DNA of 64,000 nt, taken from Dipteris shenzhenensis. Taxonomy: Eukaryota. This document shows, piece by piece, positions 1 through 64,000 of the stretch (position 1 is the stretch's first letter; the number at the start of each line of letters is the position of its first letter). A model generated the notes under the pieces. The model had not been told where the DNA came from, ran no database searches, and saw nothing but the letters and a program-made list of their open reading frames with translations. A program made the translations under genes and the position numbers. Location of the stretch: NCBI GenBank assembly GCA_047967505.1, contig CM106538.1; one strand, 5' to 3'.

Positions 1-466
1 TTATGTTGGAATCGGTTGATTCGGTGATTCGTTCAATCGATTGTTAATAACTAATGTAATTGGCGGCTTGAGTACAGGTGATGGAACTCATAGCGAGGAT
101 TGGAGTTAGTGCGAGGGTACCGATCAAGGTGTTGCACAGCGCATTATATATTGCCATGGGCCAATTTTGTATTTGTTTTATTATTGCAAGTGTGAGCAAT
201 ACATTTTGTTGAGGACATAATTCATTTTGGGACCTAAGATGGCTATGTAAAGCAAATCCCTCATTTTTGGATGAGAGGGATAATTTTGGCTCCTTGGTGC
301 TTTTATGAAATATCATAAATACTCTAGATGAGGAAGTGTGAGCCACTCATCTAGGGGGAGGAGATTGTACCCAGTCTGTTGTCGCTCTCATGGTGTGATT
401 GTGCTTTTTTTCTCCAATTGATTAAGTGGTGAATTTGTGTGTTGAAAAGATTACCTTTTGGTTTCA
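1..466 (+). mobile_element. 3' part of a 5' LTR (ends ...GGTTTCA), presumed to belong to the chromovirus-type Gypsy element
   Basis: CA at 465-466 is followed one base later by a tRNA-iMet PBS. The LTR start and partner LTR are not in the window. Confidence 0.6.
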
Positions 467-467
467 A

Positions 468-479
468 TGGTATCAGAGC
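468..479 (+). promoter_or_regulatory. Primer binding site, tRNA-iMet
   Basis: TGGTATCAGAGC, the canonical plant iMet PBS. Confidence 0.9.
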
Positions 480-1849
480 TCAGGTAACGCTCCTGTGAAG
501 GAAGAAGGCTACCTCGTGGCTCATGTGAGAAGTTAATAAGAAGTTTCTCTTATCAAGGACGAAGAAGAGAAAGTCCACGGAAGAAAAAGAAAGGGAAATT
601 CCGAGGCTCTAACCGTGGTCATTTTGTTGCACAAGAGGGAGCGGGTGCAGTGATAGAGAAGTTTTTATAGAAAAAAAATTCAGTGCCATGGTTTTGTGCA
701 ATCAACCTTGACCATTGCTCCTTGATAGCCGATGTGAAATTATGCAGTCCAATCTCCACTATCTCTGAAGCTCAGAGCTAGGCTTACATTAAAGCTTTGC
801 ACTGTCCAAAGCTCTGCACAGCGTGATAGCGCCCCACTTGCAGATGTCGCACTCTCGAAAAACTATATGCACCTCAGCTTCTGAGGATCTCCGCCATGAC
901 TGGACTCTGCAGCAAGCCTTCTGTTATCGCGAGCAGCCATGCATACTGGTCTTGTAGTCATCAATAGCACCGCCCTTGGAAACGTAGCCTTTGCAAAGAC
1001 CAGTCGCCTCTAGACTGCGCATATTTTCAATTTCAGCAGTGATGGATAGCAGCCGATGAGAGACCTTGGGAGTCTCTCTCTCACTTTGCCCACACACTCG
1101 TGAGAGTTCGTAGCATTGACGAGCAGACTCTTCTAGAGACTCTGTCTATGTCTGTGTGCACTCATCTACAGCTACTGCCAACCAACAGCTTGGGTCTCTG
1201 ACTCTGTGCGCTCTACAACCCTGCAGTCTCCTTACATAGTGGCCACCTCTTTTGTCTCTGCCAGCCTATGTAGCCACCTACTTGGCCTACTTCACCTCTA
1301 CTGCCGCTCTACGCACTTGATTAGCCTCTGCGTGTGTACTCATGAACAGTCGTCATGGTCGCACGAGGAACTCTACCATCACGGACTCTAGAGCACCATC
1401 GTGACTCGCATGCACACCGGGGATAGCAATCAACAGCGCGGTTGAACAGGGTACAAGGTTCAAAGGCCATATTTTAAATTTAAAAAAAAAGAGGAAAATG
1501 CAGCAAGCTACAAGGCTCAACAAGGTGATTGGAGCTCAACAAGGAGAAGACCACAGCCAAAATCTATAAGCTTGAATCAAGAAGGTGATTGGAACCACGA
1601 ATCACCGAGCAATTAATTGGAGATTGGTTGAGCACAGACGACTACAAGCGACATCATCAATCACATATCTCCCACTCTAGTCTTTTCTACCTCCAATCAA
1701 AGGAGCGAGATAAGTGATTTCTTTTGCTTTATATTTCATACACTTAGTATCTTCCGCCATCCATTTCTTATCATACACTCGAATCACGCTTTTTCATCTA
1801 TTTAATTCTCAGACACTTAGTATCCTTTATTTGTATTTATTGCATTATC

Positions 1850-4024
1850 ATGGCGCATCAGCCACAACCACCCATGCTCCAAGAGTAGCTAGACGCACTT
1901 CAGGCACAGTTGGTCGATGAGTGTGAGAATAGGGAGAGATTGGAAAAGAAAATCAATGGTAAGAAAAGGAAGAGACATTCATCTGACGATGATTCCGACG
2001 ATGATACTATTCATCTGACGATGATTCCGACGATGATACTATTATCAAGACAGTCAAAGCCACACTGAGAGCACAAAATTCGAGGAAGAAGAGTAAGATA
2101 AGTAGAAAAGCTTTCTCATTTCAAAATTTTGATGGAAAGAAAGAAGCATGCACTGTCTTGTCTTGGATCAGTCAGCTAGATGATTATTTTTTGGGGGAGA
2201 AATTCTCTGAAAAAGATAAGATTAAATGTGCTGCAAATCATTTAGTAGAGAGTGTTGCACTTTGGTGGAACATCACTAAGCACAGTAAAAGGCGACCAAA
2301 ATCTTGGAAATCTTTTCAAAAGCTCATCAAGAGAGATTTTCTTCCCTCACATTTCAAAGCAAAAGCTAGACAACAGTGGGATACTTTTAGGCAGTTTGAT
2401 AAGGAAACAATCTCCACATATACTGATAGATTTTGGCAAACGTTGATCCAATTACAGTCCTTAGAGAAAGTTAATGAGCGAGATCAACGCAGAAAGTATG
2501 TGGCAGGTTTAAAATCTAAGTTGAGAGCCGAGATTAACATGTTTCATCCTCGCTCACTGAGCTCATCAATTTCTCTTGCAATGAATTGTGAAAGGAAGAA
2601 TGGGATCCCAAAAGAAGGGAAAGATTCAGAATGGCATGTAAGAAAAAGAGATTTGATTTAAAAAAGCCTTTCTTTAAATCTAAAAATGGTTTTGCTCCAT
2701 AGAAGACAGATTCTTCTTCGAAGCCAAATGGTGGGAATTTTCCAAAGAAAGAAATAAGGTGTTTCAAGTGCAACAAGGTGGGACACATAGCCAGTGAGTG
2801 TCCTGAAAGAAAGAAGACCTCGATGGCAAAAGTGCACATGATTGACGACAAAGCAACCAAGCAACAGGGAGGTAAGTATAATTGTCATGCTCTTCTAAAG
2901 ATGAAATGTTTCATTAATGGCAAAGAAGTTGTTATTCTGCATGATGATGGTAGTACTTATGATTTCATTTCGGAAAGAACCTTAGCAAAGCTAAACCTAG
3001 AGTCTTTCCCATCTATTTATAAGGTCAAAGCTGCTTTTACCAAAACAAAGTACAATTGTACTAGAGAAGTCAAGAATCTTGAAATCTCAATCAAACCCTA
3101 CAAGGATACACGAGACTTTCTAGTGGCACCCCTACAGGGAGTGGACATTATCTTAGGAATGCCATGGAGACATCAACACAATCCTAAGATAGACTACGAT
3201 TCACATCAGATGTGGATTGAGAAGGACAGACAAGAAATATGTCTAGAAAGCTCAATGAAACCTGAGATTAGTCCTTTACTCAACCACACACAAGCCAAAA
3301 GAGCAATTAGAAAACGTGAGAAGACATATCCGATTTTGGTGAATACAGTAACAGCTACTCAGCCAAACACTAAGCCTATGCACCAAAAGTTTCTTTCTCA
3401 ATTTTTTGATTGTTTCTTAGAGGATTTACCACCTGGACTACCATGTTCTCGACCTGAAGATCATAGGATAGAAATCCTATCGGGCAATACTCCTCCTTGC
3501 AAAGCTCCTTATAGAGTTAATCAACTAGAACAAAAGGAAATTCAAAAGCAAGTGGAGGAACTGATAGAGAGAGGATTAATAAGACCCAGTAGTTCTCCTT
3601 ATGGAGCACCTGTCTTATTAGTCAAAAAGAAAAATGGAACCTACCGAATGTGCATAGACTATCGTGCACTGAAAAAAATCACAGTGAAGAACAGATATCC
3701 AATCCCTAGGATTGATGATCTTTTGGACAAATTGAAAGGAGCCAAGGTCTTCAATAAGATAGATCTAAAATCCAGCTATCATCAAGTTCGTATGGTAGAA
3801 GAGGATATATACAAGACTGCCTTTAGAACTCAAACGGGACATTATGAGTTCTTAGTTATGCCTTTTGGGCTAACTAATGCTCTAGCTACTTTTAGTAGAA
3901 TGATGAACCGAATCTTCCTTAAACACCAAGATTGTGTGGTAGTATTTTTTGATGATATTCTGGTGTTTGGCAAAGATGTTGAGGAGCATAAAGAACATCT
4001 AAATCTAGTCTTTTCACTCTTGAA
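1850..4024 (+). pseudogene. Ty3/Gypsy gag-protease-RT, 5' part, degenerate and interrupted
   Basis: Retrotrans_gag-like ORF 2158-2661, [14 protein letters not shown] zinc knuckle, protease-like ILHDDGST...[10 protein letters not shown] motifs [26 protein letters not shown] and FFDD. Contains stops and frameshifts, and RT breaks off at HLNLVFSLL. Confidence 0.93.
1977..2040 (+). repeat. 32 bp perfect tandem duplication in gag
   Basis: ATTCATCTGACGATGATTCCGACGATGATACT x2. Confidence 0.9.
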
Positions 4025-4054
4025 CATAGTATTAGATAAAGTGGGACAAAAGTT

Positions 4055-4365
4055 GCATTTTGGGAATTTTGAAATTGGGTGAATTTCATTAAAATTGGGA
4101 AAGGCTTCATTAAATTTGGGAAAATTTCCATTGATTGTGGGAATTTTACCAATATTGAATTAGCTAATATTTGGAATTCCAATGATTATGAAAAAATTCA
4201 TTGGTTGTGAAACAGTTCATTGCGTATAAAAACCGGAACAAAGCATTTGTGGCAGAGTTTGAAAATCATGTATTTGGTGGTGTTAATAAACACCGTCTAG
4301 GGACAACATGTATATTTTACTTGAGGTGTTAATAAACACCAGTTGGTGGTGTTAACAAACACCAT
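4055..4365. repeat. Left subterminal repeats of the giant element
   Basis: ~21 bp degenerate units (TTCATTAAA(A/T)TTGGGAAA) and three GGTGTT-N4-AACACC mini-palindromes near 4279, 4325 and 4349. Confidence 0.7.
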
Positions 4366-4545
4366 GCATAGTGAGTTCCACTAGAAACAAAGCAGTTGTT
4401 GGTGAAGGTCAGCTTCTGAAAATTGTCATATTAATAATATGCAAATACCCATTGACAAGATAACAACAATTGAGAAACATCACATGAGAACACACCTTAC
4501 AATGGAAGTTTGGGAGATTAAGAGGGAGAAAATCAACACCATTTT

Positions 4546-7500
4546 CTATGCTCTGATACCAAGCAAGCTCTCCTGTGCTTTGATACATACGCTCTGTGGA
4601 ATCTTGATCTTCTTGGGTCTATTTATGGATTTTGATGTCCATGACCAGACAATTGCATCAATACACTCCCATACCTGTGCATCCAACCTATTCTCTACCC
4701 AATACTTGTTCCAGCAATCAACATAGACATCTGCATCACTGAGCCCCTTTCTCTTAACTGATGGTGTCCAATACTGAATTAATAATTTCTTGAAATTAGG
4801 AGCAGCAGCATCCATGTCGGCACTTGATATGGCAACCCCAAGCCATATGGGGTATATAGGATCTGATGGCCTCACCAAGATGAAGTCACCTTGCTTAACA
4901 TCCACATTGGTCTAAACTCTTCCCTCAGCTTACCCTTTAGAGGCCCACAATAGTGATCATTCCATTTCTCATAGCCTTGGAAATCATTAATTCAAGCATC
5001 TATATCATCCTCCTCATCAGGAGATTATGTTCTTGGCCAAAACTCTCTGTACACTCCTATCTCTGAGATGTTTTCCTGTTCGAGCTCACCGATCATGGTT
5101 TTCCAATAGTCTATCACTGGCCTAATGTAGGACTCATAGGATGCATTCTTTCCACTTGCACATCTCTCCCAAAATTTAATGCAATCCTTTATCCCTGATA
5201 TTACTTGCAAGTGATCTCTCACAAATGCAGCCATTGGCAGTATATCCGGACAACCTGTTGGCAATAATGATTGACCCTCACTATCTTTCTTCCATAGCTC
5301 AATTCCCCCTTCAATGGGCATCCACCAATTCGGTGATTTTGGATGCACCTTGTATTGCATCATTGGTTTGTCACCTTGCATGTAAAATCGAAATTGTAAT
5401 GGCTTTGCATGTCCAACTAGCATTTCTTGCCCATCACATAGGTAGCCATCCACATAATCCTTGAAGTTAGGAACTCGTGTAAGAACAAATGGTGCCGGTG
5501 AAGATGATGTACATTTTTTAAATGTATCCATCAGATGCAGGAAAGTGAATGTTTGTCCCACCTGCAAGCTCTCAGAAAACTTGCTAAACATTGCATCAAT
5601 GTCCTCATGTGTGTGCCCTACCATCAAGAAGCCCAATTGAACTGTCTTGAAAATGCCCCTTGCTACAAGAAGAGAAAGGTATGCAAACAAGTATCTATTT
5701 TTGTTCTCAGACCCACAATTATCTAGTTGGAGTAGCAAGTTCTCTGGCAACTTTTGGAATGGTGGCTCAATAGCAACACTCCCCTCTAAAGAAGGTGGGT
5801 TTTCTCTTGTATTTGACGGAAAAAAATTCATACATGTGTCTGTAGCCCTTGCAATGGAAGTTGTCATGGCCTCCGTGACAGACTTCAGGTCACTTTCCGA
5901 TACAGTTTCTAGATTTGCATTTGTGATCGTGACATCTACATTTTTAGACAAGCTAGCTCCACTTGTGGAAACATGTGCACCTTTAGAACTGTAATGGGAG
6001 TCCAAAGCATTTCCTGAACATAGAGCATTCAAAAGGCGAGCGTTGCTTCTAGGAATCCCATTAGTAGCAAGGTCTCCAAGGTCATGCATATCCATCCTCT
6101 CGAGGTTGTGCAAACAAATTGAGAGCGATCCAATCATCAGGTTGGGATCAAATGGCCACAAACCATTGAGGGTGAAGTGTCCATAATGACCGTTTCCATG
6201 CCCATGGGTAATCATTCCAATGAGTGAAACCTGTAATTGCCATGTAGAATCGGTGTCCTTGGACCTCACCTGAAGTCTAGGAATTGCCGCCTTTTTTTGG
6301 TCCATCTTATCATGGATTATGCATACATACTTTTTTGGATCCATCTCGGAGTACCTACGCCATGCATAGTATAGGTTCCTACAACTTTGTTGCTGTATCA
6401 TATGCATCTTTCTCTCTTCCATCAGCGAATTGCACTCATCTTGACTTTTTGTGGCTACCAATTGAGCCTTGATCCTGCTGCACAAGCTACATTTAGAGAA
6501 TTCACTCGTCTTAGCAAGGGCTACATTTTTTAAGTCTGATTTCCAAATCCTGCCAAATGTGGATGTGGATAGGCTCTAATAACCACGTTGGTTAAGTAAG
6601 TGTTGACCTCACGTAGGACATCTATCTTCTTATACACTTCAGGTATCACTTGCTGTGTCTCTCTAGAACCATCCTGCATGGTTCTACTCTTGCGAGGCAT
6701 ATGCTCTGTGCTATTATCCACAAAGTGTTGAATGAGAGCCCTTCCCATACCTATGTGCTCCCTGCTCCTCCTCATAATCCCTGAATTGCCATGCACATAT
6801 CGCTGCACACCACTCTCAAATTACTCCCTGTATCAATAAATTGATGTTCTTGGAATTCCATGCATCTCATACCATGCTCTACAATAGACATCCGGACCGT
6901 TTATCCTGAAGTTATAGCATATCCTCCCTGTGTAGTCATGATGCCAAGCTGTTGACAACACATCGTATATAAAGTTTGTACGAGACTCCAAGGAGCTGCC
7001 CCAAAAGTTCTTCCTTAGATTCATTAAGAGATCTCGCTCTGCATGTTGGCAACACCTACTCCCACAACAATCAATGGAAGAAACCTGCTACACTGAATCT
7101 AGTGACATTTTGTACATTGGTGTTGGAGGCTCTCTTTGTTTAGGCACCCTATTAATGAAATTGTACCTTCTTTTCTTTGATGTTGGATCATCCCTTTTCA
7201 ACATTTGATCATTGACCAACTCATCTCTACCAGCAACATGGTCCATGGGCACATATTGTTGCAATGGGCTTCCTTCAAGTAAGGTAATCTATTTGATGGG
7301 CCACTTTACTAGGCTGAGAGATCCGACATCTTGCATAGAAGACCCTAAGTCACTTCGTCTAATTTGTTCTTTCTTTTCAATACCCACACCAATGCAATCG
7401 TTACCCAATAGGTCAAAGTTTATAGAGTCTCTCGGGAAAACATATAAGATCACACCTTCCCCACGGACTTTGTTTTGCTCTCATCCCATAAGACAACCTT

Positions 7501-7881
7501 TTTCTCTTTCCAAGATTCACGAATGAAATTGTCAGTTTCCAATGAAGAAACTGGCATTGCCTCAACATAAGGTCGCTCATGCTCACTTGGTGCAGCTTCT
7601 TCAGTTATCGCATCATCTAAAGAATCACCAACATGTTTTAGAGAGCCCTTAGGCCACTTGACAACGCTCCAAATTGCCTCACCAACAAGCACTGCATCCA
7701 TAGTGGGAAATGGCAAGAGCATTTCACTATTGATAGACTTCTCCACTATCACCGATACATTTTTTTTCCCAATCTTCACACCACTACAGTAGGCCTCTAG
7801 ATCTATTGCACACACTCCACCAATTCCAACCACTTCATTCCCCACCATCATCATGACCTTGTCCCCGCTTCGAATAGCCAT
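4546..7881 (-). pseudogene. Large DUF7869/Sola-like DDD transposase with two N-terminal TNP1/En/Spm-like domains; several stops and frameshifts
   Basis: ORF pieces 7881-7450, 7024-6833, 6808-6530, 6485-5025 and 4905-4546 join into one protein. Motifs CCGSRCC, CRAWYEMHGI, HGN, IIHDKMDQ, LQLDNCGSENKNRY, FLMVGHTHEDIDAMFS, and a C-terminal GDFILVRP...PIWLG...IQYW domain. Confidence 0.8.
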
Positions 7882-8250
7882 CCCCTGTCATTATGATTAT
7901 AGAGAATTAATTATGAACAAATTACAACCAAAGAATTTCATAAGACCATCAAACATGTCCTTCTAGAGGGGAAGAATGGCATTGGTGCAAATCTCTAGAA
8001 TGCATGAATGAGTCTATACAAAATTTTCATGAAAGCATGAATTATTTCCCTAAAAATTTTAGCAATTTGATACAACTTTTTCTAAAGCATGAATTATTTT
8101 CACCATTGTCATGACCTGATTCATGCATCTAATAGTAGCCATCCCCTCTCATTACGATGACAAGAAATTGATTATGAACAAACTACAACCAAAGAATTTC
8201 ATAAGACCAACAAAGTTGTCCTTGTAGCGGGGGGAGGATGGCACTAGTGC
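7876..8250 (+). repeat. Diverged ~110 bp direct duplication over the transposase start region
   Basis: AGCCATCCCCT...CAACCAAAGAATTTCATAAGACCA...ATGGCA at ~7876 and ~8137. Confidence 0.7.
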
Positions 8251-9054
8251 CATTCTCCATGTGGGATTGTGGAGAATGGCATTGGTGCCATTCTCCATGT
8301 GAATTCGGCTTTCCTATGGAGAATTGCATATCCCATCTTTGAAAAGGGGAATGGAACCAGTGCCATTCTCCCCATGCATTGACTTGAGAAAAACATTTGT
8401 CTTCATAAGATGAGAACAGACTAGTGCCATTCTTCCTTTGGAAGACAAAATTTTGACTTAGGACTTTGCGGATGCGTCAATTTTACGAGCAAAAACCTAT
8501 GAGCAGGTTTATCCGAGCGTGTTTTTCAAGAGATTTTTAAAAATATTTTTCTTTAGGAAACATGGTTTTTACACTTTTATTTTCACTAGAACTAGATCCC
8601 TTTATCATAAAAATATACAGACTAGTCACTCATTCATTTTTACACAACATAATTTTCTTATTTAGAGACATCCCTTTGTACCCCTGTTATTACCTTAAAA
8701 AAGTGTTGATTTCTTTAAGAAACATTCCTCATAATCACTCTCAATGTAATAATACTATGCATATATAATTACTTATTAACACATTTATATCATATGGCAA
8801 TATCTTTTTAGTGTTTTTATAGCATATTTATGGACATGTTTCTAAAGAAGTTTAAATTACTATAAATAAGTATTCACTTGGGCTTATATATCACTCTCAT
8901 AAAATACATGTAATATTCAATACTATATATGAAAGATTTTCCAAAATATAACTCCACAGATGTGCTCAAATGGGGTGTTCCGATCAATTTGAGTGGTTGA
9001 ATGACTATATTTGGACATTGGATATGAAAGTTATGTCACTTTTAAAAGTGCTGT

Positions 9055-9086
9055 CCAAGGTAGTTTCGCCAGCGAAACTACCTTGG
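9055..9086. other. Perfect 15 bp inverted repeat with 2 nt loop
   Basis: CCAAGGTAGTTTCGC-CA-GCGAAACTACCTTGG. Confidence 0.9.
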
Positions 9087-9494
9087 GAGACTTGCTTCAA
9101 AGGGGTTTCACTGGCGAAACTACCTGGATGGCTTGCTTCAATGAGTTTTCTTTGAAGAAACTCTTTCATGAAGATAGGTTGAGAGAGGGTTTTCAATGTC
9201 ACCCCCTATTAAGTAAAAGTTGTAAGAAGGATCATAAGGGAATTTTCATAGAGAAGTCTACTCTACATGTGGGTTTCTTTAAAAGCCATCCCATTATGCT
9301 CTCACCATTCCTACAGATTCACCTAAAGATTTTTGTATAAAATAGGCATTGCTATAATACTTTGCATATTTCTAAGTGAAACTATGTTTTCTTCTGATCG
9401 ATTTTTGCCATATTTATGCATAGTTGGAAGCTTTTTTTTTCCTTCGCTCGAACGCTCGGAAGATTTCGCTCAGAAAATGCTCATCCCCGGACTT

Positions 9495-10700
9495 TGCCTT
9501 GGGAGAATGCCAATGGTGCCATGCTCCCTTTGCAAAGCCAAAATTTTATATTAGGACATTGCAATGGGAGAATGGCACTGGTGCCATTCTCCCTTTATGA
9601 AGGCAAACTTTGAATCAAAACATTGCATTGGGAGACTGGCACTCATGCCATTTTCCCTTTGCAAAGCCAAGATTCTGAATCATGACATTGCAATGGGAGA
9701 ATGGCACTAGTGCCATACTGTCTTTGTGAAGTAGAAATTTTGAATCACGACATTATGGCATAGCCAAAGTTTTGAATCGAGACATTGCAACGGGAGAATG
9801 GCAGTGGTGCAAATTTAAAATTTAAAATTTTTGGCTTTGTAATAGGAAAATAGAGAATGGCACTAGTGCCATTCTCCCATTGGAAAATGGAGAATGGCAC
9901 TAGTGCCATTCTCCCAATGGAATGTCGTGATTCAAAATTTTGGCTTCACAAAGGTAGAAGGGCACCAGTGCCATTCTCCCATTGGAATTAGTGGAATGTC
10001 AATCTATAGGTTTAGTTTGTCTAGATTACCACTAGCGGAGAATGGCAGGGATGCCAATCTCATGCTGGCAACTACATAATGACACTGAGATCATCAAACT
10101 CACATGTGGAATGGAATCGGACACCACTCTCCTATGGTCACAGTCTCCGCTCTGTAGAGTTCATATGGATTTGTGTCAATCTCTGTGGAGAATGGCAGTG
10201 GTGCCAATCTCATACCATGACCTGAAAACATGCACAAGGAATCCTAAACTCACATGTGCATTTGCACTTTTGCCATTATCCTACTGTAGCCAATAAAATT
10301 AGTGGAATGTCAATCTATAGGTTTAGTTTTCCTAGATTACCACTAGCAGAGAATGGCAGTGATGCCAATCTCATGCTGGCACCTACATAATGACACTGAG
10401 ATCATCAAACTCACATGTGCCATTTTGACTCTGTGAAGCCATTTTGACTCTGTGAAGCCAAAACTTTGAATCTGGGAGAATGGCACTAGTGCCATTTCCC
10501 CTTTGCACAGCCAAGATTTGAATCGGGAAATCACAATGGGAGAATGGCACTGGTGCCATTCCCCCTTTGCAAAGCCAAAGTTTTGAATTGGGACATTGCA
10601 ATGGGAGAATGGAAGTGGAGCAAATTTAGAAATTTTTAGCTTTGCAAAATGGGGAGATTGGAGGATGGCAGTAGTGCCATTCTCCCATTGCAATGCCAGA
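9495..10700. repeat. ~64 bp minisatellite built on the GAGAATGGCACTAGTGCCATTCTC palindrome, with an embedded satellite block at ~9985-10420
   Basis: GGGAGAATGGCAC units near 9501, 9566, 9630, 9695 and again 10474, 10538, 10603. Perfect palindromes at 9853-9876 and 9889-9914. Confidence 0.85.
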
Positions 10701-10716
10701 ACTTGAGACCATAGAC

Positions 10717-10718
<2 letters not shown>

Positions 10719-10794
<76 letters not shown>
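10719..10794 (+). repeat. (TG)38 microsatellite
   Basis: Pure TG run of 76 bp. Confidence 0.97.
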
Positions 10795-10796
<2 letters not shown>

Positions 10797-11184
10797 AACA
10801 TGGTATTCATTTGAAACCATACACTATTTTACTTCCATTTATTCATATATGTGGTAAAGTTGATGGATATTACTTTATGAAACCTAGCTCATTATGTGAG
10901 TTTATTCACGTTAGTTTGGTTATGCTAGGTTGGTTAAGTTACAAATTTTTATGTTAGAGTATGTTTTTCTTGATCAAGGTCCAAGTAATGTAAAATTTGA
11001 AGGTGTAGATTGAATTAGTTGATGAGAATGTGATTTTTCTCCATGTTAAAAAAATTGTAATCATGCGCATCATTAGATCGCAAGCTATGGATTTTTTTAA
11101 AGGAAGATGAGAATAGGTTAAATAAAAGGCGTGAGGACAATGTAAAAAAGGAAGAAAATGAGTGTCGACAATGTAAAATAGAAA

Positions 11185-11420
11185 TGAAAGAAATGCATAC
11201 GTTAGATATGTTAAATGAAAGAAATAAAATAAATGCATAGGGAAAATATGTTAAATAAAAGAAATGCATAGTTTAGATATGTTAAATAAAAGAAATTCAT
11301 AGGTTAAGTATGTTAAACAAAATATATGCATAGGCTAAATAAAAGAAATGCATAGGTTAAGTATGTTAAACAAGATATATGCATAGGCTAAATAAAAGAA
11401 ATATTTTAAATAAAAGACAA
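11185..11420 (+). repeat. AT-rich degenerate tandem repeat
   Basis: Recurring AAAGAAATGCATAGGTTAAGTATGTTAAA-type units. Confidence 0.7.
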
Positions 11421-11974
11421 GCATAAGCTAAATACTTGATCGATATTACTTCAGTTGTGTGAGTTCTTTCATGTTAGCTTAGTTATGCTTTTGAAGCTTC
11501 CGAAGTAAAGGTCCAATAAAAGTAAATTTTTAAGTTGCAAACTGAATTAGTTGACGAGCATCTGCTTTTCTCTACATTTAACAAAAAATATCGGCTTTGG
11601 AAGCATTAGATCGGAAGCGTAGGTTATAATAAAAGGAGTGCATAGGTGGAAGAAAAGGAGTGGCATAGATTTAAAAGGTGGAAGAAAAATAGTAGCATAG
11701 ATTAAATAGCTGGAAGAAAAGCTTTAAGGGGACCTTTTGTGACCCCAAAATGTCCCTTGATGCTTTTAATTATACTTTTAAATTGCATTCAAAATTGATT
11801 CAGATATTATAAAACATTAGTAGCATTAGAAATAGATCCAAAAGACAAACTTGGTGTAGATGAACTACTACTACCCACGGTCTAGAGATCTAGATGCACA
11901 ATATGCTAAGATAATGTATAGAAAAGGAGCGGATGAAGGGCAGAAAAGGAGCTTCATAGATTAAATAGCTTCAC

Positions 11975-12795
11975 ACACCAAACACTATTTGTGTGTGGGA
12001 TGGAGATGGCATAGAACTGCTCCAAAAGATTCTCTACAAGAATATACCAAACTCTTGCTTTCTATGTGGGTTGGGTAGACACTTTATTAAGGAATGTCCC
12101 TCCTGGAATAGTCATATAAAGGAAAAAGAAGAGGAATAGTCATATAAAGGAAAAAGAAGAGGAAAAAGAATAGTCAAGACAAATTTTCATTCCTGAGTGT
12201 ATACATTCACAGAACATTAAATGACCTAAAACCACAAAATTTTAGAAGATGGTTGTGTGCTAGAGCACTCAATCCTGATTTCTTATCTCTTCATAGAAAG
12301 TCAAAGTAGGAGGCCTAAAAATAAGTTGGCAACTTAACTAGATTGATGACAAGAGAGTGTGGGTCTATATAGAACACAAAGAGGGTAGAGGGGGTGCAGC
12401 TTTGGGCATTGCTAAGCACCTAGTTCAAGAAATAGGGGGTTCTAACCAGCTTTTATTGCAATGCAGTAGGAATAGAATTCATTAACCCCTACCTAGTGTG
12501 CCAAATGTTTTTAGTCTACGCGCCTAACTCCGCAAGAGATAGAGCACTCCTTTGGAGTGGTAAGATTCTTCTTGAGACAATACTATTGTCTTGATTGATA
12601 CCTAAGAGGACACATCTTCACCTAGACAAAATTCAGATAGGTCATTTCCACAAAAAAGCTCAATTGGATAGAGCTTATTTCTCTAGAAGGATTTTGGCTA
12701 ACACCACTACTTTAACATCCCTCTTATTCTCTGATCATAAGCCAATTTTAATATCCCTTGAGAAGGGTGTAGGGAGGATTCTTAGATCCTAGTTT
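11975..12795 (+). mobile_element. Degraded L1-type LINE fragment (ORF1 zinc knuckle plus ORF2 endonuclease)
   Basis: QKILYKNIPNSCFLCGLGRHFIKECP near 12022-12100, then VYAPNSARDRALLW and LDRAYFS...SDHKPI APE motifs. Confidence 0.75.
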
Positions 12796-12964
12796 AATAA
12801 CAGTGATTTTAATAGGTTACATTAAAAAAAAGTGCATAGGTCGGATAGGTTAAATATATTAAACTTGTTAAATTTGTTTTTTAACGAAAAGCAAAAGGTT
12901 AAACTAATGAATGTAAAAAATTGAAAAACCCTATACCTTGTCTTTCATTTTGCTCATTGCCCTA

Positions 12965-13880
12965 TGTTAATCGCCTGTTTTCAAGCAAGGTCTCGTCAGC
13001 GATCCCTATAATTCCCTTGGCGATTGGAACGTGAGCAATGACACACCTTGCTACTGGAGTGGCGTCTCTTGGACCAATGTCCCAAAGAATGCTGTTCCAC
13101 GGGTTGTTAGTCTAGCCATCATCGGTAAAAAGCTCTCTGGTTCCATACCCTGTGCTTTTGGAGTGCTCGATTAGCTACGCTGCTTGAGCCTGCAGGGAAA
13201 CAGCATCAATGGAACTCTCTCGCCCGAGCTCTTCAACACGACGTCCCTTCGCACCATCTTGCTTGGAGGCAACCAAATAATGGGAGCTTTGCCTCCTCAG
13301 ATCAGTCGCCTGAGTAACTTGCAGACTTTTGATGTTTCTAGTAACAAGCTGCTCGGCGACATTCCTCAGTCTATCACAGGATGCCGCCAGCTGCAAACTC
13401 TCATTCTCGCCAACAATTTTTTCTCGGGGCCAATTCCGAATGGCATGGGCAAGAATCTCACTTCCCTAGAGCAACTCGACCTTTCAACCGATTCTTTCAT
13501 GTGCAATCCCAGACGATCTTGGGGGCCTTTCATCTTTATAGGGAGCACTCAATATGTCCTTCAACCACCTCTTTGGTCCGATTCCCTACAGTCTAGGGAA
13601 CCTTCCTTACATTGTGAGCCTCGATTTGAGTCACAACAATCTCAATGGTAAAATCCCACAAGATGGTTCATTAGCAGAACAAGGTCCAGGCCCTTTCCTC
13701 GGCAATCCAGAACTTTGTGGATTCCCCCTGACTACTGTATGTCCCCCCTCTCCATACGATTCTCCGCTTCCGAGCTTGCCCATGGAGGGGTCGTCACCGG
13801 CCTCAAAAGGGACTTCACAAACTCGGACTCACAATCCAGTCCTCCTCGATTCTGCCCCTGCCTCAAGACTCTCTGTGTGA
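12965..13880 (+). pseudogene. Captured LRR receptor-like kinase/protein ectodomain fragment
   Basis: LRRNT_2 cap FKQGLVSDP..SLGDWNVSNDTPCYWSGVS, plant LRRs (LxLxxNxxxGxIP) and C-cap FLGNPELCGFPL. Has a stop and a frameshift, and no TM or kinase domain. Confidence 0.9.
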
Positions 13881-14068
13881 GCTGTGGTGAGTAAAACTCT
13901 AAGACTCTGAGACTCCTCTCCAATTCTGCTAAATTGAAATAATTTTTTTGGAATGAATAGACAGTGAATGAGGGAAAGGCATCAATTGAAATGAGAGAAA
14001 AGGACTTGATTTTTCTGAAATGTAGATTTGAAAGTTAAAAGTGATAGTTTGAAACTACTAAATAATTC

Positions 14069-14793
14069 AAATTTTGAAATATAGCTCTTCCCACCATTGT
14101 TCCCTTTTGAATTTTGGATATATAGAGTGGCACTTATGCCATTCTCTCAAATATTAAATTTAAATTCAAATTCATATTGATATTTTTAATTTCAATTTGT
14201 ATTTCAAATTGAAATTATTCTTTTGAAATTATATTTCAAAACCTAAATTCTAGCTTTTAGATTTTGATTTCAAGCTAAATTTCAATCTCAATTTTGATTT
14301 TCATGATTGAATGGCAAATTTAGAGATTGAAATTCTAATTTTAAATGGAGAATGGCACCAGTGCCATTCTCCAAGACCTCATAAGAAGTCCTTGAGAGTG
14401 GCACTAGTGCCAATATCCCTTGAGATAAATAAAATTTTGAAATATAGCACTTCCCGCCATTGTTCCCTTTTGAATTTTGGATATATAGAGTGGCACTTAT
14501 GCCATTCTCTCCAATATTAAATTTAAATTCAATTTCATATTGATATTTTTAATTTCAATTTGTATTTCAAATTGAAATTATTCTGTTTGAAATTGTATTT
14601 CAAAACCGAAATTCTAGTTTTCAAATTTTGATTTCAAGTTAAACTTCAATCTCAATTTTGATTTTCATGATTGAATGGCAAATTTAGAGATTGAAATTCT
14701 AATTTTAAATGGATAATGGCACCAGTGCCATTCTCCAAGACCTCATAAGAAGTCCTTGAGAGTGGCACTAGTGCCAATATCCCTTGAGATAAA
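14069..14793 (+). repeat. ~360 bp AT-rich tandem duplication (2 copies)
   Basis: AAATTTTGAAATATAGC...CCCTTGAGATAAAT at ~14069-14430 and ~14432-14793, each with palindrome copies. Confidence 0.88.
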
Positions 14794-14982
14794 TTGAAAG
14801 ACTTGCAACACTAGTCAAGATTTATGTGTAAGATTTGGTACCAAAATAAAAAATATCAATGATACACTACCAATAAAATCAATGGAATGCCAATCTACAT
14901 GTTGAGTTTGTGCAGATTTCCACTGGGATCTACATAATGGAACTTAGATCCCCAAACTCACATGTGTATTGCAACCTGGCAC

Positions 14983-16246
14983 TGTTGACTCTGTGCCAAC
15001 ATGAACTTATGAAGAAAGAGAAGGTGATACAACTTTGTGATACAACTTTGTGTTACAACTTTGTGTTACAACTTCTAGACACAACTTTATGTTACGACTT
15101 TATGTAACAACTTTGTGTTACAAGTTTGTGTTACAACTTCTACATGAAGAGAGAGAATGTGTTACGACTTTGTGACACAACTTTGTGTTACAACTTTGTG
15201 TAACAACTTTGTGATACAACTTTGTGACACAACTTTGTGTTACAACTTTGTGTAACAACTTTGTGTTACAACTTCTACATGTAGAGAGAGAAAGTGATAC
15301 AACTTTGTGTTACGACGTTGTGACACAACTTTGTGTTACAACTTTGTGATACAACTTTGTGTTACAACTTTGTGATACGACTTTGTGTTACATGCAGAGA
15401 GAGAAGCTCTCCAACTTGTATAAATACCCCATAATGGAATGAAGCCCACACTCTTGGGGCATTGTGTTGAGTCTACATTGGTATTCCAAGCATTTGTCTC
15501 AAGTGTCCATGCTTCCTTGCACTGCACGTCCAAAAGCATGTCCTAACCTTGCAACCCTTCTCCCCTCTCCTCCAACCCTGCAACCCATCCTCTCCCTCTC
15601 CTCCTCCCTTCTCCCCCCTCCTCCTCCTCCTCCTCCTCCCTCCTCCTCCCTCCTCCTCCTCCTCCTCCTCCTCCCTCCTCCTCCTCCTCCTCTCTCCTCC
15701 GTCTCCCTCCTCCTCTTCCCTCCTCCTCCTTCCTCCTCTCTCTCTTACTTCACCCATGCTCTTACACCTTCTTCCTCTCCCACTCCTATGCTTTCCTAAA
15801 CCCTTAAACTCAATGATCTACGAGGGAGACGAGTTCTCCACCATGTATTTTACTCTGAACCTTGGATCCTCCTCCTAACCCTGAACTCCTTCTAAACCTT
15901 GGAACCTCCTTCTGAACCCTGGAACTCTTTCTAACCCTGAACTCTTTCTAAACCCTGGAACCTCCTTCTGAACCCTTAAACTCCTCCTAAACCCTACAAC
16001 CCCCAATGAAGGCGAAAGCCTTCATTACCCCAACAACAATGGTTTACGTGCCTTTTACACATGCTTGCATTATGTTTACTCACCACACTTAAGCCTACGT
16101 CTCTCACCGGAACACGACTCGAGGTCCTAAGCTACACATATACTACAACGACAATCCCAATATATCTGTAGGTGACAAAAAGCCTCGGAACACTGCAACA
16201 TAGAGAACCCAGCTCTTCCTACGGAAGCGGTAGGAAAGAGCCAACA
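14983..16246 (+). repeat. 5' LTR (1264 bp) with 13 bp TGTGTTACAACTT repeats, (CCT)n tract and CTAAACCCT-like repeats
   Basis: TGTTGACTCT...GAGCCAACA, matching 26191-27457. Confidence 0.97.
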
Positions 16247-16248
16247 TT

Positions 16249-16266
16249 TGGCGCCGTTGCCGGGGA
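16249..16266 (+). promoter_or_regulatory. PBS complementary to tRNA-Asp
   Basis: TGGCGCCGTTGCCGGGGA is the reverse complement of the plant tRNA-Asp 3' end and is typical of Athila. Confidence 0.9.
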
Positions 16267-16786
16267 GACTAGCGTCTCAAGTCGCGACGAGTAAACATGC
16301 GTAGGTAGGTATAAAAGCCACATGATGTACAATTAGGCTAGGTAGTAAACACGGTTGCGTAGAGCTTTCAATTACGATCATTTTACCTTTTTACAGAAAG
16401 GCAAACCGAGCTCTCCATAAAGAGTTATGGCTCGGGAAGAGTTTAGGGTTAAACCCTAAACCTAAACCCTAAACCTAAAATCCAAACCTATAAAAACCTA
16501 CTCCACCCCCCCTCATTCTTCATCTCACACTTTTTGCCTCCATTCTCTTCCTCCTTCCGAGCCCCACGCAAGACACTCCTCCCTCTCCATCGACCGCCCC
16601 CTTACTCCTATCCTCGCCATGTAAGTGACATCGAGCCCTTCTCGCAGCAATGACCTAGCCTTCCACCCACCGTCCATTGTTCCGCGACAATCCCGTTCTA
16701 TCGAGAAAGACTTGGAGAGCGTCAGGTAACCACTTCGCCTTGCTTTTCAAGTTCCGTCTTTCCGTTTTTTGTTGTTGCTCTTTTAT

Positions 16787-18136
16787 CCCTCCCCCTCCAC
16801 CACCACCTCCCCCTCTCCCCCTCCCCCTCTCCACCCCCTCTCCCCCTCCCCCTCTCCACCACCACCTCCCCCTCCCCCTCTCCACCACCACCTCCCCCTC
16901 TCCCCCCTCCACCACCATCTCCCCCTCTTCCCCCTCCCCCTCTCCACCACCACCTCCCCCTCCCCCTCTCCACCACCACCTCCCCCTCCCCCTCTTCACC
17001 TTTCCCCTCCCCCTCCCCCATCCCCCTCTCTCACCTTGCTCTCTCCCACCCCCTCTCTCTCTCACTCTCCCCCTCATTCCCGCCCCCACCCATTAATCTC
17101 TCTCTCCCCCTTACCCCCCTCGTCCCCCCATCCCCCTCAACCCCCCTCTCCCTCTCGTTCCCCCATCCCCCTCACCCCCCTCCCCCTCTCGTTCCCCCTT
17201 ACCCCCCTCACCCCCCTCCTCCTCTCGTTCCCCCATCCCCCTCACCCCCCTCTTCCTCTCGTTCCCCCATCCCCCCACCCCTTCTCTCTCTCTCACCCCC
17301 CTCTTCCTCTCGTTCCCCCACCCCCCATCCCCCTCAACCCCCCTCTCCCTCTCGTTCCCCCATCCCCCTCACCCCCCTCCCCCTCTCGTTCCCCCTTACC
17401 CCCCTCACCCCCCTCCTCCTCTCGTTCCCCCATCCCCCTCACCCCCCTCCCCCTCTCGTTCCCCCTTACCCCCCTCACCCCCCTCCTCCTCTCGTTCCCC
17501 CATCCCCCTCACCCCCCTCTTCCTCTCGTTCCCCCATCCCCCCACCCCTTCTCTCTCTCTCCCCCTTTCCCCCCTCGCCCCCCATCCCCCTCTCTCTCCC
17601 TCCCCCTTACCACCCACCCCACCCCACCCATCCCACCCACCCCCTCGTTCCCGCGGCGGCGCTCCGCAGAGTCGCCGCCGCCTCCCCCGCCCCGCCTCGC
17701 CCGCCGCCGCCGCGGCGCACACAGCGCCGCCCCCCGGCTACCCGCCCCGCCAGCGGCTGCGCCGCCAGCGGCGGCGCCCCCTCACCCGCCCGTCCTTCAC
17801 CCCTCTCCCCGCTCGCCGTCCTGCGGCGGCGCACCCAGCGCCACCGCCCCGCGGCGGCGCAGCCCCGCGCCCCCGCCCGCAAAATACCCCGCCCCGTCCC
17901 GCGCCCCTCCTCCCGCGCCGCCCCCGCCCCGCCCGCGGCGGCGCTCCGCAGAGACGCCGCCGCCCCGCGCCCCCACGCCCCGCCCCGCGCACTGCCTCGC
18001 CAGCCCCAACCCCTTACCCCCTCGCCACCCCTCGCCCCCTGCGCAACCCCCCCCTTTCCCCCCGCGCAAACCCCCCTCACCCCCCGCGCAAACCCCCCCT
18101 TTTCCCCCCGCGCCAACCCCCCCCCTCAGCACCTCC
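16787..18136. repeat. Extremely C-rich low-complexity/tandem tract in the 5' leader
   Basis: CCCCCT/CCACCA repeats, then GC-rich repeats, ending at an A-run. A variant occurs at 53087-54768. Confidence 0.9.
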
Positions 18137-18896
18137 AAAAAAAAAAATAATAATAATAAAATAAAAAAAAAATTTAAAAAAAAACCCTAACCTAAAACTA
18201 ACCTCAGGTTAGTTACTAACTACGGTTAGGTTAGTCGATTAACCCTAGGTTAGTTAGTCCTAACTACAGTTAGGTTAGGTTAGTTAGGTTAGGTTTAACT
18301 AGAGTTAGGTTAGCTTAGTTAACCTTAGGTTAGTTTAGTTAGCCCTCGGTTAGGTTAGTCAGTTAGTATCTAACTACAGTTAGTTAACCTCCCAGTTACA
18401 GTAACTGGGAGGATCTAGGTTAGTTTCCCTAACTAGAGCCACTTCGTTTCAACCCCTCGGTTGGCCTTAAAGTCCATTCACACCACCATTAGGACCCCCC
18501 AAACGCCAACTTTAGCCCTCCTTTAACCCCTCGAAACTCATCCGTTTGGGACCCAAATTGAACCCCGTTTGAACCCAGATTTCACACACGGAAACACCAC
18601 GTTACGGGGTATTTTTCCAGCCCATTGCACACCATTTCCGCATCCCTAGCACACGTTCGTTCGCCCCCCCGTGTGAGCCTCATTTTACATTTATTCACTC
18701 GTATTTTCACGCCGCGACCTCCGATTAACGATCCGTCTGCACCGGCACATTTCCCTACACACGTAGGACAATCCTAGGCACATTATTAACACGACGGTCC
18801 CTACACATATTAACATCACTCTAACTCTCCTAACGACACCACCTCCACGCCCGCCCTTGGGGTAGCGATCCCCTTGGCAAATCACGCACCATCTGC

Positions 18897-20672
18897 ATGC
18901 AGTTACGTTCCGGCCAACGACTTCGACTCCAACGCTCGCCCAATCCGCAAATTACTCCACTGCCACAACCGCCCCCGCCAATCCTCTACCCCGAATCCCC
19001 CCCTGAGGTTCACCAACTTCCTTTAACTCCTCCTCGCCCCAACATGGCTGGACGTCGTCCTGAGCATGATGGGGACATCGACCTCGATGCCGAGGCTGAC
19101 AACTTCTTCAATCGACGAAATCACAACAATCACGGCCGACGCCCCTTGGGAAAACTGGAACTTCCCAAATATAATGGTCGGGGAGACCCTGCTCGCTTCC
19201 TCCAACATTTTGATGCCGCATGTCGAGCAGGTGGTGATCAATCCCATGAAACTAAGGTGGCTTGGTTTCCAATGGCCTTAACTGATGAGGCGTCAGAATG
19301 GTACCTCGACCTTCTTGTGGAAGAACGTGCCACATGGGACCTACTTCAAACCGAATTCAAACGTCGCTTTCAAACGGAAAGGCTACAAGATGATCCCGCT
19401 CTCCAACTCAGCAAGATCGAACAAGGCCGGAGGGAAGATGTACGCACATACCTGGGAAAGATGAAGAGATTGATCGCCAAATGTGACCCACGCCCAGATG
19501 CAAAGCACCTCACGGCATGGTTCATAGCAGGTCTACGAAAGAAAATCCGCAAGGAGATGAAAAAGATAAGTAGCTATGAAACATTCAGTGCTGCTCATGC
19601 GGCAGCCATTGACATCGAAGATGGCATGACAGATTCAGACACTAGCAGTGATGATGCCAGGTCCAATACACGAGATAAGCGCTCGAAAAAAGGTAAATCA
19701 AAGGACATTGCCGAAACATCCAATGAAGATCGCCTCGAGGCCATGACCTTGAAGCTGAAAGAAGATATGATGCAGGCCATGGATCAAAAACTTCACTTGT
19801 CTCAGCCGCCAACTCAAACATACCCATGGCGAGAAAATGTCTGGTGCCCACACTGCTTGGCAAATCATACAGCAAATGAATGCCCAGTCCTAAGAGCAAG
19901 AATCAATGCACAAGCAAATCCACCGCCACGGTTGTGGTGCCATATCTGTGTCGTCGGCGGCCATGATGAGACCAGTTGCATCTTCAACATGCGCAACAAT
20001 CCGCCTCGACCACCACAATACCAAGCGGCACCCATGCCAGTATACAGGCAACCGGCACTTGCACAAGCGCCCCCAGCTCCGAGACTAAATCCTGTTCCCA
20101 TTCGGACACAAGTCCCCCAACTACTCAGGAATCCGAATCCACGACCGTATCCAAGAGCACCAAATCCAGCTCCTCCGGCAGTTCCCATACATCAATTACA
20201 AGCCGAGGAAGTAGACTCGCTATTTGAGTATGAAGCAGAGTACCCAGTGTACTATGTAGAAGGTGCAGAGGGTCTAATACCAGTCTATGCAAATCAAGTG
20301 CGACCCAACACATTTCGAGCACCAATCAAGTGTTACGGTTGTGGAGAAAATCATAGAATCGCAGAGTGCCCTCATCGCGGTAGCCCAGCTACTTTCCAAC
20401 CACTTTGCAGAGATTGTGGCATAGGACATGCCTGTATGGATTGTCCCATGAAAAATAAGATCCCAGAACAAACAGAGGTTAAGCCTGATGTCCCCATCGG
20501 CATCATTGGGGTGGACCATCAAAGTCTGGGTCCGGCAAGTCTAAGGTCACAACCTATCAATGTAATTACACGCCAACAGAAAGAGGCCACGAAGGACCCT
20601 ATCATTCCAATCCAACCGAAGCGACTTCTGAGAAAGAAAGCACAAGTGCCTCCTACCTCCGCCAAGCAATGA
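18897..20672 (+). CDS. gag: Gag of the Athila-like element
   Basis: 591 aa. LPKYNGRGDP...ASEWY...TW..L..EF Retrotrans_gag core and four CCHC-like knuckles. Confidence 0.92.
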   Translation: MQLRSGQRLRLQRSPNPQITPLPQPPPPILYPESPPEVHQLPLTPPRPNMAGRRPEHDGDIDLDAEADNFFNRRNHNNHGRRPLGKLELPKYNGRGDPARFLQHFDAACRAGGDQSHETKVAWFPMALTDEASEWYLDLLVEERATWDLLQTEFKRRFQTERLQDDPALQLSKIEQGRREDVRTYLGKMKRLIAKCDPRPDAKHLTAWFIAGLRKKIRKEMKKISSYETFSAAHAAAIDIEDGMTDSDTSSDDARSNTRDKRSKKGKSKDIAETSNEDRLEAMTLKLKEDMMQAMDQKLHLSQPPTQTYPWRENVWCPHCLANHTANECPVLRARINAQANPPPRLWCHICVVGGHDETSCIFNMRNNPPRPPQYQAAPMPVYRQPALAQAPPAPRLNPVPIRTQVPQLLRNPNPRPYPRAPNPAPPAVPIHQLQAEEVDSLFEYEAEYPVYYVEGAEGLIPVYANQVRPNTFRAPIKCYGCGENHRIAECPHRGSPATFQPLCRDCGIGHACMDCPMKNKIPEQTEVKPDVPIGIIGVDHQSLGPASLRSQPINVITRQQKEATKDPIIPIQPKRLLRKKAQVPPTSAKQ

Positions 20673-20739
20673 GCAGCCGAGTTCATCTACATCAACTCCC
20701 GAGCCTCGAATAAAAGAAGCTCCATTCCCGAATGCAGAG

Positions 20740-21867
20740 GTGGAGAAGGCTCGTTTTCAGGCACTTCAGCAATGGGTCCAAAATGAACAAGCTCAATTTG
20801 AGGCTCAGAAACAAGCTCAAGACCCACTCCATGACTTGGCCCCACAAAGTATTGATACTGTACTCGAGCCTTTGTTCCAACAACAGACTCCACAACAGAA
20901 TGTACCACCCCGTCAACTTGAAGGAGCTGCACTCTCTAGCATCCTGAGTTGCCCTGTGTCCATTCCCATCGGAATCCTCTTACGAGATTGTCCCAATCTC
21001 TGGGAGAGTTTCAAAGGATGGATTGAACTCGCAAATCCCTTTCCACCTATGAACGACATTGATGATATTCCTGTGCGGATGGGTGAGAAAGATGACATAC
21101 GCAACATCACTGTGCCTTTGATCCACAAGGCATATAATGAAATCCAAGCCATAGTGGATGGTGGCGCAGGTGTCAATGTCCTATCAAAGGAGCTTTACGA
21201 AGAATGGGGTCTCCCACCAATGCAAAAGGCTTATTTCAACATACGCCTTGCCGATGATTCACGGGCTAAACCCTTGGGAATAGTGAATGGTGTGTCCACA
21301 AAGATCGCAGGAGTCCGCTTTTCCCTTCAATTCACAATCTTGGATCTCCCCAAAAAATCCTATCAAATCTTACTGGGACGTCCTTGGTTACGGGAAGCAT
21401 CAGTCCTCCATGACTGGGGAACGGATAGATTGACAATCCAGAATCGAGACACTGCAGTCAGGGTGAATGTGGGGACAGGAGCTATTAAACCCATTGTTCC
21501 TAGAGCATTGGATGACACATCTTCCACGACAATTTCGAGCAAATCAGATCCCTTGCAACAGCATGCCATAGCAGGTGACTCACAAAGCAATGTCAATAAC
21601 TGGATACAAACATTGGCAACCATTGACAACTGCCATTCATTAGACCCCATCTTCTCACAGATAGATGTTAACACACTACAGGTTGATCCTCCACCGACAC
21701 ATGAAGAACCAATCGATCTAGAGATGCCTTTCTTTATGGCTGACTCGAATGGGATAATGAACCTGAAGAAGGTACCCATACCAATGATGACTCCGATTTT
21801 CCTTGGGACCTTGAAACAGAGGCTGCGAATGCTGCAATTGAAGATCAAATCTTTGATAATGACCTAG
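20740..21867 (+). CDS. Aspartic protease ORF in a different frame from gag and RT
   Basis: AIVDGGAGVNVL and ILLGRPWL motifs. Confidence 0.88.
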   Translation: MEKARFQALQQWVQNEQAQFEAQKQAQDPLHDLAPQSIDTVLEPLFQQQTPQQNVPPRQLEGAALSSILSCPVSIPIGILLRDCPNLWESFKGWIELANPFPPMNDIDDIPVRMGEKDDIRNITVPLIHKAYNEIQAIVDGGAGVNVLSKELYEEWGLPPMQKAYFNIRLADDSRAKPLGIVNGVSTKIAGVRFSLQFTILDLPKKSYQILLGRPWLREASVLHDWGTDRLTIQNRDTAVRVNVGTGAIKPIVPRALDDTSSTTISSKSDPLQQHAIAGDSQSNVNNWIQTLATIDNCHSLDPIFSQIDVNTLQVDPPPTHEEPIDLEMPFFMADSNGIMNLKKVPIPMMTPIFLGTLKQRLRMLQLKIKSLIMT

Positions 21868-21884
21868 CCATTCTGCATGCCCTA

Positions 21885-24800
21885 ATGGCAGTTGAGCTCC
21901 CAAAAGTTGAACCTCCACAGTTGCATAACAGCAGACGATCCCGCAAGAAAGCTGCAGGAGGAAATCGCAGAAGAGCCAAGGCCGAGCACTTCAATGAATT
22001 CGAACGAGTCCGAACACGGATTGTGGAATTGTATCTTGCAAAGGCAGTCCCCTCAAAGTCAAAACCACCACCTCTTGAATGGTCCCCTGAAGGACTGGAA
22101 GGAATATGTGCAGCACATGAACCCTTACTTGGAAACACCTTGCCAGTGGAAAAGTTACCCCACAGTTCCCAACGTAAGAAGTTTCGGAAATATAAGCCAC
22201 ATGTGCGGATGAAGCTTGATCCAGAGACTTCAGAAAAAGAAAGGAAAGAAGAGCCTAACAAATTACTTAATGCAACTATGCCACCCAGTACTCATGACAC
22301 ATCTCAGGCTAGTTCAACCCCATCAGAGGCCGATCTTCGAGAAGTGCCGGAATACTTTAAGAATTATACAAGTGGCAGTGCACCAATAGCAATGCCAAGA
22401 CCAATCAGAGAATCTGAAGTTCAAGAAACCGATAGCATTGGAGAAACTCCAATCTATGAGGGACCGGCAAAAACACGCACAATAAACCTCGCCCTTGAAG
22501 GGGAGGAAGAAAAGTTAGTTTTCATTGGGAAACAGCTCCGTCAAGAAGATGAAAGCAAACTCAAAGAACTCCTAATGGAATACCGTGACTGCCTTGCATG
22601 GTCATACAAAGAGATGAAAGGAATTTCACCAGAAGTGGCAGTTCACACGATCCCTATAAGGGAAGGTGCTCGCCCTAAGGTATGTGGACCTTATCGCACA
22701 AATCCTAAATATGGCACCATGGTTTATGACGAGCTGGAAAAACTCCTAGATGCCGGATTCATCTACGAGATAGAGCACACTGATTGGGTTTCACCCATTG
22801 TCATTGTGCCTAAACGCAACAAGAAGCTCAGAATATGCGTAAACTTGAAAAATGTGAATGCCGCCACAATTAGGGATCACTACCCCCTACCCTTAACAGA
22901 AACAGTGTTGGAAAAGGTGGCAGGATCCGAAATCTACAGCTTCTTGGATGGCTTCAGTGGCTATAACCAGGTACAAATTGCTCCTCAAGACCAATCAAAA
23001 ACAGCATTTGCTATAGAATGGGGTATTTTTGCATATAGAGTCATGCCATTCGGCCTTTGTAATGCCCCGGCCACATTCCAGCGAGTCATGTTCACAGCTT
23101 TCAAGTCATTCTTGAATAAGTTTTTACAGGTGTTCTTGGATGATTTGTGCATCCATTCAACCAAACAGGACCACTTCAAATGTCTGGAAGAAGTACTAAT
23201 CAAATGCAGGGAGTATGGCATCTCCCTAAATCCAACAAAATGCCAGTTCATGGTCACCCACGGAGTTGTTTTAGGACACATCGTCTCTCAACATGGGATT
23301 GCAACTGACATGGACAAAATCAAAATCATCATGGAATTGCCTCCTCCTACAAATTCCAAAGGTGTACAGGTCTTTATGGGACATGCCGGCTATTATAGAA
23401 GATTTATATTGCGGTATGCCATGATAGCTAGACCACTTTACAAATTATTAGTGGAGTTCTTATGGACCGAAGAGTGCGACCAAGCCTTTGAGCTTTTAAA
23501 GTGGTGCCTAATCACAGCACCCATCCTTCTATCTCCCAATTGGGATATTGATTTTCATGTTCATACTGATGGATCCAAGTATGCAATTGGGAGTGTGCTT
23601 TGTCAACCTGGTGAACATAAGAAAGACTACCCAGTTTACTTCGCCAATCGACAACTCAATGATGCAGAGATCAACTATACAACCACAGAAAGAGAAGCCC
23701 TAGCAATGGTGTACAGTGTAAAGAAATTTCGGCACTATCTCCTTGCAAATGATTTTGTCTTCTACACCGACCATCAAGCATTGCTTTATCTTGTGAACCG
23801 TCCGTGTACCACAGGAAGAATAACCAGATGGCTCCTCTTGCTACAAGAATTCAACTTCAAAATTGTGGTCCGCAAAGGTGCCCAACACTACATTGCCGAT
23901 CACATGTCTCGAGTAAAGACAGGAGAAGAAGCCACTGGAGTAGAAGATGACTTACCAGATGCCACACTATTTCAAATAGATGCTGTTCCAGAATGGTGTG
24001 GAGATATCATTGGGTACTTGATGGCAGGAAGACCACCCCCTGACATGAAAGCAGTAGATGCCAGAAAATTGATTCTAAAGGCTGCACCATATCAACTCAT
24101 TGCAGGACAACTATACAAGATGGGCAAGGACCAGATATTAAGAAGATGTGTAATGCCTCATGAGATCCTGCCAATCCTGAGTGAAGTCCATGAAGGCATT
24201 GCAGGAGGACACTTCCAAGGGGAAGCCACAGCAAGAAAAGTTCTCCTCGCAGGCTACTGGTGGCCAACACTGTGGGCAGATGCCTATGAATTTGTGAAAG
24301 GCTGTGATGTATGCCAACGAACTATTAAACCACAACACAAAGACTTCAATCCCCTAACAACAGTTGTTGCACAACAGCCATTTGAAAAATGGGGGATTGA
24401 TTATGTGGGTCCCATACATCCAGCAGCAAAAGGAACACAGGCACGCTACATCATTGTGGCCACTGATTACTTTACAAAATGGGCTGAAGCTAAGGCAGTC
24501 AGAAAGGCAGATGCCAAAAGCACAGCAAGATTCTTGTACGAACATGTGATCACCCGATTCGGATGCCCCATTGAAATTGTGTCGGATAGAGGCACACATT
24601 TTGTCAATGAGGTAATCCAAGAACTCTTGTCTGGCTTCATGGTCATTCATAGAAAAAGCACACCCTACTACCCCCAAGGGAATGGATTAGCAGAATCCAC
24701 AAACAAAATCATATGCAATATCCTCACCAAGGTAGTAGAACCGCAGCGTTCTGATTGGGCAGAGAAACTGAACGCAGCCTTATGGGCATACAGAACCACA

Positions 24801-25244
24801 TTCAAGGTCAGTACAGGGAACACACCTTTTCAATTGGTGTACGGCCTTGAAGCCGTGGTCCCACTTGAATTTATAATACCAAGTCTGCGCATCGCAATAC
24901 AAGAACACATGGGTGATCATGAGTCCTTGAAAGAAAGGCTCTGTCAGTTGGAAAAGCATACAGAGACAAGACTAGTCGCTTATCATGCCATGACAACAGA
25001 AAAACGTCGAAGAAAGGCATGGTTTGACAGGAATCTAAAAGCTAAAGACATCAAGGAAGGCGACTTAGTCCTGTTATACAATGCCAAAGTACACAAGGGA
25101 AAACTGAAATATCTAGGTCAAGGACCCTACCGAGTACGCAAGATGAATCCCATTGGAGCTGTGCTACTTGAAACACTTGATGGAGTCCAATTCAACACAA
25201 CAATAAACGGGAGCCGACTGAAGCGCTACTACATCAACACGTGA
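21885..25244 (+). CDS. pol: Pol: RT, RNase H, integrase
   Basis: 1119 aa. WVSPIVIV, FLDGFSGYNQ, MPFGL, FLDD, HTDGS, H..GH...CDVC, WGIDYVGP, SDRGTHF, GPY. Confidence 0.96.
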   Translation: MAVELPKVEPPQLHNSRRSRKKAAGGNRRRAKAEHFNEFERVRTRIVELYLAKAVPSKSKPPPLEWSPEGLEGICAAHEPLLGNTLPVEKLPHSSQRKKFRKYKPHVRMKLDPETSEKERKEEPNKLLNATMPPSTHDTSQASSTPSEADLREVPEYFKNYTSGSAPIAMPRPIRESEVQETDSIGETPIYEGPAKTRTINLALEGEEEKLVFIGKQLRQEDESKLKELLMEYRDCLAWSYKEMKGISPEVAVHTIPIREGARPKVCGPYRTNPKYGTMVYDELEKLLDAGFIYEIEHTDWVSPIVIVPKRNKKLRICVNLKNVNAATIRDHYPLPLTETVLEKVAGSEIYSFLDGFSGYNQVQIAPQDQSKTAFAIEWGIFAYRVMPFGLCNAPATFQRVMFTAFKSFLNKFLQVFLDDLCIHSTKQDHFKCLEEVLIKCREYGISLNPTKCQFMVTHGVVLGHIVSQHGIATDMDKIKIIMELPPPTNSKGVQVFMGHAGYYRRFILRYAMIARPLYKLLVEFLWTEECDQAFELLKWCLITAPILLSPNWDIDFHVHTDGSKYAIGSVLCQPGEHKKDYPVYFANRQLNDAEINYTTTEREALAMVYSVKKFRHYLLANDFVFYTDHQALLYLVNRPCTTGRITRWLLLLQEFNFKIVVRKGAQHYIADHMSRVKTGEEATGVEDDLPDATLFQIDAVPEWCGDIIGYLMAGRPPPDMKAVDARKLILKAAPYQLIAGQLYKMGKDQILRRCVMPHEILPILSEVHEGIAGGHFQGEATARKVLLAGYWWPTLWADAYEFVKGCDVCQRTIKPQHKDFNPLTTVVAQQPFEKWGIDYVGPIHPAAKGTQARYIIVATDYFTKWAEAKAVRKADAKSTARFLYEHVITRFGCPIEIVSDRGTHFVNEVIQELLSGFMVIHRKSTPYYPQGNGLAESTNKIICNILTKVVEPQRSDWAEKLNAALWAYRTTFKVSTGNTPFQLVYGLEAVVPLEFIIPSLRIAIQEHMGDHESLKERLCQLEKHTETRLVAYHAMTTEKRRRKAWFDRNLKAKDIKEGDLVLLYNAKVHKGKLKYLGQGPYRVRKMNPIGAVLLETLDGVQFNTTINGSRLKRYYINT

Positions 25245-25765
25245 GCCATCCCCGACAAAAACGAAGATTTGGGAAACCAAGTCTTCCTTAGTTAGGATTA
25301 GATTGTATCACAAGCACTCACTCGCATATGCACGTTTTTGCACATATAGTTTGCACTAGATTGTTACACGCACACTCACTGCATATGCACGTTTTTTGCA
25401 CGTTAGGGATGTTTGCGTCTTAGTTTCCCTATCAAATCCCACAAATAAGCATATAGTTAGACACATCACATGCACTCACATGATTTTGCATAGGCACATA
25501 ATAGATTGCATAAAAAATAGTATCACACAGTTTCATTCCATACTCTCAAAGCATGCAATGAATTCACACGCAGTACACAAAGCTATGCCAAAACTCAAGA
25601 TGAATTGGCAACAGAGTCTGCAGCCTCCGCAACGAGACCCCCGCCAAACATCACAGCCGTCTCCTATATGCAAAAAATATCAAACTTGCATACTAATTAT
25701 CTACAAGCTCAATGCTACTGGTGCAATCGCATCCAACATGTATGCAAGATAGCAAGAAATGACAG

Positions 25766-26050
25766 CCTCCACAACGAGACCCCCGCCAAACCTCTTCCCA
25801 AGAAGATTCGACGGCAGCGTCCGCAACCTCAGCAACGAGATCCCCTCTGACATTCATAGTCATCTACCCCTCCTCAAGTGGAGATAAGCTTCTTGACCAA
25901 CATCCTTTTATACCAATCCTCCACAACGAGACCCCCGCTAAACCTCTTCCCAAGAAGATTCGATGGCAGCGTCCGCAACCTCAGCAACGAGATCCCCTCT
26001 GACATTCATAGTCATCTACCCCTCCTTAAGAGAAGATAAGTTTCTTGACT
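25766..26050 (+). repeat. ~152 bp period tandem duplication in the 3' region of copy 1
   Basis: CCTCCACAACGAGACCCCCG... starts at 25766 and 25918. Confidence 0.85.
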
Positions 26051-26190
26051 ATTGACTACACATTGTGTGGTGCAAAAGAATTACAGCAGGAACGACTCGC
26101 ATACCCACTGTATTACGCACATGGCATCTCAACTCTGAAATCAAAATAATCCATAACCCGAGGACGGGTAATAAAATGGATCCGGGAGTA

Positions 26191-27457
26191 TGTTGACTCT
26201 GTGCCAACATGAACTTATGAAGAAAGAGAAGGTGATACAACTTTGTGATACAACTTTGTGTTACAACTTTGTGTTACAACTTCTAGACACAACTTTATGT
26301 TACGACTTTATGTAACAACTTTGTGTTACAAGTTTGTGTTACAACTTCTACATGAAGAGAGAGAATGTGTTATGACTTTGTGACACAACTTTGTGTTACA
26401 ACTTTGTGTAACAACTTTGTGATACAACTTTGTGACACAACTTTGTGTTACAACTTTGTGTAACAACTTTGTGTTACAACTTCTACATGTAGAGAGAGAA
26501 AGTGATACAACTTTGTGTTACGACGTTGTGACACAACTTTGTGTTACAACTTTGTGATACAACTTTGTGTTACAACTTTGTGATACGACTTTGTGTTACA
26601 TGCAGAGAGAGAAGCTCTCCAACTTGTATAAATACCCCATAATGGAATGAAGCCCACACTCTTGGGGCATTGTGTTGAGTCTACATTGGTATTCCAAGCA
26701 TTTGTCTCAAGTGTCCATGCTTCCTTGCACTGCACGTCCAAAAGCATGTCCTAACCTTGCAACCCTTCTCCCCTCTCCTCCAACCCTGCAACCCATCCTC
26801 TCCCTCTCCTCCTCCCTTCTCCCCCCTCCTCCTCCTCCTCCTCCTCCTCCCTCCTCCTCCCTCCTCCTCCTCCTCCTCCTCCTCCCTCCTCCTCCTCCTC
26901 CTCTCTCCTCCCTCTCCCTCCTCCTCTTCCCTCCTCCTCCTTCCTCCTCTCTCTCTTACTTCACCCATGCTCTTACACCTTCTTCCTCTCCCACTCCTAT
27001 GCTTTCCTAAACCCTTAAACTCAATGATCTACGAGGGAGACGAGTTCTCCACCATGTATTTTACTCTGAACCTTGGATCCTCCTCCTAACCCTGAACTCC
27101 TTCTAAACCTTGGAACCTCCTTCTGAACCCTGGAACTCTTTCTAACCCTGAACTCTTTCTAAACCCTGGAACCTCCTTCTGAACCCTTAAACTCCTCCTA
27201 AACCCTACAACCCCCAATGAAGGCGAAAGCCTTCATTACCCCAACAACAATGGTTTACGTGCCTTTTACACATGCTTGCATTATGTTTACTCACCACACT
27301 TAAGCCTACGTCTCTCACCGGAACACGACTCGAGGTCCTAAGCTACACATATACTACAACGACAATCCCAATATATCTGTAGGTGACAAAAAGCCTCGGA
27401 ACACTGCAACATAGAGAACCCAGCTCTTCCTACGGAAGCGGTAGGAAAGAGCCAACA
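26191..27457 (+). repeat. 3' LTR (1267 bp)
   Basis: By eye it differs from the 5' LTR by one CCT unit and about two substitutions. Confidence 0.97.
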
Positions 27458-27462
27458 GGCAC

Positions 27463-30400
27463 CATTCTCCTATGATCACTGGAATACCCCTCCTATAATA
27501 TTAGGGTAAACAACTGTACCAAGGGAGAATGGTAGTGGTGCCAATCTCTTATTGGGCCCTAGAAAATGGCACTGAGAAGCCTAAACTCACATGCCATTCT
27601 TCTATGTTCCACCGGTGGAAAATGGCAATGGTGCCATTCTCTAAAACATGCACAAGGAATCCTAAACGCACATGTGCATTGGCACTTTTACCATTATCCT
27701 ACTACAGCCAATAAAATTAGTGGAATGTCAATCTATAGGTTTAGTTTGTCTAGATTACCACTAGTGGAGAATAGCAGTGATGCCAATCTCATGCAGGCAC
27801 CTACATAATGACACTAAGATCAACAAACTCACATGTGGATTGGAATCGGACACCATTCTCCTATGATCACTGGAATACCCCACCTAGAATAGTAGGGTAA
27901 ACATTTGTACAAGTGGAGAATGGCAGGGTGCCAATCTATTATTAGGCCCTAGAAAATGGCATTGAGAAGCCTAAACTCACATGTGCAAGCTTCTCAATGC
28001 CATTTTCTAGGGCCTAATAAGAGATTGGCACCACTGGAGAATGGATTTCTGTCAATCTCTGTGGAGAATGCCACCAGTGGAGAATGGCAGTGGTGCCAAT
28101 CTCATACCAAGACGTTAAAAATGGCACAAGGAATCCTAAACTCACATGTGCATTGGCACTTTTGCCATTATGCTACTGCAGCCAATAAAATTTGTGGACT
28201 GTCAATCTACAAGTTTAGTTTATCTAGATTGCCACCAGTGGAGAATTGAAGTGATGCCAATCTCATGCAGGCAACCACATAATGACACTGAGATCCTCAA
28301 ACTCACATGTGGATTGGAATCGGGCACCATTCTCCTATGATCCTTGGAATACCCCTCCTAGAATATTACGGTAAACATTTGTACAAGCGGAGAATGGCAG
28401 TGGTGCCAATCTCTTATTAGGCCCTAGAAAATGGCACTGTGAAGCCTAAACTCACATGTGCAGCCAATAAAATTAGTAGAATGTCAATCTATAGTTTAGT
28501 TTGTCTAGATTACCACTAGTGGAGAAGCCTAAACTCACATGTGCATTCTTCTATGTAGTGATCACCGTCTCCACTGTGTAGATATCATATGGAATTGTGT
28601 CAATCTCTATGGAGAATGGCAGTAGTGCCAATCTCATACTATGACCTGAAAACATGCACAAGGAATCCTAAACTCACATGTGCATCAGCACTACCACTAG
28701 TGGAGAATGGCAATGATGCCAATCTCATGCTGGCAACTACATAATGACAATGAGATCACCAAATTCACATGTGCATTGAAACTTTTGCCATTATCCTACT
28801 GCAGCCAATAAAATTAGTGGAATGTCAATCTACAGGTTTAGTTTGTCTTGATTACCACTAGTGGAGAATGGCAGTGATGCCAATCTCATGCTGGCAACTA
28901 CATAATGACACTGAGATCATCAAACTCACATGTGGAATGGAATCTGACACCACTCTCCTATGATCACTGGAATACCCCTCCTAGAATAGTACGGTAAACA
29001 TTTGTACAAGTGGAGAATGGCAGTGGTGCCAATCTCTTATTAGGCCTTAGAAAATGGCATTGAGAAGCCTAAACTCACATGTGCATTCTTCCATGTAGTG
29101 ATCACAGTCTCCGCTGTGTAGAGATCATATGGAATTGTGTCAATCTCTGTGGAGAATGCCACCAGTGGAGAATGGCAGTGGTGCCAATCTCACATGTGGA
29201 ATACCCCTATGATCCTTGGAATACCCCTCCTAGAATATTAGGGTAAACATTTGTACAAGTGGAGAATGTCAATGGTGCCAATCTCTTATTAGGCCCTAGA
29301 AAATTGCACTGTCAAGCCTAAACTCACATGTGCATCCAATAAAATAAGTGGAATGTTAATCTATAGGTTTAGTTTGTCTAGACTACCAATAGTGGAGAAA
29401 GGGAGTGATGCCAAACTCATGCTGGCACCTACATAATGACACTGAGATCATCAAACTCACATGTGGATTTGAATCGGACACCACTCTCCCATGATCACTG
29501 GAATACCCCTCCTAGAATAGTAGGGTAAACATCTGTACAAGTGGAGAATGGTAGTGGTGCCAATCTCTTATAAGGCCCTAAGAAATGGCATTGGGAAGCC
29601 TAAACTCACATGTGCATTCTTCTATGTAGTGATGACCTGAAAACATGCACAAGGAATCCTAAACTCACATGTGCATTGGCACTTTTGCCATTCTCTGCTA
29701 GTGGTAATGTGCATTCTTCTATGTAGTGATCACTGTCTCCGCTATGTAGAGATCATATAGAATTGTGTCAATCTCTGTGCAGAATGCCACCAATGGAGAA
29801 TGGTAGTGGTTCCAATCCCATACCATGACTTGAAAACATGCACAAGGAATCCTAAACTCACATGTGCATTGGCACTATTGCCATTATCCTACTGTAGCCA
29901 ATAAAATTAGTGGAATGTCAATCTATAGGTTTAGTTTGTCTAGATTACCACTAGCAGAGAATGGTAGTGATGCCAAACTGATGCTGGCCCTAAGAAATGG
30001 CATTGAGAATCATAAACTCACATGTGCATTCTTCTATGTACTAATCCCTGTCTCCGTTGTGTAGAGATCATATGGAATTGTATCAATCTCTTATTAGGCC
30101 CTGGAATGGCAATCTATAGGTTTAGTTTGTTTAGACTACCACTAGTGGAGAATGGCAGTGATGCCAAACTCATGCTGGCACCTACATAATGACACTAAGA
30201 TCATCAAACTCACATGTGGATTGGAATCGGACACCACTCTCCTATGATCACTGGAATACCCCTCCTAGAAAAGTAGGGTAAACATTTGTACAAGTGGAGA
30301 ATGGCAGTGGTGCCAATCTCTTATTAGGCCCTAAGAAATGGCATTGAGAAGCCTAAACTCACATGTGCATTCTTCTATGTATTGATCACTGTCTCCACTG

Positions 30401-33400
30401 TGTAAAGATCATATGGAATTGTGTCAATCTCTGTGAAGAATGCCACTAGTGGAGAATGGCAGTGGTGCCAATCTGATACCATGACCTGAAAACATGCACA
30501 AGGAATCCTAAACTCACATGTGCATTGGCACTTTTTCCATTATCCTACTGTAGCCAATAAAATTAGTGGAATGTCAATCTATAGGTTCAGCTTGTCTAGA
30601 TTACCACGAGCGGAGAATGGAAGTGATGCCAATATCATGCTTGCAACTACATAATGACACTTAGATCATCAAACTCACCTGTGGAATGGAATAGGACACC
30701 ACTCTCCTATGATCATTGGAATACCCCCCCTAGAATAGTAGGGTAAACATTTGTACAAGTGGAGAATGACATGTGCAGAGATCTTTTGGATTTGTGTCAA
30801 TCTCTATGGAGCATGCCACCAGTGCAAAATGGCAGTGGTGCCAATCTCATACCATGACGTGAAAACATGCACTTTTGCCATTATCCTACTGCAGCCAATA
30901 AAATTAGTGGAATGTCAATCTATAGGTTTAGTTTGTCTAGATTACCACTAGCAGAGAATGGCAGTGATGCCAAACTCATGCTGGCCCTAATAAATGGCAT
31001 TGGGAATCCTAAACTCACATGTGCATTCTTCTATGTTGATCACTGTCTCTGCTGTGTAGAGATCATGTGTAGAGATCATATGGAATTGTGTCAATCTCTT
31101 ATTAGGCCCTGGAATGTCAATCTATAGGTTTAGTTTGTTTAGACTACCACTAGTGGAGAATGGCAGTGATGCCAAACTCATGCTGGCACCTACATAATGA
31201 CACTGAGATCATCAAACTCAAATGTGGATTGGAATCGGACACCACTCTCTTATTATCACTGGAATACCCCTCCTAGAAGAGTATGGTAAACAATTGTACA
31301 AGTGGAGAATGGCAGTGGTGCCAATCTCTTATTAGGCCCTAAGAAATGGCATTGAGAAGCCTAAACTCACATGTGCATTCTTCTATGTAGTGATCACTGT
31401 CTCCGTTGTGTAGAGATCATATGGAATTGTGTCAATCTCTACGGAGAATGCCACCAGTGGAGAATGGAAGTGGTGCCAATCTTATACCATGACCTGAAAA
31501 CATGCACAAGGAATTCTAAACTCACATGTGCATTGGCACTTTTGCCATTATCCTACTACAGCCAATAAAATTAGTGGAATGTCAATCTATAGGTTCAGTT
31601 TGTCTAGATTACCACTAGCAGAGAATGGCAATGATGCCAATCTCATGCTGGCAACTACATAATGACACTGAGATCATGAAACTCACATGTGGAATGGAAT
31701 AGGACCCACTCTCCTATGATCACTGGAATACCCCTCCTAGAATAGTAGGGTAAACATTTGTACAAGTGGAGAATGGCAGTGGTGCCAATCTCTTATTAGG
31801 CCCTAAGAAATGGCATTGAGAAGCCTAAACTCACATGTGCAGAGATCATATGGATTTGTGTCAATATCTGTGGAGAATGCCACCAGTGGAGAATGGCAGT
31901 GGTGCCAATCTCATACCATGACCTGAAAACATGCACAAGGAATCCTAAACTCACATGTGCATTCTTCTATGTAGTGATCACTGTCTGTGCTATGTAGAGA
32001 TCATATGGAATTGTGTCAATCTCTGTGGAGAATGCCACCAGTGGAGAATGGAAGTGGTGCCAATCTCATACCATGACCTGAAAACATGTACAAGGAATCC
32101 TAAACTCACATGTGCATTCTTCTATGTAGTATCATTGTCTCCGCTATGTAGAGATCATATGGAATTGTGTCAATCTCTGTGTAGAATGCCACCAGTGGAG
32201 AATGGTAGTGGTTCCAAGCTCATACCTTGACCTGAAAACATGCACAAGGAATCCTAAACTCACATGTGCATTCTTCTATGTAGTGATCACTGTCTCTACT
32301 GTGTAGAGATCATATGGAATCCTAAACTCACATTTGGATTGGAATCGGACACCACTCTCCTATGATCACTGGAAAACCCCTCCTAGAATAGTAGGGTAAA
32401 CATTTGTACAAGTGGAGAAAGGCAGTGGTGCTAATCTCTTATTAGGCCCTAAGAAATGGCATTGAGAAGCCTAAACTCACATGTGCATTCTTCTATGTAG
32501 TGATCACTATCTCCGCTGTGTAGAGATCATATGGAATTGTGTCAATCTCTGTGGAGAATCCCACCAGTGGAGAATGGTAGTGGTGCCAATCTCATACCAT
32601 GACGTGAAAACATGCACAAGGAATCCTAAGCTCACATGTGCATTCTTCTATGTAGTGATCACTGTCTCCGCTGTGTAGAGATCATATGGAATTGTGTCAA
32701 TCTCTGAGATCATCAAACTCACATGTGGATTGGAATCGGACACCACTCTCCTATGATCACTAGAATACCCCTTGTAGAATAGTAGGGTAAACATTTGTAC
32801 AAGTGGAGAATGGTAGTGGTGCCAATCTCATACCATGACCTAAAAACTTGCACAAGGAATCCTAAACTCACATGTGCATTGGCACTTTTGCCATTATCCT
32901 ACTGCAGCCAATAAAATTAGTGGAATGTCAATCTATAGGTTTAGTTTGTCTAGATTAACACCAGTGGAGAATGGCAATGATGCCAATCTCATGCTGGCAA
33001 CTACATAATGACATTGAGATCATCAAACTCATATGTGGAATGGAATAGGACACCACTCTCCTATGATCATTGGAATACCCCTCCTAGAATAGTAGGGTAA
33101 ACATATGTACAACTGGAGAATGGCAATGGTGCCAATCTCTTATTAGGCCCTAAGAAATGGCATTGAGAAGCCTAAACTCACATGTGTAGAGATCATATGG
33201 ATTTGTGTCAATCTCTGTGGAGAATGCCACCAGTGGAGAATGGCAGTGGTGCCAATCTCATACCATGACCTGAAAACATGCACAAGGAATCCTAAACTCA
33301 CATGTGCATTCTTCTATGTAGTGATCAACTGTCTCTGCTGTGTAGAGATCATATGGAATTGTGTCAATCTCTGTGGAGAATGCCACCAATGGAGAATGGC

Positions 33401-36400
33401 AGTGGTACCAATCTCATATCATGACCTGAAAACATGCACAAGGAATCCTAAACTCACATGTGCATTCTTCTATGTAGTGATCACTGTCTCCGCTGTGTAG
33501 AGATCATATGGAATTGTGTCAATCTCTGATATCATCAAACTCACATGTGGATTCGAATCGGACACCACTCTCCTTTGATCACTGGAATACCCCTCCTAGA
33601 ATAGTAGGGTAAACGGTTGTACAAGTTGAGAATGGCAGTGGTGCCAATCTCTTATTAGGCCCTAAGAAATGGCATTGAGAAGCCTAAACTCACATGTGCA
33701 TTCTTCTATGTAGTGATCACTGTCTCCGCTATGTAGAGATCATATGGAATTGTGTCAATCTTTGTGGAGAATGCCACCAGTGGAGAATGGCAGTTGTGCC
33801 AATCTCATACCATGACCTGAAAGCATGCACAAGGAATCCTAAACTCACATGTGCATTTGCACTTTTGCCATTATCCTACTGTAGCCAATAAAATTAGTGG
33901 AATGTCAATCTATAGGTTTGTCTAGATTACCACTAGTGGAGAATGGCAGTGATGCCAATCTCATGCTAGCAACTACATAATGTCACTGAGATCATAAAAC
34001 TCACATGTGGAATGGAATCAAACAACACTCTCCTATGATCATTGGAATACCCCTCCTAGAATAGTAGGGTAAACATTTGTACAAGTGGAGAATGGCAGTG
34101 GTGCCAATCTCTTATTAGGCCCTAAGAAATGGCATTGAGAAGCCTAAACTCACATGTGCATTCTTCTATGTATTCTCCACAGAGATTGACACAAATCTCT
34201 GTGGAGAATGGCACTGGTGCCAATCTCATACCATGACCTGAAAACATGCACAAGGAATCCTAAAATCACATGTGCATTGGCACTTTTGCCATTATCCTAC
34301 TGCAGCCAATAAAATTAGTGGAATGTCAATCTATAGGTTCAGTTTGTCTAGATTACCACTAGCGGAGAATGGCAGTGATGCCCATCTCATGCTGGCAACT
34401 ACATAATTACACTGAGATCATCAAACTCACATGTGGAATGGAATAGGACACCACTCTCCTATGATCATTGGAATACCCCTCCTAGAATAGTAGGGTAAAC
34501 ATTTGTACAAGTGGAGAATGGCAATGGTGCCAATCTCTTCTTAGGCCCTAAGAAATGGCATTGAGAAGCCTAAACTCACATGTGCATTCTTGTATGTAGT
34601 GATTATTGTCTCCGATGTGTAGAGATCATATGGAATTGTGTCAATATCTGTGGAGAATGGTAGTGGTGCCAATCTCATACCATGACCTGAAAACATGCAC
34701 AAGGAATCCTAAAATCACATGTGCATTGGCACTTTTTCCATTATCCTACTGCAGCCAATAAAATTAGTGGAATGTCAATCTATAGGTTCAGTTTGTCTAG
34801 ATTACCACTAGCGGAGAATGGCAGTGATGCCAATATCATGCTGGCAACTACATAATTACACTGAGATCATCAAACTCACATGTGGAATGGAATAGTACAC
34901 CACTCTCCTATGATCATTGGAATACCCCTCTTAGAATAGTAGGGTAAACATTTGTACAAGTGGAGAATGGCAGTGGTGCCAATCTCTTATTAGGCCCTAA
35001 GAAATGGCATTGAGAAGTCTAAACTCACATGCGCAAAGATCATATGGATTTGTGTCAATCTCTGTGGAGAATGCCACCAGTGGAGAATGGCAGTGGTGCC
35101 AATCTCATACCATGACCTGAAAACATGCACAAGGAATCCTAAACTCACATGTGCATTCTTCTATGTAGTGATCACTGTCTCCGCTGTGTAGAGAGCATAT
35201 GGAATTGTGTCAATCTCTGTGGAGAATGCCACCAGTGGGGAATGGTAGTGGTGCCAATCTCATACAATGACCTAAAAACATGCACAAGGAATCCTAAACT
35301 CACATGTGCATTCTTCTATGTAGTGATCACTGTCTCCGTTGTGTAGAGATCATATGGAATTGTGTCAATCTCTGTGGAGAATGCCACCAGTGGAGAATGG
35401 TAGTGGTGCCAATCTCATACCATGACCTGAAAACATGCACAAGGAATCCTAAACTCACATGTGCATTCTTCTATGTAGTGATCACTGTCTCCGCTGTGTA
35501 GAGATCATATGGAATTGTGTCAATCTCTGTGGAGAATGCCACCAGTGGAGAATGGTAGTGGTGCCAATCTCATACCATGACCTGAAAACATGCACAAGGA
35601 ATCCTAAACTCACATGTGCATTCTTCTATGTAGTGATCACTCTCTCCGCTGTGTAGAGATCATATGGAATTGTGTCAATCTCTATGGAGAATGCCACCAG
35701 TGGAGAATGGTAGTGGTGCCAATATCATACCATGACCTGAAAACATGCACAAGGAATCCTAAACTCACATGTGCATTCTTCTATGTAGTGATCACTGTCT
35801 CCGCTGTGTAGCGATCATATGGAACTGTGGCAATCTCTGAGATCATCAAACTCACATGTGGAATGGAATCGAATACCACTCTCCTATGATCACTGGAATA
35901 CCCCTCCTAGAATAGTAGGGTAAACATTTGTACAAGTGGAGAACGGCAGTGGTGCCAATCTCTTATTAGGCCCTAAGAAATGGCATTGAGAATCCTAAAC
36001 TCACATGTGCATTCTTCTATATAGTGATCACTGTCTCCGCTGTGTAGAGATCATAGGGAATTGTGTCAATCTCTATGGAGAATGCCAATAAAATTAGACT
36101 ACCACTAGTGGGGAATGGCGGTGATGCCAATCTCATGCTGGCAATTATGTAATGACATTGAGATCATCAAACTCACATTTGGATTGGAATCGGACACCAC
36201 TCTCCTATGATCACTGGAGTACCCCTCCTAGACTAGTACGGTAAACATCAATCTATAGGTTTAGTTTGTCTAGATTACCACTAGCGGAGAATGGCAGTGA
36301 TGCCAAACTCATGCTGGCCCTAAGAAATGGCATTGAGAATCCTAAACTCACATGTGCATTCTTCTATGTAGTGATTACTATCTCCGGTGTGTAGAGATCA

Positions 36401-39400
36401 TATGGAATTGTTTCAATCTCTTATTAGGCCCTGGAATGTCAATCTATAGGTTTAGTTTGTCTAGACTACCACTAGTGGGGAATGGCAGTGATGCGAATCT
36501 CATGCTGGCAACTATATAATGACATTGAGATCATCAAACTCACATTTGGATTTGAATCGGACACCACTCTCCTATGATCACTGCAATACCATTCCTAGAA
36601 TATAGGGTAAGCATTTGGACAAGTGGAGAATGGCAGTGGTGCCAATCTCATAATAGGCCCTAGAAAATGGCATTGAGAAGCCTAAACTCACATGTGCATT
36701 CTTCTATGTAGTGATCACTGTCTCCATTGTGTAGAGATCATATGGAATTGTGTCAATCTCTGTGGAGAATGCCACTAGTAGAGAATGGCAGTGGTGCTAA
36801 TCTCATACCATGACCTGAAAACATGCACAAGGAATCCTAAACTCACATGTGCATTGGCACTTTTGCCATTATCCTACTGTAACCAATAAAATTAGTGGAA
36901 TGTCAATCTATAGGTTTAGTTTGTCTAGATTACCACTAGCAGAGAATGGTCGTGATGCAATCTCATGCTTGACCTAAGAAATGGCATTGAGAATCCTAAA
37001 CTCACATGTGCATTCTTCTATGTAGGGATCATTGTCTCCGCTATGTAGAGATCGTATGGAATTGTGTCAATCTCTCTATTAGGCCCTGGAATGTCAATCT
37101 ATAGGTTTAGTTTGTCGAGACTACCGCTAGTGGGGAATGGCACTAATGCCAATCTCATGATGGCAACTATATAATGACATTGAGATCATCAAACTCACAT
37201 TTGGATTGGAATCAGACACCACTCTCCTATGATCACTAGAATACCCCTCCTAGAATAGTAGGGTAAACATTTGTACAAGTGGAGAATGGCAGTAGTGCCA
37301 ATCTCTTATTAGGCCCTAATAAATGGCATTGAGAAACCTAAACTCACATGTGCATTCTTCTATGTAGTGATCACTGTCTCCACTGTGTAGAGATCATATG
37401 GAATTGTGTCAATCTCTGTGGAGAATGCCACCAATGGAGAATGGCAGTGGTGCCAATCTTATACCATGACTGAAAATATGCACAAGGAATCCTAAACTCA
37501 CATGTGCATTGGCACTTTTGCCATTATCCTAGTTTCATTCTCCGCTAGTGGTAATGTGCATTCTTCTATGTAGTGATCACTGTCTCCGATGTGTACAGAT
37601 CATGTGGAATTGTGTCAATCTCTGAGGAGAATGCCAACAGTGGAGAATGGATGCGGTGCCAATCTCATACCATGACCTGAAAACATGCACAAGGAATCCT
37701 AATCTCACATGTGCATTCTTCTATGTAGTGATCACTGTCTCCGCTATGTAGAGATCATATGGAATTGTGTCAATCTCTGTGTAGAATGCCACCAATGGAG
37801 AATGGTGGTGGTGCCAATCTCATACCATGAGCTGAAAACATGCACAAGGAATCCTAAACTCACATGTGCATTCTTCTATGTAGTGATCAGTGTCTCCGAT
37901 GTGTAGAGATCATATGGAATTGTGTCAATCTCTGAGATCATCAAACTCACATGTGGAATGGAATAGGACACCACTCTCCTATGATCACTGGAACCCCATT
38001 AGAATAGTAGGGTAAACATTTGTACAAGTGGAGAATGGCAGTGGTGCCAATCTCTTATTAGGCCCTAAGAAATGGCATTGAGAACCCTAAACTCACATGT
38101 GCAGAGATCATATGGATTTGTGTCAATCTCTGTGGAGGAGAATGGCAGTGGTGCCAATCTCATATCATGACCTGAAAACATGCATAAAGAATCCTAAACT
38201 CAAATGTGTATTCTTCTATGTAGTGATCAGTCTCTCTGCTGTGTAGAGATCATATGGAATTGTGTCAATCTCTGTGTAGAATGCCACTAGTGGAGAATGG
38301 TAGTGGTGCCAATCTCATACCATGACCTGAAAACATGCACAAGGAATCCTAAACTCACATGTGCATTCTTCTATGTAGTGATCACTGTCTCCGTTGTGTA
38401 GAGATCATATGGAATTGTGTCAATCTCTGAGATCATCAAACTCACATGTGGAATGGAATAGGACACCACTCTCCTATGATCACTGGAACCCCTCCTAGAA
38501 TAGTAGGGTAAACATTTGTACAAGTAGAGAATGGCAGTGGTGCAAATCTCTTATTAGGCCCTAAGAAATGGCATTGAGAACCCTAAACTCACATGTGCAG
38601 AGATCATATGGATTTGTGTCAATCTCTATGGAGGAGAATGGCGGTGGTGCCAATCTCATACCATGACCTGAAAACATACACAAGGAATCCTAAACTCAAA
38701 TGTGCATTCTTCTATGTAGTCATCACTATCTCCACTATGTAGAGATCATACGGAATTGTGTCAATCTCTCTGGAGAATGCCACCAGTGGAGAATGGCAGT
38801 GGTGCCAATCTCATACCATGACCTAAAAACATGCACAAGGAATCCTAAACTCACATTTGCATTGGCACTTTTTCCATTATCCTACTGCAGCCAATAAAAT
38901 TAGTGGAATGTCAATCTATAGGTTTAGTTTGTCTAGATTACCACTAGCAGAGAATGGCAGTGATGCCAATCTCATGCTGGCCCTAATAAATGGCATTTGA
39001 GAAGCCTAAACTCACATATGCATTCTTCTATGTAGTGATCACTGTCTCCGTTGTGTAGATATCATATGGAATTTTGTCAATCTCTGTGGATAATGGCAGT
39101 GGTGCCAATCTCATACCATGACCTGAAAACATGCACAAGGAATTCTAAACTCACATGTGCATTGGCACTTTTGCTATTATCGTACTGCAGCCAATAAAAT
39201 TAGTGGAATGTCTAGACTACCACTAGTGGAGAATGGCAGTGATGCCAATCTCATGCTGGAACCTACATAATCTTCCTGAGATCATCAAACTCACAAGTGG
39301 ATTGGAATTGGACACCACTCTCCTAGAATACCCGAGGGTAAACATTTGTACAAGTAGAGAATGGCAGTGGTGCTAGTCTCTTATTAGGCCCTAGAAAATG

Positions 39401-39435
39401 GCATTGAGAAGCCTAAACTCACATGTGCATTCTTA
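27463..39435 (+). repeat. ~12 kb complex satellite of three ~150-160 bp monomers in shuffled order (starts ~14850, before the nested LTR element)
   Basis: Each monomer ends in AAACTCACATGTG and contains GGAGAATGGCAGT(G/A)(G/A)TGCCAATCTC. Exact 155 bp spacing at 35149/35304/35459/35614. Confidence 0.95.
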
Positions 39436-39938
39436 TTAGCATCAGTGCCCTTCTCTAGAAGGTCAGGTGAGAAAACTCTCATGTGATAACCTTCATATAA
39501 GGAGAATGGCACTGGTGCCATTCTCTGATTCTCTACAATCCATGTGATGAATCGAACTTCTACCATTCTCCTTAACATCATGGAGGATGGCACCAATGGC
39601 ATTATCCTCAAACTCTCATGGAGGATGGCACTTGTGCCATTCTAAACAAACTCACAATCCATGTGTTCAATGGCATTTGTGACACTCTTCTAACATCATA
39701 TTATGTTGGAGAATGGCACGAATACCATTCTTTATTATAACCATCTTAACTTTGGTATTGTATATATTTTCTTACTGTGTTGGTGTAGTTTTTCATAATG
39801 CATATATAAGTTGCTTCGCCTTGGTTATTTTGTTAATGGAAGTTGCATTGTGGTTGTAATATTTCCTACTACAGTTATGATTTTCTATTATACATTTCAT
39901 TGTGTCCTTAGTTCTTTTGTTAACAGAACATTGCAAGA

Positions 39939-42916
39939 ATGGCTAGCAAGGGAAAGAGAAAGGTTCGAGAGGTGTCAGTTTATGATGGAGTTAGCTCTGG
40001 AAGAGGATGGTTTTTGGATATATACAATAACGAGCTCCAAAAACTCCATAAAGTGCATTGTTTTGTGAACATCCAAGGAACAACTTTTGAAGATGTTGGA
40101 CAAGTTAAAGAGATGGAGGATACCGAGAAAGACAACGTTCCTTGTCTCAAAATTCATACATTGGGAGGCAATGTGTATCAATTGGATCCTGCTTGTTTTG
40201 ATCATGCGAGGATGAATGCTAATGGGGAGGACACGATGATATCTAGGGGTTGGATTAATGAGCCAGAAAATTATACCAACCAACAGATATTAGAAAGCTT
40301 TGATTTGGTAACAAAAGGGATAAAGCAAGATATAAAAAAGAGTAGAAAAGTTTCGAAAGAACCAAGAAAAGTGATGTTGAGGGATCAAGCTCTCAAGTGT
40401 CTCAAAACACATTGAAAGAGAAGGCTAGAGAGACCGGTGAGGAGGAAACAATAGGTAAGAAGGAAATAAGGTCAGATGGAAAAACAAGCATTGGGGATAA
40501 ACTGGAGGCTAAAGACAAAGAGACAACTTTAGGAGGAAAATAGGGAGGTATGGGAATAGTCACTGATGGAACTGGAAGTGGAGGTGATGCAACGGGGAGT
40601 AGTGAGACACATGTAACAGGACAAATCATCTGAAGCAACTATCATCCTGTATAAGAAAATCCAGCCAGATGTTGACTTTAAGGCACTACAAAAGAAATTG
40701 GAAAGGAAGGACACAAGTATGACAGGCTTGATGGAGTACATAGAGTACTTCCCATTTGGTTTGGAGTTTGAGGTGTTGATTCCAGTGATGAACTGCTTTA
40801 GAGCACCAAGCCAATATGTGTACAGGACATTGACCCTCAGCTATGTCAGTGACTTGGTCAAGAGTTTTGCAATGAATGCACGACCTCCTGCAACATGTGC
40901 ATATCTTATGCCTTACCACACAGGCACAAATACTCCGATGTGCAAGGAAGAGATAAAGGTGGAAAATTTAAAGGAGTATAATTATTGGATTCTCGTAGGG
41001 CAACATTCGATTTATGCTGCAAGGATGTTTATAACTAAAGCACATGGAGAAGCCTTCAATCAACAAAAAGGTTTCTATACACGGAGGAAGGCAAGAATTA
41101 TTGTGTCAATGCACCAGTTGAAGCAAGTTGTAACATATCATCAATGGCCAACATGGAGGCACAGACCGTTTTGAAAAATCAACCATATATCGATATCTTA
41201 CAACACCTAAGGGCACAGTGGATTGCATTCGGATGACCAAAGAAACTAGCCCAAGGCCTTGTCAAAGGGCATAAAGATCGACAAAGTTGGGATGTGAGTA
41301 ATAAACTTTGTTTTGTATGCATTTTTATTTCAAGAATGTTTATGGCTTTGTAAAAGAAATGATAGTAGTGTCAATTCCCTGATGTGAGAATGGCACTAGT
41401 GCCATTCTTCTAGTTACCAAGTCATGCTTTTGACATGGTAATGGGAGAATCGCACTAGTGACATTATTATCTCTATTACATGATTTGGATTAGAAGAATG
41501 TCTAAGATGATTTTGATTTTTTTATATAGAATTCTATAGGAGTTGCAAGCGTATCGATGGGCGCAAAATTTGCTACCAAGGACACACACATGGTTACATA
41601 TGATGATGACATCTACGAACAATGGATTAGGATTTTGACATTGGTGAAGCAGGGTGATCTTGAGGGTCAAAATCCCACAATAACATATATGAGGTGTCTG
41701 CTAGGATTGGAAGACGAAGATGTATGTGCACTTCAAGCAGAGATTGAGTCTAAAGAAATAGTCTTAGTCAAGTCAAGCAAAGACAAGGACTCCATTGAAA
41801 TGTCTCAACGGGCAATGGAGATTAAGCATGATAGAGCCCTGAAAGAAGCGCTCATCAAGGAGTTCAACTCACGTCACCATTTGCCCCAACATCAAACATG
41901 GGATGCCCTTGCAACTTACTTTAAAATTGATCCAATTGTTTATCAGAGCTTCAAGGGTTCATGTGAGTCATGGGTCAAAGAGAAGCTACAAGTTGGCAAG
42001 TCCACACCTGATTTCCCAGAAGCCGCGTCAATCTATGTTGATTGGGTGATTAGTTCAATAGAGGGTAACAAGTCTACATCACAGTCTTGTTTTCCTTGGA
42101 CAATTATTCAAGTGAACATGGAGATGGAGAGGGAGAGCTTTCTAACATGTCACTCCAAGGCTTGACACCTCAGAGGGATCTGCCAAAGGCATGTGTTGGG
42201 ATAAGGATGCCTTCAAGAAGTTGCTCTGTGGCTTGATGGAGACCGTTGCCACTCCGTCACAGAATGTATTGCTATCATTTATGACAATGATAGAGATGGT
42301 AAATCTCAAGGAAGCTATGATAGAGGCTCGATTTTGGCATAGAAGGTTTGTGGGTGTTATCCATGAATCGGATAGTGCACAAAAGGGTTTGTGTGAGACC
42401 TTCTGTTTTTTGTCATTTATCAGCTCACATGATGGGTTTGATGGATTTGAGCACATGTTAGAAAACACAAGGCCATACACAATAATTGAGGACAATATTC
42501 TTTATTCTGATGAGGACGATGAGTATGAAAAAGAGGCGGTTGTGAAGCATGGCATCATCAAGGAGTGCATCAGGTGCTATTGTAGTAGGGAACATGAAGT
42601 TGTTGTTGACGTCTTTACTAATGGATGTGTGGCATTACAAGCATTGTCAAGCAAAAGAAAAGTGATCTCACTAGTGAAGACATCCCAACAGGCGATAGAG
42701 GTCGAGGCTATGTGTGTGGCACATGCATCAAATAATCCCCATATTAAGATTTGGTCTAGCATTGAGAGGCCTCTTGAGACACATAGAGCTGATTCACCTA
42801 TCGATGAAGGAATTAAAGAGGGTGAGCATCACATTGAAGACTTGCGACCTTTAACTGAAGCAGATCTTAATGCTATCCCAAAGATTACATTGGAAGATTT
42901 GGAGCAAGGTCTTTAG
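39939..42916 (+). pseudogene. Cargo gene 1: ParB/Srx-like domain plus degenerate N6/N4 DNA-methylase-like C-terminus; intron ~41294-41529
   Basis: YWILVGQHSIYAA resembles the ParB GxHR motif. The GTGAGT donor and TATATAG acceptor give an in-frame WD|NSIG join. C-terminal YEKE..IKECIRCYCSREHEVVVDVFTNGCVALQALSSKRKVISL resembles beta-class MTase motif X/I. Contains stops and frameshifts. Confidence 0.55.
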
Positions 42917-43735
42917 CTACTCATTTATGCCTTGTGTATTTAGTTTCAAAATAATATGACTTTTAAGGATTTTCTCGATTGCACATACTCTCATTATATT
43001 AAAGAGATTAAACATTAGGTATGATAAAATTGTGTGACATAATGACATGGGGAATGGTACTAGTGTCATTCTCCCTATGTCGGGTTATATGTAAGAGGTA
43101 CTATTAACATTTTATGTGACCTCATATGGAAAATGGCACTAGTGCCATTCTCTCTTTGTGGTTATGTAGAAATGGTAATACTGTTATGTTCCTTTCTTGA
43201 ATCTATGTTAGTTGAAAGCATTACAGAGATTAAAAATTGTATAGTATTAACTATGCTACCAAAGTTTGGATTTGGATGCTTTCCACAAATCTATTGGACC
43301 AAAGTAATACAATATCTATGCTTTTAGATCATGCATTGTACATTTCTTTTGGGACATGGGGGGAGGCACTAGTAGTATTCTCTCCTCCCAATGAGGATAT
43401 AGAGAAAGGCACTAGTGGCATTCTCCATAACCTTATATGTAAAATGGCACTAGCACCACCCCAAGAGAAGAATGGCACTAGTGCCATTTTCTCTATGAGT
43501 TCAGAGAGAAAGGTTGCACTATTTGCACTCAATTGCCCTTTAGAGAGATTGGCACCAGTGCCATTCCCCAAAAAGATAATGGAATCAGTGAACGGCGATG
43601 AATAATGTTCGTACTTTATTTTTATTTATTAGTTTCATATGATTTTGTGCTTCGACATTGTTGAATACACTCTAAAGAATCAAAATATTTCTATATTCCT
43701 CAACTTCCACAGGGACCAATGATGTATGGAAGGAT

Positions 43736-45002
43736 ATGGAGACATCAAATGTAGAGGACAACATACCACCCAAAATGGGGACTATCAATTACGCGATGGA
43801 TACAGGAGGTATAGAAGAAAACATAACCCAAAAAATGGAGAAAATTGCAAGGAATATCATGAATCCTATACTTTTAGAAGAGAACATGGATGAACGTATT
43901 GTCTCAACATTGGGGACAAGACTAGATAATCTTATTGTTGTTGCAAACATGTATGAAAACATAGCACCTGACAATTTGGATGAGTCAGAAGCCAGCAACT
44001 TCAAGGAGAATTTGGATCTATATCCACATACAATTTCTTTGGATATGCCACGAGATTAACAATCATATTAGACTTGAATGGCCTGTTATTAAGTCGCTGC
44101 CTATTCAAGTCTCCAATACATCTGTCTATTATGCATGGCAAAAATAGTTATATGGTTGTTCTCGTCCTGGGTGCATAGAATTTCTTAACATCTTGCTACA
44201 AAGATTTAATGTAGGTATCTGGTCAACTGCGATGGAGTATAACGTACTTGATATGGTAGGAAAGCTGCAAAATTATGCAAATGAGAGCCTCCCTTTCTTT
44301 GTTATATGGTCTCAGCAAGGATGCTACACTTACAGTAAGACGAGGATAAATAGGCCTGACAAGGTTGGTGTTGAGGCAATTTTCAAACCCTTAGCAAAAA
44401 TCTCAAAGGCATTTGGATGTGATGCTAGAAGGACAATCCTTGTTGATGACTCCCCATACAAGGCTTGCATTAGCCCTCCATCAAATTGCATATTTCCTTC
44501 AACGTTTGATGTACAAGACAAGGATGATAATATTCTACTGAGAGAGTTGATGCCGTACTTACTAGAACTCGATGAAACTAAAGATGTGCGAAGCATGATT
44601 GAGACAAATCGGTATGGACAATTACCTGTGATGGAGGGGCATAAGGATTTCAACCTTGTCCAGAAAGTAATTGATGAATGGAGGGAGGAAAATCATGCAT
44701 GGTCAAGAATGGGATATAAAACAAGAAATCTTCCTCTTGCAAATCAACTAAGAGAGAGGGATGTAGGTGGTAATACAGAACCAAAGGGTGTACACCCTAG
44801 GGCAACCCATGGTGGTGATGGCCAGGTGCCTAAACTCAATGCATCCCAAATAAGACTTTTAAGGAATGCTCCGCAACTCTCTAGCATGAATGCTATGCAA
44901 GTTTCTCAATTGGCTATAGACCTAGGGTACAAAGGTCGCTATATCAAGAAATACATTGCTAAGGGCTACATAAACCAACTACAGAATGCGTATTTTTCAT
45001 GA
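43736..45002 (+). pseudogene. Cargo gene 2: FCP1-homology (NIF/HAD) phosphatase domain protein, frameshifted
   Basis: LTIILDLNGLL (DLNG at 44071-44082), RPGCIEFL, FNVGIWSTA, IFKPL, RTILVDDSPYK...NCIFP. Confidence 0.85.
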
Positions 45003-45093
45003 AGGTACATATGTCAAAGTGTTTTTTAATTTTATCTCAAGTCTATATAACTGTTGTTGCAACTAATTGAATTTGTCTTTTGTGATGTAGATA

Positions 45094-45617
45094 GATATAC
45101 GTTCAAATCAAGCTTGAATAGGTACATACCAGAACGAGATCCATTTGGACCACCAAAGTTACCTGTCCCTATCAACGAAGTGTTCTGGATAAAAAATGTG
45201 GCTTTCGAGGTGCATGAGTCAACCATTACAGGTGCTAGCTTGGGCTTGTTTGTGCATGGCTCCATCAAGAGAGGGACTACTATTCTCCATTATGGAGGTG
45301 ACAAGTACTCCTACAGAGACTGGAAGGAATTATGTAGAGTTCATCCAAGGCTAAAGAAGTACTCTATCCAAGAGGACCCTACTATCCCTATGAAGGATAT
45401 GGTGCATATTGTTGGTGATGTTCAATATGGCAAGATTTATTAACAGCAATAGAAATACCAATGTAAAGCCAAATGTTTGTTATGTATTTTCTCCTAATGT
45501 TCCACCTTGGTATGACCCATGATGAACATAGATATTGCAGAATATTGTCACATTTGTATTGAATCCATAGATGATATACATACAGGAGAGGAGCTATTTG
45601 CAAACTATGAGTTTTGA
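45094..45617 (+). pseudogene. Cargo gene 3: minimal SET domain, frameshifted
   Basis: EVHESTITGASLGLFVHGSIKRGTTILHYGG, then in shifted frames RFINS...KPNV and ICIESIDDIHTGEELFANYEF*. Confidence 0.85.
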
Positions 45618-46535
45618 ATAACAACATTGTATTTCTTTATATAATCATTACTTATGGGAATTACTACTTTCTTGCCAACTATGTAAATTGGTGCGTAATT
45701 GTTGTGTGTGAATAATATGCAAACATGTTCATAACTACATTCATAATGTATTTTGAAGGAGTGTCTCTCATGCCATTCTTTCCGGTGCCATTCTCTTTCG
45801 GGCTAGAAATTGAGAGTTTCTTTGGAATCATGATTTATTTCAGGGATTTCAATGGTGCATCAACAAGTTGTTATGTTTTCATCCTAAAGTGTACTTTTTT
45901 ACTTTGCGATGAGTAATCAACATGACATGTAAAGTTATCCTTTTACAATAATGCTAGTCAGTCTAAACATTGAAAGTGCACAATAAATGATTGTCATTGC
46001 CACCTAAATTACATCAAATGCTTGTCATTGCCCATTGATTTTCCATCAACTACATATCTTGCATTCATTCTCCTCAACTATATATCTTGATTTTCCATCA
46101 ACTACATATCTTACTAAGTTAAAGAACCTGTGCGTTTTCATTGCAATACTCATGGTTATTAATTACACTCTACATTTTTTAAACGGTGTTTTGGAGATTT
46201 TCAAAGGAGAATGCTCACAACAAAAGCGAGTCTCAAAATCAATGGAAATTCCAGAGACTCGCTATTATGAAGGTGTTTTTGAACATCACTATGGCTCACG
46301 AGATGAATCTAACTCAAATGGGTTTTAAAGTTTATTATTTTATTGATGATAACATAGTTTAGACACTGATATTCTATTTATTATTTGAGAATGTAGTTGA
46401 TGTTTCACACTTCATGAATGGCTATCTAGTCTATTTTCACATATTTCTCCTGTTTTTTCATTGAGGGGAGCTACAATTTCTTCCAAAACTGCCATTCTAG
46501 GAATTGTGTTTTTCCCAAATTATCTAATATAGTCT

Positions 46536-48611
46536 TCTTGAAAGAAAATCAATTGTACATAAATTCTGAAAAGAGTAGTTTCTTTCAAGATAAGATAGAG
46601 TATTTGGATCACATTGTATTTGTCGATGGGATTCGAGCAGATCCAAAGAAGATTGAGTGCATAATCACATGGCCTAAACCTCGAGATATACATGAATTAA
46701 GATCATTCTTGGGATTGTGTAGCTTTTATAGAGAGTTCGTCAAGAATTTCGCATACATTGCACACCCATTGACAGACCTTCTTAGAAAAGCTAAGCATTT
46801 CTTCTGAGCATCAAGATAAATCTTTTACAGCTTTGAAGGAAGCTCTCACACAAGCTCCTGTGTTGCAACTACCTGATTTCTCTAGACCATTCTTTGTAGT
46901 TGTAACCGATGCTAGTGGATATGGAATTGGAGCCGTACTTATGCAAGATGGACATCCAATAGCATATGAGAGCCGAAAATTAAAACCAGCAAAATGCAAT
47001 TATAGTACATATGATAAAGAATTAACCACTGTTGTGCATGCTTTACGAATGTGGAAACATTATTTGATGGGAGCTGAGTATCTTATCAAAACCGATCAGC
47101 AAAGTATCAAGCATTTGTTGACTTAGCCACTAATATTTGATAGACACATCAAGTGGCATCATTTATATAGAGTTTTCAGCCCATGATTCAGTATCAACCT
47201 GGAAAAGAGAATGTAGTTATTGATGCTCTTAACAGAAAGCCAAGTATTAATCACATCACTGCTATAGAGACCCAGCCTTTTGAAGATATGAAGAATTCTT
47301 ATCAAGGGGATCTAGACTTTTCTAATATATGGAACAAATTAGAGAATAACAATTGGAATCCTATGTTGGACTATTCATGCAATGATGGATACCTCTTTTA
47401 TCAAAAGACATTATGCATCACTCGACCCTTTAGACAAATTGTAATGGAGGAAATGCACCAACCACCATATATGGGACATAGGGGAGTGACTGCCACTTTA
47501 CAAGTGATAGCAAGAGAATTTCATTGGCCTACTATAAGAAAAGATGTGGCTAAGTTTGTAGCCAAATGCATCACTTGTCAGAAGATCAAGAGTTACAAAG
47601 GAAAGACCCCAGGATTGTTAATGCCTTTGCCTATTCCTACGCAACCTTGGGAACAAATATCTATGGATTTCATAACAACTTTTCCTACTATAGCGAATCA
47701 AAACGATATGATTTGGACGATAATAGATTGCTTTAGTAAGCAAGCTTATTTCATCCCATGCAAGAAGACTTTAACAGCTCAGCAAGCTGCACATTTATTC
47801 ATCAAGCATATCTTTGCTCATCATGGCTTGCCAAATATTATAGTGTCTGATCGAGATTCTAAGTTTTGCAGTAATTTCTAGACTGCATTATTTCATAATC
47901 TAGGCACTAAGTTAGATTTCTCATCAACTTTTCATCCAAAATCGAATGGACAAACTGAGGTTATAAACAGTACTATTCTGGATATGATAAAAGCTTATGC
48001 GGGAAGTCAACCAAAGACTTGGGACAAATACATTCATCTCTTATAGTTTGCTTATAATAATACTCCTCATTCTGCAACTGGAAGAGCACCCTTTGAAATT
48101 ATCTATGGGAAGGTTTTACCTATTCCTATCACACGATTAACCCATAGAGTGGAAGCAGCAGATGCATTTACCCATGACTATCAAAATATTCTCAAAGAGA
48201 TTCGAGAAGCCATTGCAATCGCTCAAGAGAAGTACACAAAACAAGCTAAAAAGAAACGGAAACACATGCTTTTTAAAAAAGTCGATCATGTACTTCTTCA
48301 GATTGAGAAAAGAAGGTTGAAGAGTGTTGAGAAATGGCCAGTAATCAAGATGTCCCCACGTTTTTATGGACCATTCAAGGTGATTCAGAAAATCAATGAT
48401 CTAGCTTATAGGCTTGAAGGACCTGATAACTGGAAAATACATAATGCTTTCTATATCAGCCTCTTACAGCCCTTCAAAGGACCTTTACCTATTCATCTTG
48501 TCTATGAAGAGGCTCCATTGATTGTTGATAAAGAAGAAATTCTAGAGCCTGAATGCATTATTGATCATCAACAAACCTCAACCCGAAAAGGAAATGTCTA
48601 TATTAAATATT
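46536..48611 (+). pseudogene. Continuation of Gypsy pol: RT end, RNase H, integrase, GPF motif, start of chromodomain
   Basis: KENQLYINSEK, LRSFLGL, TDASGYGIGAVL, H..GH..CITC, ISMDFI, SDRD, PRFYGPF, EPECIIDHQ..RKGN..KYL. Confidence 0.93.
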
Positions 48612-49021
48612 TGTATATAGTTCTGCATCAGAATATGTAGACATTGAGGATTGTGAGCCCTTCACATCAAATATTCATCAAGGAGCAACTTGCAGTTGTA
48701 GCACACTCTCCACCCACAACTGTATGGATCATTTTGCTCTATGACCTCGCATCATTGTAAGTCCATTACTTCTTGCAAGTCACCATCATACTTTGTGACT
48801 TACTCAATTGCACTTATTAACCTTGATGTAGACCTATCCATCATAGCATACTGAGAGTGCTCTCAAAGGAAGCAAGAATGAAAGAGGGAGAGAGAGAAAC
48901 AGAGAGCCACACAAGTTTTGGTGGGTGCAAAACACCCTAATCTTATTTTTAATTCATTTATATATGTGTTTGAGTATTATACATAACCAGGGTAAAGGCA
49001 CAGTGACCTTTAACCCCCACA
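48612..49021 (-). repeat. 3' LTR of an antisense Copia inserted in the chromodomain
   Basis: Minus strand: PPT AAGTGGGAGGT, then TGTGGGGG...TATACA ending where Gypsy coding stops. Confidence 0.75.
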
Positions 49022-49074
49022 ACCTCCCACTTAGAGGACAATGTGCCTTTAAGGGAGAACAACCAGTGAGCATA

Positions 49075-50108
49075 CTATCCAATGCCCATCAATACACGAC
49101 CATACTCAAACCACTGACTAGGTAGACTCTTCGTCAGCATATCAACAGGGTTATCATCTGTATGAACCTTGACAAGCTCTATGTGCTTGTCCTCAAGTAC
49201 CTCCCTGATGAAATGGTACCTGACCTCAATGTGTTTGGTCCTTGCATGAAAGAGCGGATTCCGTGCTAGCTGAATAGCACTCATGGAATCACTATGCAAT
49301 GTCGGTACACCTATATGAATCCACAAATCTCCCACTAGCCGATCAAGCCATATAGCCTCCTTGCAACCCTCTATGGCTGCAACATGCTCAGCCTCTGTGG
49401 TAGACAAAGCAATGCACTTCTGTGCACGAGACATCCACGACACTGCACCACCTACAAAGGTGAACACATAACCAGAAGTGGATCTCCTACTATCCACATG
49501 CCCTGCATAGTCTGAATCTGTGTAGCCAAGTACATGCATGTCACCTCTACCAAAGCAGATGCACATCTCCTTGGTACCCTTCATGTACCTCATGATGCAC
49601 TTAACTTCCTCCCAATGCCTCTTTCTTGGATTAGCCATATATCGGCTAACAATTCCCACTACTGCAAATGCAATGTTTGGTCTAGTAGCTATCATAGCAG
49701 ACATAAGACTCCCAACCGCTGATGCATAAGGAACCTTGGCCATCATGGCCCTCTCCTCATCTGATTTGGGACTATCTATATGACTCAGTTTCACATATGG
49801 ATGCAATGGAGTACTCATTGCCTTCCCTCCCTCCATATTGAAATGCTGCAATACTTTTGTAACATACTCCTTCTATGAAAGCCAAAGGAGTTTCCTACTC
49901 CAATCACACGTGATGCGCATACCAAGAATATGACCTGCAAGTCCCAAATCCTTCATATCAAAGGCCTCATGCAACTTGGCCTTTAATGCATCTAGCTCAT
50001 AAGTATTCTTGCTAGCCAATAGCATACCATCCACATATAATGCTAGGATTATCAAGATATTATCCTTAGCCCTTTTAGTGTAGAGGCAGTGATCAATTTT
50101 ACTCCTTC
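49075..50108 (-). pseudogene. Ty1/Copia (Tnt1/Tork-like) RT-RNase H 3' fragment
   Basis: DHCLY, LYVDGML, FDMKDLG, VPYASAVGSLM, GYTDSDYAG, ALSTTEAE, RTKHIEVRYHF. Confidence 0.93.
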
Positions 50109-50382
50109 TCCTATGATCTCCGTTCAATCCGGGATCATCTGGGGCTCCAAACGAGCCTCGCAACTCGAGAGTGGACTGCCTCAAAAAATGCTCCATCTAC
50201 CCTCAATGCGGTCAGTCATGGGATGCCTTCCCGCACTTGCATGTAGCCTATTGGCAGTGTGCCAACTCTATCTGAAGCCGTCCAACCATCAAGCCACACA
50301 TGGCCCCCATTCGGTGTCCAAACCAGGACCTACCAGATAACCGAGCTACTCAAATGCCTTCTCCTCATATGGGGGGCTTACA

Positions 50383-51436
50383 AGTAGAGTTAGCTGGTTC
50401 CTGTGTAGTTACACGAGAGTGGAGCATTGATATCTAACACCCCCCTCAATGTCCACCCACAAGTGAACTTACTTTTTTGGCCCAATGCCAAGTAGATGAA
50501 GATGCCTCTCCAGCAAGTCTCTTCCAAGAGCCTTTGTGAAGATGTTCGCAGCATTCTCTGTAGTCGGACAATACACCAAGTCGACCTCTCCATCCATGAT
50601 GAGCTCGCGTACAAAGTGATATTGAATCTCAATGTGTTTTGTGCGAGCGTGGAACACATGGTTCTTTGCAATTGCCATGCAACTCTGATTGTCACATGGT
50701 AACTGCGTAGGTTTGTTCTGCACTACACCCATGTCCCCTAAAATCCTCCTCAACCACACTGCCTCACAAGAAGCAAAACATGCTGATTTGTACTCAGCCT
50801 CAGTAGAAGAAAGAGCAACTCTGGGTTGCTTCTTGTTGACCCATGACACAGCTCCAGATCCAAGTGAGAAGCAGTAACCTGTCACTGATCTCTTGTTGTC
50901 CACATCTCCTGCCCATCCGATTCATAGAATCTGGTCAATATGTTGCCCTTGGTATAGGTGATGCCATAATCAAGTATGCCTTTGATGTATTTCAGCACCT
51001 ACATCCCTGCCCTCCAATGGTTCTCCTGGGGCTTATTGGAAAACCTGCTTAGTACACCAGTCGCAAGGCTGATGTCCGACCGTGTGATGCACAAGTAAAT
51101 CAAACTGCCCACAAGACTTCAGTACTCTGCTTCGTCCACCAATGGTGATGAATCCTCGTTTGAGAGCTTCACGTTAACCTCCATAGGGGTGCCAACTGTC
51201 TTGCACTCAGCCATGCCAAATGCCTTCAGTATCTCTCTAGAATACTTCAACTGAGAGATGAAGATATATTTTGGCTCTTTCCAAACTTCAATCCCCAAAC
51301 AGTAATGCATTATCCGAGGTCTATCATTTCAAACTCTCTTCCTAGCAACTGCTTTGTCTGCAAGATCTTTTCTTCATGGTTCCCTGTTATGACAAGGTCG
51401 TCCACATAAAGGACCACGATCATACACCTACCTCCT
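50383..51436 (-). pseudogene. Second Copia RT-RNase H 3' fragment with PPT and the start of its 3' LTR (50439 downwards)
   Basis: LYVDDLVITG, HYCLGIEV, VALSSTEAEY, ARTKHIEIQYHF. PPT GAGGGGGG is followed by TGTTAGATATC. Confidence 0.9.
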
Positions 51437-52552
51437 TGTTGACTCTGTGCCAGCATGAACTTATGAAGAAAGAGAAGGTGTTACAACTTTGTGTTACAAC
51501 TTCTAGACACAACTTTATGTTACGACTTTGTGTAACAACTTTGTGTTGCAAGTTTGTGTTACAAGTTTATGTTACGACTTTGTGTAACAACTTTGTGTAA
51601 CAACTTTGTGTTACATCTTCTACATGAAGAGAGAGAATGTGTTACGACTTTGTGACACAACTTTGTGTTACAACTTTGTGATACGACTTTGTGTTACATG
51701 CAGAGAGGGAAGCTCTCCAACTTGTATAAATACCCCATAATGGAATGAAGCCCACACTCTTGGGGCATTGTGTTGAGTCTACATTGGTATTCCAAGCATT
51801 TGTCTCAAGTGTCCATGCTTCCTTGCACTGCACGTCCAAAAGCATGTCCTAACCTTGCAACCCTTCTCCCCTCTCCTCCAACCCTGCAACCCATCCTCTC
51901 CCTCTCCTCCTCCCTTCTCCCTCCTCCTCCTCCTCCTCCTCCTCCCTCCTCCTCCCTCCTCCTCCTCCTCCTCCTCCTCCCTCCTCCTCCTCCTCCTCTC
52001 TCCTCCCTCTCCCTCCTCCTCTTCCCTCCTCCTCCTTCCTCCTCTCTCTCTTACTTCACCCATGCTCTTACACCTTCTTCCTCTCCCACTCCTATGCTTT
52101 CCTAAACCCTTAAACTCAATGATCTACGAGGGAGACGAGTTCTCCACCATGTACTCTACTCTGAACCTTGGATCCTCCTCCTAACCCTGAACTCCTTCTA
52201 AACCTTGGAACCTCCTTCTGAACCTTGGAACTCTTTCTAACCCTGAACTCTTTCTAAACCCTGGAACCTCCTTCTGAACCCTTAAACTCCTCCTAAACCC
52301 TACAACCCCCAATGAAGGCGAAAGCCTTCATTACCCCAACAACAATGGTTTACGTGCCTTTTACACATGCTTGCATTATGTTTACTCACCACACTTAAGC
52401 CTACGTCTCTCACCGGAACACGACTCGAGGTCCTAAGCTACATATATACTACAACGACAATTCCAATATATCTGTAGGTGACAAAAAGCCTCGGAACCCT
52501 GCAACATAGAATACCCAGCTCTTCCTACGAAAGCGGTAGGAAAGAGCCAACA
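51437..52552 (+). repeat. 5' LTR of copy 2 (shorter 13 bp repeat array)
   Basis: TGTTGACTCT...GAGCCAACA, with PBS TGGCACCGTTGCCGGGGA at 52555-52572. Confidence 0.95.
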
Positions 52553-55479
52553 TTTGGCACCGTTGCCGGGGAGACTAGCGTCTCAAGTAGCAAGTAAACA
52601 TGCGTAGGTAGGTGTAAAAGCCACATGATGTACAATTAGGCTAGGTAGTGGACACGGTTGCGTAGAGCTTTCAATTACGATCATTTTACCTTTTTACAGA
52701 AAGGCAAACCGAGCTCTCCATAAAGAGTTATGGCTCGGGAAGAGTTTAGGGTTAAACCCTAAACCTAAACCCTAAACCTAAAATCCAAACCTATAAAAAC
52801 CTACTCCACCCCCCCCTCATTCTTCATCTCACACTTTTTGCCTCCATTCTCTTCCTCCTTCCGAGCCCCACGCAAGACACTCCTCCCTCTCCATCGACCG
52901 CCCCCTTACTCCTATCCTCGCCATGTAAGTGACATCGAACCCTTCTCGCAGCAATGACCTAGCCTTCCACCCACCGTCCATTGTTCCGCGACAATCCCGT
53001 TCCATCGAGAAAGACTTGGAAAGCGTCAGGTAACTACTTCGCCTTGCTTTTCAATTTCCGTCTTTCAGTTTTTTTGTTGTTCTTTTACCCCTCCCCCTCC
53101 ACCACCACCTCCCTCTCCACCACCACCTCCCCCTCTCCACCACCTCCCCTCTCCCCCTCCCCCTTCATCTTCCCCCTCCCCCTCTCCCCCTCCCCCTCTC
53201 CACCACCACCTCCCCCCTCCCCCTCACCTCCCCCTCTCCCCCTCCCCCCTCCACTACCACCTTCCCCTCACCTCCCCCTCTCCCCCTCCCCCTACCACCT
53301 CCCCTCTCCCCCTCCACTACCACCTCCCCTCTCCCCCTCCCCCTCTCCCCCTCCCCCTACCACCTCCCCTCTCCCCCTCCACTACCACCTCCCCTCCTTC
53401 CCCCCCCCTTCATCCCCACCTCCCCCTCACCTCCCCCTCTCCCCCTCCCCCTACCACCTCCCCTCTCCCCCTCCACTACCACCTCCCCTCCTTTCCCCCC
53501 CCTTCATCCCCACCTCCCCCTCACCTCCCCCTCTCCCCCTCCCCCTCCACTACCACCTTCCCCTCACCTCCCCCTCTCCCCCTCCCCCTACCACCTCCCC
53601 TCTCCCCCTCCACTACCACCTCCCCTCCTTCCCCCCCCCTTCATCCCCACCTCCCCCTCACCTCCCCCTCTCCCCCTCCCCCTCCACTACCACCTCCCTC
53701 TCTCCCCCTCCCCCTCCACCACCACCTCCCCCCTCCCCCTCCCCCTCTCCCACCACCTCCCCCCTCCCCCTCTCCCCCTCCCCCTCCACCACCCCTTCCC
53801 CCCTCCCCCTCCGCCCTCTCTCTCCCACTCTCTCCTCTCTCCCCCTCATTCTCTTCCCCTTTTCCCCTCTCTCTCTCTCTTCTCTCTCTCCCCTCTCTCC
53901 TCTCTCCCCTCTCTCTCCCACCCCCTCTCTCACACCCTCTCTCCTCTCTCTCCCTTACCCCCATCGCCCCCCCATCCCCCTCTCTCCCCCTCCCCTTTAC
54001 CCCCTCGCCCCCCACCCCCCTCCCTCCCCTTTACCCCCTCGCCCCCCACACCCCTCTCTCCCCCTTACCCCCATCGCCCCCCCATCCCCCTTACCTCCCT
54101 CCCGCGGCGGCGCTCCGCAGAGCCGCCGCCGCCCCGCCCCTATCACGCTCCCCCGCCCGCGCCTACCCTGCCCCTATAACACCCCCCGCCCGCGCCTACC
54201 CCGCCCGCGGCGCCGCCGCCCCGCGCCCCACGCGCGCAGCCCGCGCCGCCCACCGCCCCGCCCGCGCCGTCCACCGGCCCGCGGCGCGGTGCCACCCCCG
54301 CGCGCCCGCACTCACCCCGCCCCCTCTCCTCTCTCAACCCCCGCGGCGGCACACGCAGCACCGCCGCCCCGCGCCCCTCCAACCCTCGCCACCCCGCCCT
54401 ACCCTGCGCTGCCCCTACGCGCCCCACCCTACCCCCCCCGCTACCCCTACGCACCCCACCCTACCCCCCCTGCTACCCCGACACCCCCGCCCGCCCCCGC
54501 GCTCCCCCCGCCACCCCCTCGCACCCCCCTCACACCCCCTGCGCGACCCCCTCCCCCACCCCCTGCGCTCTCCCCTTCGCCCCCCCCTCACACCCCCTGC
54601 GCGACCCCCTCCCCCTCCCCCTGCGCTCTCCCCTCCACACCCCCCTCACACCCCCTGCGCGACTCCCTCCCCCTCCCCCGCCACCCCCCTCGCGCCCCCC
54701 TCACACCCCCCCCGCGCGCCAGCCCCCCTCAGCAGCGCCGCCGTCGGGCAGCCCCCCTCAGCACCTCCAAAAAAAAAAAAAAGTAAACCTAACCTAAACC
54801 TACCACTAGGGTTAGTTTAACCTTAGTTCGGTTAACATTAACTAGAGTTAGGTTAGGTTAGGGTAGGTTAGTTAACCCAAAGCTCGTTAGTTAACCTCAG
54901 TGTTAGGTTAGTTCACCCTCAGGTAGGTTAGACTAACTCTTCAGTTAGTACCTAACTACAGTTAGTTAACCTCCCAGTTATAGTAACTGGGAGGACCTCA
55001 GTTAGTTAGTCTAACTAGAGTCACTTGGTTTCAACCCCTCGGTTGGACTTAAAGTCCCTTCACACCACCATTAGGACCTCCCCAAACGCCAAATTTACCC
55101 CTCCTTTAACCCCTCGAAACTCATCCGTTTGGGACCCAAATTGAACCCCGTTTGAACCCAGATTTCACACACGGAAACACCACGTTACGGGGTATTTTTC
55201 CAACCCATTGCACACCATTTCGGCATCCCTAGCACACGTTAGTTCGCGCCCCCTTGTGGGCCTCATTTTGCATTAATTCACTCATATTTTCACGCCGCGA
55301 CCTCCGATTAACGATCCGTCTGCACCGGCACATTTCCCTACACACGTAGGACAATCCTAGGCACATTATTAACACGACGGTCCCTACACATACTAACATC
55401 ACTCTAACTCTCCTAACGACACCACCTCCACGCCCGCCCTTGGGGTAGCGATCCCCTTAGCCAATCACGCACCATCTGC

Positions 55480-55684
55480 ATGCAGTTACGTTCCGGCCAA
55501 CGACTTCGACTCCAACGCTCGCCCAATCCGCAACTTACTCCACTGCAACAACCGCCCCCGCCAATCCTCTACCCCGAATCCCCCCTGAGGTTCAACAACT
55601 TCCTTTAACTCCTCTACGCCCCAACATGGCTGGACGCCGTCCTGAGCATGATGGGGACATCGAGCTCGATGCCGAGGCTAACAA
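55480..55684 (+). pseudogene. gag: Truncated gag 5' end
   Basis: Matches 18897-~19102, then homology stops. Confidence 0.88.
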
Positions 55685-56071
55685 AAGACCCTTTCTAGCT
55701 TCTTTAGACCATATCTTTTCTTGAGGTATTATATACGCTATACAATGCCTAGAAATGTCATCTTGTTATTTGCAGCATATGCTACACAATGCCTAAAAAT
55801 GCCTAGAAATGGCATCTTGTTGTTTGCGGCATCTAGTGGTGGATTAGTTATTAGAAGGACAATGCTAAAACCTCCCCAAGTTGTCATGGATGTGGTTGTA
55901 CATAGGTGTTAGCATGGCATTGGAGCATAGGTCCTAAATGCAGTTATATTATAGTCATACATGCAGTGATGCAATAAGCTATGTGCATATATAATTTATA
56001 TTATTTTCATGTATTAGATGTTGATTTTATGATGAAGAGATGTAGAAGACGGGAAGATGTGGCTACTCGAT

Positions 56072-58775
56072 TTCAAGAAGATGAAATCAAACTCAAAGAC
56101 CTCCTAATGGAATACCGTGACTGCCTAGCATGGTCATACAAAGAGATGAAAGGAATTTCACCAGAAGTGGCAGTTCACACGATCCCTATAAGGGAAGGTG
56201 CTCGCCCTAAGGTATGTGGACCTTATCGCACAAATCCTAAATATGGCACCATGGTTTATGATGAGCTGGAAAAACTCCTAGATGCCGGATTCATCTACGA
56301 GATAGAGCACACTGATTGGGTTTCACCCATTGTCATTGTACCTAAACGCAACAAGAAGCTCAGAATATGCGTAAACTTGAAAAATGTGAATGCCGCCACA
56401 ATTAGGGATCACTACCCCCTACCCTTAACAGAAACACTGTTGGAAAAGGTGGCAGGATCCGAAATATATAGCTTCTTGGATGGATTCAGTGGCTATAACC
56501 AAGTACAAATTGCTCCTCAAGACCAATCAAAAACAGCATTTGCTACAGAATGGGGTATTTTTGCATATAGAGTCATGCCATTCGGCCTTTGTAATGCCCC
56601 AGCCACATTCCAGCGAGTCATGTTCACAGCTTTCAAGTCATTTTTGAATAAGTTTTTACAGGTCTTCTTGGATGATTTGTGCATCCATTCAACCAAACAG
56701 GACCACTTCAAATGTCTGGAAGAAGTACTAATCAAATGCAGGGAGTATGGCATCTCCCTAAATCCAACAAAATGCCAGTTCATGGTCACCCACGGAGTTG
56801 TTTTGGGACACATCGTCTCTCAACATGGGATTGCAACTGACATGGACAAAATCAAAATCATCATGGAATTGCCTCCTCCTACAAATTCCAAAGGTGTACA
56901 GGTCTTTATGGGACATGCCGGCTATTATAGAAGATTTATATTGCGGTATGCCATGATAGCTAGACCACTTTACAAGTTATTAGTGGAGTTCTTATGGACC
57001 GAAGAGTGCGACCAAGCCTTTGAGCTTTTAAAGTGGCGCCTAATCACAGCACCCATCCTTCTATCTCCCAATTGGGATATTGATTTTCATGTTCATACTG
57101 ATGGATCCAAGTATGCAATTGGGAGTGTGCTTTGTCAACCTGGTGAACATAAGAAAGACTACCCCGTCTACTTCGCCAGTCGACAACTCAATGATGCAGA
57201 GATCAACTATACAACCACAGAAAGAGAAGCCCTCGCAATGGTGTACAGTGTAAAGAAATTTCGGCACTATCTACTCGCAAATGATTTTGTCTTCTACACC
57301 GACCATCAAGCATTGCTTTATCTTGTGAACCGTCCGTGTACCACTGGAAGAATAACCAGATGGCTCCTCTTGCTACAAGAATTCAACTTCAAAATTGTGG
57401 TCCGCAAAGGTGCCCAACGCTACATTGCCGATCACATGTCTCGAGTCAAGACAGGAGAAGAAGCCACTAGAATAGAAGATGACTTACCAGATGCCACACT
57501 ATTTCAAATAGATGCTGTTCCAGAATGGTGTGGAGATATCATTGGGTACTTGATGGCAGGAAGACCACCCCTTGACATGAAAGCAGTAGATGCCAGAAAA
57601 TTGATTCTAAAGGCTGCACCATATCAACTCATTGCAGGACAACTATACAAGATGGGCAAGGACCAGATATTAAGAAGATGTGTAATGCCTCATGAGATCC
57701 TGCCAATCCTGAGTGAAGTCCATGAAGGCATTGCAGGAGGACACTTCCAAGGGGAAGCCACAGCAAGAAAAGTTCTCCTCGCAGGCTACTGGTGGCCAAC
57801 ACTGTGGGCAGATGCCTATGAATATGTAAAAGGCTGTGATGTATGCCAACGAACTATTAAACCACAACACAAAGACTTCAATCCACTAACAACAGTTGTT
57901 GCACAACAGCCATTTGAAAAATGGGAGATTGATTATGTGGGTCCCATACATCCAGCAGCAAAAGGAACACAGGCACGCTACATCATTGTGGCCACTGATT
58001 ACTTTACAAAATGGGCTGAAGCTAAGGTAGTCAGAAAGGCAGATGCCAAAAGCACAGCAAGATTCTTGTACGAACATGTGATCACCCGATTCGGATGCCC
58101 CCTTGAAATTGTGTCGGATAGAGGCACACATTTTGTCAATGAGGTAATCCAAGAACTCTTGTCTGGCTTCATGGTCATTCATAGAAAAAGCACACCCTAC
58201 TACCCCCAAGGGAATGGACTAGCAGAATCCACAAATAAAATCATATGCAATGTCCTCACCAAGGTAGTAGAACCACAGCGTTCTGATTGGGCAGAGAAAC
58301 TGAATGCAGCCTTATGGGCATATAGAACCACATTCAAGGTCAGTACAGGGAACACACCTTTTCAATTGGTGTACAGCCTTGAAGCCGTGGTTCCACTCGA
58401 ATTTGTAATACCAAGCCTGCACATCGTAATACAGGAACGCATGGGTGATCATGAGTCCTTGAAAGAAAGGCTCTGTCAGTTGGAAAAGCATACAGAGACA
58501 AGACTAGTCACTTATCATGCCATGACAACAGAAAAACGTCGAAGAAAGGCATGGTTTGACAGGAATCTGAAAGCTAAAGACATCAAGGAAGGCGACTTAG
58601 TCCTGTTATACAATGCCAAAGTACACAAGGTAAAACTGAAGTATCTAGGTCAAGGACCCTACTGAGTACGAAAGATGAATCCCATTGGAGCTGTGCTACT
58701 TGAAACACTCGATGGAGTCCAATTCAACACAACAATAAACGGGAGCCGACTGAAGTGCTACTACATCAACACGCG
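56072..58775 (+). pseudogene. pol: Pol RT-RH-INT of copy 2, 5'-truncated, premature TGA at 58663-58665
   Basis: Near-identical to 22541-25244, with CGA>TGA after GPY. Confidence 0.93.
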
Positions 58776-59081
58776 AGCCATCCCCGACAAAAACGAAGAT
58801 TTGGGAAACCAAGTCTTCCTTAGTTAGGATTAGATTGTATCACGAGCACTCACTTGCATATGTACGTCTTCGCACATATAGGTAGCCTCAATCGATTTTA
58901 CCTAGAGCTCAGGATTGGTGAATGAGTTCTAGCTGCCCTATGAAAATCCCAGCAAAAAAAGCATATAGTTAGTCCCTACTTAGCTACTAGGTCACGTGCA
59001 CTCACACGCTTTCGCTTAGACACATAGATGATTGCATGAATAATTGTACAACACACTTTCATTCCACACTCTCAAAAGATG

Positions 59082-59115
<34 letters not shown>

Positions 59116-59172
59116 TCTCTCCCACACACACACAGAAAGGTCATACAGGCATGCCAATCAATGTAATGATCA

Positions 59173-60660
59173 ATGGTACACTACATGTACATGGATGCAG
59201 GTTCAGAAAAGATGCCGCCACTAAAGAGGATGCGCAGAAAGAGCCCACCGCCTCAACCACGGGACCCCCTCCAGAGTTCGCAGCCATCTACATCCTCTCA
59301 ACCACGGAGACCACAGGCGTTCGTGGTCCAAAGCGATAGCTCCGAAGAAGATTCAGTGCATGTCCAAGCAGAACAAATGCCACCCCAGTCACAGCCAGCC
59401 TGCACAACTGTTAACAAGGCCCAATCATTGGAACTTGTCTGGCCACCCACCTCGACTTATGCTCTTTCCCAGGAAGCAACATCTTACTTAGAGCAACGGG
59501 GTCTAGGCAATTTGCATGAGAGCCTCAAATCCTTGGAGGATAGTCCTATCATGACCACCTACATCAAGGACTTTCTCCACTCTTACTACTCCAGCAATGC
59601 AACGGATGGCAAGTACGGTACAATCACTGTACAGCAGAGCCCACTGAACATTATCCTCGACAGTACAGTCATTCAAAGGGCTTTCTCTCTACCAAGGCAA
59701 GGTGGCGAATACCCTAAAAGGTCTGCGGATTCAAAGTTTATCGAAGTACAGTCTCTCCTCACTAAGGGTACCCTGATCCATAGAGATGGCATCTTGCTTC
59801 GCACAATCCTTGACCCTCACCTCAAGGAAGCAGCACAATTTCTATCCACCATCCTGGGAATAAAGAACGGCAAGGAACGCTCCCTTCCACTCCGCACATT
59901 TGTTTTGCTGAGTAGGAAGCTCAAACAAGACTGGGTCCAACACTTTGTCATTTTCTTTACCAAAAAACTCGATGGTTCTTCAAGCCAGAAATGTAAAATT
60001 CCGCACTTATTGGCTATCATCATCAAAAAAGAACTACAACAAAGAGAAATGACTCTGCCCCAGTCTCCAAAGCCAATTGAGGAGTTGGACATACCCTTCT
60101 CACCAGTATGGGAGCCATCATCAACTGCTCCAGCTATCACATTGATAAGTACAGATGCCTTAACAGAAGTACCTATTCTGGTAAGCAGGATTGCAGAATT
60201 GCCCCAGGAAATGCTTCAGCTCGGTGCACAACTGCAACCACTAAGTCTCCCCCAACAGCACCAACCCGAGCTCGAGACAAGGTTGGCACCTGAACCTGAG
60301 GAACGATCAGCACCAGAGCTTGCGACCACATCAGCACTCGAACCACCCATTGACGCCATGCCAGTCGATGAGCCCCAAGGAGAGCTCGTGCCAGATCAGC
60401 AGTATGACTATTGTCCACAAGGGAGTGAAATGCCATTGGATCAACCTCCCCCAAGTACTACAGAAACCTCGGGATGGCTACATGGGCACCACTTGTATCA
60501 GCAATATCGCCAGACCTCATCACCATCTGTCATTCTCCAGCATCAAGCTAGCCAAATGATCCAAATGTCAGAACTCTTCACTAGCTTGGCTAAGGAAGCA
60601 TATGCAAGAGAATTGGAAAGGCAGACAGCATCAGAACATCAGTTGTCTTCATCGCTTTAG
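59173..60660 (+). CDS. Extra 3' ORF of the Athila-like element (putative plant transposon protein / env-position ORF)
   Basis: 495 aa sense ORF after pol. YIKDFLHSY..ITV..IILD...IQRAFSLP..DWV..IPHLLAII pattern resembles accessory ORFs of plant LTR elements, followed by a P/E-rich tail. Confidence 0.65.
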   Translation: MVHYMYMDAGSEKMPPLKRMRRKSPPPQPRDPLQSSQPSTSSQPRRPQAFVVQSDSSEEDSVHVQAEQMPPQSQPACTTVNKAQSLELVWPPTSTYALSQEATSYLEQRGLGNLHESLKSLEDSPIMTTYIKDFLHSYYSSNATDGKYGTITVQQSPLNIILDSTVIQRAFSLPRQGGEYPKRSADSKFIEVQSLLTKGTLIHRDGILLRTILDPHLKEAAQFLSTILGIKNGKERSLPLRTFVLLSRKLKQDWVQHFVIFFTKKLDGSSSQKCKIPHLLAIIIKKELQQREMTLPQSPKPIEELDIPFSPVWEPSSTAPAITLISTDALTEVPILVSRIAELPQEMLQLGAQLQPLSLPQQHQPELETRLAPEPEERSAPELATTSALEPPIDAMPVDEPQGELVPDQQYDYCPQGSEMPLDQPPPSTTETSGWLHGHHLYQQYRQTSSPSVILQHQASQMIQMSELFTSLAKEAYARELERQTASEHQLSSSL

Positions 60661-60909
60661 CCAGATGAATCATGTCATGATCTTATCGATATTTTTGACA
60701 CGATCGATATTTTTGACTGATAGCACATTAGACTTTGAAATCCTAGGTTAGATTGTTAATTCACTTGAACAAACTATTCACCACCTTGGTAGGTGAACGC
60801 CATGGAGGTGATTAGGTTCGGGAATGAATTTGACGAAATTAGGTTAGGGAGCTTTTTCTTTATTGTAGAGAGAGTAATCTAATTGAATAAACACACTTGT
60901 AAATCTATG

Positions 60910-61320
60910 TTTTTTTAAAAATAAAATAAAAGAAAATCTGACTTGCATTGCAAATTAGGGAGGGGGAACTCCCAAACAAAAACCCCTCCAACTATATGGG
61001 TCATCACCCGTGGCCTATGCTAAGTATAGCAAGAAGCAACTAAAGTACTAGCTAAACTAGTAAGTGCCTTGCAATCTCCTGCAGTGTGACTGAGCCACCA
61101 ATGTATCTTTTCTACCTACGATACTAGCAAAATACAACAGAGAACTTTTACAACAACTCAATAGAGAAGAGTATGTGAAACCTTGTGAAAACTTCCCAAA
61201 GCATATCCTATTTTGAACTGACCACACCACCTTGATTACTACAGCTCTGATGTACTGCCAACATGCCACAAGAGTGGATGGTAGGCCTGACGTATCGCCC
61301 AAGACTAGTTGGGGCCTAGT
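60910..61320 (-). mobile_element. L1-type LINE 3' end fragment
   Basis: WQYIRAVVIKVVWSVQNRICF resembles the L1 ORF2 C-terminus, with a short poly(A) on the minus strand at ~60910. Confidence 0.6.
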
Positions 61321-61769
61321 TTAAAGCTCGACATCAGGTGAGATTTCCTTATGGCCCGCTCTACCTTATAAGTCTATGTTGGCTACAGTTTGCTTATGTT
61401 TTCACTATTGTTGCAAGTGTGCTGATTGTCAAGGGATTTTCACCCTTACAGGTGCGCTACTTCCTAGCCATGTAGTCTTTTAGATGCTTTCTTTTGTGTT
61501 TTGCCGTGCTAGAATTTGCTCATATAGCCTCAAAAATTAGACTTCCCCACCACAAACTAAGCTAGGAGCACATTCCCACCTACCTCAATGGATGATCACA
61601 ATTTTCACTCTCATCATTATTTAACTCCAAAAAATAGGAGGTCTAGTTAAAACTGAGCATGAACCGACTTGCACTTTTATAGCTTCTCTTATATTCCTTA
61701 AGGCGGGGTTTACCAGATCAGCCGACTGGAGGCTTGGGGCAGCATTCTAAGGTTCGAGGGAGAAGGAGG

Positions 61770-62121
61770 TGTTGAGATATCGAGCTCCACTCGCGATATG
61801 CCAGGGTGACTGTTGTGCCTTTATGTCACCAACTTGTTAGCTGGAGATGCGGTTGGTACACCGCCCACGAATAATAGCTGAATGACAACTATCCTTATCT
61901 ACACTAGTTCGTGGCTCAGTTAGTATGCCACCTTAGTTAGTTGAGTTTGGTTTGAGACCCACATATAGGGTTCTTCTATTTCTTTGTACTAGAGTTCTTC
62001 TGGCTTACACAACTAAGAAGAGGAAAACTATTTTCAGCCTCCACCTTTGTGTGTATTCCCCCATTGTGTATGTGAGAAAGCCACAAGTGAGACTCCTTCC
62101 CTCTCTCCCACTATCTTCACA
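61770..62121 (+). repeat. 5' LTR of a Copia element
   Basis: TGTTGAGATATC...CTTCACA followed by the iMet PBS. Its start resembles the LTR start at 50439 on the minus strand. Confidence 0.75.
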
Positions 62122-62133
62122 TGGTATCAGAGC
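62122..62133 (+). promoter_or_regulatory. PBS, tRNA-iMet
   Basis: TGGTATCAGAGC. Confidence 0.92.
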
Positions 62134-62664
62134 CTTGTTCGTGGTAAGGAGCTCAAGAAAGCAAGCCAAGTTCGTGGTGTCCTGGTAAGAGGACCAGTGT
62201 TGCTTTCCTATTTCGAGTTTGGGAGCAAATCTCTGCAGGTAGCACAGCCAGAAGTGCAAGAGTGCACTGTCTCAGATTGAGACGCCCTTCGCGGTGTGGC
62301 GAGAGCGCAGTATATGCTACGGGAGAGGGCGAAGCCTTTAGTGACTTTAATTTTCTGATTCGAGGCCATTTCGGGGCCCGTTTTGGAGACGGAAGTTCTC
62401 CGCAGGCACTCAGAAAAAGGCCCTGTTTTTGCTGTGCGACCACTGTTCTGCGGGTCGGTGAAAAGTTGCCGCAGAAATTGCATCGTATGCCTTTGTGCAG
62501 AGATATTGGGAGTTGCAGATTCATGCTTGTTGCCTGTTGATGCAAAATTGTCACTAGGAAGTGACTGTGTGGTGAAATACCACTTTCGTCAGTTTTGCAG
62601 TTCTGCCCGTGTGAGGCAAAAGCTGTGTTTTTTGCAGTGACAGAATATTTTGCAGTGTTTTGCA

Positions 62665-64000
62665 ATGGCATCTGATTCCCTTTCACAGATTGTCACTGAA
62701 AAGCTTGACAAGAACAACTTCCAAGCATGGAAGTTTAGAATGACGAATTTCTTGATGGGAAAAGGCTATTGGGAGTTCATTACAGGAAATGAAGAAGAAC
62801 CTGTTCTTCCTAATGTTCCCAGTTAACAGGAAATGCAGGCATTCAAAGGATGGCATGAGAGAGCTAGGAAAGTTATGTACTGGCTGTCTATCAGTATTTC
62901 GGACTCCATGATTGTGCATATTCAGGATGCAAATACGCCAAAGGAGGCATGGGATACTTTGGCAAAAATGTATATCACAAATACGCAAGCCAGGAAAATG
63001 CAACTCAAACAGGAGTTGCACAATGTGCAAAGAGAAAATTTGAGCATAAATGACTACCACATGAAAGTGAAGAAAATTGCAGATGCACTTGCTTCCATTG
63101 GGTCGCCAGTGGATGATGACGATTTGGTCTCTGTGACCTTGAATGGTCTAGGAAAGGATTATGCACAGTTCCGGACATCCATTGCCGTCCGTGAAAAATT
63201 TCCTGATTTTGAGGAGTTGATTGCTCTTCTAATTTCCGAAGAGCAAAGAAATGGGGGTGCATCTTCTTCAGCAGGAACTTCAAAAGAAACTGTCTTCTAC
63301 TCAAATGCTGGCAGAGGTAGAGGCAGAGGTAGAGGAGGCCGATCTGCATGCCGTGGTAGAAATCAGAATATGCAGCAAACGCAAGAAAACCAGTCCTATG
63401 TAGGAGGACGTGGTAACTCTAGAGGCAGGGGGAGCCAAAGAGGCCGTGGTGGATGGCAGAGAGGCCAAAATGCAAACAGCAATATTGAATGCTACTATTG
63501 TGGCAAAATGGGTCATATGGCTAAGGACTGCTATAAAAAGCAGAATGACATTATGAATGGAAAATTGCAGCAAGGCAATTATGCATCCTCTAGTAGACAG
63601 GGTGATGACAGAAATGAGCATTTGTTTATGGTGCAGCGTATGACAAATTCTGTAACAAGTGCATAAGAAAGCAATGATGTGTGGTATGTTGACTCGAGTG
63701 CGTCAAACCACATGACAGGTCACGCTGAATGGATGCAGGATGCAAGAAAAATGGAAAAACCAGGATTTGTGGAGACTGGTGATGATACTGCACATCCTAT
63801 TGTGCAGATTGGCAAAATTCCTTTGTCTATGCAGGATGGGAAAAAGAAATACTTATTTGATGTATTTCATGTCCGAACATCACCAAGAACCTGGTTTCTG
63901 TTGGTCAAATGGTTGAGCAGGGCTTGCAGGTTTGATTTAATCCTCATGGATGCTTTGTTGAGGATATGAAAAATAACGGTCGCTTGATAGCAAAAGGAAA
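62665..64000 (+). pseudogene. Copia gag-protease with in-frame stops, running off the window
   Basis: MASDS..KLDKNNFQAWK, UBN2-type gag, CYYCGKMGHMAKDC, WYVDSSASNHM. TAA at 62824 and 63664. Confidence 0.93.

Follow-up and report, generated by a model that had tools for sequence, protein, structure and literature searches.

The window, by which we mean the whole stretch of 64,000 nucleotides that was analysed, contains a DNA transposon with two divergent genes, a long satellite and many copies of a 26-base palindrome (Table 1). Residues 301-470 of the intact Ty3 pol of the window, used as query, correspond to 3462-3965 and residues 489-569 to 46541-46783, and the junctions carry an 8 bp target duplication, CTCTTGAA at 4017-4024 and TTCTTGAA at 46535-46542, identical at 7 of 8 positions. 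The terminal inverted repeats agree at 18 of 21 positions and are offset equally from the ends of the element, which read CATAG... and ...TAGTC; a local alignment scoring equally high was found in 3 of 500 shuffles. The left repeat is followed by four copies of TTGGGAA at 4061-4138. The initial annotation had taken 7972-43570 for the element, but these limits are only the outermost motif copies, and the span was rejected as a mobile element: the 97 bases to the left of 7972 recur at 8136-8232, and the alignment of the fern protein P0056 is colinear across 43570. The nested retrotransposon has LTRs (14983-16246 and 26191-27457) that are 99.6% identical and a target duplication GGCAC, and its insertion point is a palindrome half-site.

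Table 1. Features of the transposon, with positions in the window.
Feature	Position	Strand	Basis or remark
Whole DNA transposon, ~42.5 kb	4025..46534		splits a Ty3/gypsy pol gene in the RT region
Left terminal inverted repeat TATTAGATAAAGTGGGACAAA	4030..4050	+	unrelated to the palindrome
Transposase gene, Pfam DUF7869 family	4561..7881	-	PF25273 and homologue P0002
Four palindrome copies	7972..8371		first copy ~85 bases ahead of the transposase start
Left array, 14 palindrome copies	9502..10685		mostly in 64-65 base tandem units
Six palindrome copies	14122..14782		within a duplicated 364-base unit
Nested young Ty3/gypsy LTR retrotransposon	14983..27457	+	outside the system, palindrome-free
Satellite array, ~11.9 kb, 155-base monomer	27524..39380		Tandem Repeats Finder and motif spacing
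Five palindrome copies	39501..39737		200-440 bases upstream of the second gene's ATG (39940)
Accessory gene or gene pair	39940..45002	+	colinear fern homologue P0056
ParB/Srx-like N-terminal domain (predicted)	40767..41165	+	residues 51-183 of ORF 40617-41174
Two palindrome copies	41385..41469		in non-coding gap 41296-41529
Six palindrome copies	43049..43573		non-coding gap from coding block end (~42821) to phosphatase block
NIF/FCP1-type phosphatase domain	44169..44993	+	C-terminal end of accessory gene; PF03031
Right terminal inverted repeat, reverse complement TATTAGATAATTTGGGAAAAA	46509..46529	-	matches the left end

The transposase gene is nearly full length but requires a few frame changes or introns. 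Its DUF7869 match has an E-value of 2e-45 on ORF 5028-6575, and residues 1-1064 of P0002 (1069 aa, 59% identity) are colinear with 7881-4561. A TnpA-like part of the transposase had been suggested as one candidate for binding the palindrome, but no such domain was found, the only Pfam match of the transposase being DUF7869. Searches with E-values up to 10 gave no Transposase_21 or Transposase_24 (TnpD/TnpA) domain in the window ORF or in P0002, and on P0002 no other Pfam family save one chance-level match.

The coding blocks of the second, accessory gene lie at about 39940-41295, 41530-42821 and 44148-45002, with GT and AG at the borders of the gap 41296-41529, and residues 1-987 of P0056 (990 aa) are colinear with 39939-44993. 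A comparison with contigs of run X1 revealed frame-breaking indels in this copy relative to other copies. The phosphatase block matches PF03031 (E 1.9e-14) and residues 717-987 of P0056 (E 9e-58). The middle region of the protein is possibly derived from a methyltransferase, as it has an Atlas feature score of 0.90 to N6_N4_Mtase clusters, its fold model (pLDDT 49) being too poor to use. The coding block 41530-42165 gave no Pfam, PDB or Atlas match, and Pfam matches to a 2OG oxygenase or a DNA methyltransferase were absent from the window ORFs, P0056 and P0057.

Part of the second gene is predicted to fold as a ParB/Srx N-terminal domain, for which 43 homologues were found. The structure model of ORF 40617-41174 has a mean pLDDT of 80, its top Foldseek matches are all of the ParB/Srx type (ParB, Noc, KorB, PadC and sulfiredoxin), and the top ten rows of the VIA structural search are ParB, PadC, Noc and KorB. 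Structural alignments to ParB/KorB/Noc-type proteins reach Z-scores of 8.2-9.4, the best being to residues 37-132 of the Myxococcus ParB 7bnk (Z 9.4, rmsd 2.3 Å over 94 residues). The match is limited to the nucleotide-binding N-terminal domain of ParB and ends at residue 132, without the helix-turn-helix that reads parS. The ParB motif is GERRxRA, with arginines for CTP binding. Among the 35 aligned members the family consensus is WIIxGQHSIxAAK, in which these arginines are missing (GQHSIxAAK), and judged from this sequence a ParB-type clamp loading by the accessory protein is therefore doubtful. Pfam, a PDB sequence search and Atlas detected no DNA-binding domain in the accessory protein. 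A helix-turn-helix-like stretch was glimpsed in it by eye. A ParA/CbiA-type partner gave no match in 12 chosen ORFs, nor in 59 of the 128 ORFs of at least 70 aa outside the nested retrotransposon, the other 69 lying mostly in repeats or in a second retrotransposon. The earlier idea of a ParB-like ORF acting on a parS-like site is supported as regards the ParB/Srx domain; the CTP motif is lacking, and a helix-turn-helix and a ParA partner did not turn up in the sequences scanned.

The palindrome, GGAGAATGGCACTAGTGCCATTCTCC, is 26 bases long and occurs in 22 copies with at most 3 mismatches in the window, while 100 dinucleotide-preserving shuffles had none at this threshold (mean 0.00, max 0). 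Its 18-base core has 107 matches at up to 4 mismatches, all of them inside 7975-43548; there were none in 1-7974, 14762-27527 or 43549-64000, so that both the roughly 21.5 kb of the window outside the element and the 12.5 kb of the nested retrotransposon are free of it, as the initial annotation had said of the flanks and the nested element. The 10-base half-site GAGAATGGCA is found 226 times with at most one mismatch, whereas 50 shuffles gave 3.64 on average and never more than 8; all but 7 of the 226 are within the span and clear of the nested element. Chance does not explain the motif. All copies listed originally are present, which confirms the observation of the palindrome: 9889-9914 is a perfect 26-mer, 9852-9877 differs at its first base only and is thus a perfect 24-mer at 9853-9876, and variants lie at 8233, 8271, 8346, 14347, 14711, 39501, 41385, 43049, 43128, 43401 and 43467. 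To these we add close copies at 9567, 9696, 9954, 10475, 10539 and 10660.

The copies have the shape expected of a site for a dimer, with two conserved 10-base half-sites around a more variable 4-base centre. Per position, half-sites and central four bases have mismatch rates of 0.10 and 0.25, respectively, in the 37 non-satellite copies, and of 0.115 and 0.51 in the 70 satellite copies; both half-sites have at most one mismatch in 20 of the 37 and in 45 of the 70. Conservation among 13 right-hand copies in unrelated contexts falls to background immediately beyond the 26 bases. In the 64-base units the identity is 0.83 for the motif and 0.59 for the spacer (15 pairs from 6 units), a difference that is overstated because the computation was ungapped. 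The proposal of a site for a dimeric protein of the element hence agrees with the dimer-like half-sites and the restriction to the element, though not in its TnpA-like candidate, and the original interpretation is overall partly supported.

The palindromes are confined to non-coding DNA, between the two divergent genes and in the gaps between the coding blocks of the second gene, and none of the 107 core copies overlaps a region aligned to homologues of the transposase or the accessory protein. Since they occur only there, they are not the ends of the transposon, and the nearest one lies 3.0-3.9 kb from either end. Each start codon has a cluster beginning 85-440 bases ahead of it. On the transposase side a block, 7875-7997, is duplicated at 8136-8258, and two units of satellite type are found within the left array at 9979-10419. 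That an imperfect form would lie in every satellite monomer was essentially right: the monomers bear GGAGAATGGCAGTGGTGCCAATCTC, and this variant has 73 copies from 27524 to 39356, mostly spaced 149-161 bases apart. Some 560 bases separate the end of the 12 kb array from the ATG of the accessory gene; 5 copies precede this gene and 8 occupy its non-coding gaps. Between its ATG and the cluster of five, a TATATAA was read by eye at about 39804.

More than 100 palindrome copies in non-coding DNA together with a ParB-like gene on the same element mean that the palindrome is probably the docking site of a protein encoded by the element. The reading that we prefer, and to which we would give somewhat less than an even chance, is that a single giant cut-and-paste DNA transposon carries it as a reiterated cis-acting site, docked by the accessory protein. 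Tandem duplication by itself can multiply any sequence, and 70 of the 107 copies belong to satellite monomers that share a common descent; both points speak against docking. It is conceivable, although rather unlikely, that there is no sequence-specific partner at all, and that slippage, unequal crossing-over and local duplication have amplified a hairpin-prone palindrome, which is tolerated only in non-coding DNA. Satellites commonly arise from tandem repeats inside transposons, the majority of the copies here belong to tandem units of 64-65, 155 or 364 bases, and a perfect copy forms a hairpin of -11.9 kcal/mol (z -6.3) as single-stranded DNA. However, the solo copies at 39501, 41385, 43049, 43128, 43401 and 43467 retain the 26-base unit between unrelated flanks, and the half-sites are kept better than the centre, where hairpin stability would favour neither. 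A ParB-like gene paired with inverted repeats has also been seen independently in red algae, going by the part of that work considered here.

The position of the clusters upstream of both divergent genes, with the TATATAA in between on the accessory side, would fit a role as promoter or enhancer recognised by a factor of the host instead of a protein of the element. We find this unlikely, as the more than 100 copies, the 12 kb array included, are far above the needs of a promoter, the motif is missing from the promoters of the three other retroelements and elsewhere in the window, and we know of no host factor for it. Transposase-binding sites are what reiterated short motifs in DNA transposons usually are, and the palindromes could be such sites, either at the ends of a nested element at about 7968-43569 or as internal sites of the DUF7869 transposase. 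The copies cluster toward both sides of the span and the outermost ones (7972 and 43545) are oriented toward each other in the manner of terminal inverted repeats, but any pair of palindromes looks like that. No target duplication surrounds 7968 and 43569, no transposase-like ORF lies within the span, and the recurrence of the 97 outside bases and the unbroken P0056 alignment argue against ends at these points. The true ends bear another motif, TTGGGAA, kilobases from the closest palindrome, and copies spread over three distinct non-coding parts of the accessory gene region are more than one nested insertion could account for. We therefore consider binding by a transposase very unlikely.

ParB, KorB and Noc load at palindromic sites, and docking by the accessory protein would resemble the bacterial ParB-parS, KorB-OB and Noc-NBS systems in the ParB/Srx N-terminal fold and in clustered palindromic sites on the same DNA. 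It differs from them in the missing CTP-motif arginines and in the helix-turn-helix and ParA partner, undetected in the ORFs scanned; the bacterial ParB-type site is also about 16 bases, compared with 26 here, and a chromosomal transposon has no need of partition. In En/Spm (CACTA) the 12-bp subterminal motifs of TnpA are likewise short and reiterated within a plant DNA transposon, some as inverted pairs, and overlap promoter DNA. Unlike En/Spm, our element lacks CACTA ends, a 3-bp target duplication and Transposase_21/24, and its sites are 3-4 kb from the ends. There is a Pfam model for KDZ (Kyakuja-Dileera-Zisupton) transposons. The 8-bp target duplication found here fits the 7-8 bp given for KDZ in the part of PMC12730594 that we draw on.

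Among eukaryotic elements, the VANC anti-silencing proteins of Arabidopsis offer a likeness in that an accessory protein, inferred in our case, targets short motifs within the element that encodes it. Those of VANC are short and non-palindromic. They lie in the non-coding DNA of their own VANDAL (Mutator-type) element, and the targets are often tandem repeats (Hosaka et al. 2017, PMC5735166, in the portion considered); VANC, which belongs to an unrelated protein family and transposon superfamily, is there shown experimentally. Compared by description, the accessory gene here is like that of Sola1-1_Ec32 in lying opposite the transposase and in encoding a protein of about 1000-1100 aa with a ParB-like start. 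Sola1 has a target duplication of 4 bp, as against 8 bp here. The 21.5 kb Sola1-1_Ec32 of the brown alga Ectocarpus carries, on the strand that does not encode the transposase, an accessory gene combining a ParB-like part with a DNA methyltransferase (Dinatale et al. 2025, PMC12477816); the passages of that description at hand mention neither a phosphatase domain nor a palindrome array, and the methyltransferase is in our element a weak lead (the Atlas score).

In the giant Plavaka transposons (EnSpm/CACTA-type) of red algae, tandem arrays of inverted repeats adjoin a ParB-like accessory gene, PAG3, whose protein is proposed to bind and modify its own transposon (Petroll et al. 2025, preprint 10.1101/2025.02.11.637652, as far as its excerpted text goes). 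Self-binding of inverted repeats by a ParB-like transposon protein has thus been put forward before, for giant transposons of algae. Both systems have, by description, an N-terminal ParB-like accessory protein and adjoining inverted-repeat arrays, and in both the binding is a proposal. The system described here differs, on the same partial account, in its DUF7869-family transposase, its 8-bp target duplication, an effector of the NIF/FCP1 phosphatase type in place of a 2OG oxygenase, a host on the land-plant side, and an array that has grown to a 12 kb satellite.

From the distribution of the sites, the boundaries of the element, its two genes and the ParB/Srx fold, which the analysis established, we infer as most likely a mechanism in which a dimer of the accessory protein would sit on the two half-sites GAGAATGGCA, with the loosely constrained 4-base centre between them. 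The numerous sites would gather the protein on the regulatory DNA of its own element, where the effector modules, a phosphatase of the NIF/FCP1 type and the possibly methyltransferase-derived middle region, could influence the element's transcription or its chromatin, as regulation or counter-silencing. Tandem duplication would then have expanded the array of sites to the 12 kb satellite.

The palindrome GGAGAATGGCACTAGTGCCATTCTCC, which consists of two 10-base half-sites around a centre of four bases, is real and occurs far above chance, with 22 matches at ≤3 mismatches in the window against 0 in 100 dinucleotide-preserving shuffles. The scan recovered every position named in the initial annotation, and six further close copies were found at 9567, 9696, 9954, 10475, 10539 and 10660. 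The 18-base core at ≤4 mismatches is present in 107 copies, all within 7975-43548, and at this threshold the stretches 1-7974, 14762-27527 and 43549-64000 contain none. The half-site GAGAATGGCA at ≤1 mismatch gave 226 matches (mean 3.64 and maximum 8 in 50 shuffles), of which seven lie outside 7972-43570, the span first given for the palindrome, or inside the nested retrotransposon. Two of these seven stand side by side at 45771 and 45786, and another is at 46490. An imperfect form was said to lie in the satellite monomers, and this holds, since GGAGAATGGCAGTGGTGCCAATCTC has 73 copies in the zone 27524-39356, spaced mostly 149-161 bases apart. A perfect (TG)38 microsatellite (10719-10794) stands immediately after the left palindrome array. 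In metagenomes the 20-base core was found at three loci, each a lone palindrome without BLASTN similarity to the window, and these were rejected as unrelated.

Groups of palindrome copies and the satellite, in window positions
Feature	Copies	Position	Remarks
Palindrome copies	4	7972-8371	First about 85 bases upstream of the transposase start
Palindrome array		9502-10685	Mostly 64-65 base units
Palindrome copies	6	14122-14782	
Satellite		27524-39380	155-base monomer
Palindrome copies	5	39501-39737	200-440 bases upstream of the ATG at 39940
Palindrome copies	2	41296-41529	Gap between coding blocks
Palindrome copies	6	~42821 to 44148	Gap

Among 13 right-hand copies in unrelated contexts, conservation is at background directly beyond the 26 bases, so that the palindrome stands as an independent unit and is not simply carried along in some longer repeat. 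Among the 37 non-satellite copies, mismatches per position run at 0.10 in the half-sites and 0.25 in the central four bases; for the 70 satellite copies the corresponding rates are 0.115 and 0.51. Stronger conservation of the half-sites than of the centre is the pattern expected if a dimer reads two half-sites. Six of the 64-base units have a pairwise identity of 0.83 in the motif and 0.59 in the spacer, a contrast that is overstated because the units were compared without gaps. The flanks of solo copies, inspected by eye for duplications that would make the palindrome a tiny mobile insert, had none in common.

The initial annotation took 7972-43570 as the element, but these limits mark only the outermost copies of the motif, as is seen from a split pol gene, a repeated flank, and genes at or across both limits. 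The stretch 7875-7971, the 97 bases next to 7972 on its left, has a second copy of 86% identity at 8136-8232, and a palindrome follows each copy, so that the left “flank” is part of the repeated region. A Ty3/gypsy pol is split, with gag, protease and RT at 2005-4079 and the remainder of RT, together with RNase H and integrase, from ~46540 to 48637. An intact pol of the same window aligns on both sides, with its residues 301-470 at 3462-3965 on the left and its residues 489-569 at 46541-46783 on the right, which puts the limits of the insertion near 4025 and 46534. The insertion stands between CTCTTGAA and TTCTTGAA, and five bases in from each of its ends there is a short imperfect terminal inverted repeat with 18 of 21 matches, for which an equally high local alignment was obtained in 3 of 500 shuffles. 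The left end also carries TTGGGAA four times (4061-4138). Neither the terminal inverted repeat nor the TTGGGAA repeats resemble the palindrome.

Another Ty3/gypsy element is nested in the transposon, with 99.6% identical LTRs (14983-16246 and 26191-27457) and the target duplication GGCAC. It sits in a palindrome half-site and has no copies of the 18-base core at ≤4 mismatches inside it. Long C-rich tracts of low complexity, with CCCCTC-type repeats, a GC content of up to 0.64 and strong skew, occur in this element at 16600-18200 and, at 52900-54800, in another copy of its family that lies at about 51400-61000. The right flank further holds Ty1/copia fragments, RVT_2 at 49876-50196 (minus strand) and a copia-type gag with Pol_BBD at 62827-63966 (plus strand), and the window is a nest of retroelements. 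A fragment of an LRR receptor-like gene in the central region of the transposon (12971-13880, plus strand; Pfam LRR_1, LRR_8 and LRR_4, E 1e-12 to 1e-13) looks like captured host DNA.

The transposase is encoded on the minus strand, where residues 1-1064 of the homologue P0002 (1069 aa, 59% identity) are colinear with 7881-4561. Its Pfam match is DUF7869 alone (E 2e-45), and no TnpA-like domain, as had been proposed for it, was found there. The named relatives are from a liverwort. KDZ/Zisupton, Sola and Dada were considered as candidate superfamilies. A PDB sequence search with P0002 and a query of viral contigs with the transposase gave no match, and a literature search on DUF7869 returned no papers. 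For Kyakuja and Zisupton, target duplications of 7-8 bp are described in the part of the source available to us (PMC12730594).

On the plus strand, the four long open reading frames in 39924-42916 are without Pfam match, and the one at 40617-41174 has 43 homologues at E ≤1e-3. The fern protein P0056 (990 aa) is colinear with 39939-44993 over residues 1-987 and its C-terminal NIF phosphatase domain matches the reading frame at 44148-45002, which indicates that 43570 is spanned by the accessory gene or at least by a conserved pair of genes in the same orientation. The shorter homologues P0047-P0050 (339-436 aa) stop at 41296-41311, at the end of the first coding block and just before a palindrome-bearing gap. 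This points to a short ParB-like gene of its own or to a gap that is kept in transcripts; the locus may thus comprise two genes, which leaves the argument unaffected.

Parts of 39400-46600 are contained in four of the seven listed sequencing runs, as other copies with 90-99% likeness, and none of the pieces listed spans 43570. The contigs showed no splice joints fitting the proposed gaps, the “RNA” label of run X3 being a guess and no RNA run being listed with this region. Compared with contigs of run X1, the window gene (39940-45002) has frame-changing indels of 8 bases after 40622, 2 bases at 41102 and 26 bases after 42159; this copy is probably decayed, and others may be intact. Adjacent half-sites, TGCCATTCT, are seen downstream of the phosphatase block at 45771-45795. 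One X1 contig ceases to match shortly before 45810 and continues in sequence that has a half-site and resembles the satellite, and some transposon copies may therefore carry palindrome sites on that side too. One contig of run X2 joins 46516, close to the right transposon end, to 39400-type sequence with 19 other letters between, a join that could reflect either a copy of another arrangement or an error of assembly.

An AlphaFold2 model of the reading frame 40617-41174, made from an alignment of 34 homologues, had a mean pLDDT of 80, and its best Foldseek matches are all ParB/Srx, with PadC first (E 2.6e-3), then Noc, ParB, sulfiredoxin and KorB. Realigned to residues 37-132 of Myxococcus ParB it gave Z 9.4 and an rmsd of 2.3 Å over 94 residues. 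The earlier designation as ParB-like thus stands at the level of the fold, and the match is confined to the nucleotide-binding N-terminal domain. With the consensus WIIxGQHSIxAAK, unlike GERRxRAAK, its equivalent in ParB, the family looks closer to the DGQHR-type branch of the superfamily. A PDB sequence search with this reading frame gave no match. No helix-turn-helix was detected by Pfam or by sequence searches of the block 41530-42165 in the PDB and in Atlas, which gave no match above chance, and the reading frames scanned with Pfam included no ParA-type protein. For the block 42146-42916, Atlas returned a feature score of 0.90 to N6_N4 methyltransferase clusters, and by eye the block has a degenerate layout resembling that class. 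Word-based searches with it found no homology at E 1e-3 among longer proteins or at E 0.01 among those of similar length. Its fold model, from a three-sequence alignment, reached a pLDDT of 48.8, too poor to bear on the methyltransferase likeness, and the Foldseek matches, assorted unrelated alpha/beta proteins, were discarded.

The sites are specific to the element, dimer-shaped, located in regulatory or non-coding DNA, apart from the transposon ends and linked to a gene of the ParB superfamily, and docking of the accessory protein is for these reasons our best reading, plausible and tentatively held. The protein would dock on palindromes in the element's own regulatory and non-coding DNA and deliver the phosphatase, and possibly a methyltransferase-derived module, to the chromatin or transcription machinery of the element. 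The initial annotation saw a site for a dimeric element-encoded protein, an interpretation that is supported in part: it agrees with the ParB/Srx fold, the dimer-like shape and the restriction to the element, and the TnpA-like part and the span as element are not supported. That the palindromes are transposase sites, or belong to an inner element, is very improbable, since genes continue across the proposed boundary, the left flank is duplicated inside the span and the true transposon ends carry other sequence.

None of the 107 core copies overlaps a region aligned to homologous proteins. Promoter elements for a host factor are a quite unlikely explanation of the palindromes. A DNA hairpin of -11.9 kcal/mol is predicted for a perfect copy, and functionless amplification of a hairpin-prone repeat is, in our judgement, rather unlikely. 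A more elaborate form of accessory-protein docking, which we consider unlikely, is that a eukaryotic descendant of the ParB/KorB/Noc family would sit as a dimer on more than 100 sites and bring an RNA-polymerase-II-CTD-type phosphatase, perhaps with the methyltransferase-derived module, to control or protect transcription of the element, and that runaway duplication of sites would have given the 155-base satellite.

According to the accessible text of Petroll et al. (10.1101/2025.02.11.637652), accessory proteins by which transposons recognise and modify their own DNA have been shown experimentally for VANDAL/VANC only. VANC targets in Arabidopsis VANDAL elements are often tandem repeats, as stated in the available part of PMC5735166. 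This system is the experimentally tested analogue, and binding in our transposon is what we infer. In the giant red-algal Plavaka elements, the accessory gene PAG3 encodes an N-terminal ParB-like domain and a 2OG oxygenase, and tandem inverted-repeat arrays adjoin it, for which self-binding is proposed without tests in the text at hand (Petroll et al., 2025, 10.1101/2025.02.11.637652). A 21.5 kb Sola1 element of a brown alga has a gene for 1104 aa, ParB-like and DNA methyltransferase, opposite the transposase, as far as the source was available (Dinatale et al. 2025, PMC12477816). Our transposon differs from the algal elements in its DUF7869 transposase family, in being on the land-plant side, with homologues named from a fern and a liverwort, and in having an NIF/FCP1 phosphatase as effector. 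The literature on ParB with transposons, supplements apart, gave two algal reports only, and outside the supplements of these papers the arrangement was not found in land plants or with an NIF phosphatase.

The transposon extends a recently proposed kind, and its site is well defined: a sharply delimited 26-base sequence with more than 100 natural variants, which makes the binding hypothesis directly testable. Here a site array is seen becoming a 12 kb satellite and, if the reading is true, this would be a concrete route from the protein-binding sites of a transposon to satellite DNA.

Follow-up and report, generated by a model that had tools for sequence, protein, structure and literature searches.

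Introduction

A close described counterpart of the locus considered here is the VANDAL/VANC system of Arabidopsis. There, VANC binds introns, intergenic DNA, and non-coding terminal sequence by way of short motifs, which are amplified as tandem repeats and differ between related families (PMC5735166). The fern element resembles VANDAL in having a family-specific short motif in its non-coding parts, tandem amplification of this motif with differences between related families, an extra gene beside the transposase, and repeats that are also methylation targets (PMC5735166, PMC10398659). However, VANDAL elements are Mutator-like, whereas the fern element belongs to the DUF7869 superfamily and no Mutator-type transposase was found in it; the VANC motifs are non-palindromic and 8-9 bp long, in contrast to the palindromes of 18-26 bp found here; the fern element holds a single 12-kb array; and its cargo protein, compared through Pfam profiles and not directly with VANC sequences, has no VANC match and combines methyltransferase-like and NIF-like folds.

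Sola transposons, reported as abundant in Azolla (PMC6786969), are comparable in other respects. Measured against the definition of Sola in PMC10741241, the fern element is similar in the DDD-type triad candidates and RNase-H/integrase core fold of its transposase family and in its short terminal inverted repeats (TIRs); the 4-bp target duplication of Sola is one of three readings here, and the Sola TIR range of 11-1124 bp accommodates the ~30 bp of this element without being diagnostic. Nevertheless, Sola elements mostly measure 2-9 kb, with some above 15 kb (PMC10741241), against ~30 kb here without the nested LTR element, and the fern element is distinguished by a large cargo gene and an internal array. 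A literature search with few subscription papers found no paper on a Sola transposon with TIRs in a fern and no description of a DUF7869 transposon of such size that carries a conserved cargo gene.

Tandem arrays are common inside transposons (PMC9659126). What satellites within transposons do is rarely known. In Ogre/PisTR-A, En/Spm ENSAT1, CRM1TR, and the Helentron CgHINE, the array is internal to the mobile element and dispersed with it (PMC9659126), and Tetris and CficCl-61-40 likewise have a tandem array within a mobile element that is dispersed along with its carrier. The present array differs from these in its three diverged monomers, which form a 465-bp cycle on an element-wide palindrome, and in having a counterpart in a related element, where the array is built on another palindrome. 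Moreover, Spm TnpA and the AtMu1 transposase are reported to regulate the copies of their own elements in a sequence-specific manner (bioRxiv 10.64898/2026.08.24.746577). Both belong to superfamilies other than DUF7869; by analogy, the transposase of the fern element could itself be a reader of the internal motifs.

The Carrier Element and Its Transposase

The window, a DNA stretch of 64,000 nucleotides from a host genome that is probably fern-like, contains a large DNA transposon within which the array resides (Table 1). That the array is carried inside a transposon, as the first-pass annotation had proposed, is borne out by the ends of the element, its target duplication, and the split RT gene, since the frame of the host Gypsy RT breaks off at ~4021 and picks up again at ~46538. 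The element measures 42.5 kb as assembled, ~30 kb once the nested LTR element is subtracted, and ~18 kb when the array is also left out. Its ends lie at 4022-4024 and 46535-46537, depending on how the target duplication is read (2, 4, or 6 bp, all in the same register of one insertion). The TIRs match at 22 of 30 positions, as do 1e-5 of random pairs, with the ends set independently by the split RT gene, and a degenerate copy of the 16-bp subterminal palindrome is found at 46272. An Rfam scan of the whole window gave 0 matches.

Table 1. Coordinates of the features of the element and its array within the window.
Feature	Position	Strand	Remarks
Large cut-and-paste DNA transposon	4023..46536	.	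Split RT gene, inverted ends, target duplication
Left terminal inverted repeat	4022..4051	+	Imperfect, ~30 bp
16-bp subterminal palindrome, three copies	4279..4363	.	Shared with two related loci, L001 and L002, where it is conserved
Broken DUF7869 transposase gene	4549..7881	-	At least 3 frame changes, several stops
Four copies of the 26-bp palindrome	7971..8371	.	Upstream of the transposase
Palindrome cluster	9489..10690	.	~65-bp period, contains the mini-array
Captured LRR receptor-kinase-like gene fragment	12990..13860	+	Stop and frameshift
Two 364-bp tandem units	14062..14794	+	3 palindrome copies in each
Left array remnant	14870..14982	+	Diverged; part of B and start of C
Nested Ty3/Gypsy LTR element	14983..27457	+	Young, intact-looking; inside first C monomer
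Main array	27458..39435	+	A(155)-B(161)-C(149) cycle of 465 bp; also A-runs, deletions, block duplications, inverted inserts
Five palindrome copies	39501..39733	.	Between array and cargo gene
Broken, spliced cargo gene	39939..45002	+	Collinear with Adiantum nelumboides MCO5596946.1 (1125 aa)
Right terminal inverted repeat	46508..46537	-	Imperfect, ~30 bp

The nested Gypsy element was considered as the carrier of the array and rejected, since it sits within a C monomer with its own 5-bp target duplication and contains neither anchor nor palindrome. Its LTRs (14983-16246 and 26191-27457) differ at 2 of 1264 bases and by one 3-bp gap.

The transposase, which in intact relatives is ~1,075-1,100 aa long, shows 9 stops in the window when aligned to P0175. 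Its Pfam match is DUF7869 alone, with no match to a MULE family. The model of the relative P0138 has the Mos1/Metnase/integrase core fold (Z 8.0-8.5), matching Mos1 (Z 8.3, rmsd 3.4, 164 aligned) as well as Metnase and integrases, and Mos1 is also its top Foldseek match (E 5.6e-3); on the basis of this relative, the transposase is predicted to have a DDE fold with an RNase-H core. The transposase model further includes a helix-turn-helix region and Tudor/PWWP/BAH-like barrels (Z 5.6-6.8). The acids invariant or nearly so in 54 sequences are D529, D670, and E709/D710/D712 (P0138 numbering), the last three being candidates for the third acid, and D529, D670, and D710 are the DDD-type triad candidates. 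The transposase is probably Sola-like, and its QLDNC and GHTHED motifs presumably resemble those of Sola.

Architecture and Decay of the Array

The three monomers and two shared anchors of the first-pass annotation are present where they had been placed. Consensus lengths are 155 bp for A, 161 bp for B, and 149 bp for C, which are 60-65% alike in global alignment and have in common anchor Q, the 13-bp AAACTCACATGTG motif, and anchor P, 25 bp that open with GGAGAATGGCAGT. The P-to-Q distance is fixed in 66 of 73 cases, and the three P-Q spacers are merely 50-59% alike between monomers. Exact Q is not clustered by chance, because it reaches 2-6 copies per kb in 27-39.4 kb, whereas the rest of the window has just 4, all of them in the left remnant or in a mini-array (9980-10420, 440 bp) that is made up of B/C/A pieces and is 95% identical to the main array consensus. 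The annotated location (27463..39435) was accurate, except that the true start is 27458 and that a remnant lies beyond the nested LTR element.

Viterbi painting against the consensus trimer decomposed the array into 33.9 A, 19.2 B, and 24.4 C monomer equivalents at 95.7% identity to the consensus, in 73 segments with 72 jumps. The 20 adjacent unbroken monomer pairs are exclusively BC (7), CA (6), AA (5), and AB (2), and blocks of 500-870 bp are duplicated at 93-97% identity. The array is therefore a cyclic A-B-C trimer with A-runs and inherited rearrangements; the B-C-A cycles and A-runs annotated earlier exist, but the order is not freely combinatorial. Chimeras had also been thought to switch at the anchors. 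This is true of 5 junction types out of 38, which account for 23 of 72 events (the A-to-A junction for 15 of these), whereas the remaining 33 types are deletions or switches away from the anchors. Four short inverted inserts of 21-50 bp are found among the junctions. Microhomology of at least 3 bases accompanies 16 of 38 junction types, against 6% by chance, when measured against the consensus, and of at least 4 bases 9 of 39 when measured against single reference copies.

Array units differ by 6-8% pairwise, with the minimum mid-array and the maximum at the edges, and none of 334 full-monomer pairs is identical. The first-pass view of a satellite being born from, or spread by, the element stands insofar as the array appears to derive from the element palindrome and probably spreads with the element, but its youth was overstated, because the divergence of its units, none of them identical, exceeds the ~2% by which contigs of another run differ from the present copy of the element. 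CG and CHG transitions in the array amount to 12-13%, against 1-2%, and CpG o/e is 0.13; judged from these substitutions, the array carries heavy methylation scars and would therefore not have been kept unmethylated.

The Element Palindrome and Related Elements

The element contains 114 palindrome-like 26-mers with at most 7 mismatches; its flanks and the nested LTR element, 33,959 bp together, contain none. The 36 copies outside the array are grouped in 6 clusters, and all lie outside the coding blocks (7,005 bp of 18,063 bp), an avoidance that becomes borderline (~0.05) if 6 clusters instead of 36 sites are counted; seven of the copies occupy non-coding gaps of the cargo gene (41385-41470 and 43049-43570). 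Anchor P is a degenerate form of this palindrome, which points to the array as a derivative of the element's own palindrome. No P copy in the array is a perfect palindrome, each having at least 3 mismatches, so that the high-copy platform for the palindrome that had been suggested would carry degenerate copies only. An exact-pattern scan of metagenome contigs for the palindrome or P motif gave 0 matches.

The related element L001 has an intact 1,070-codon transposase frame with 53% identity to the window transposase and, upstream of it, a row in which a different palindrome, of 18 bp, recurs 10 times. The copies are 97-145 bp apart, with 6 of the 9 intervals at 138-145 bp (~141 bp); shuffles yield at most 2 copies. 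The window palindrome is absent from L001 and the L001 palindrome from the window element, whereas the 16-bp subterminal palindrome is common to the window element, L001, and L002. Across these related elements, end sites thus appear to be conserved and internal sites family-specific, and the palindrome rows in both elements suggest that transposons of this kind tag themselves for recognition by the proteins they encode. A row was found at 1 of the 23 loci examined; ~845 bp upstream of the L003 transposase frame contain none, and L002 and L004 offered less than 200 bp for this check. Local alignment gave no homology of the L001 row to A, B, or C (p 0.05, 0.17, and 0.69, respectively), and the L001 spacers are 52.5% alike, against 48.7% when shuffled. 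By eye only, the second motif of the L001 row resembles Q.

Origin and Possible Role of the Array

The history that very probably underlies the array begins with one 26-bp palindrome that came to stud the non-coding DNA of the element. A unit of palindrome, 34-bp spacer, and Q would have been triplicated long ago, as we infer because the anchors are shared and the spacer length is fixed, and its copies would have diverged into A, B, and C with the anchors retained. The 465-bp trimer would then have been amplified through unequal exchange and block duplication: A-runs could stem from out-of-register exchange at 20-bp Q homology, end-joining or template switches at 3-10-bp microhomologies could have caused the deletions and short inverted inserts, and later duplications would have copied both. 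The element seems to have moved with its array, the present copy landing in a Gypsy RT gene, decaying under methylation, and being hit by the young Gypsy element.

As to function, the palindrome might be the binding site of a dimeric protein encoded by the element, be it the transposase or the cargo protein. Its arrays, which lie between these two divergent genes, could serve element activation or escape from silencing, like VANC repeats. The chances that the palindrome is a binding site of an element-encoded protein seem evenly balanced, and lower that each extra array copy matters. By analogy with VANDAL/VANC, the reading slightly favoured here is that the array represents an amplified block of putative element-specific protein-binding sites that spread with the element. 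Because the repeat goes back to a defined motif, present in every non-coding part of the element and altered between related elements, the pairing of proteins with palindromes is open to a direct test. A positive outcome would mean that sequence-specific self-regulation arose independently a second time in plant transposons, and would offer a selective reason for satellite birth. Moreover, a very large DUF7869 transposon bears on fern genome growth. A bolder and rather doubtful extension is that ferns hold a giant Sola-like transposon family whose self-recognition evolved apart from VANDAL/VANC, with a subfamily-specific palindrome, a spacing of 140-160 bp (about one nucleosome), and a reader protein of dead methyltransferase-like and phosphatase-like folds that would keep the element active or tethered, selection for more sites turning it into a satellite factory.

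A neutral runaway, though not the likeliest account, deserves weight: the palindromes would have, or have had, a role as dispersed sites, the 12-kb array being a functionless, carried expansion of a breakage-prone, microhomology-rich stretch. At non-methylatable sites, P in the array is conserved no better than the spacers (96.5% vs 96.3%), many amplified junctions break the spacing or lose P (32 of 81 Q-to-Q intervals fall outside 140-165 bp), and both the methylation decay and the end-joining-type scars are in line with such expansion, as is the commonness of arrays in transposons noted above (PMC9659126). However, the anchors and the spacer length of 34 bp persisted while the spacer sequences diverged, and L001 shows a row of comparable spacing with a wording of its own, both of which speak against a neutral runaway.

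Public sequence runs bear on the other alternatives. Two of the six runs listed match the window, at 0.25 and 0.19 of its words; all four runs compared are contigs, whose depth does not equal copy number, and X1 may come from the same plant as the assembly. X3 covers 13 of 30 bins, and X5 does not cover the window. The contigs of two studies include both the array and the cargo gene, plus four odd window junctions; none spans the gap between these two (~39436-39762). The joint at 29177, single in the window array, has a depth of 13.6 in X1 (cargo contigs, 5.9-19.6), and an inverted insert present twice has a depth of 8.9 in X2 (cargo contigs, 2.9-6.0). Summed over two array bins, array depth is only about 3-5 times that of the deepest cargo bin in X1 and 5-12 times in X2, a lower bound given that contigs fragment on repeats. 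The element probably spreads together with its array.

Plant centromeric satellites have monomers of ~155-180 bp, and the first-pass annotation had taken the 155-bp unit as centromere-like and nucleosome-sized. A centromeric or nucleosome-positioning satellite is improbable here: the likeness is one of length only (149-161 bp, and ~141 bp in L001), whereas the array lacks 10-bp WW periodicity (p 0.27-0.98), has irregular anchor spacing with just 49 of 81 intervals at 140-165 bp, is short (12 kb) and lies within a mobile element, and exceeds the deepest cargo bin only by the above lower-bound factors. For Azolla and Salvinia, tandem repeats of 185-195 bp have been screened for putative centromere repeats (PMC6786969), so that such repeats have at least been considered for ferns. 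Capture or insertion of an unrelated genomic satellite in a single element copy would agree with the uptake of host DNA seen in the LRR fragment and with the missing contig link between array and cargo gene; nevertheless, it is quite improbable, as anchor P is the element's palindrome, present too in the non-coding gaps of the cargo gene, a mini-array lies in another palindrome cluster, and the once-per-array joint has cargo-like depth. That the array is an assembly artefact of collapsed or shuffled repeats, the case that the first-pass annotation had itself named as refuting, is scarcely credible, because contigs of two public studies share its odd junctions, and the lack of identical monomer pairs and the divergence rising from mid-array to the edges argue against it as well.

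The Cargo Gene

The named relatives of the cargo gene are in the fern Adiantum, and fern annotations list them as hypothetical proteins. The encoded protein comprises, in order, an N-terminal part without assignment, a helical, a SAM-methyltransferase-like, and a NIF/HAD-like domain, and a small C-terminal helical domain; NIF is the only Pfam match of the protein and its relatives, and neither VANC nor another known DNA-binding family was matched in Pfam or PHROGs. In the NIF/HAD-like domain, DLNG replaces DxDxT. In both lists of structural matches, nearly all entries for residues 626-767 of the P0241 model are methyltransferases (Z at most 7.0, best E 1.9e-3), which hints at a class I SAM-methyltransferase fold, and most of the cargo model falls below pLDDT 50. 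Among the rows listed, the methyltransferase-like domain has no DPPY-type catalytic motif, as expected of an active N6-adenine DNA methyltransferase, LD instead being followed by variable residues, and we infer that the LD-bearing strand corresponds to motif IV.

A SET-like reading of 45051-45440 was set aside, with no Pfam match. The part encoded by 40632-41171 has a motif likeness that we take to be to ParB; this identity was not adopted, no sequence match being found in Pfam, PHROGs, or the PDB. In the model, this part has pLDDT under 50, no longer homologue of it was found, and a literature search gave no paper connecting DUF3723 with ParB. The ESM Atlas returned no match for P0241 and, for the part encoded by 40632-41171, a sub-threshold recognition that serves as a lead only, namely fungal clusters at 0.94-0.95, one of them with DUF3723 in 14% of its members.

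Structure and history of the array

The array is genuine, its origin as an assembly artefact being unlikely, and constitutes a rearranged 465-bp higher-order repeat. It lies where the first-pass annotation had located it and is built of the three monomers with common anchors described there, A of 155 bp, B of 161 bp, and C of 149 bp. In all three, the 13-bp anchor Q is followed by a head (83 bp in A, 89 bp in B, and 77 bp in C), the 25-bp anchor P, and a tail of 34 bp. The monomers are 60-65% alike overall, and the likeness of their tails (50-59%; shuffle p = 0.002, 0.008, and 0.07) and heads (p = 0.016, 0.036, and 0.51) fits descent from a single old unit. Painted with a consensus trimer, 27458-39440 resolves into 73 segments at 95.7% identity, equivalent to 33.9 copies of A, 19.2 of B, and 24.4 of C. 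Its 44 unbroken monomers differ pairwise by 6-8%, no two being identical among 334 pairs, and divergence is 5-7% at the edges versus 3% in mid-array.

The default order is A-B-C-A, and the 20 pairs of unbroken neighbours are exclusively BC, CA, AA, or AB. This order and the pattern of jumps therefore indicate a higher-order repeat without free combination, so that the order previously termed combinatorial is rather a rearranged cycle. Painting yielded 72 jumps of 38 types, whose positions vary with the penalties chosen. The commonest (15 events) sets two A monomers head to tail via 20 bp of homology including Q. Chimeras that switch at the anchors, as formerly proposed, are real for five types (23 events by our count), in which the homology is anchor-derived, and do not account for the other 33. 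Further recurrent types (5, 5, 4, and 4 events) show just 1-3 bases of homology; their recurrence reflects the duplication of larger blocks, of 490-870 bp and 93-97% identity. Moreover, microhomology of at least 3 bases occurs in 16 of the 38 types (expected, 6%), and four inverted inserts of 21-50 bp were copied from nearby array sequence. Unequal exchange with end-joining or template switching is expected to leave such scars, and the array could have been rearranged in this way.

The carrier transposon and its cargo

The claim that the array lies within a transposon was borne out, since it is flanked by inverted ends and a target duplication in a split Gypsy RT gene. This gene is interrupted near 4021 and continues near 46538 at adjoining codons; the inverted ends at the break points agree at 22 of 30 positions (as do 1e-5 of random pairs), and the target duplication can be read as 2, 4, or 6 bp. 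The adjoining LTR element at 14983-27457, whose two LTRs show 2 differences in 1264 bases, was rejected as the carrier: it sits in a C monomer with a 5-bp target duplication and an array remnant to its left.

Features of the window apart from the array
Feature	Position	Strand	Remarks
Older Gypsy element, RT gene split by the DNA transposon	1-4021 and 46538-~48640		
DUF7869 transposase gene	7881-4549	leftward	Pfam E 2e-45
(TG)38 microsatellite	10719-10794		With the next feature, possibly one more nested or captured segment
AT-rich 31/53-bp tandem repeats	10976-11721		Includes a 186-bp, 70% direct repeat
LRR receptor-kinase-like ectodomain fragment in the element	12990-13860		Probable gene capture; no kinase part; stop and frameshift
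Gypsy LTR tandem repeat, 13 bp	15024-15392, 26232-26600, 51478-51698		~28 copies, 135-bp higher-order period; long C-rich tracts follow in the 5' region
Spliced, broken cargo gene	39939-45002		Collinear, 28-40%, with Adiantum nelumboides MCO5596946.1
Cargo segment	40632-41171		Presumably ParB-like in look and motif; fungal clusters are nearest in the ESM Atlas, with DUF3723 in 14% of the members of one; likeness below recognition threshold
Short frames past the cargo stop	45051-45600		SET-like by eye; no Pfam match; region has indels in contigs of runs X1 and X2 at 45427 and 45515
Two Copia pol remnants and a Copia-type gag	49078-50921 and 62827-63663	minus	Strand given for the pol remnants; gag on the plus strand
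Second copy of the nested Gypsy family	51437-~59080		Sits within a remnant of Copia pol; likeness to 14983-27457 is 92.7% for the LTR and 95% for the pol region; window self-comparison shows no second LTR; 27 consecutive T at 59082
496-codon frame after the second Gypsy copy	59170-60660		No Pfam match

Against intact relatives of 1,074-1,100 aa, the transposase is collinear (37-55%) but carries frame changes and nine stops; its closest named relative, from the liverwort Riccia, is 35% alike. A predicted model of a relative (mean pLDDT 73) matches the Mos1, Metnase, and integrase cores at Z 7-8.5 and, at middling Z of 5.6-6.8, also contains Tudor/PWWP-like and BAH-like barrels and a helix-turn-helix region. 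The carrier is likely a Sola member, a family that we take its transposase motifs to resemble. Published accounts characterise Sola elements as DDD transposons, mostly 2-9 kb long, with duplications of 4 bp (PMC10741241), as scarce among active plant elements (PMC12973397), and as abundant in Azolla (PMC6786969). No account of either the present large, cargo-bearing element or its palindromes turned up in the mostly open-access literature searched.

All named relatives of the cargo protein, in the 10 clusters examined, are from the fern Adiantum nelumboides, so that the host, too, is probably a fern. The predicted model of the cargo protein (mean pLDDT 50) is confident in parts only and resembles SAM-dependent methyltransferases at residues 626-767; a NIF-like domain is also present (E 7e-17). 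Both folds are probably enzymatically dead, because the former part lacks a DPPY-type motif and DLNG stands at the catalytic motif of the latter.

The 26-bp palindrome and related elements

With up to 7 mismatches allowed, the 26-bp palindrome has 24 copies in the left part of the carrier, 78 in the array, and 12 in the right part, but none in the 33,959 bp outside the carrier or in the nested LTR element. The 36 copies beyond the array form six clusters, one of which contains a 440-bp mini-array (9980-10420), and the coding blocks contain none. Anchor P is a degenerate form of this palindrome, departing from a perfect one by at least 3 mismatches (hairpin -7.6 versus -11.2 kcal/mol). Of 73 distances from P to Q, 66 are identical.

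Related elements turned up at 23 loci when metagenome contigs were scanned, four of these loci being close (47-62%). One of these, L001, has an intact transposase frame of 1,070 codons, and upstream of it a different, 18-bp palindrome stands in a row of 10 copies (maximum in shuffles, 2) at intervals of 115, 142, 138, 145, 141, 143, 120, 97, and 141 bp. The other 22 loci showed no such row; among them, L003 has about 845 bp upstream, whereas L002 and L004 offer too little DNA in that region. Each of the two palindromes is absent from the element that carries the other, and a 16-bp subterminal palindrome is common to the window, L001, and L002. Homology of the L001 row to the monomers is not demonstrable. 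At 526-1725 of L001, a second short motif follows each palindrome by 12-20 bp; it resembles the reverse complement of Q by eye, a likeness that statistics do not support.

Possible role of the array

Tandem arrays within transposons are well known (PMC9659126). The carrier resembles the Arabidopsis VANDAL elements, whose VANC protein counteracts silencing, as described in PMC5735166 and PMC10398659, in its family-specific motif, the non-coding placement and tandem amplification of this motif, and an extra gene. It nevertheless falls outside that system: its transposase is not of the Mutator type, and no match between the cargo protein and VANC was found in Pfam or PHROGs; a transposase itself is reported to be able to act as such a regulator (bioRxiv 10.64898/2026.08.24.746577). 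Transitions affect 14 of 110 CG and 84 of 710 CHG sites in the array versus 82 of 4,274 CHH and 84 of 6,767 A/T sites, and CpG o/e is 0.13, a record that speaks for heavy methylation in the past. A protective role is disfavoured because of this methylation, yet VANC targets are likewise described as methylation targets (PMC10398659). The main rival explanation is that a stretch which had formerly been useful expanded neutrally into the array; P is no better conserved within the array than the surrounding sequence. The earlier centromere-like, nucleosome-sized reading, to which only monomer length points, is improbable, 10-bp periodicity being absent and monomer spacing irregular.

The family in other samples

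Part of the stretch occurs in two of the six runs listed, which come from two studies. Region 38990-46400 was compared in 30 bins with contigs of four public runs; coverage was thin in X3 and nil in X5. In X1, just 1.95 Mb of contigs cover 28 of the 30 bins, a result that suggests that the family is repeated. The two longest X1 contigs differ by about 2% from the window, mainly through A in place of G or T in place of C in the window, and have indels at three of the frame changes of the window (41102, 42159, and 44160). Four junctions of the window array recur in loose ends and joints of X1 and X2; no contig in the runs compared bridges array and cargo. A joint found once in the window array has a depth of 13.6 in X1, within the range of the cargo contigs (5.9-19.6), a hint that each element has about one array, although contig depth is no copy number. 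Since the units differ from each other more than the window copy does from the X1 contigs, the history of the array would mostly be older than the present insertion.
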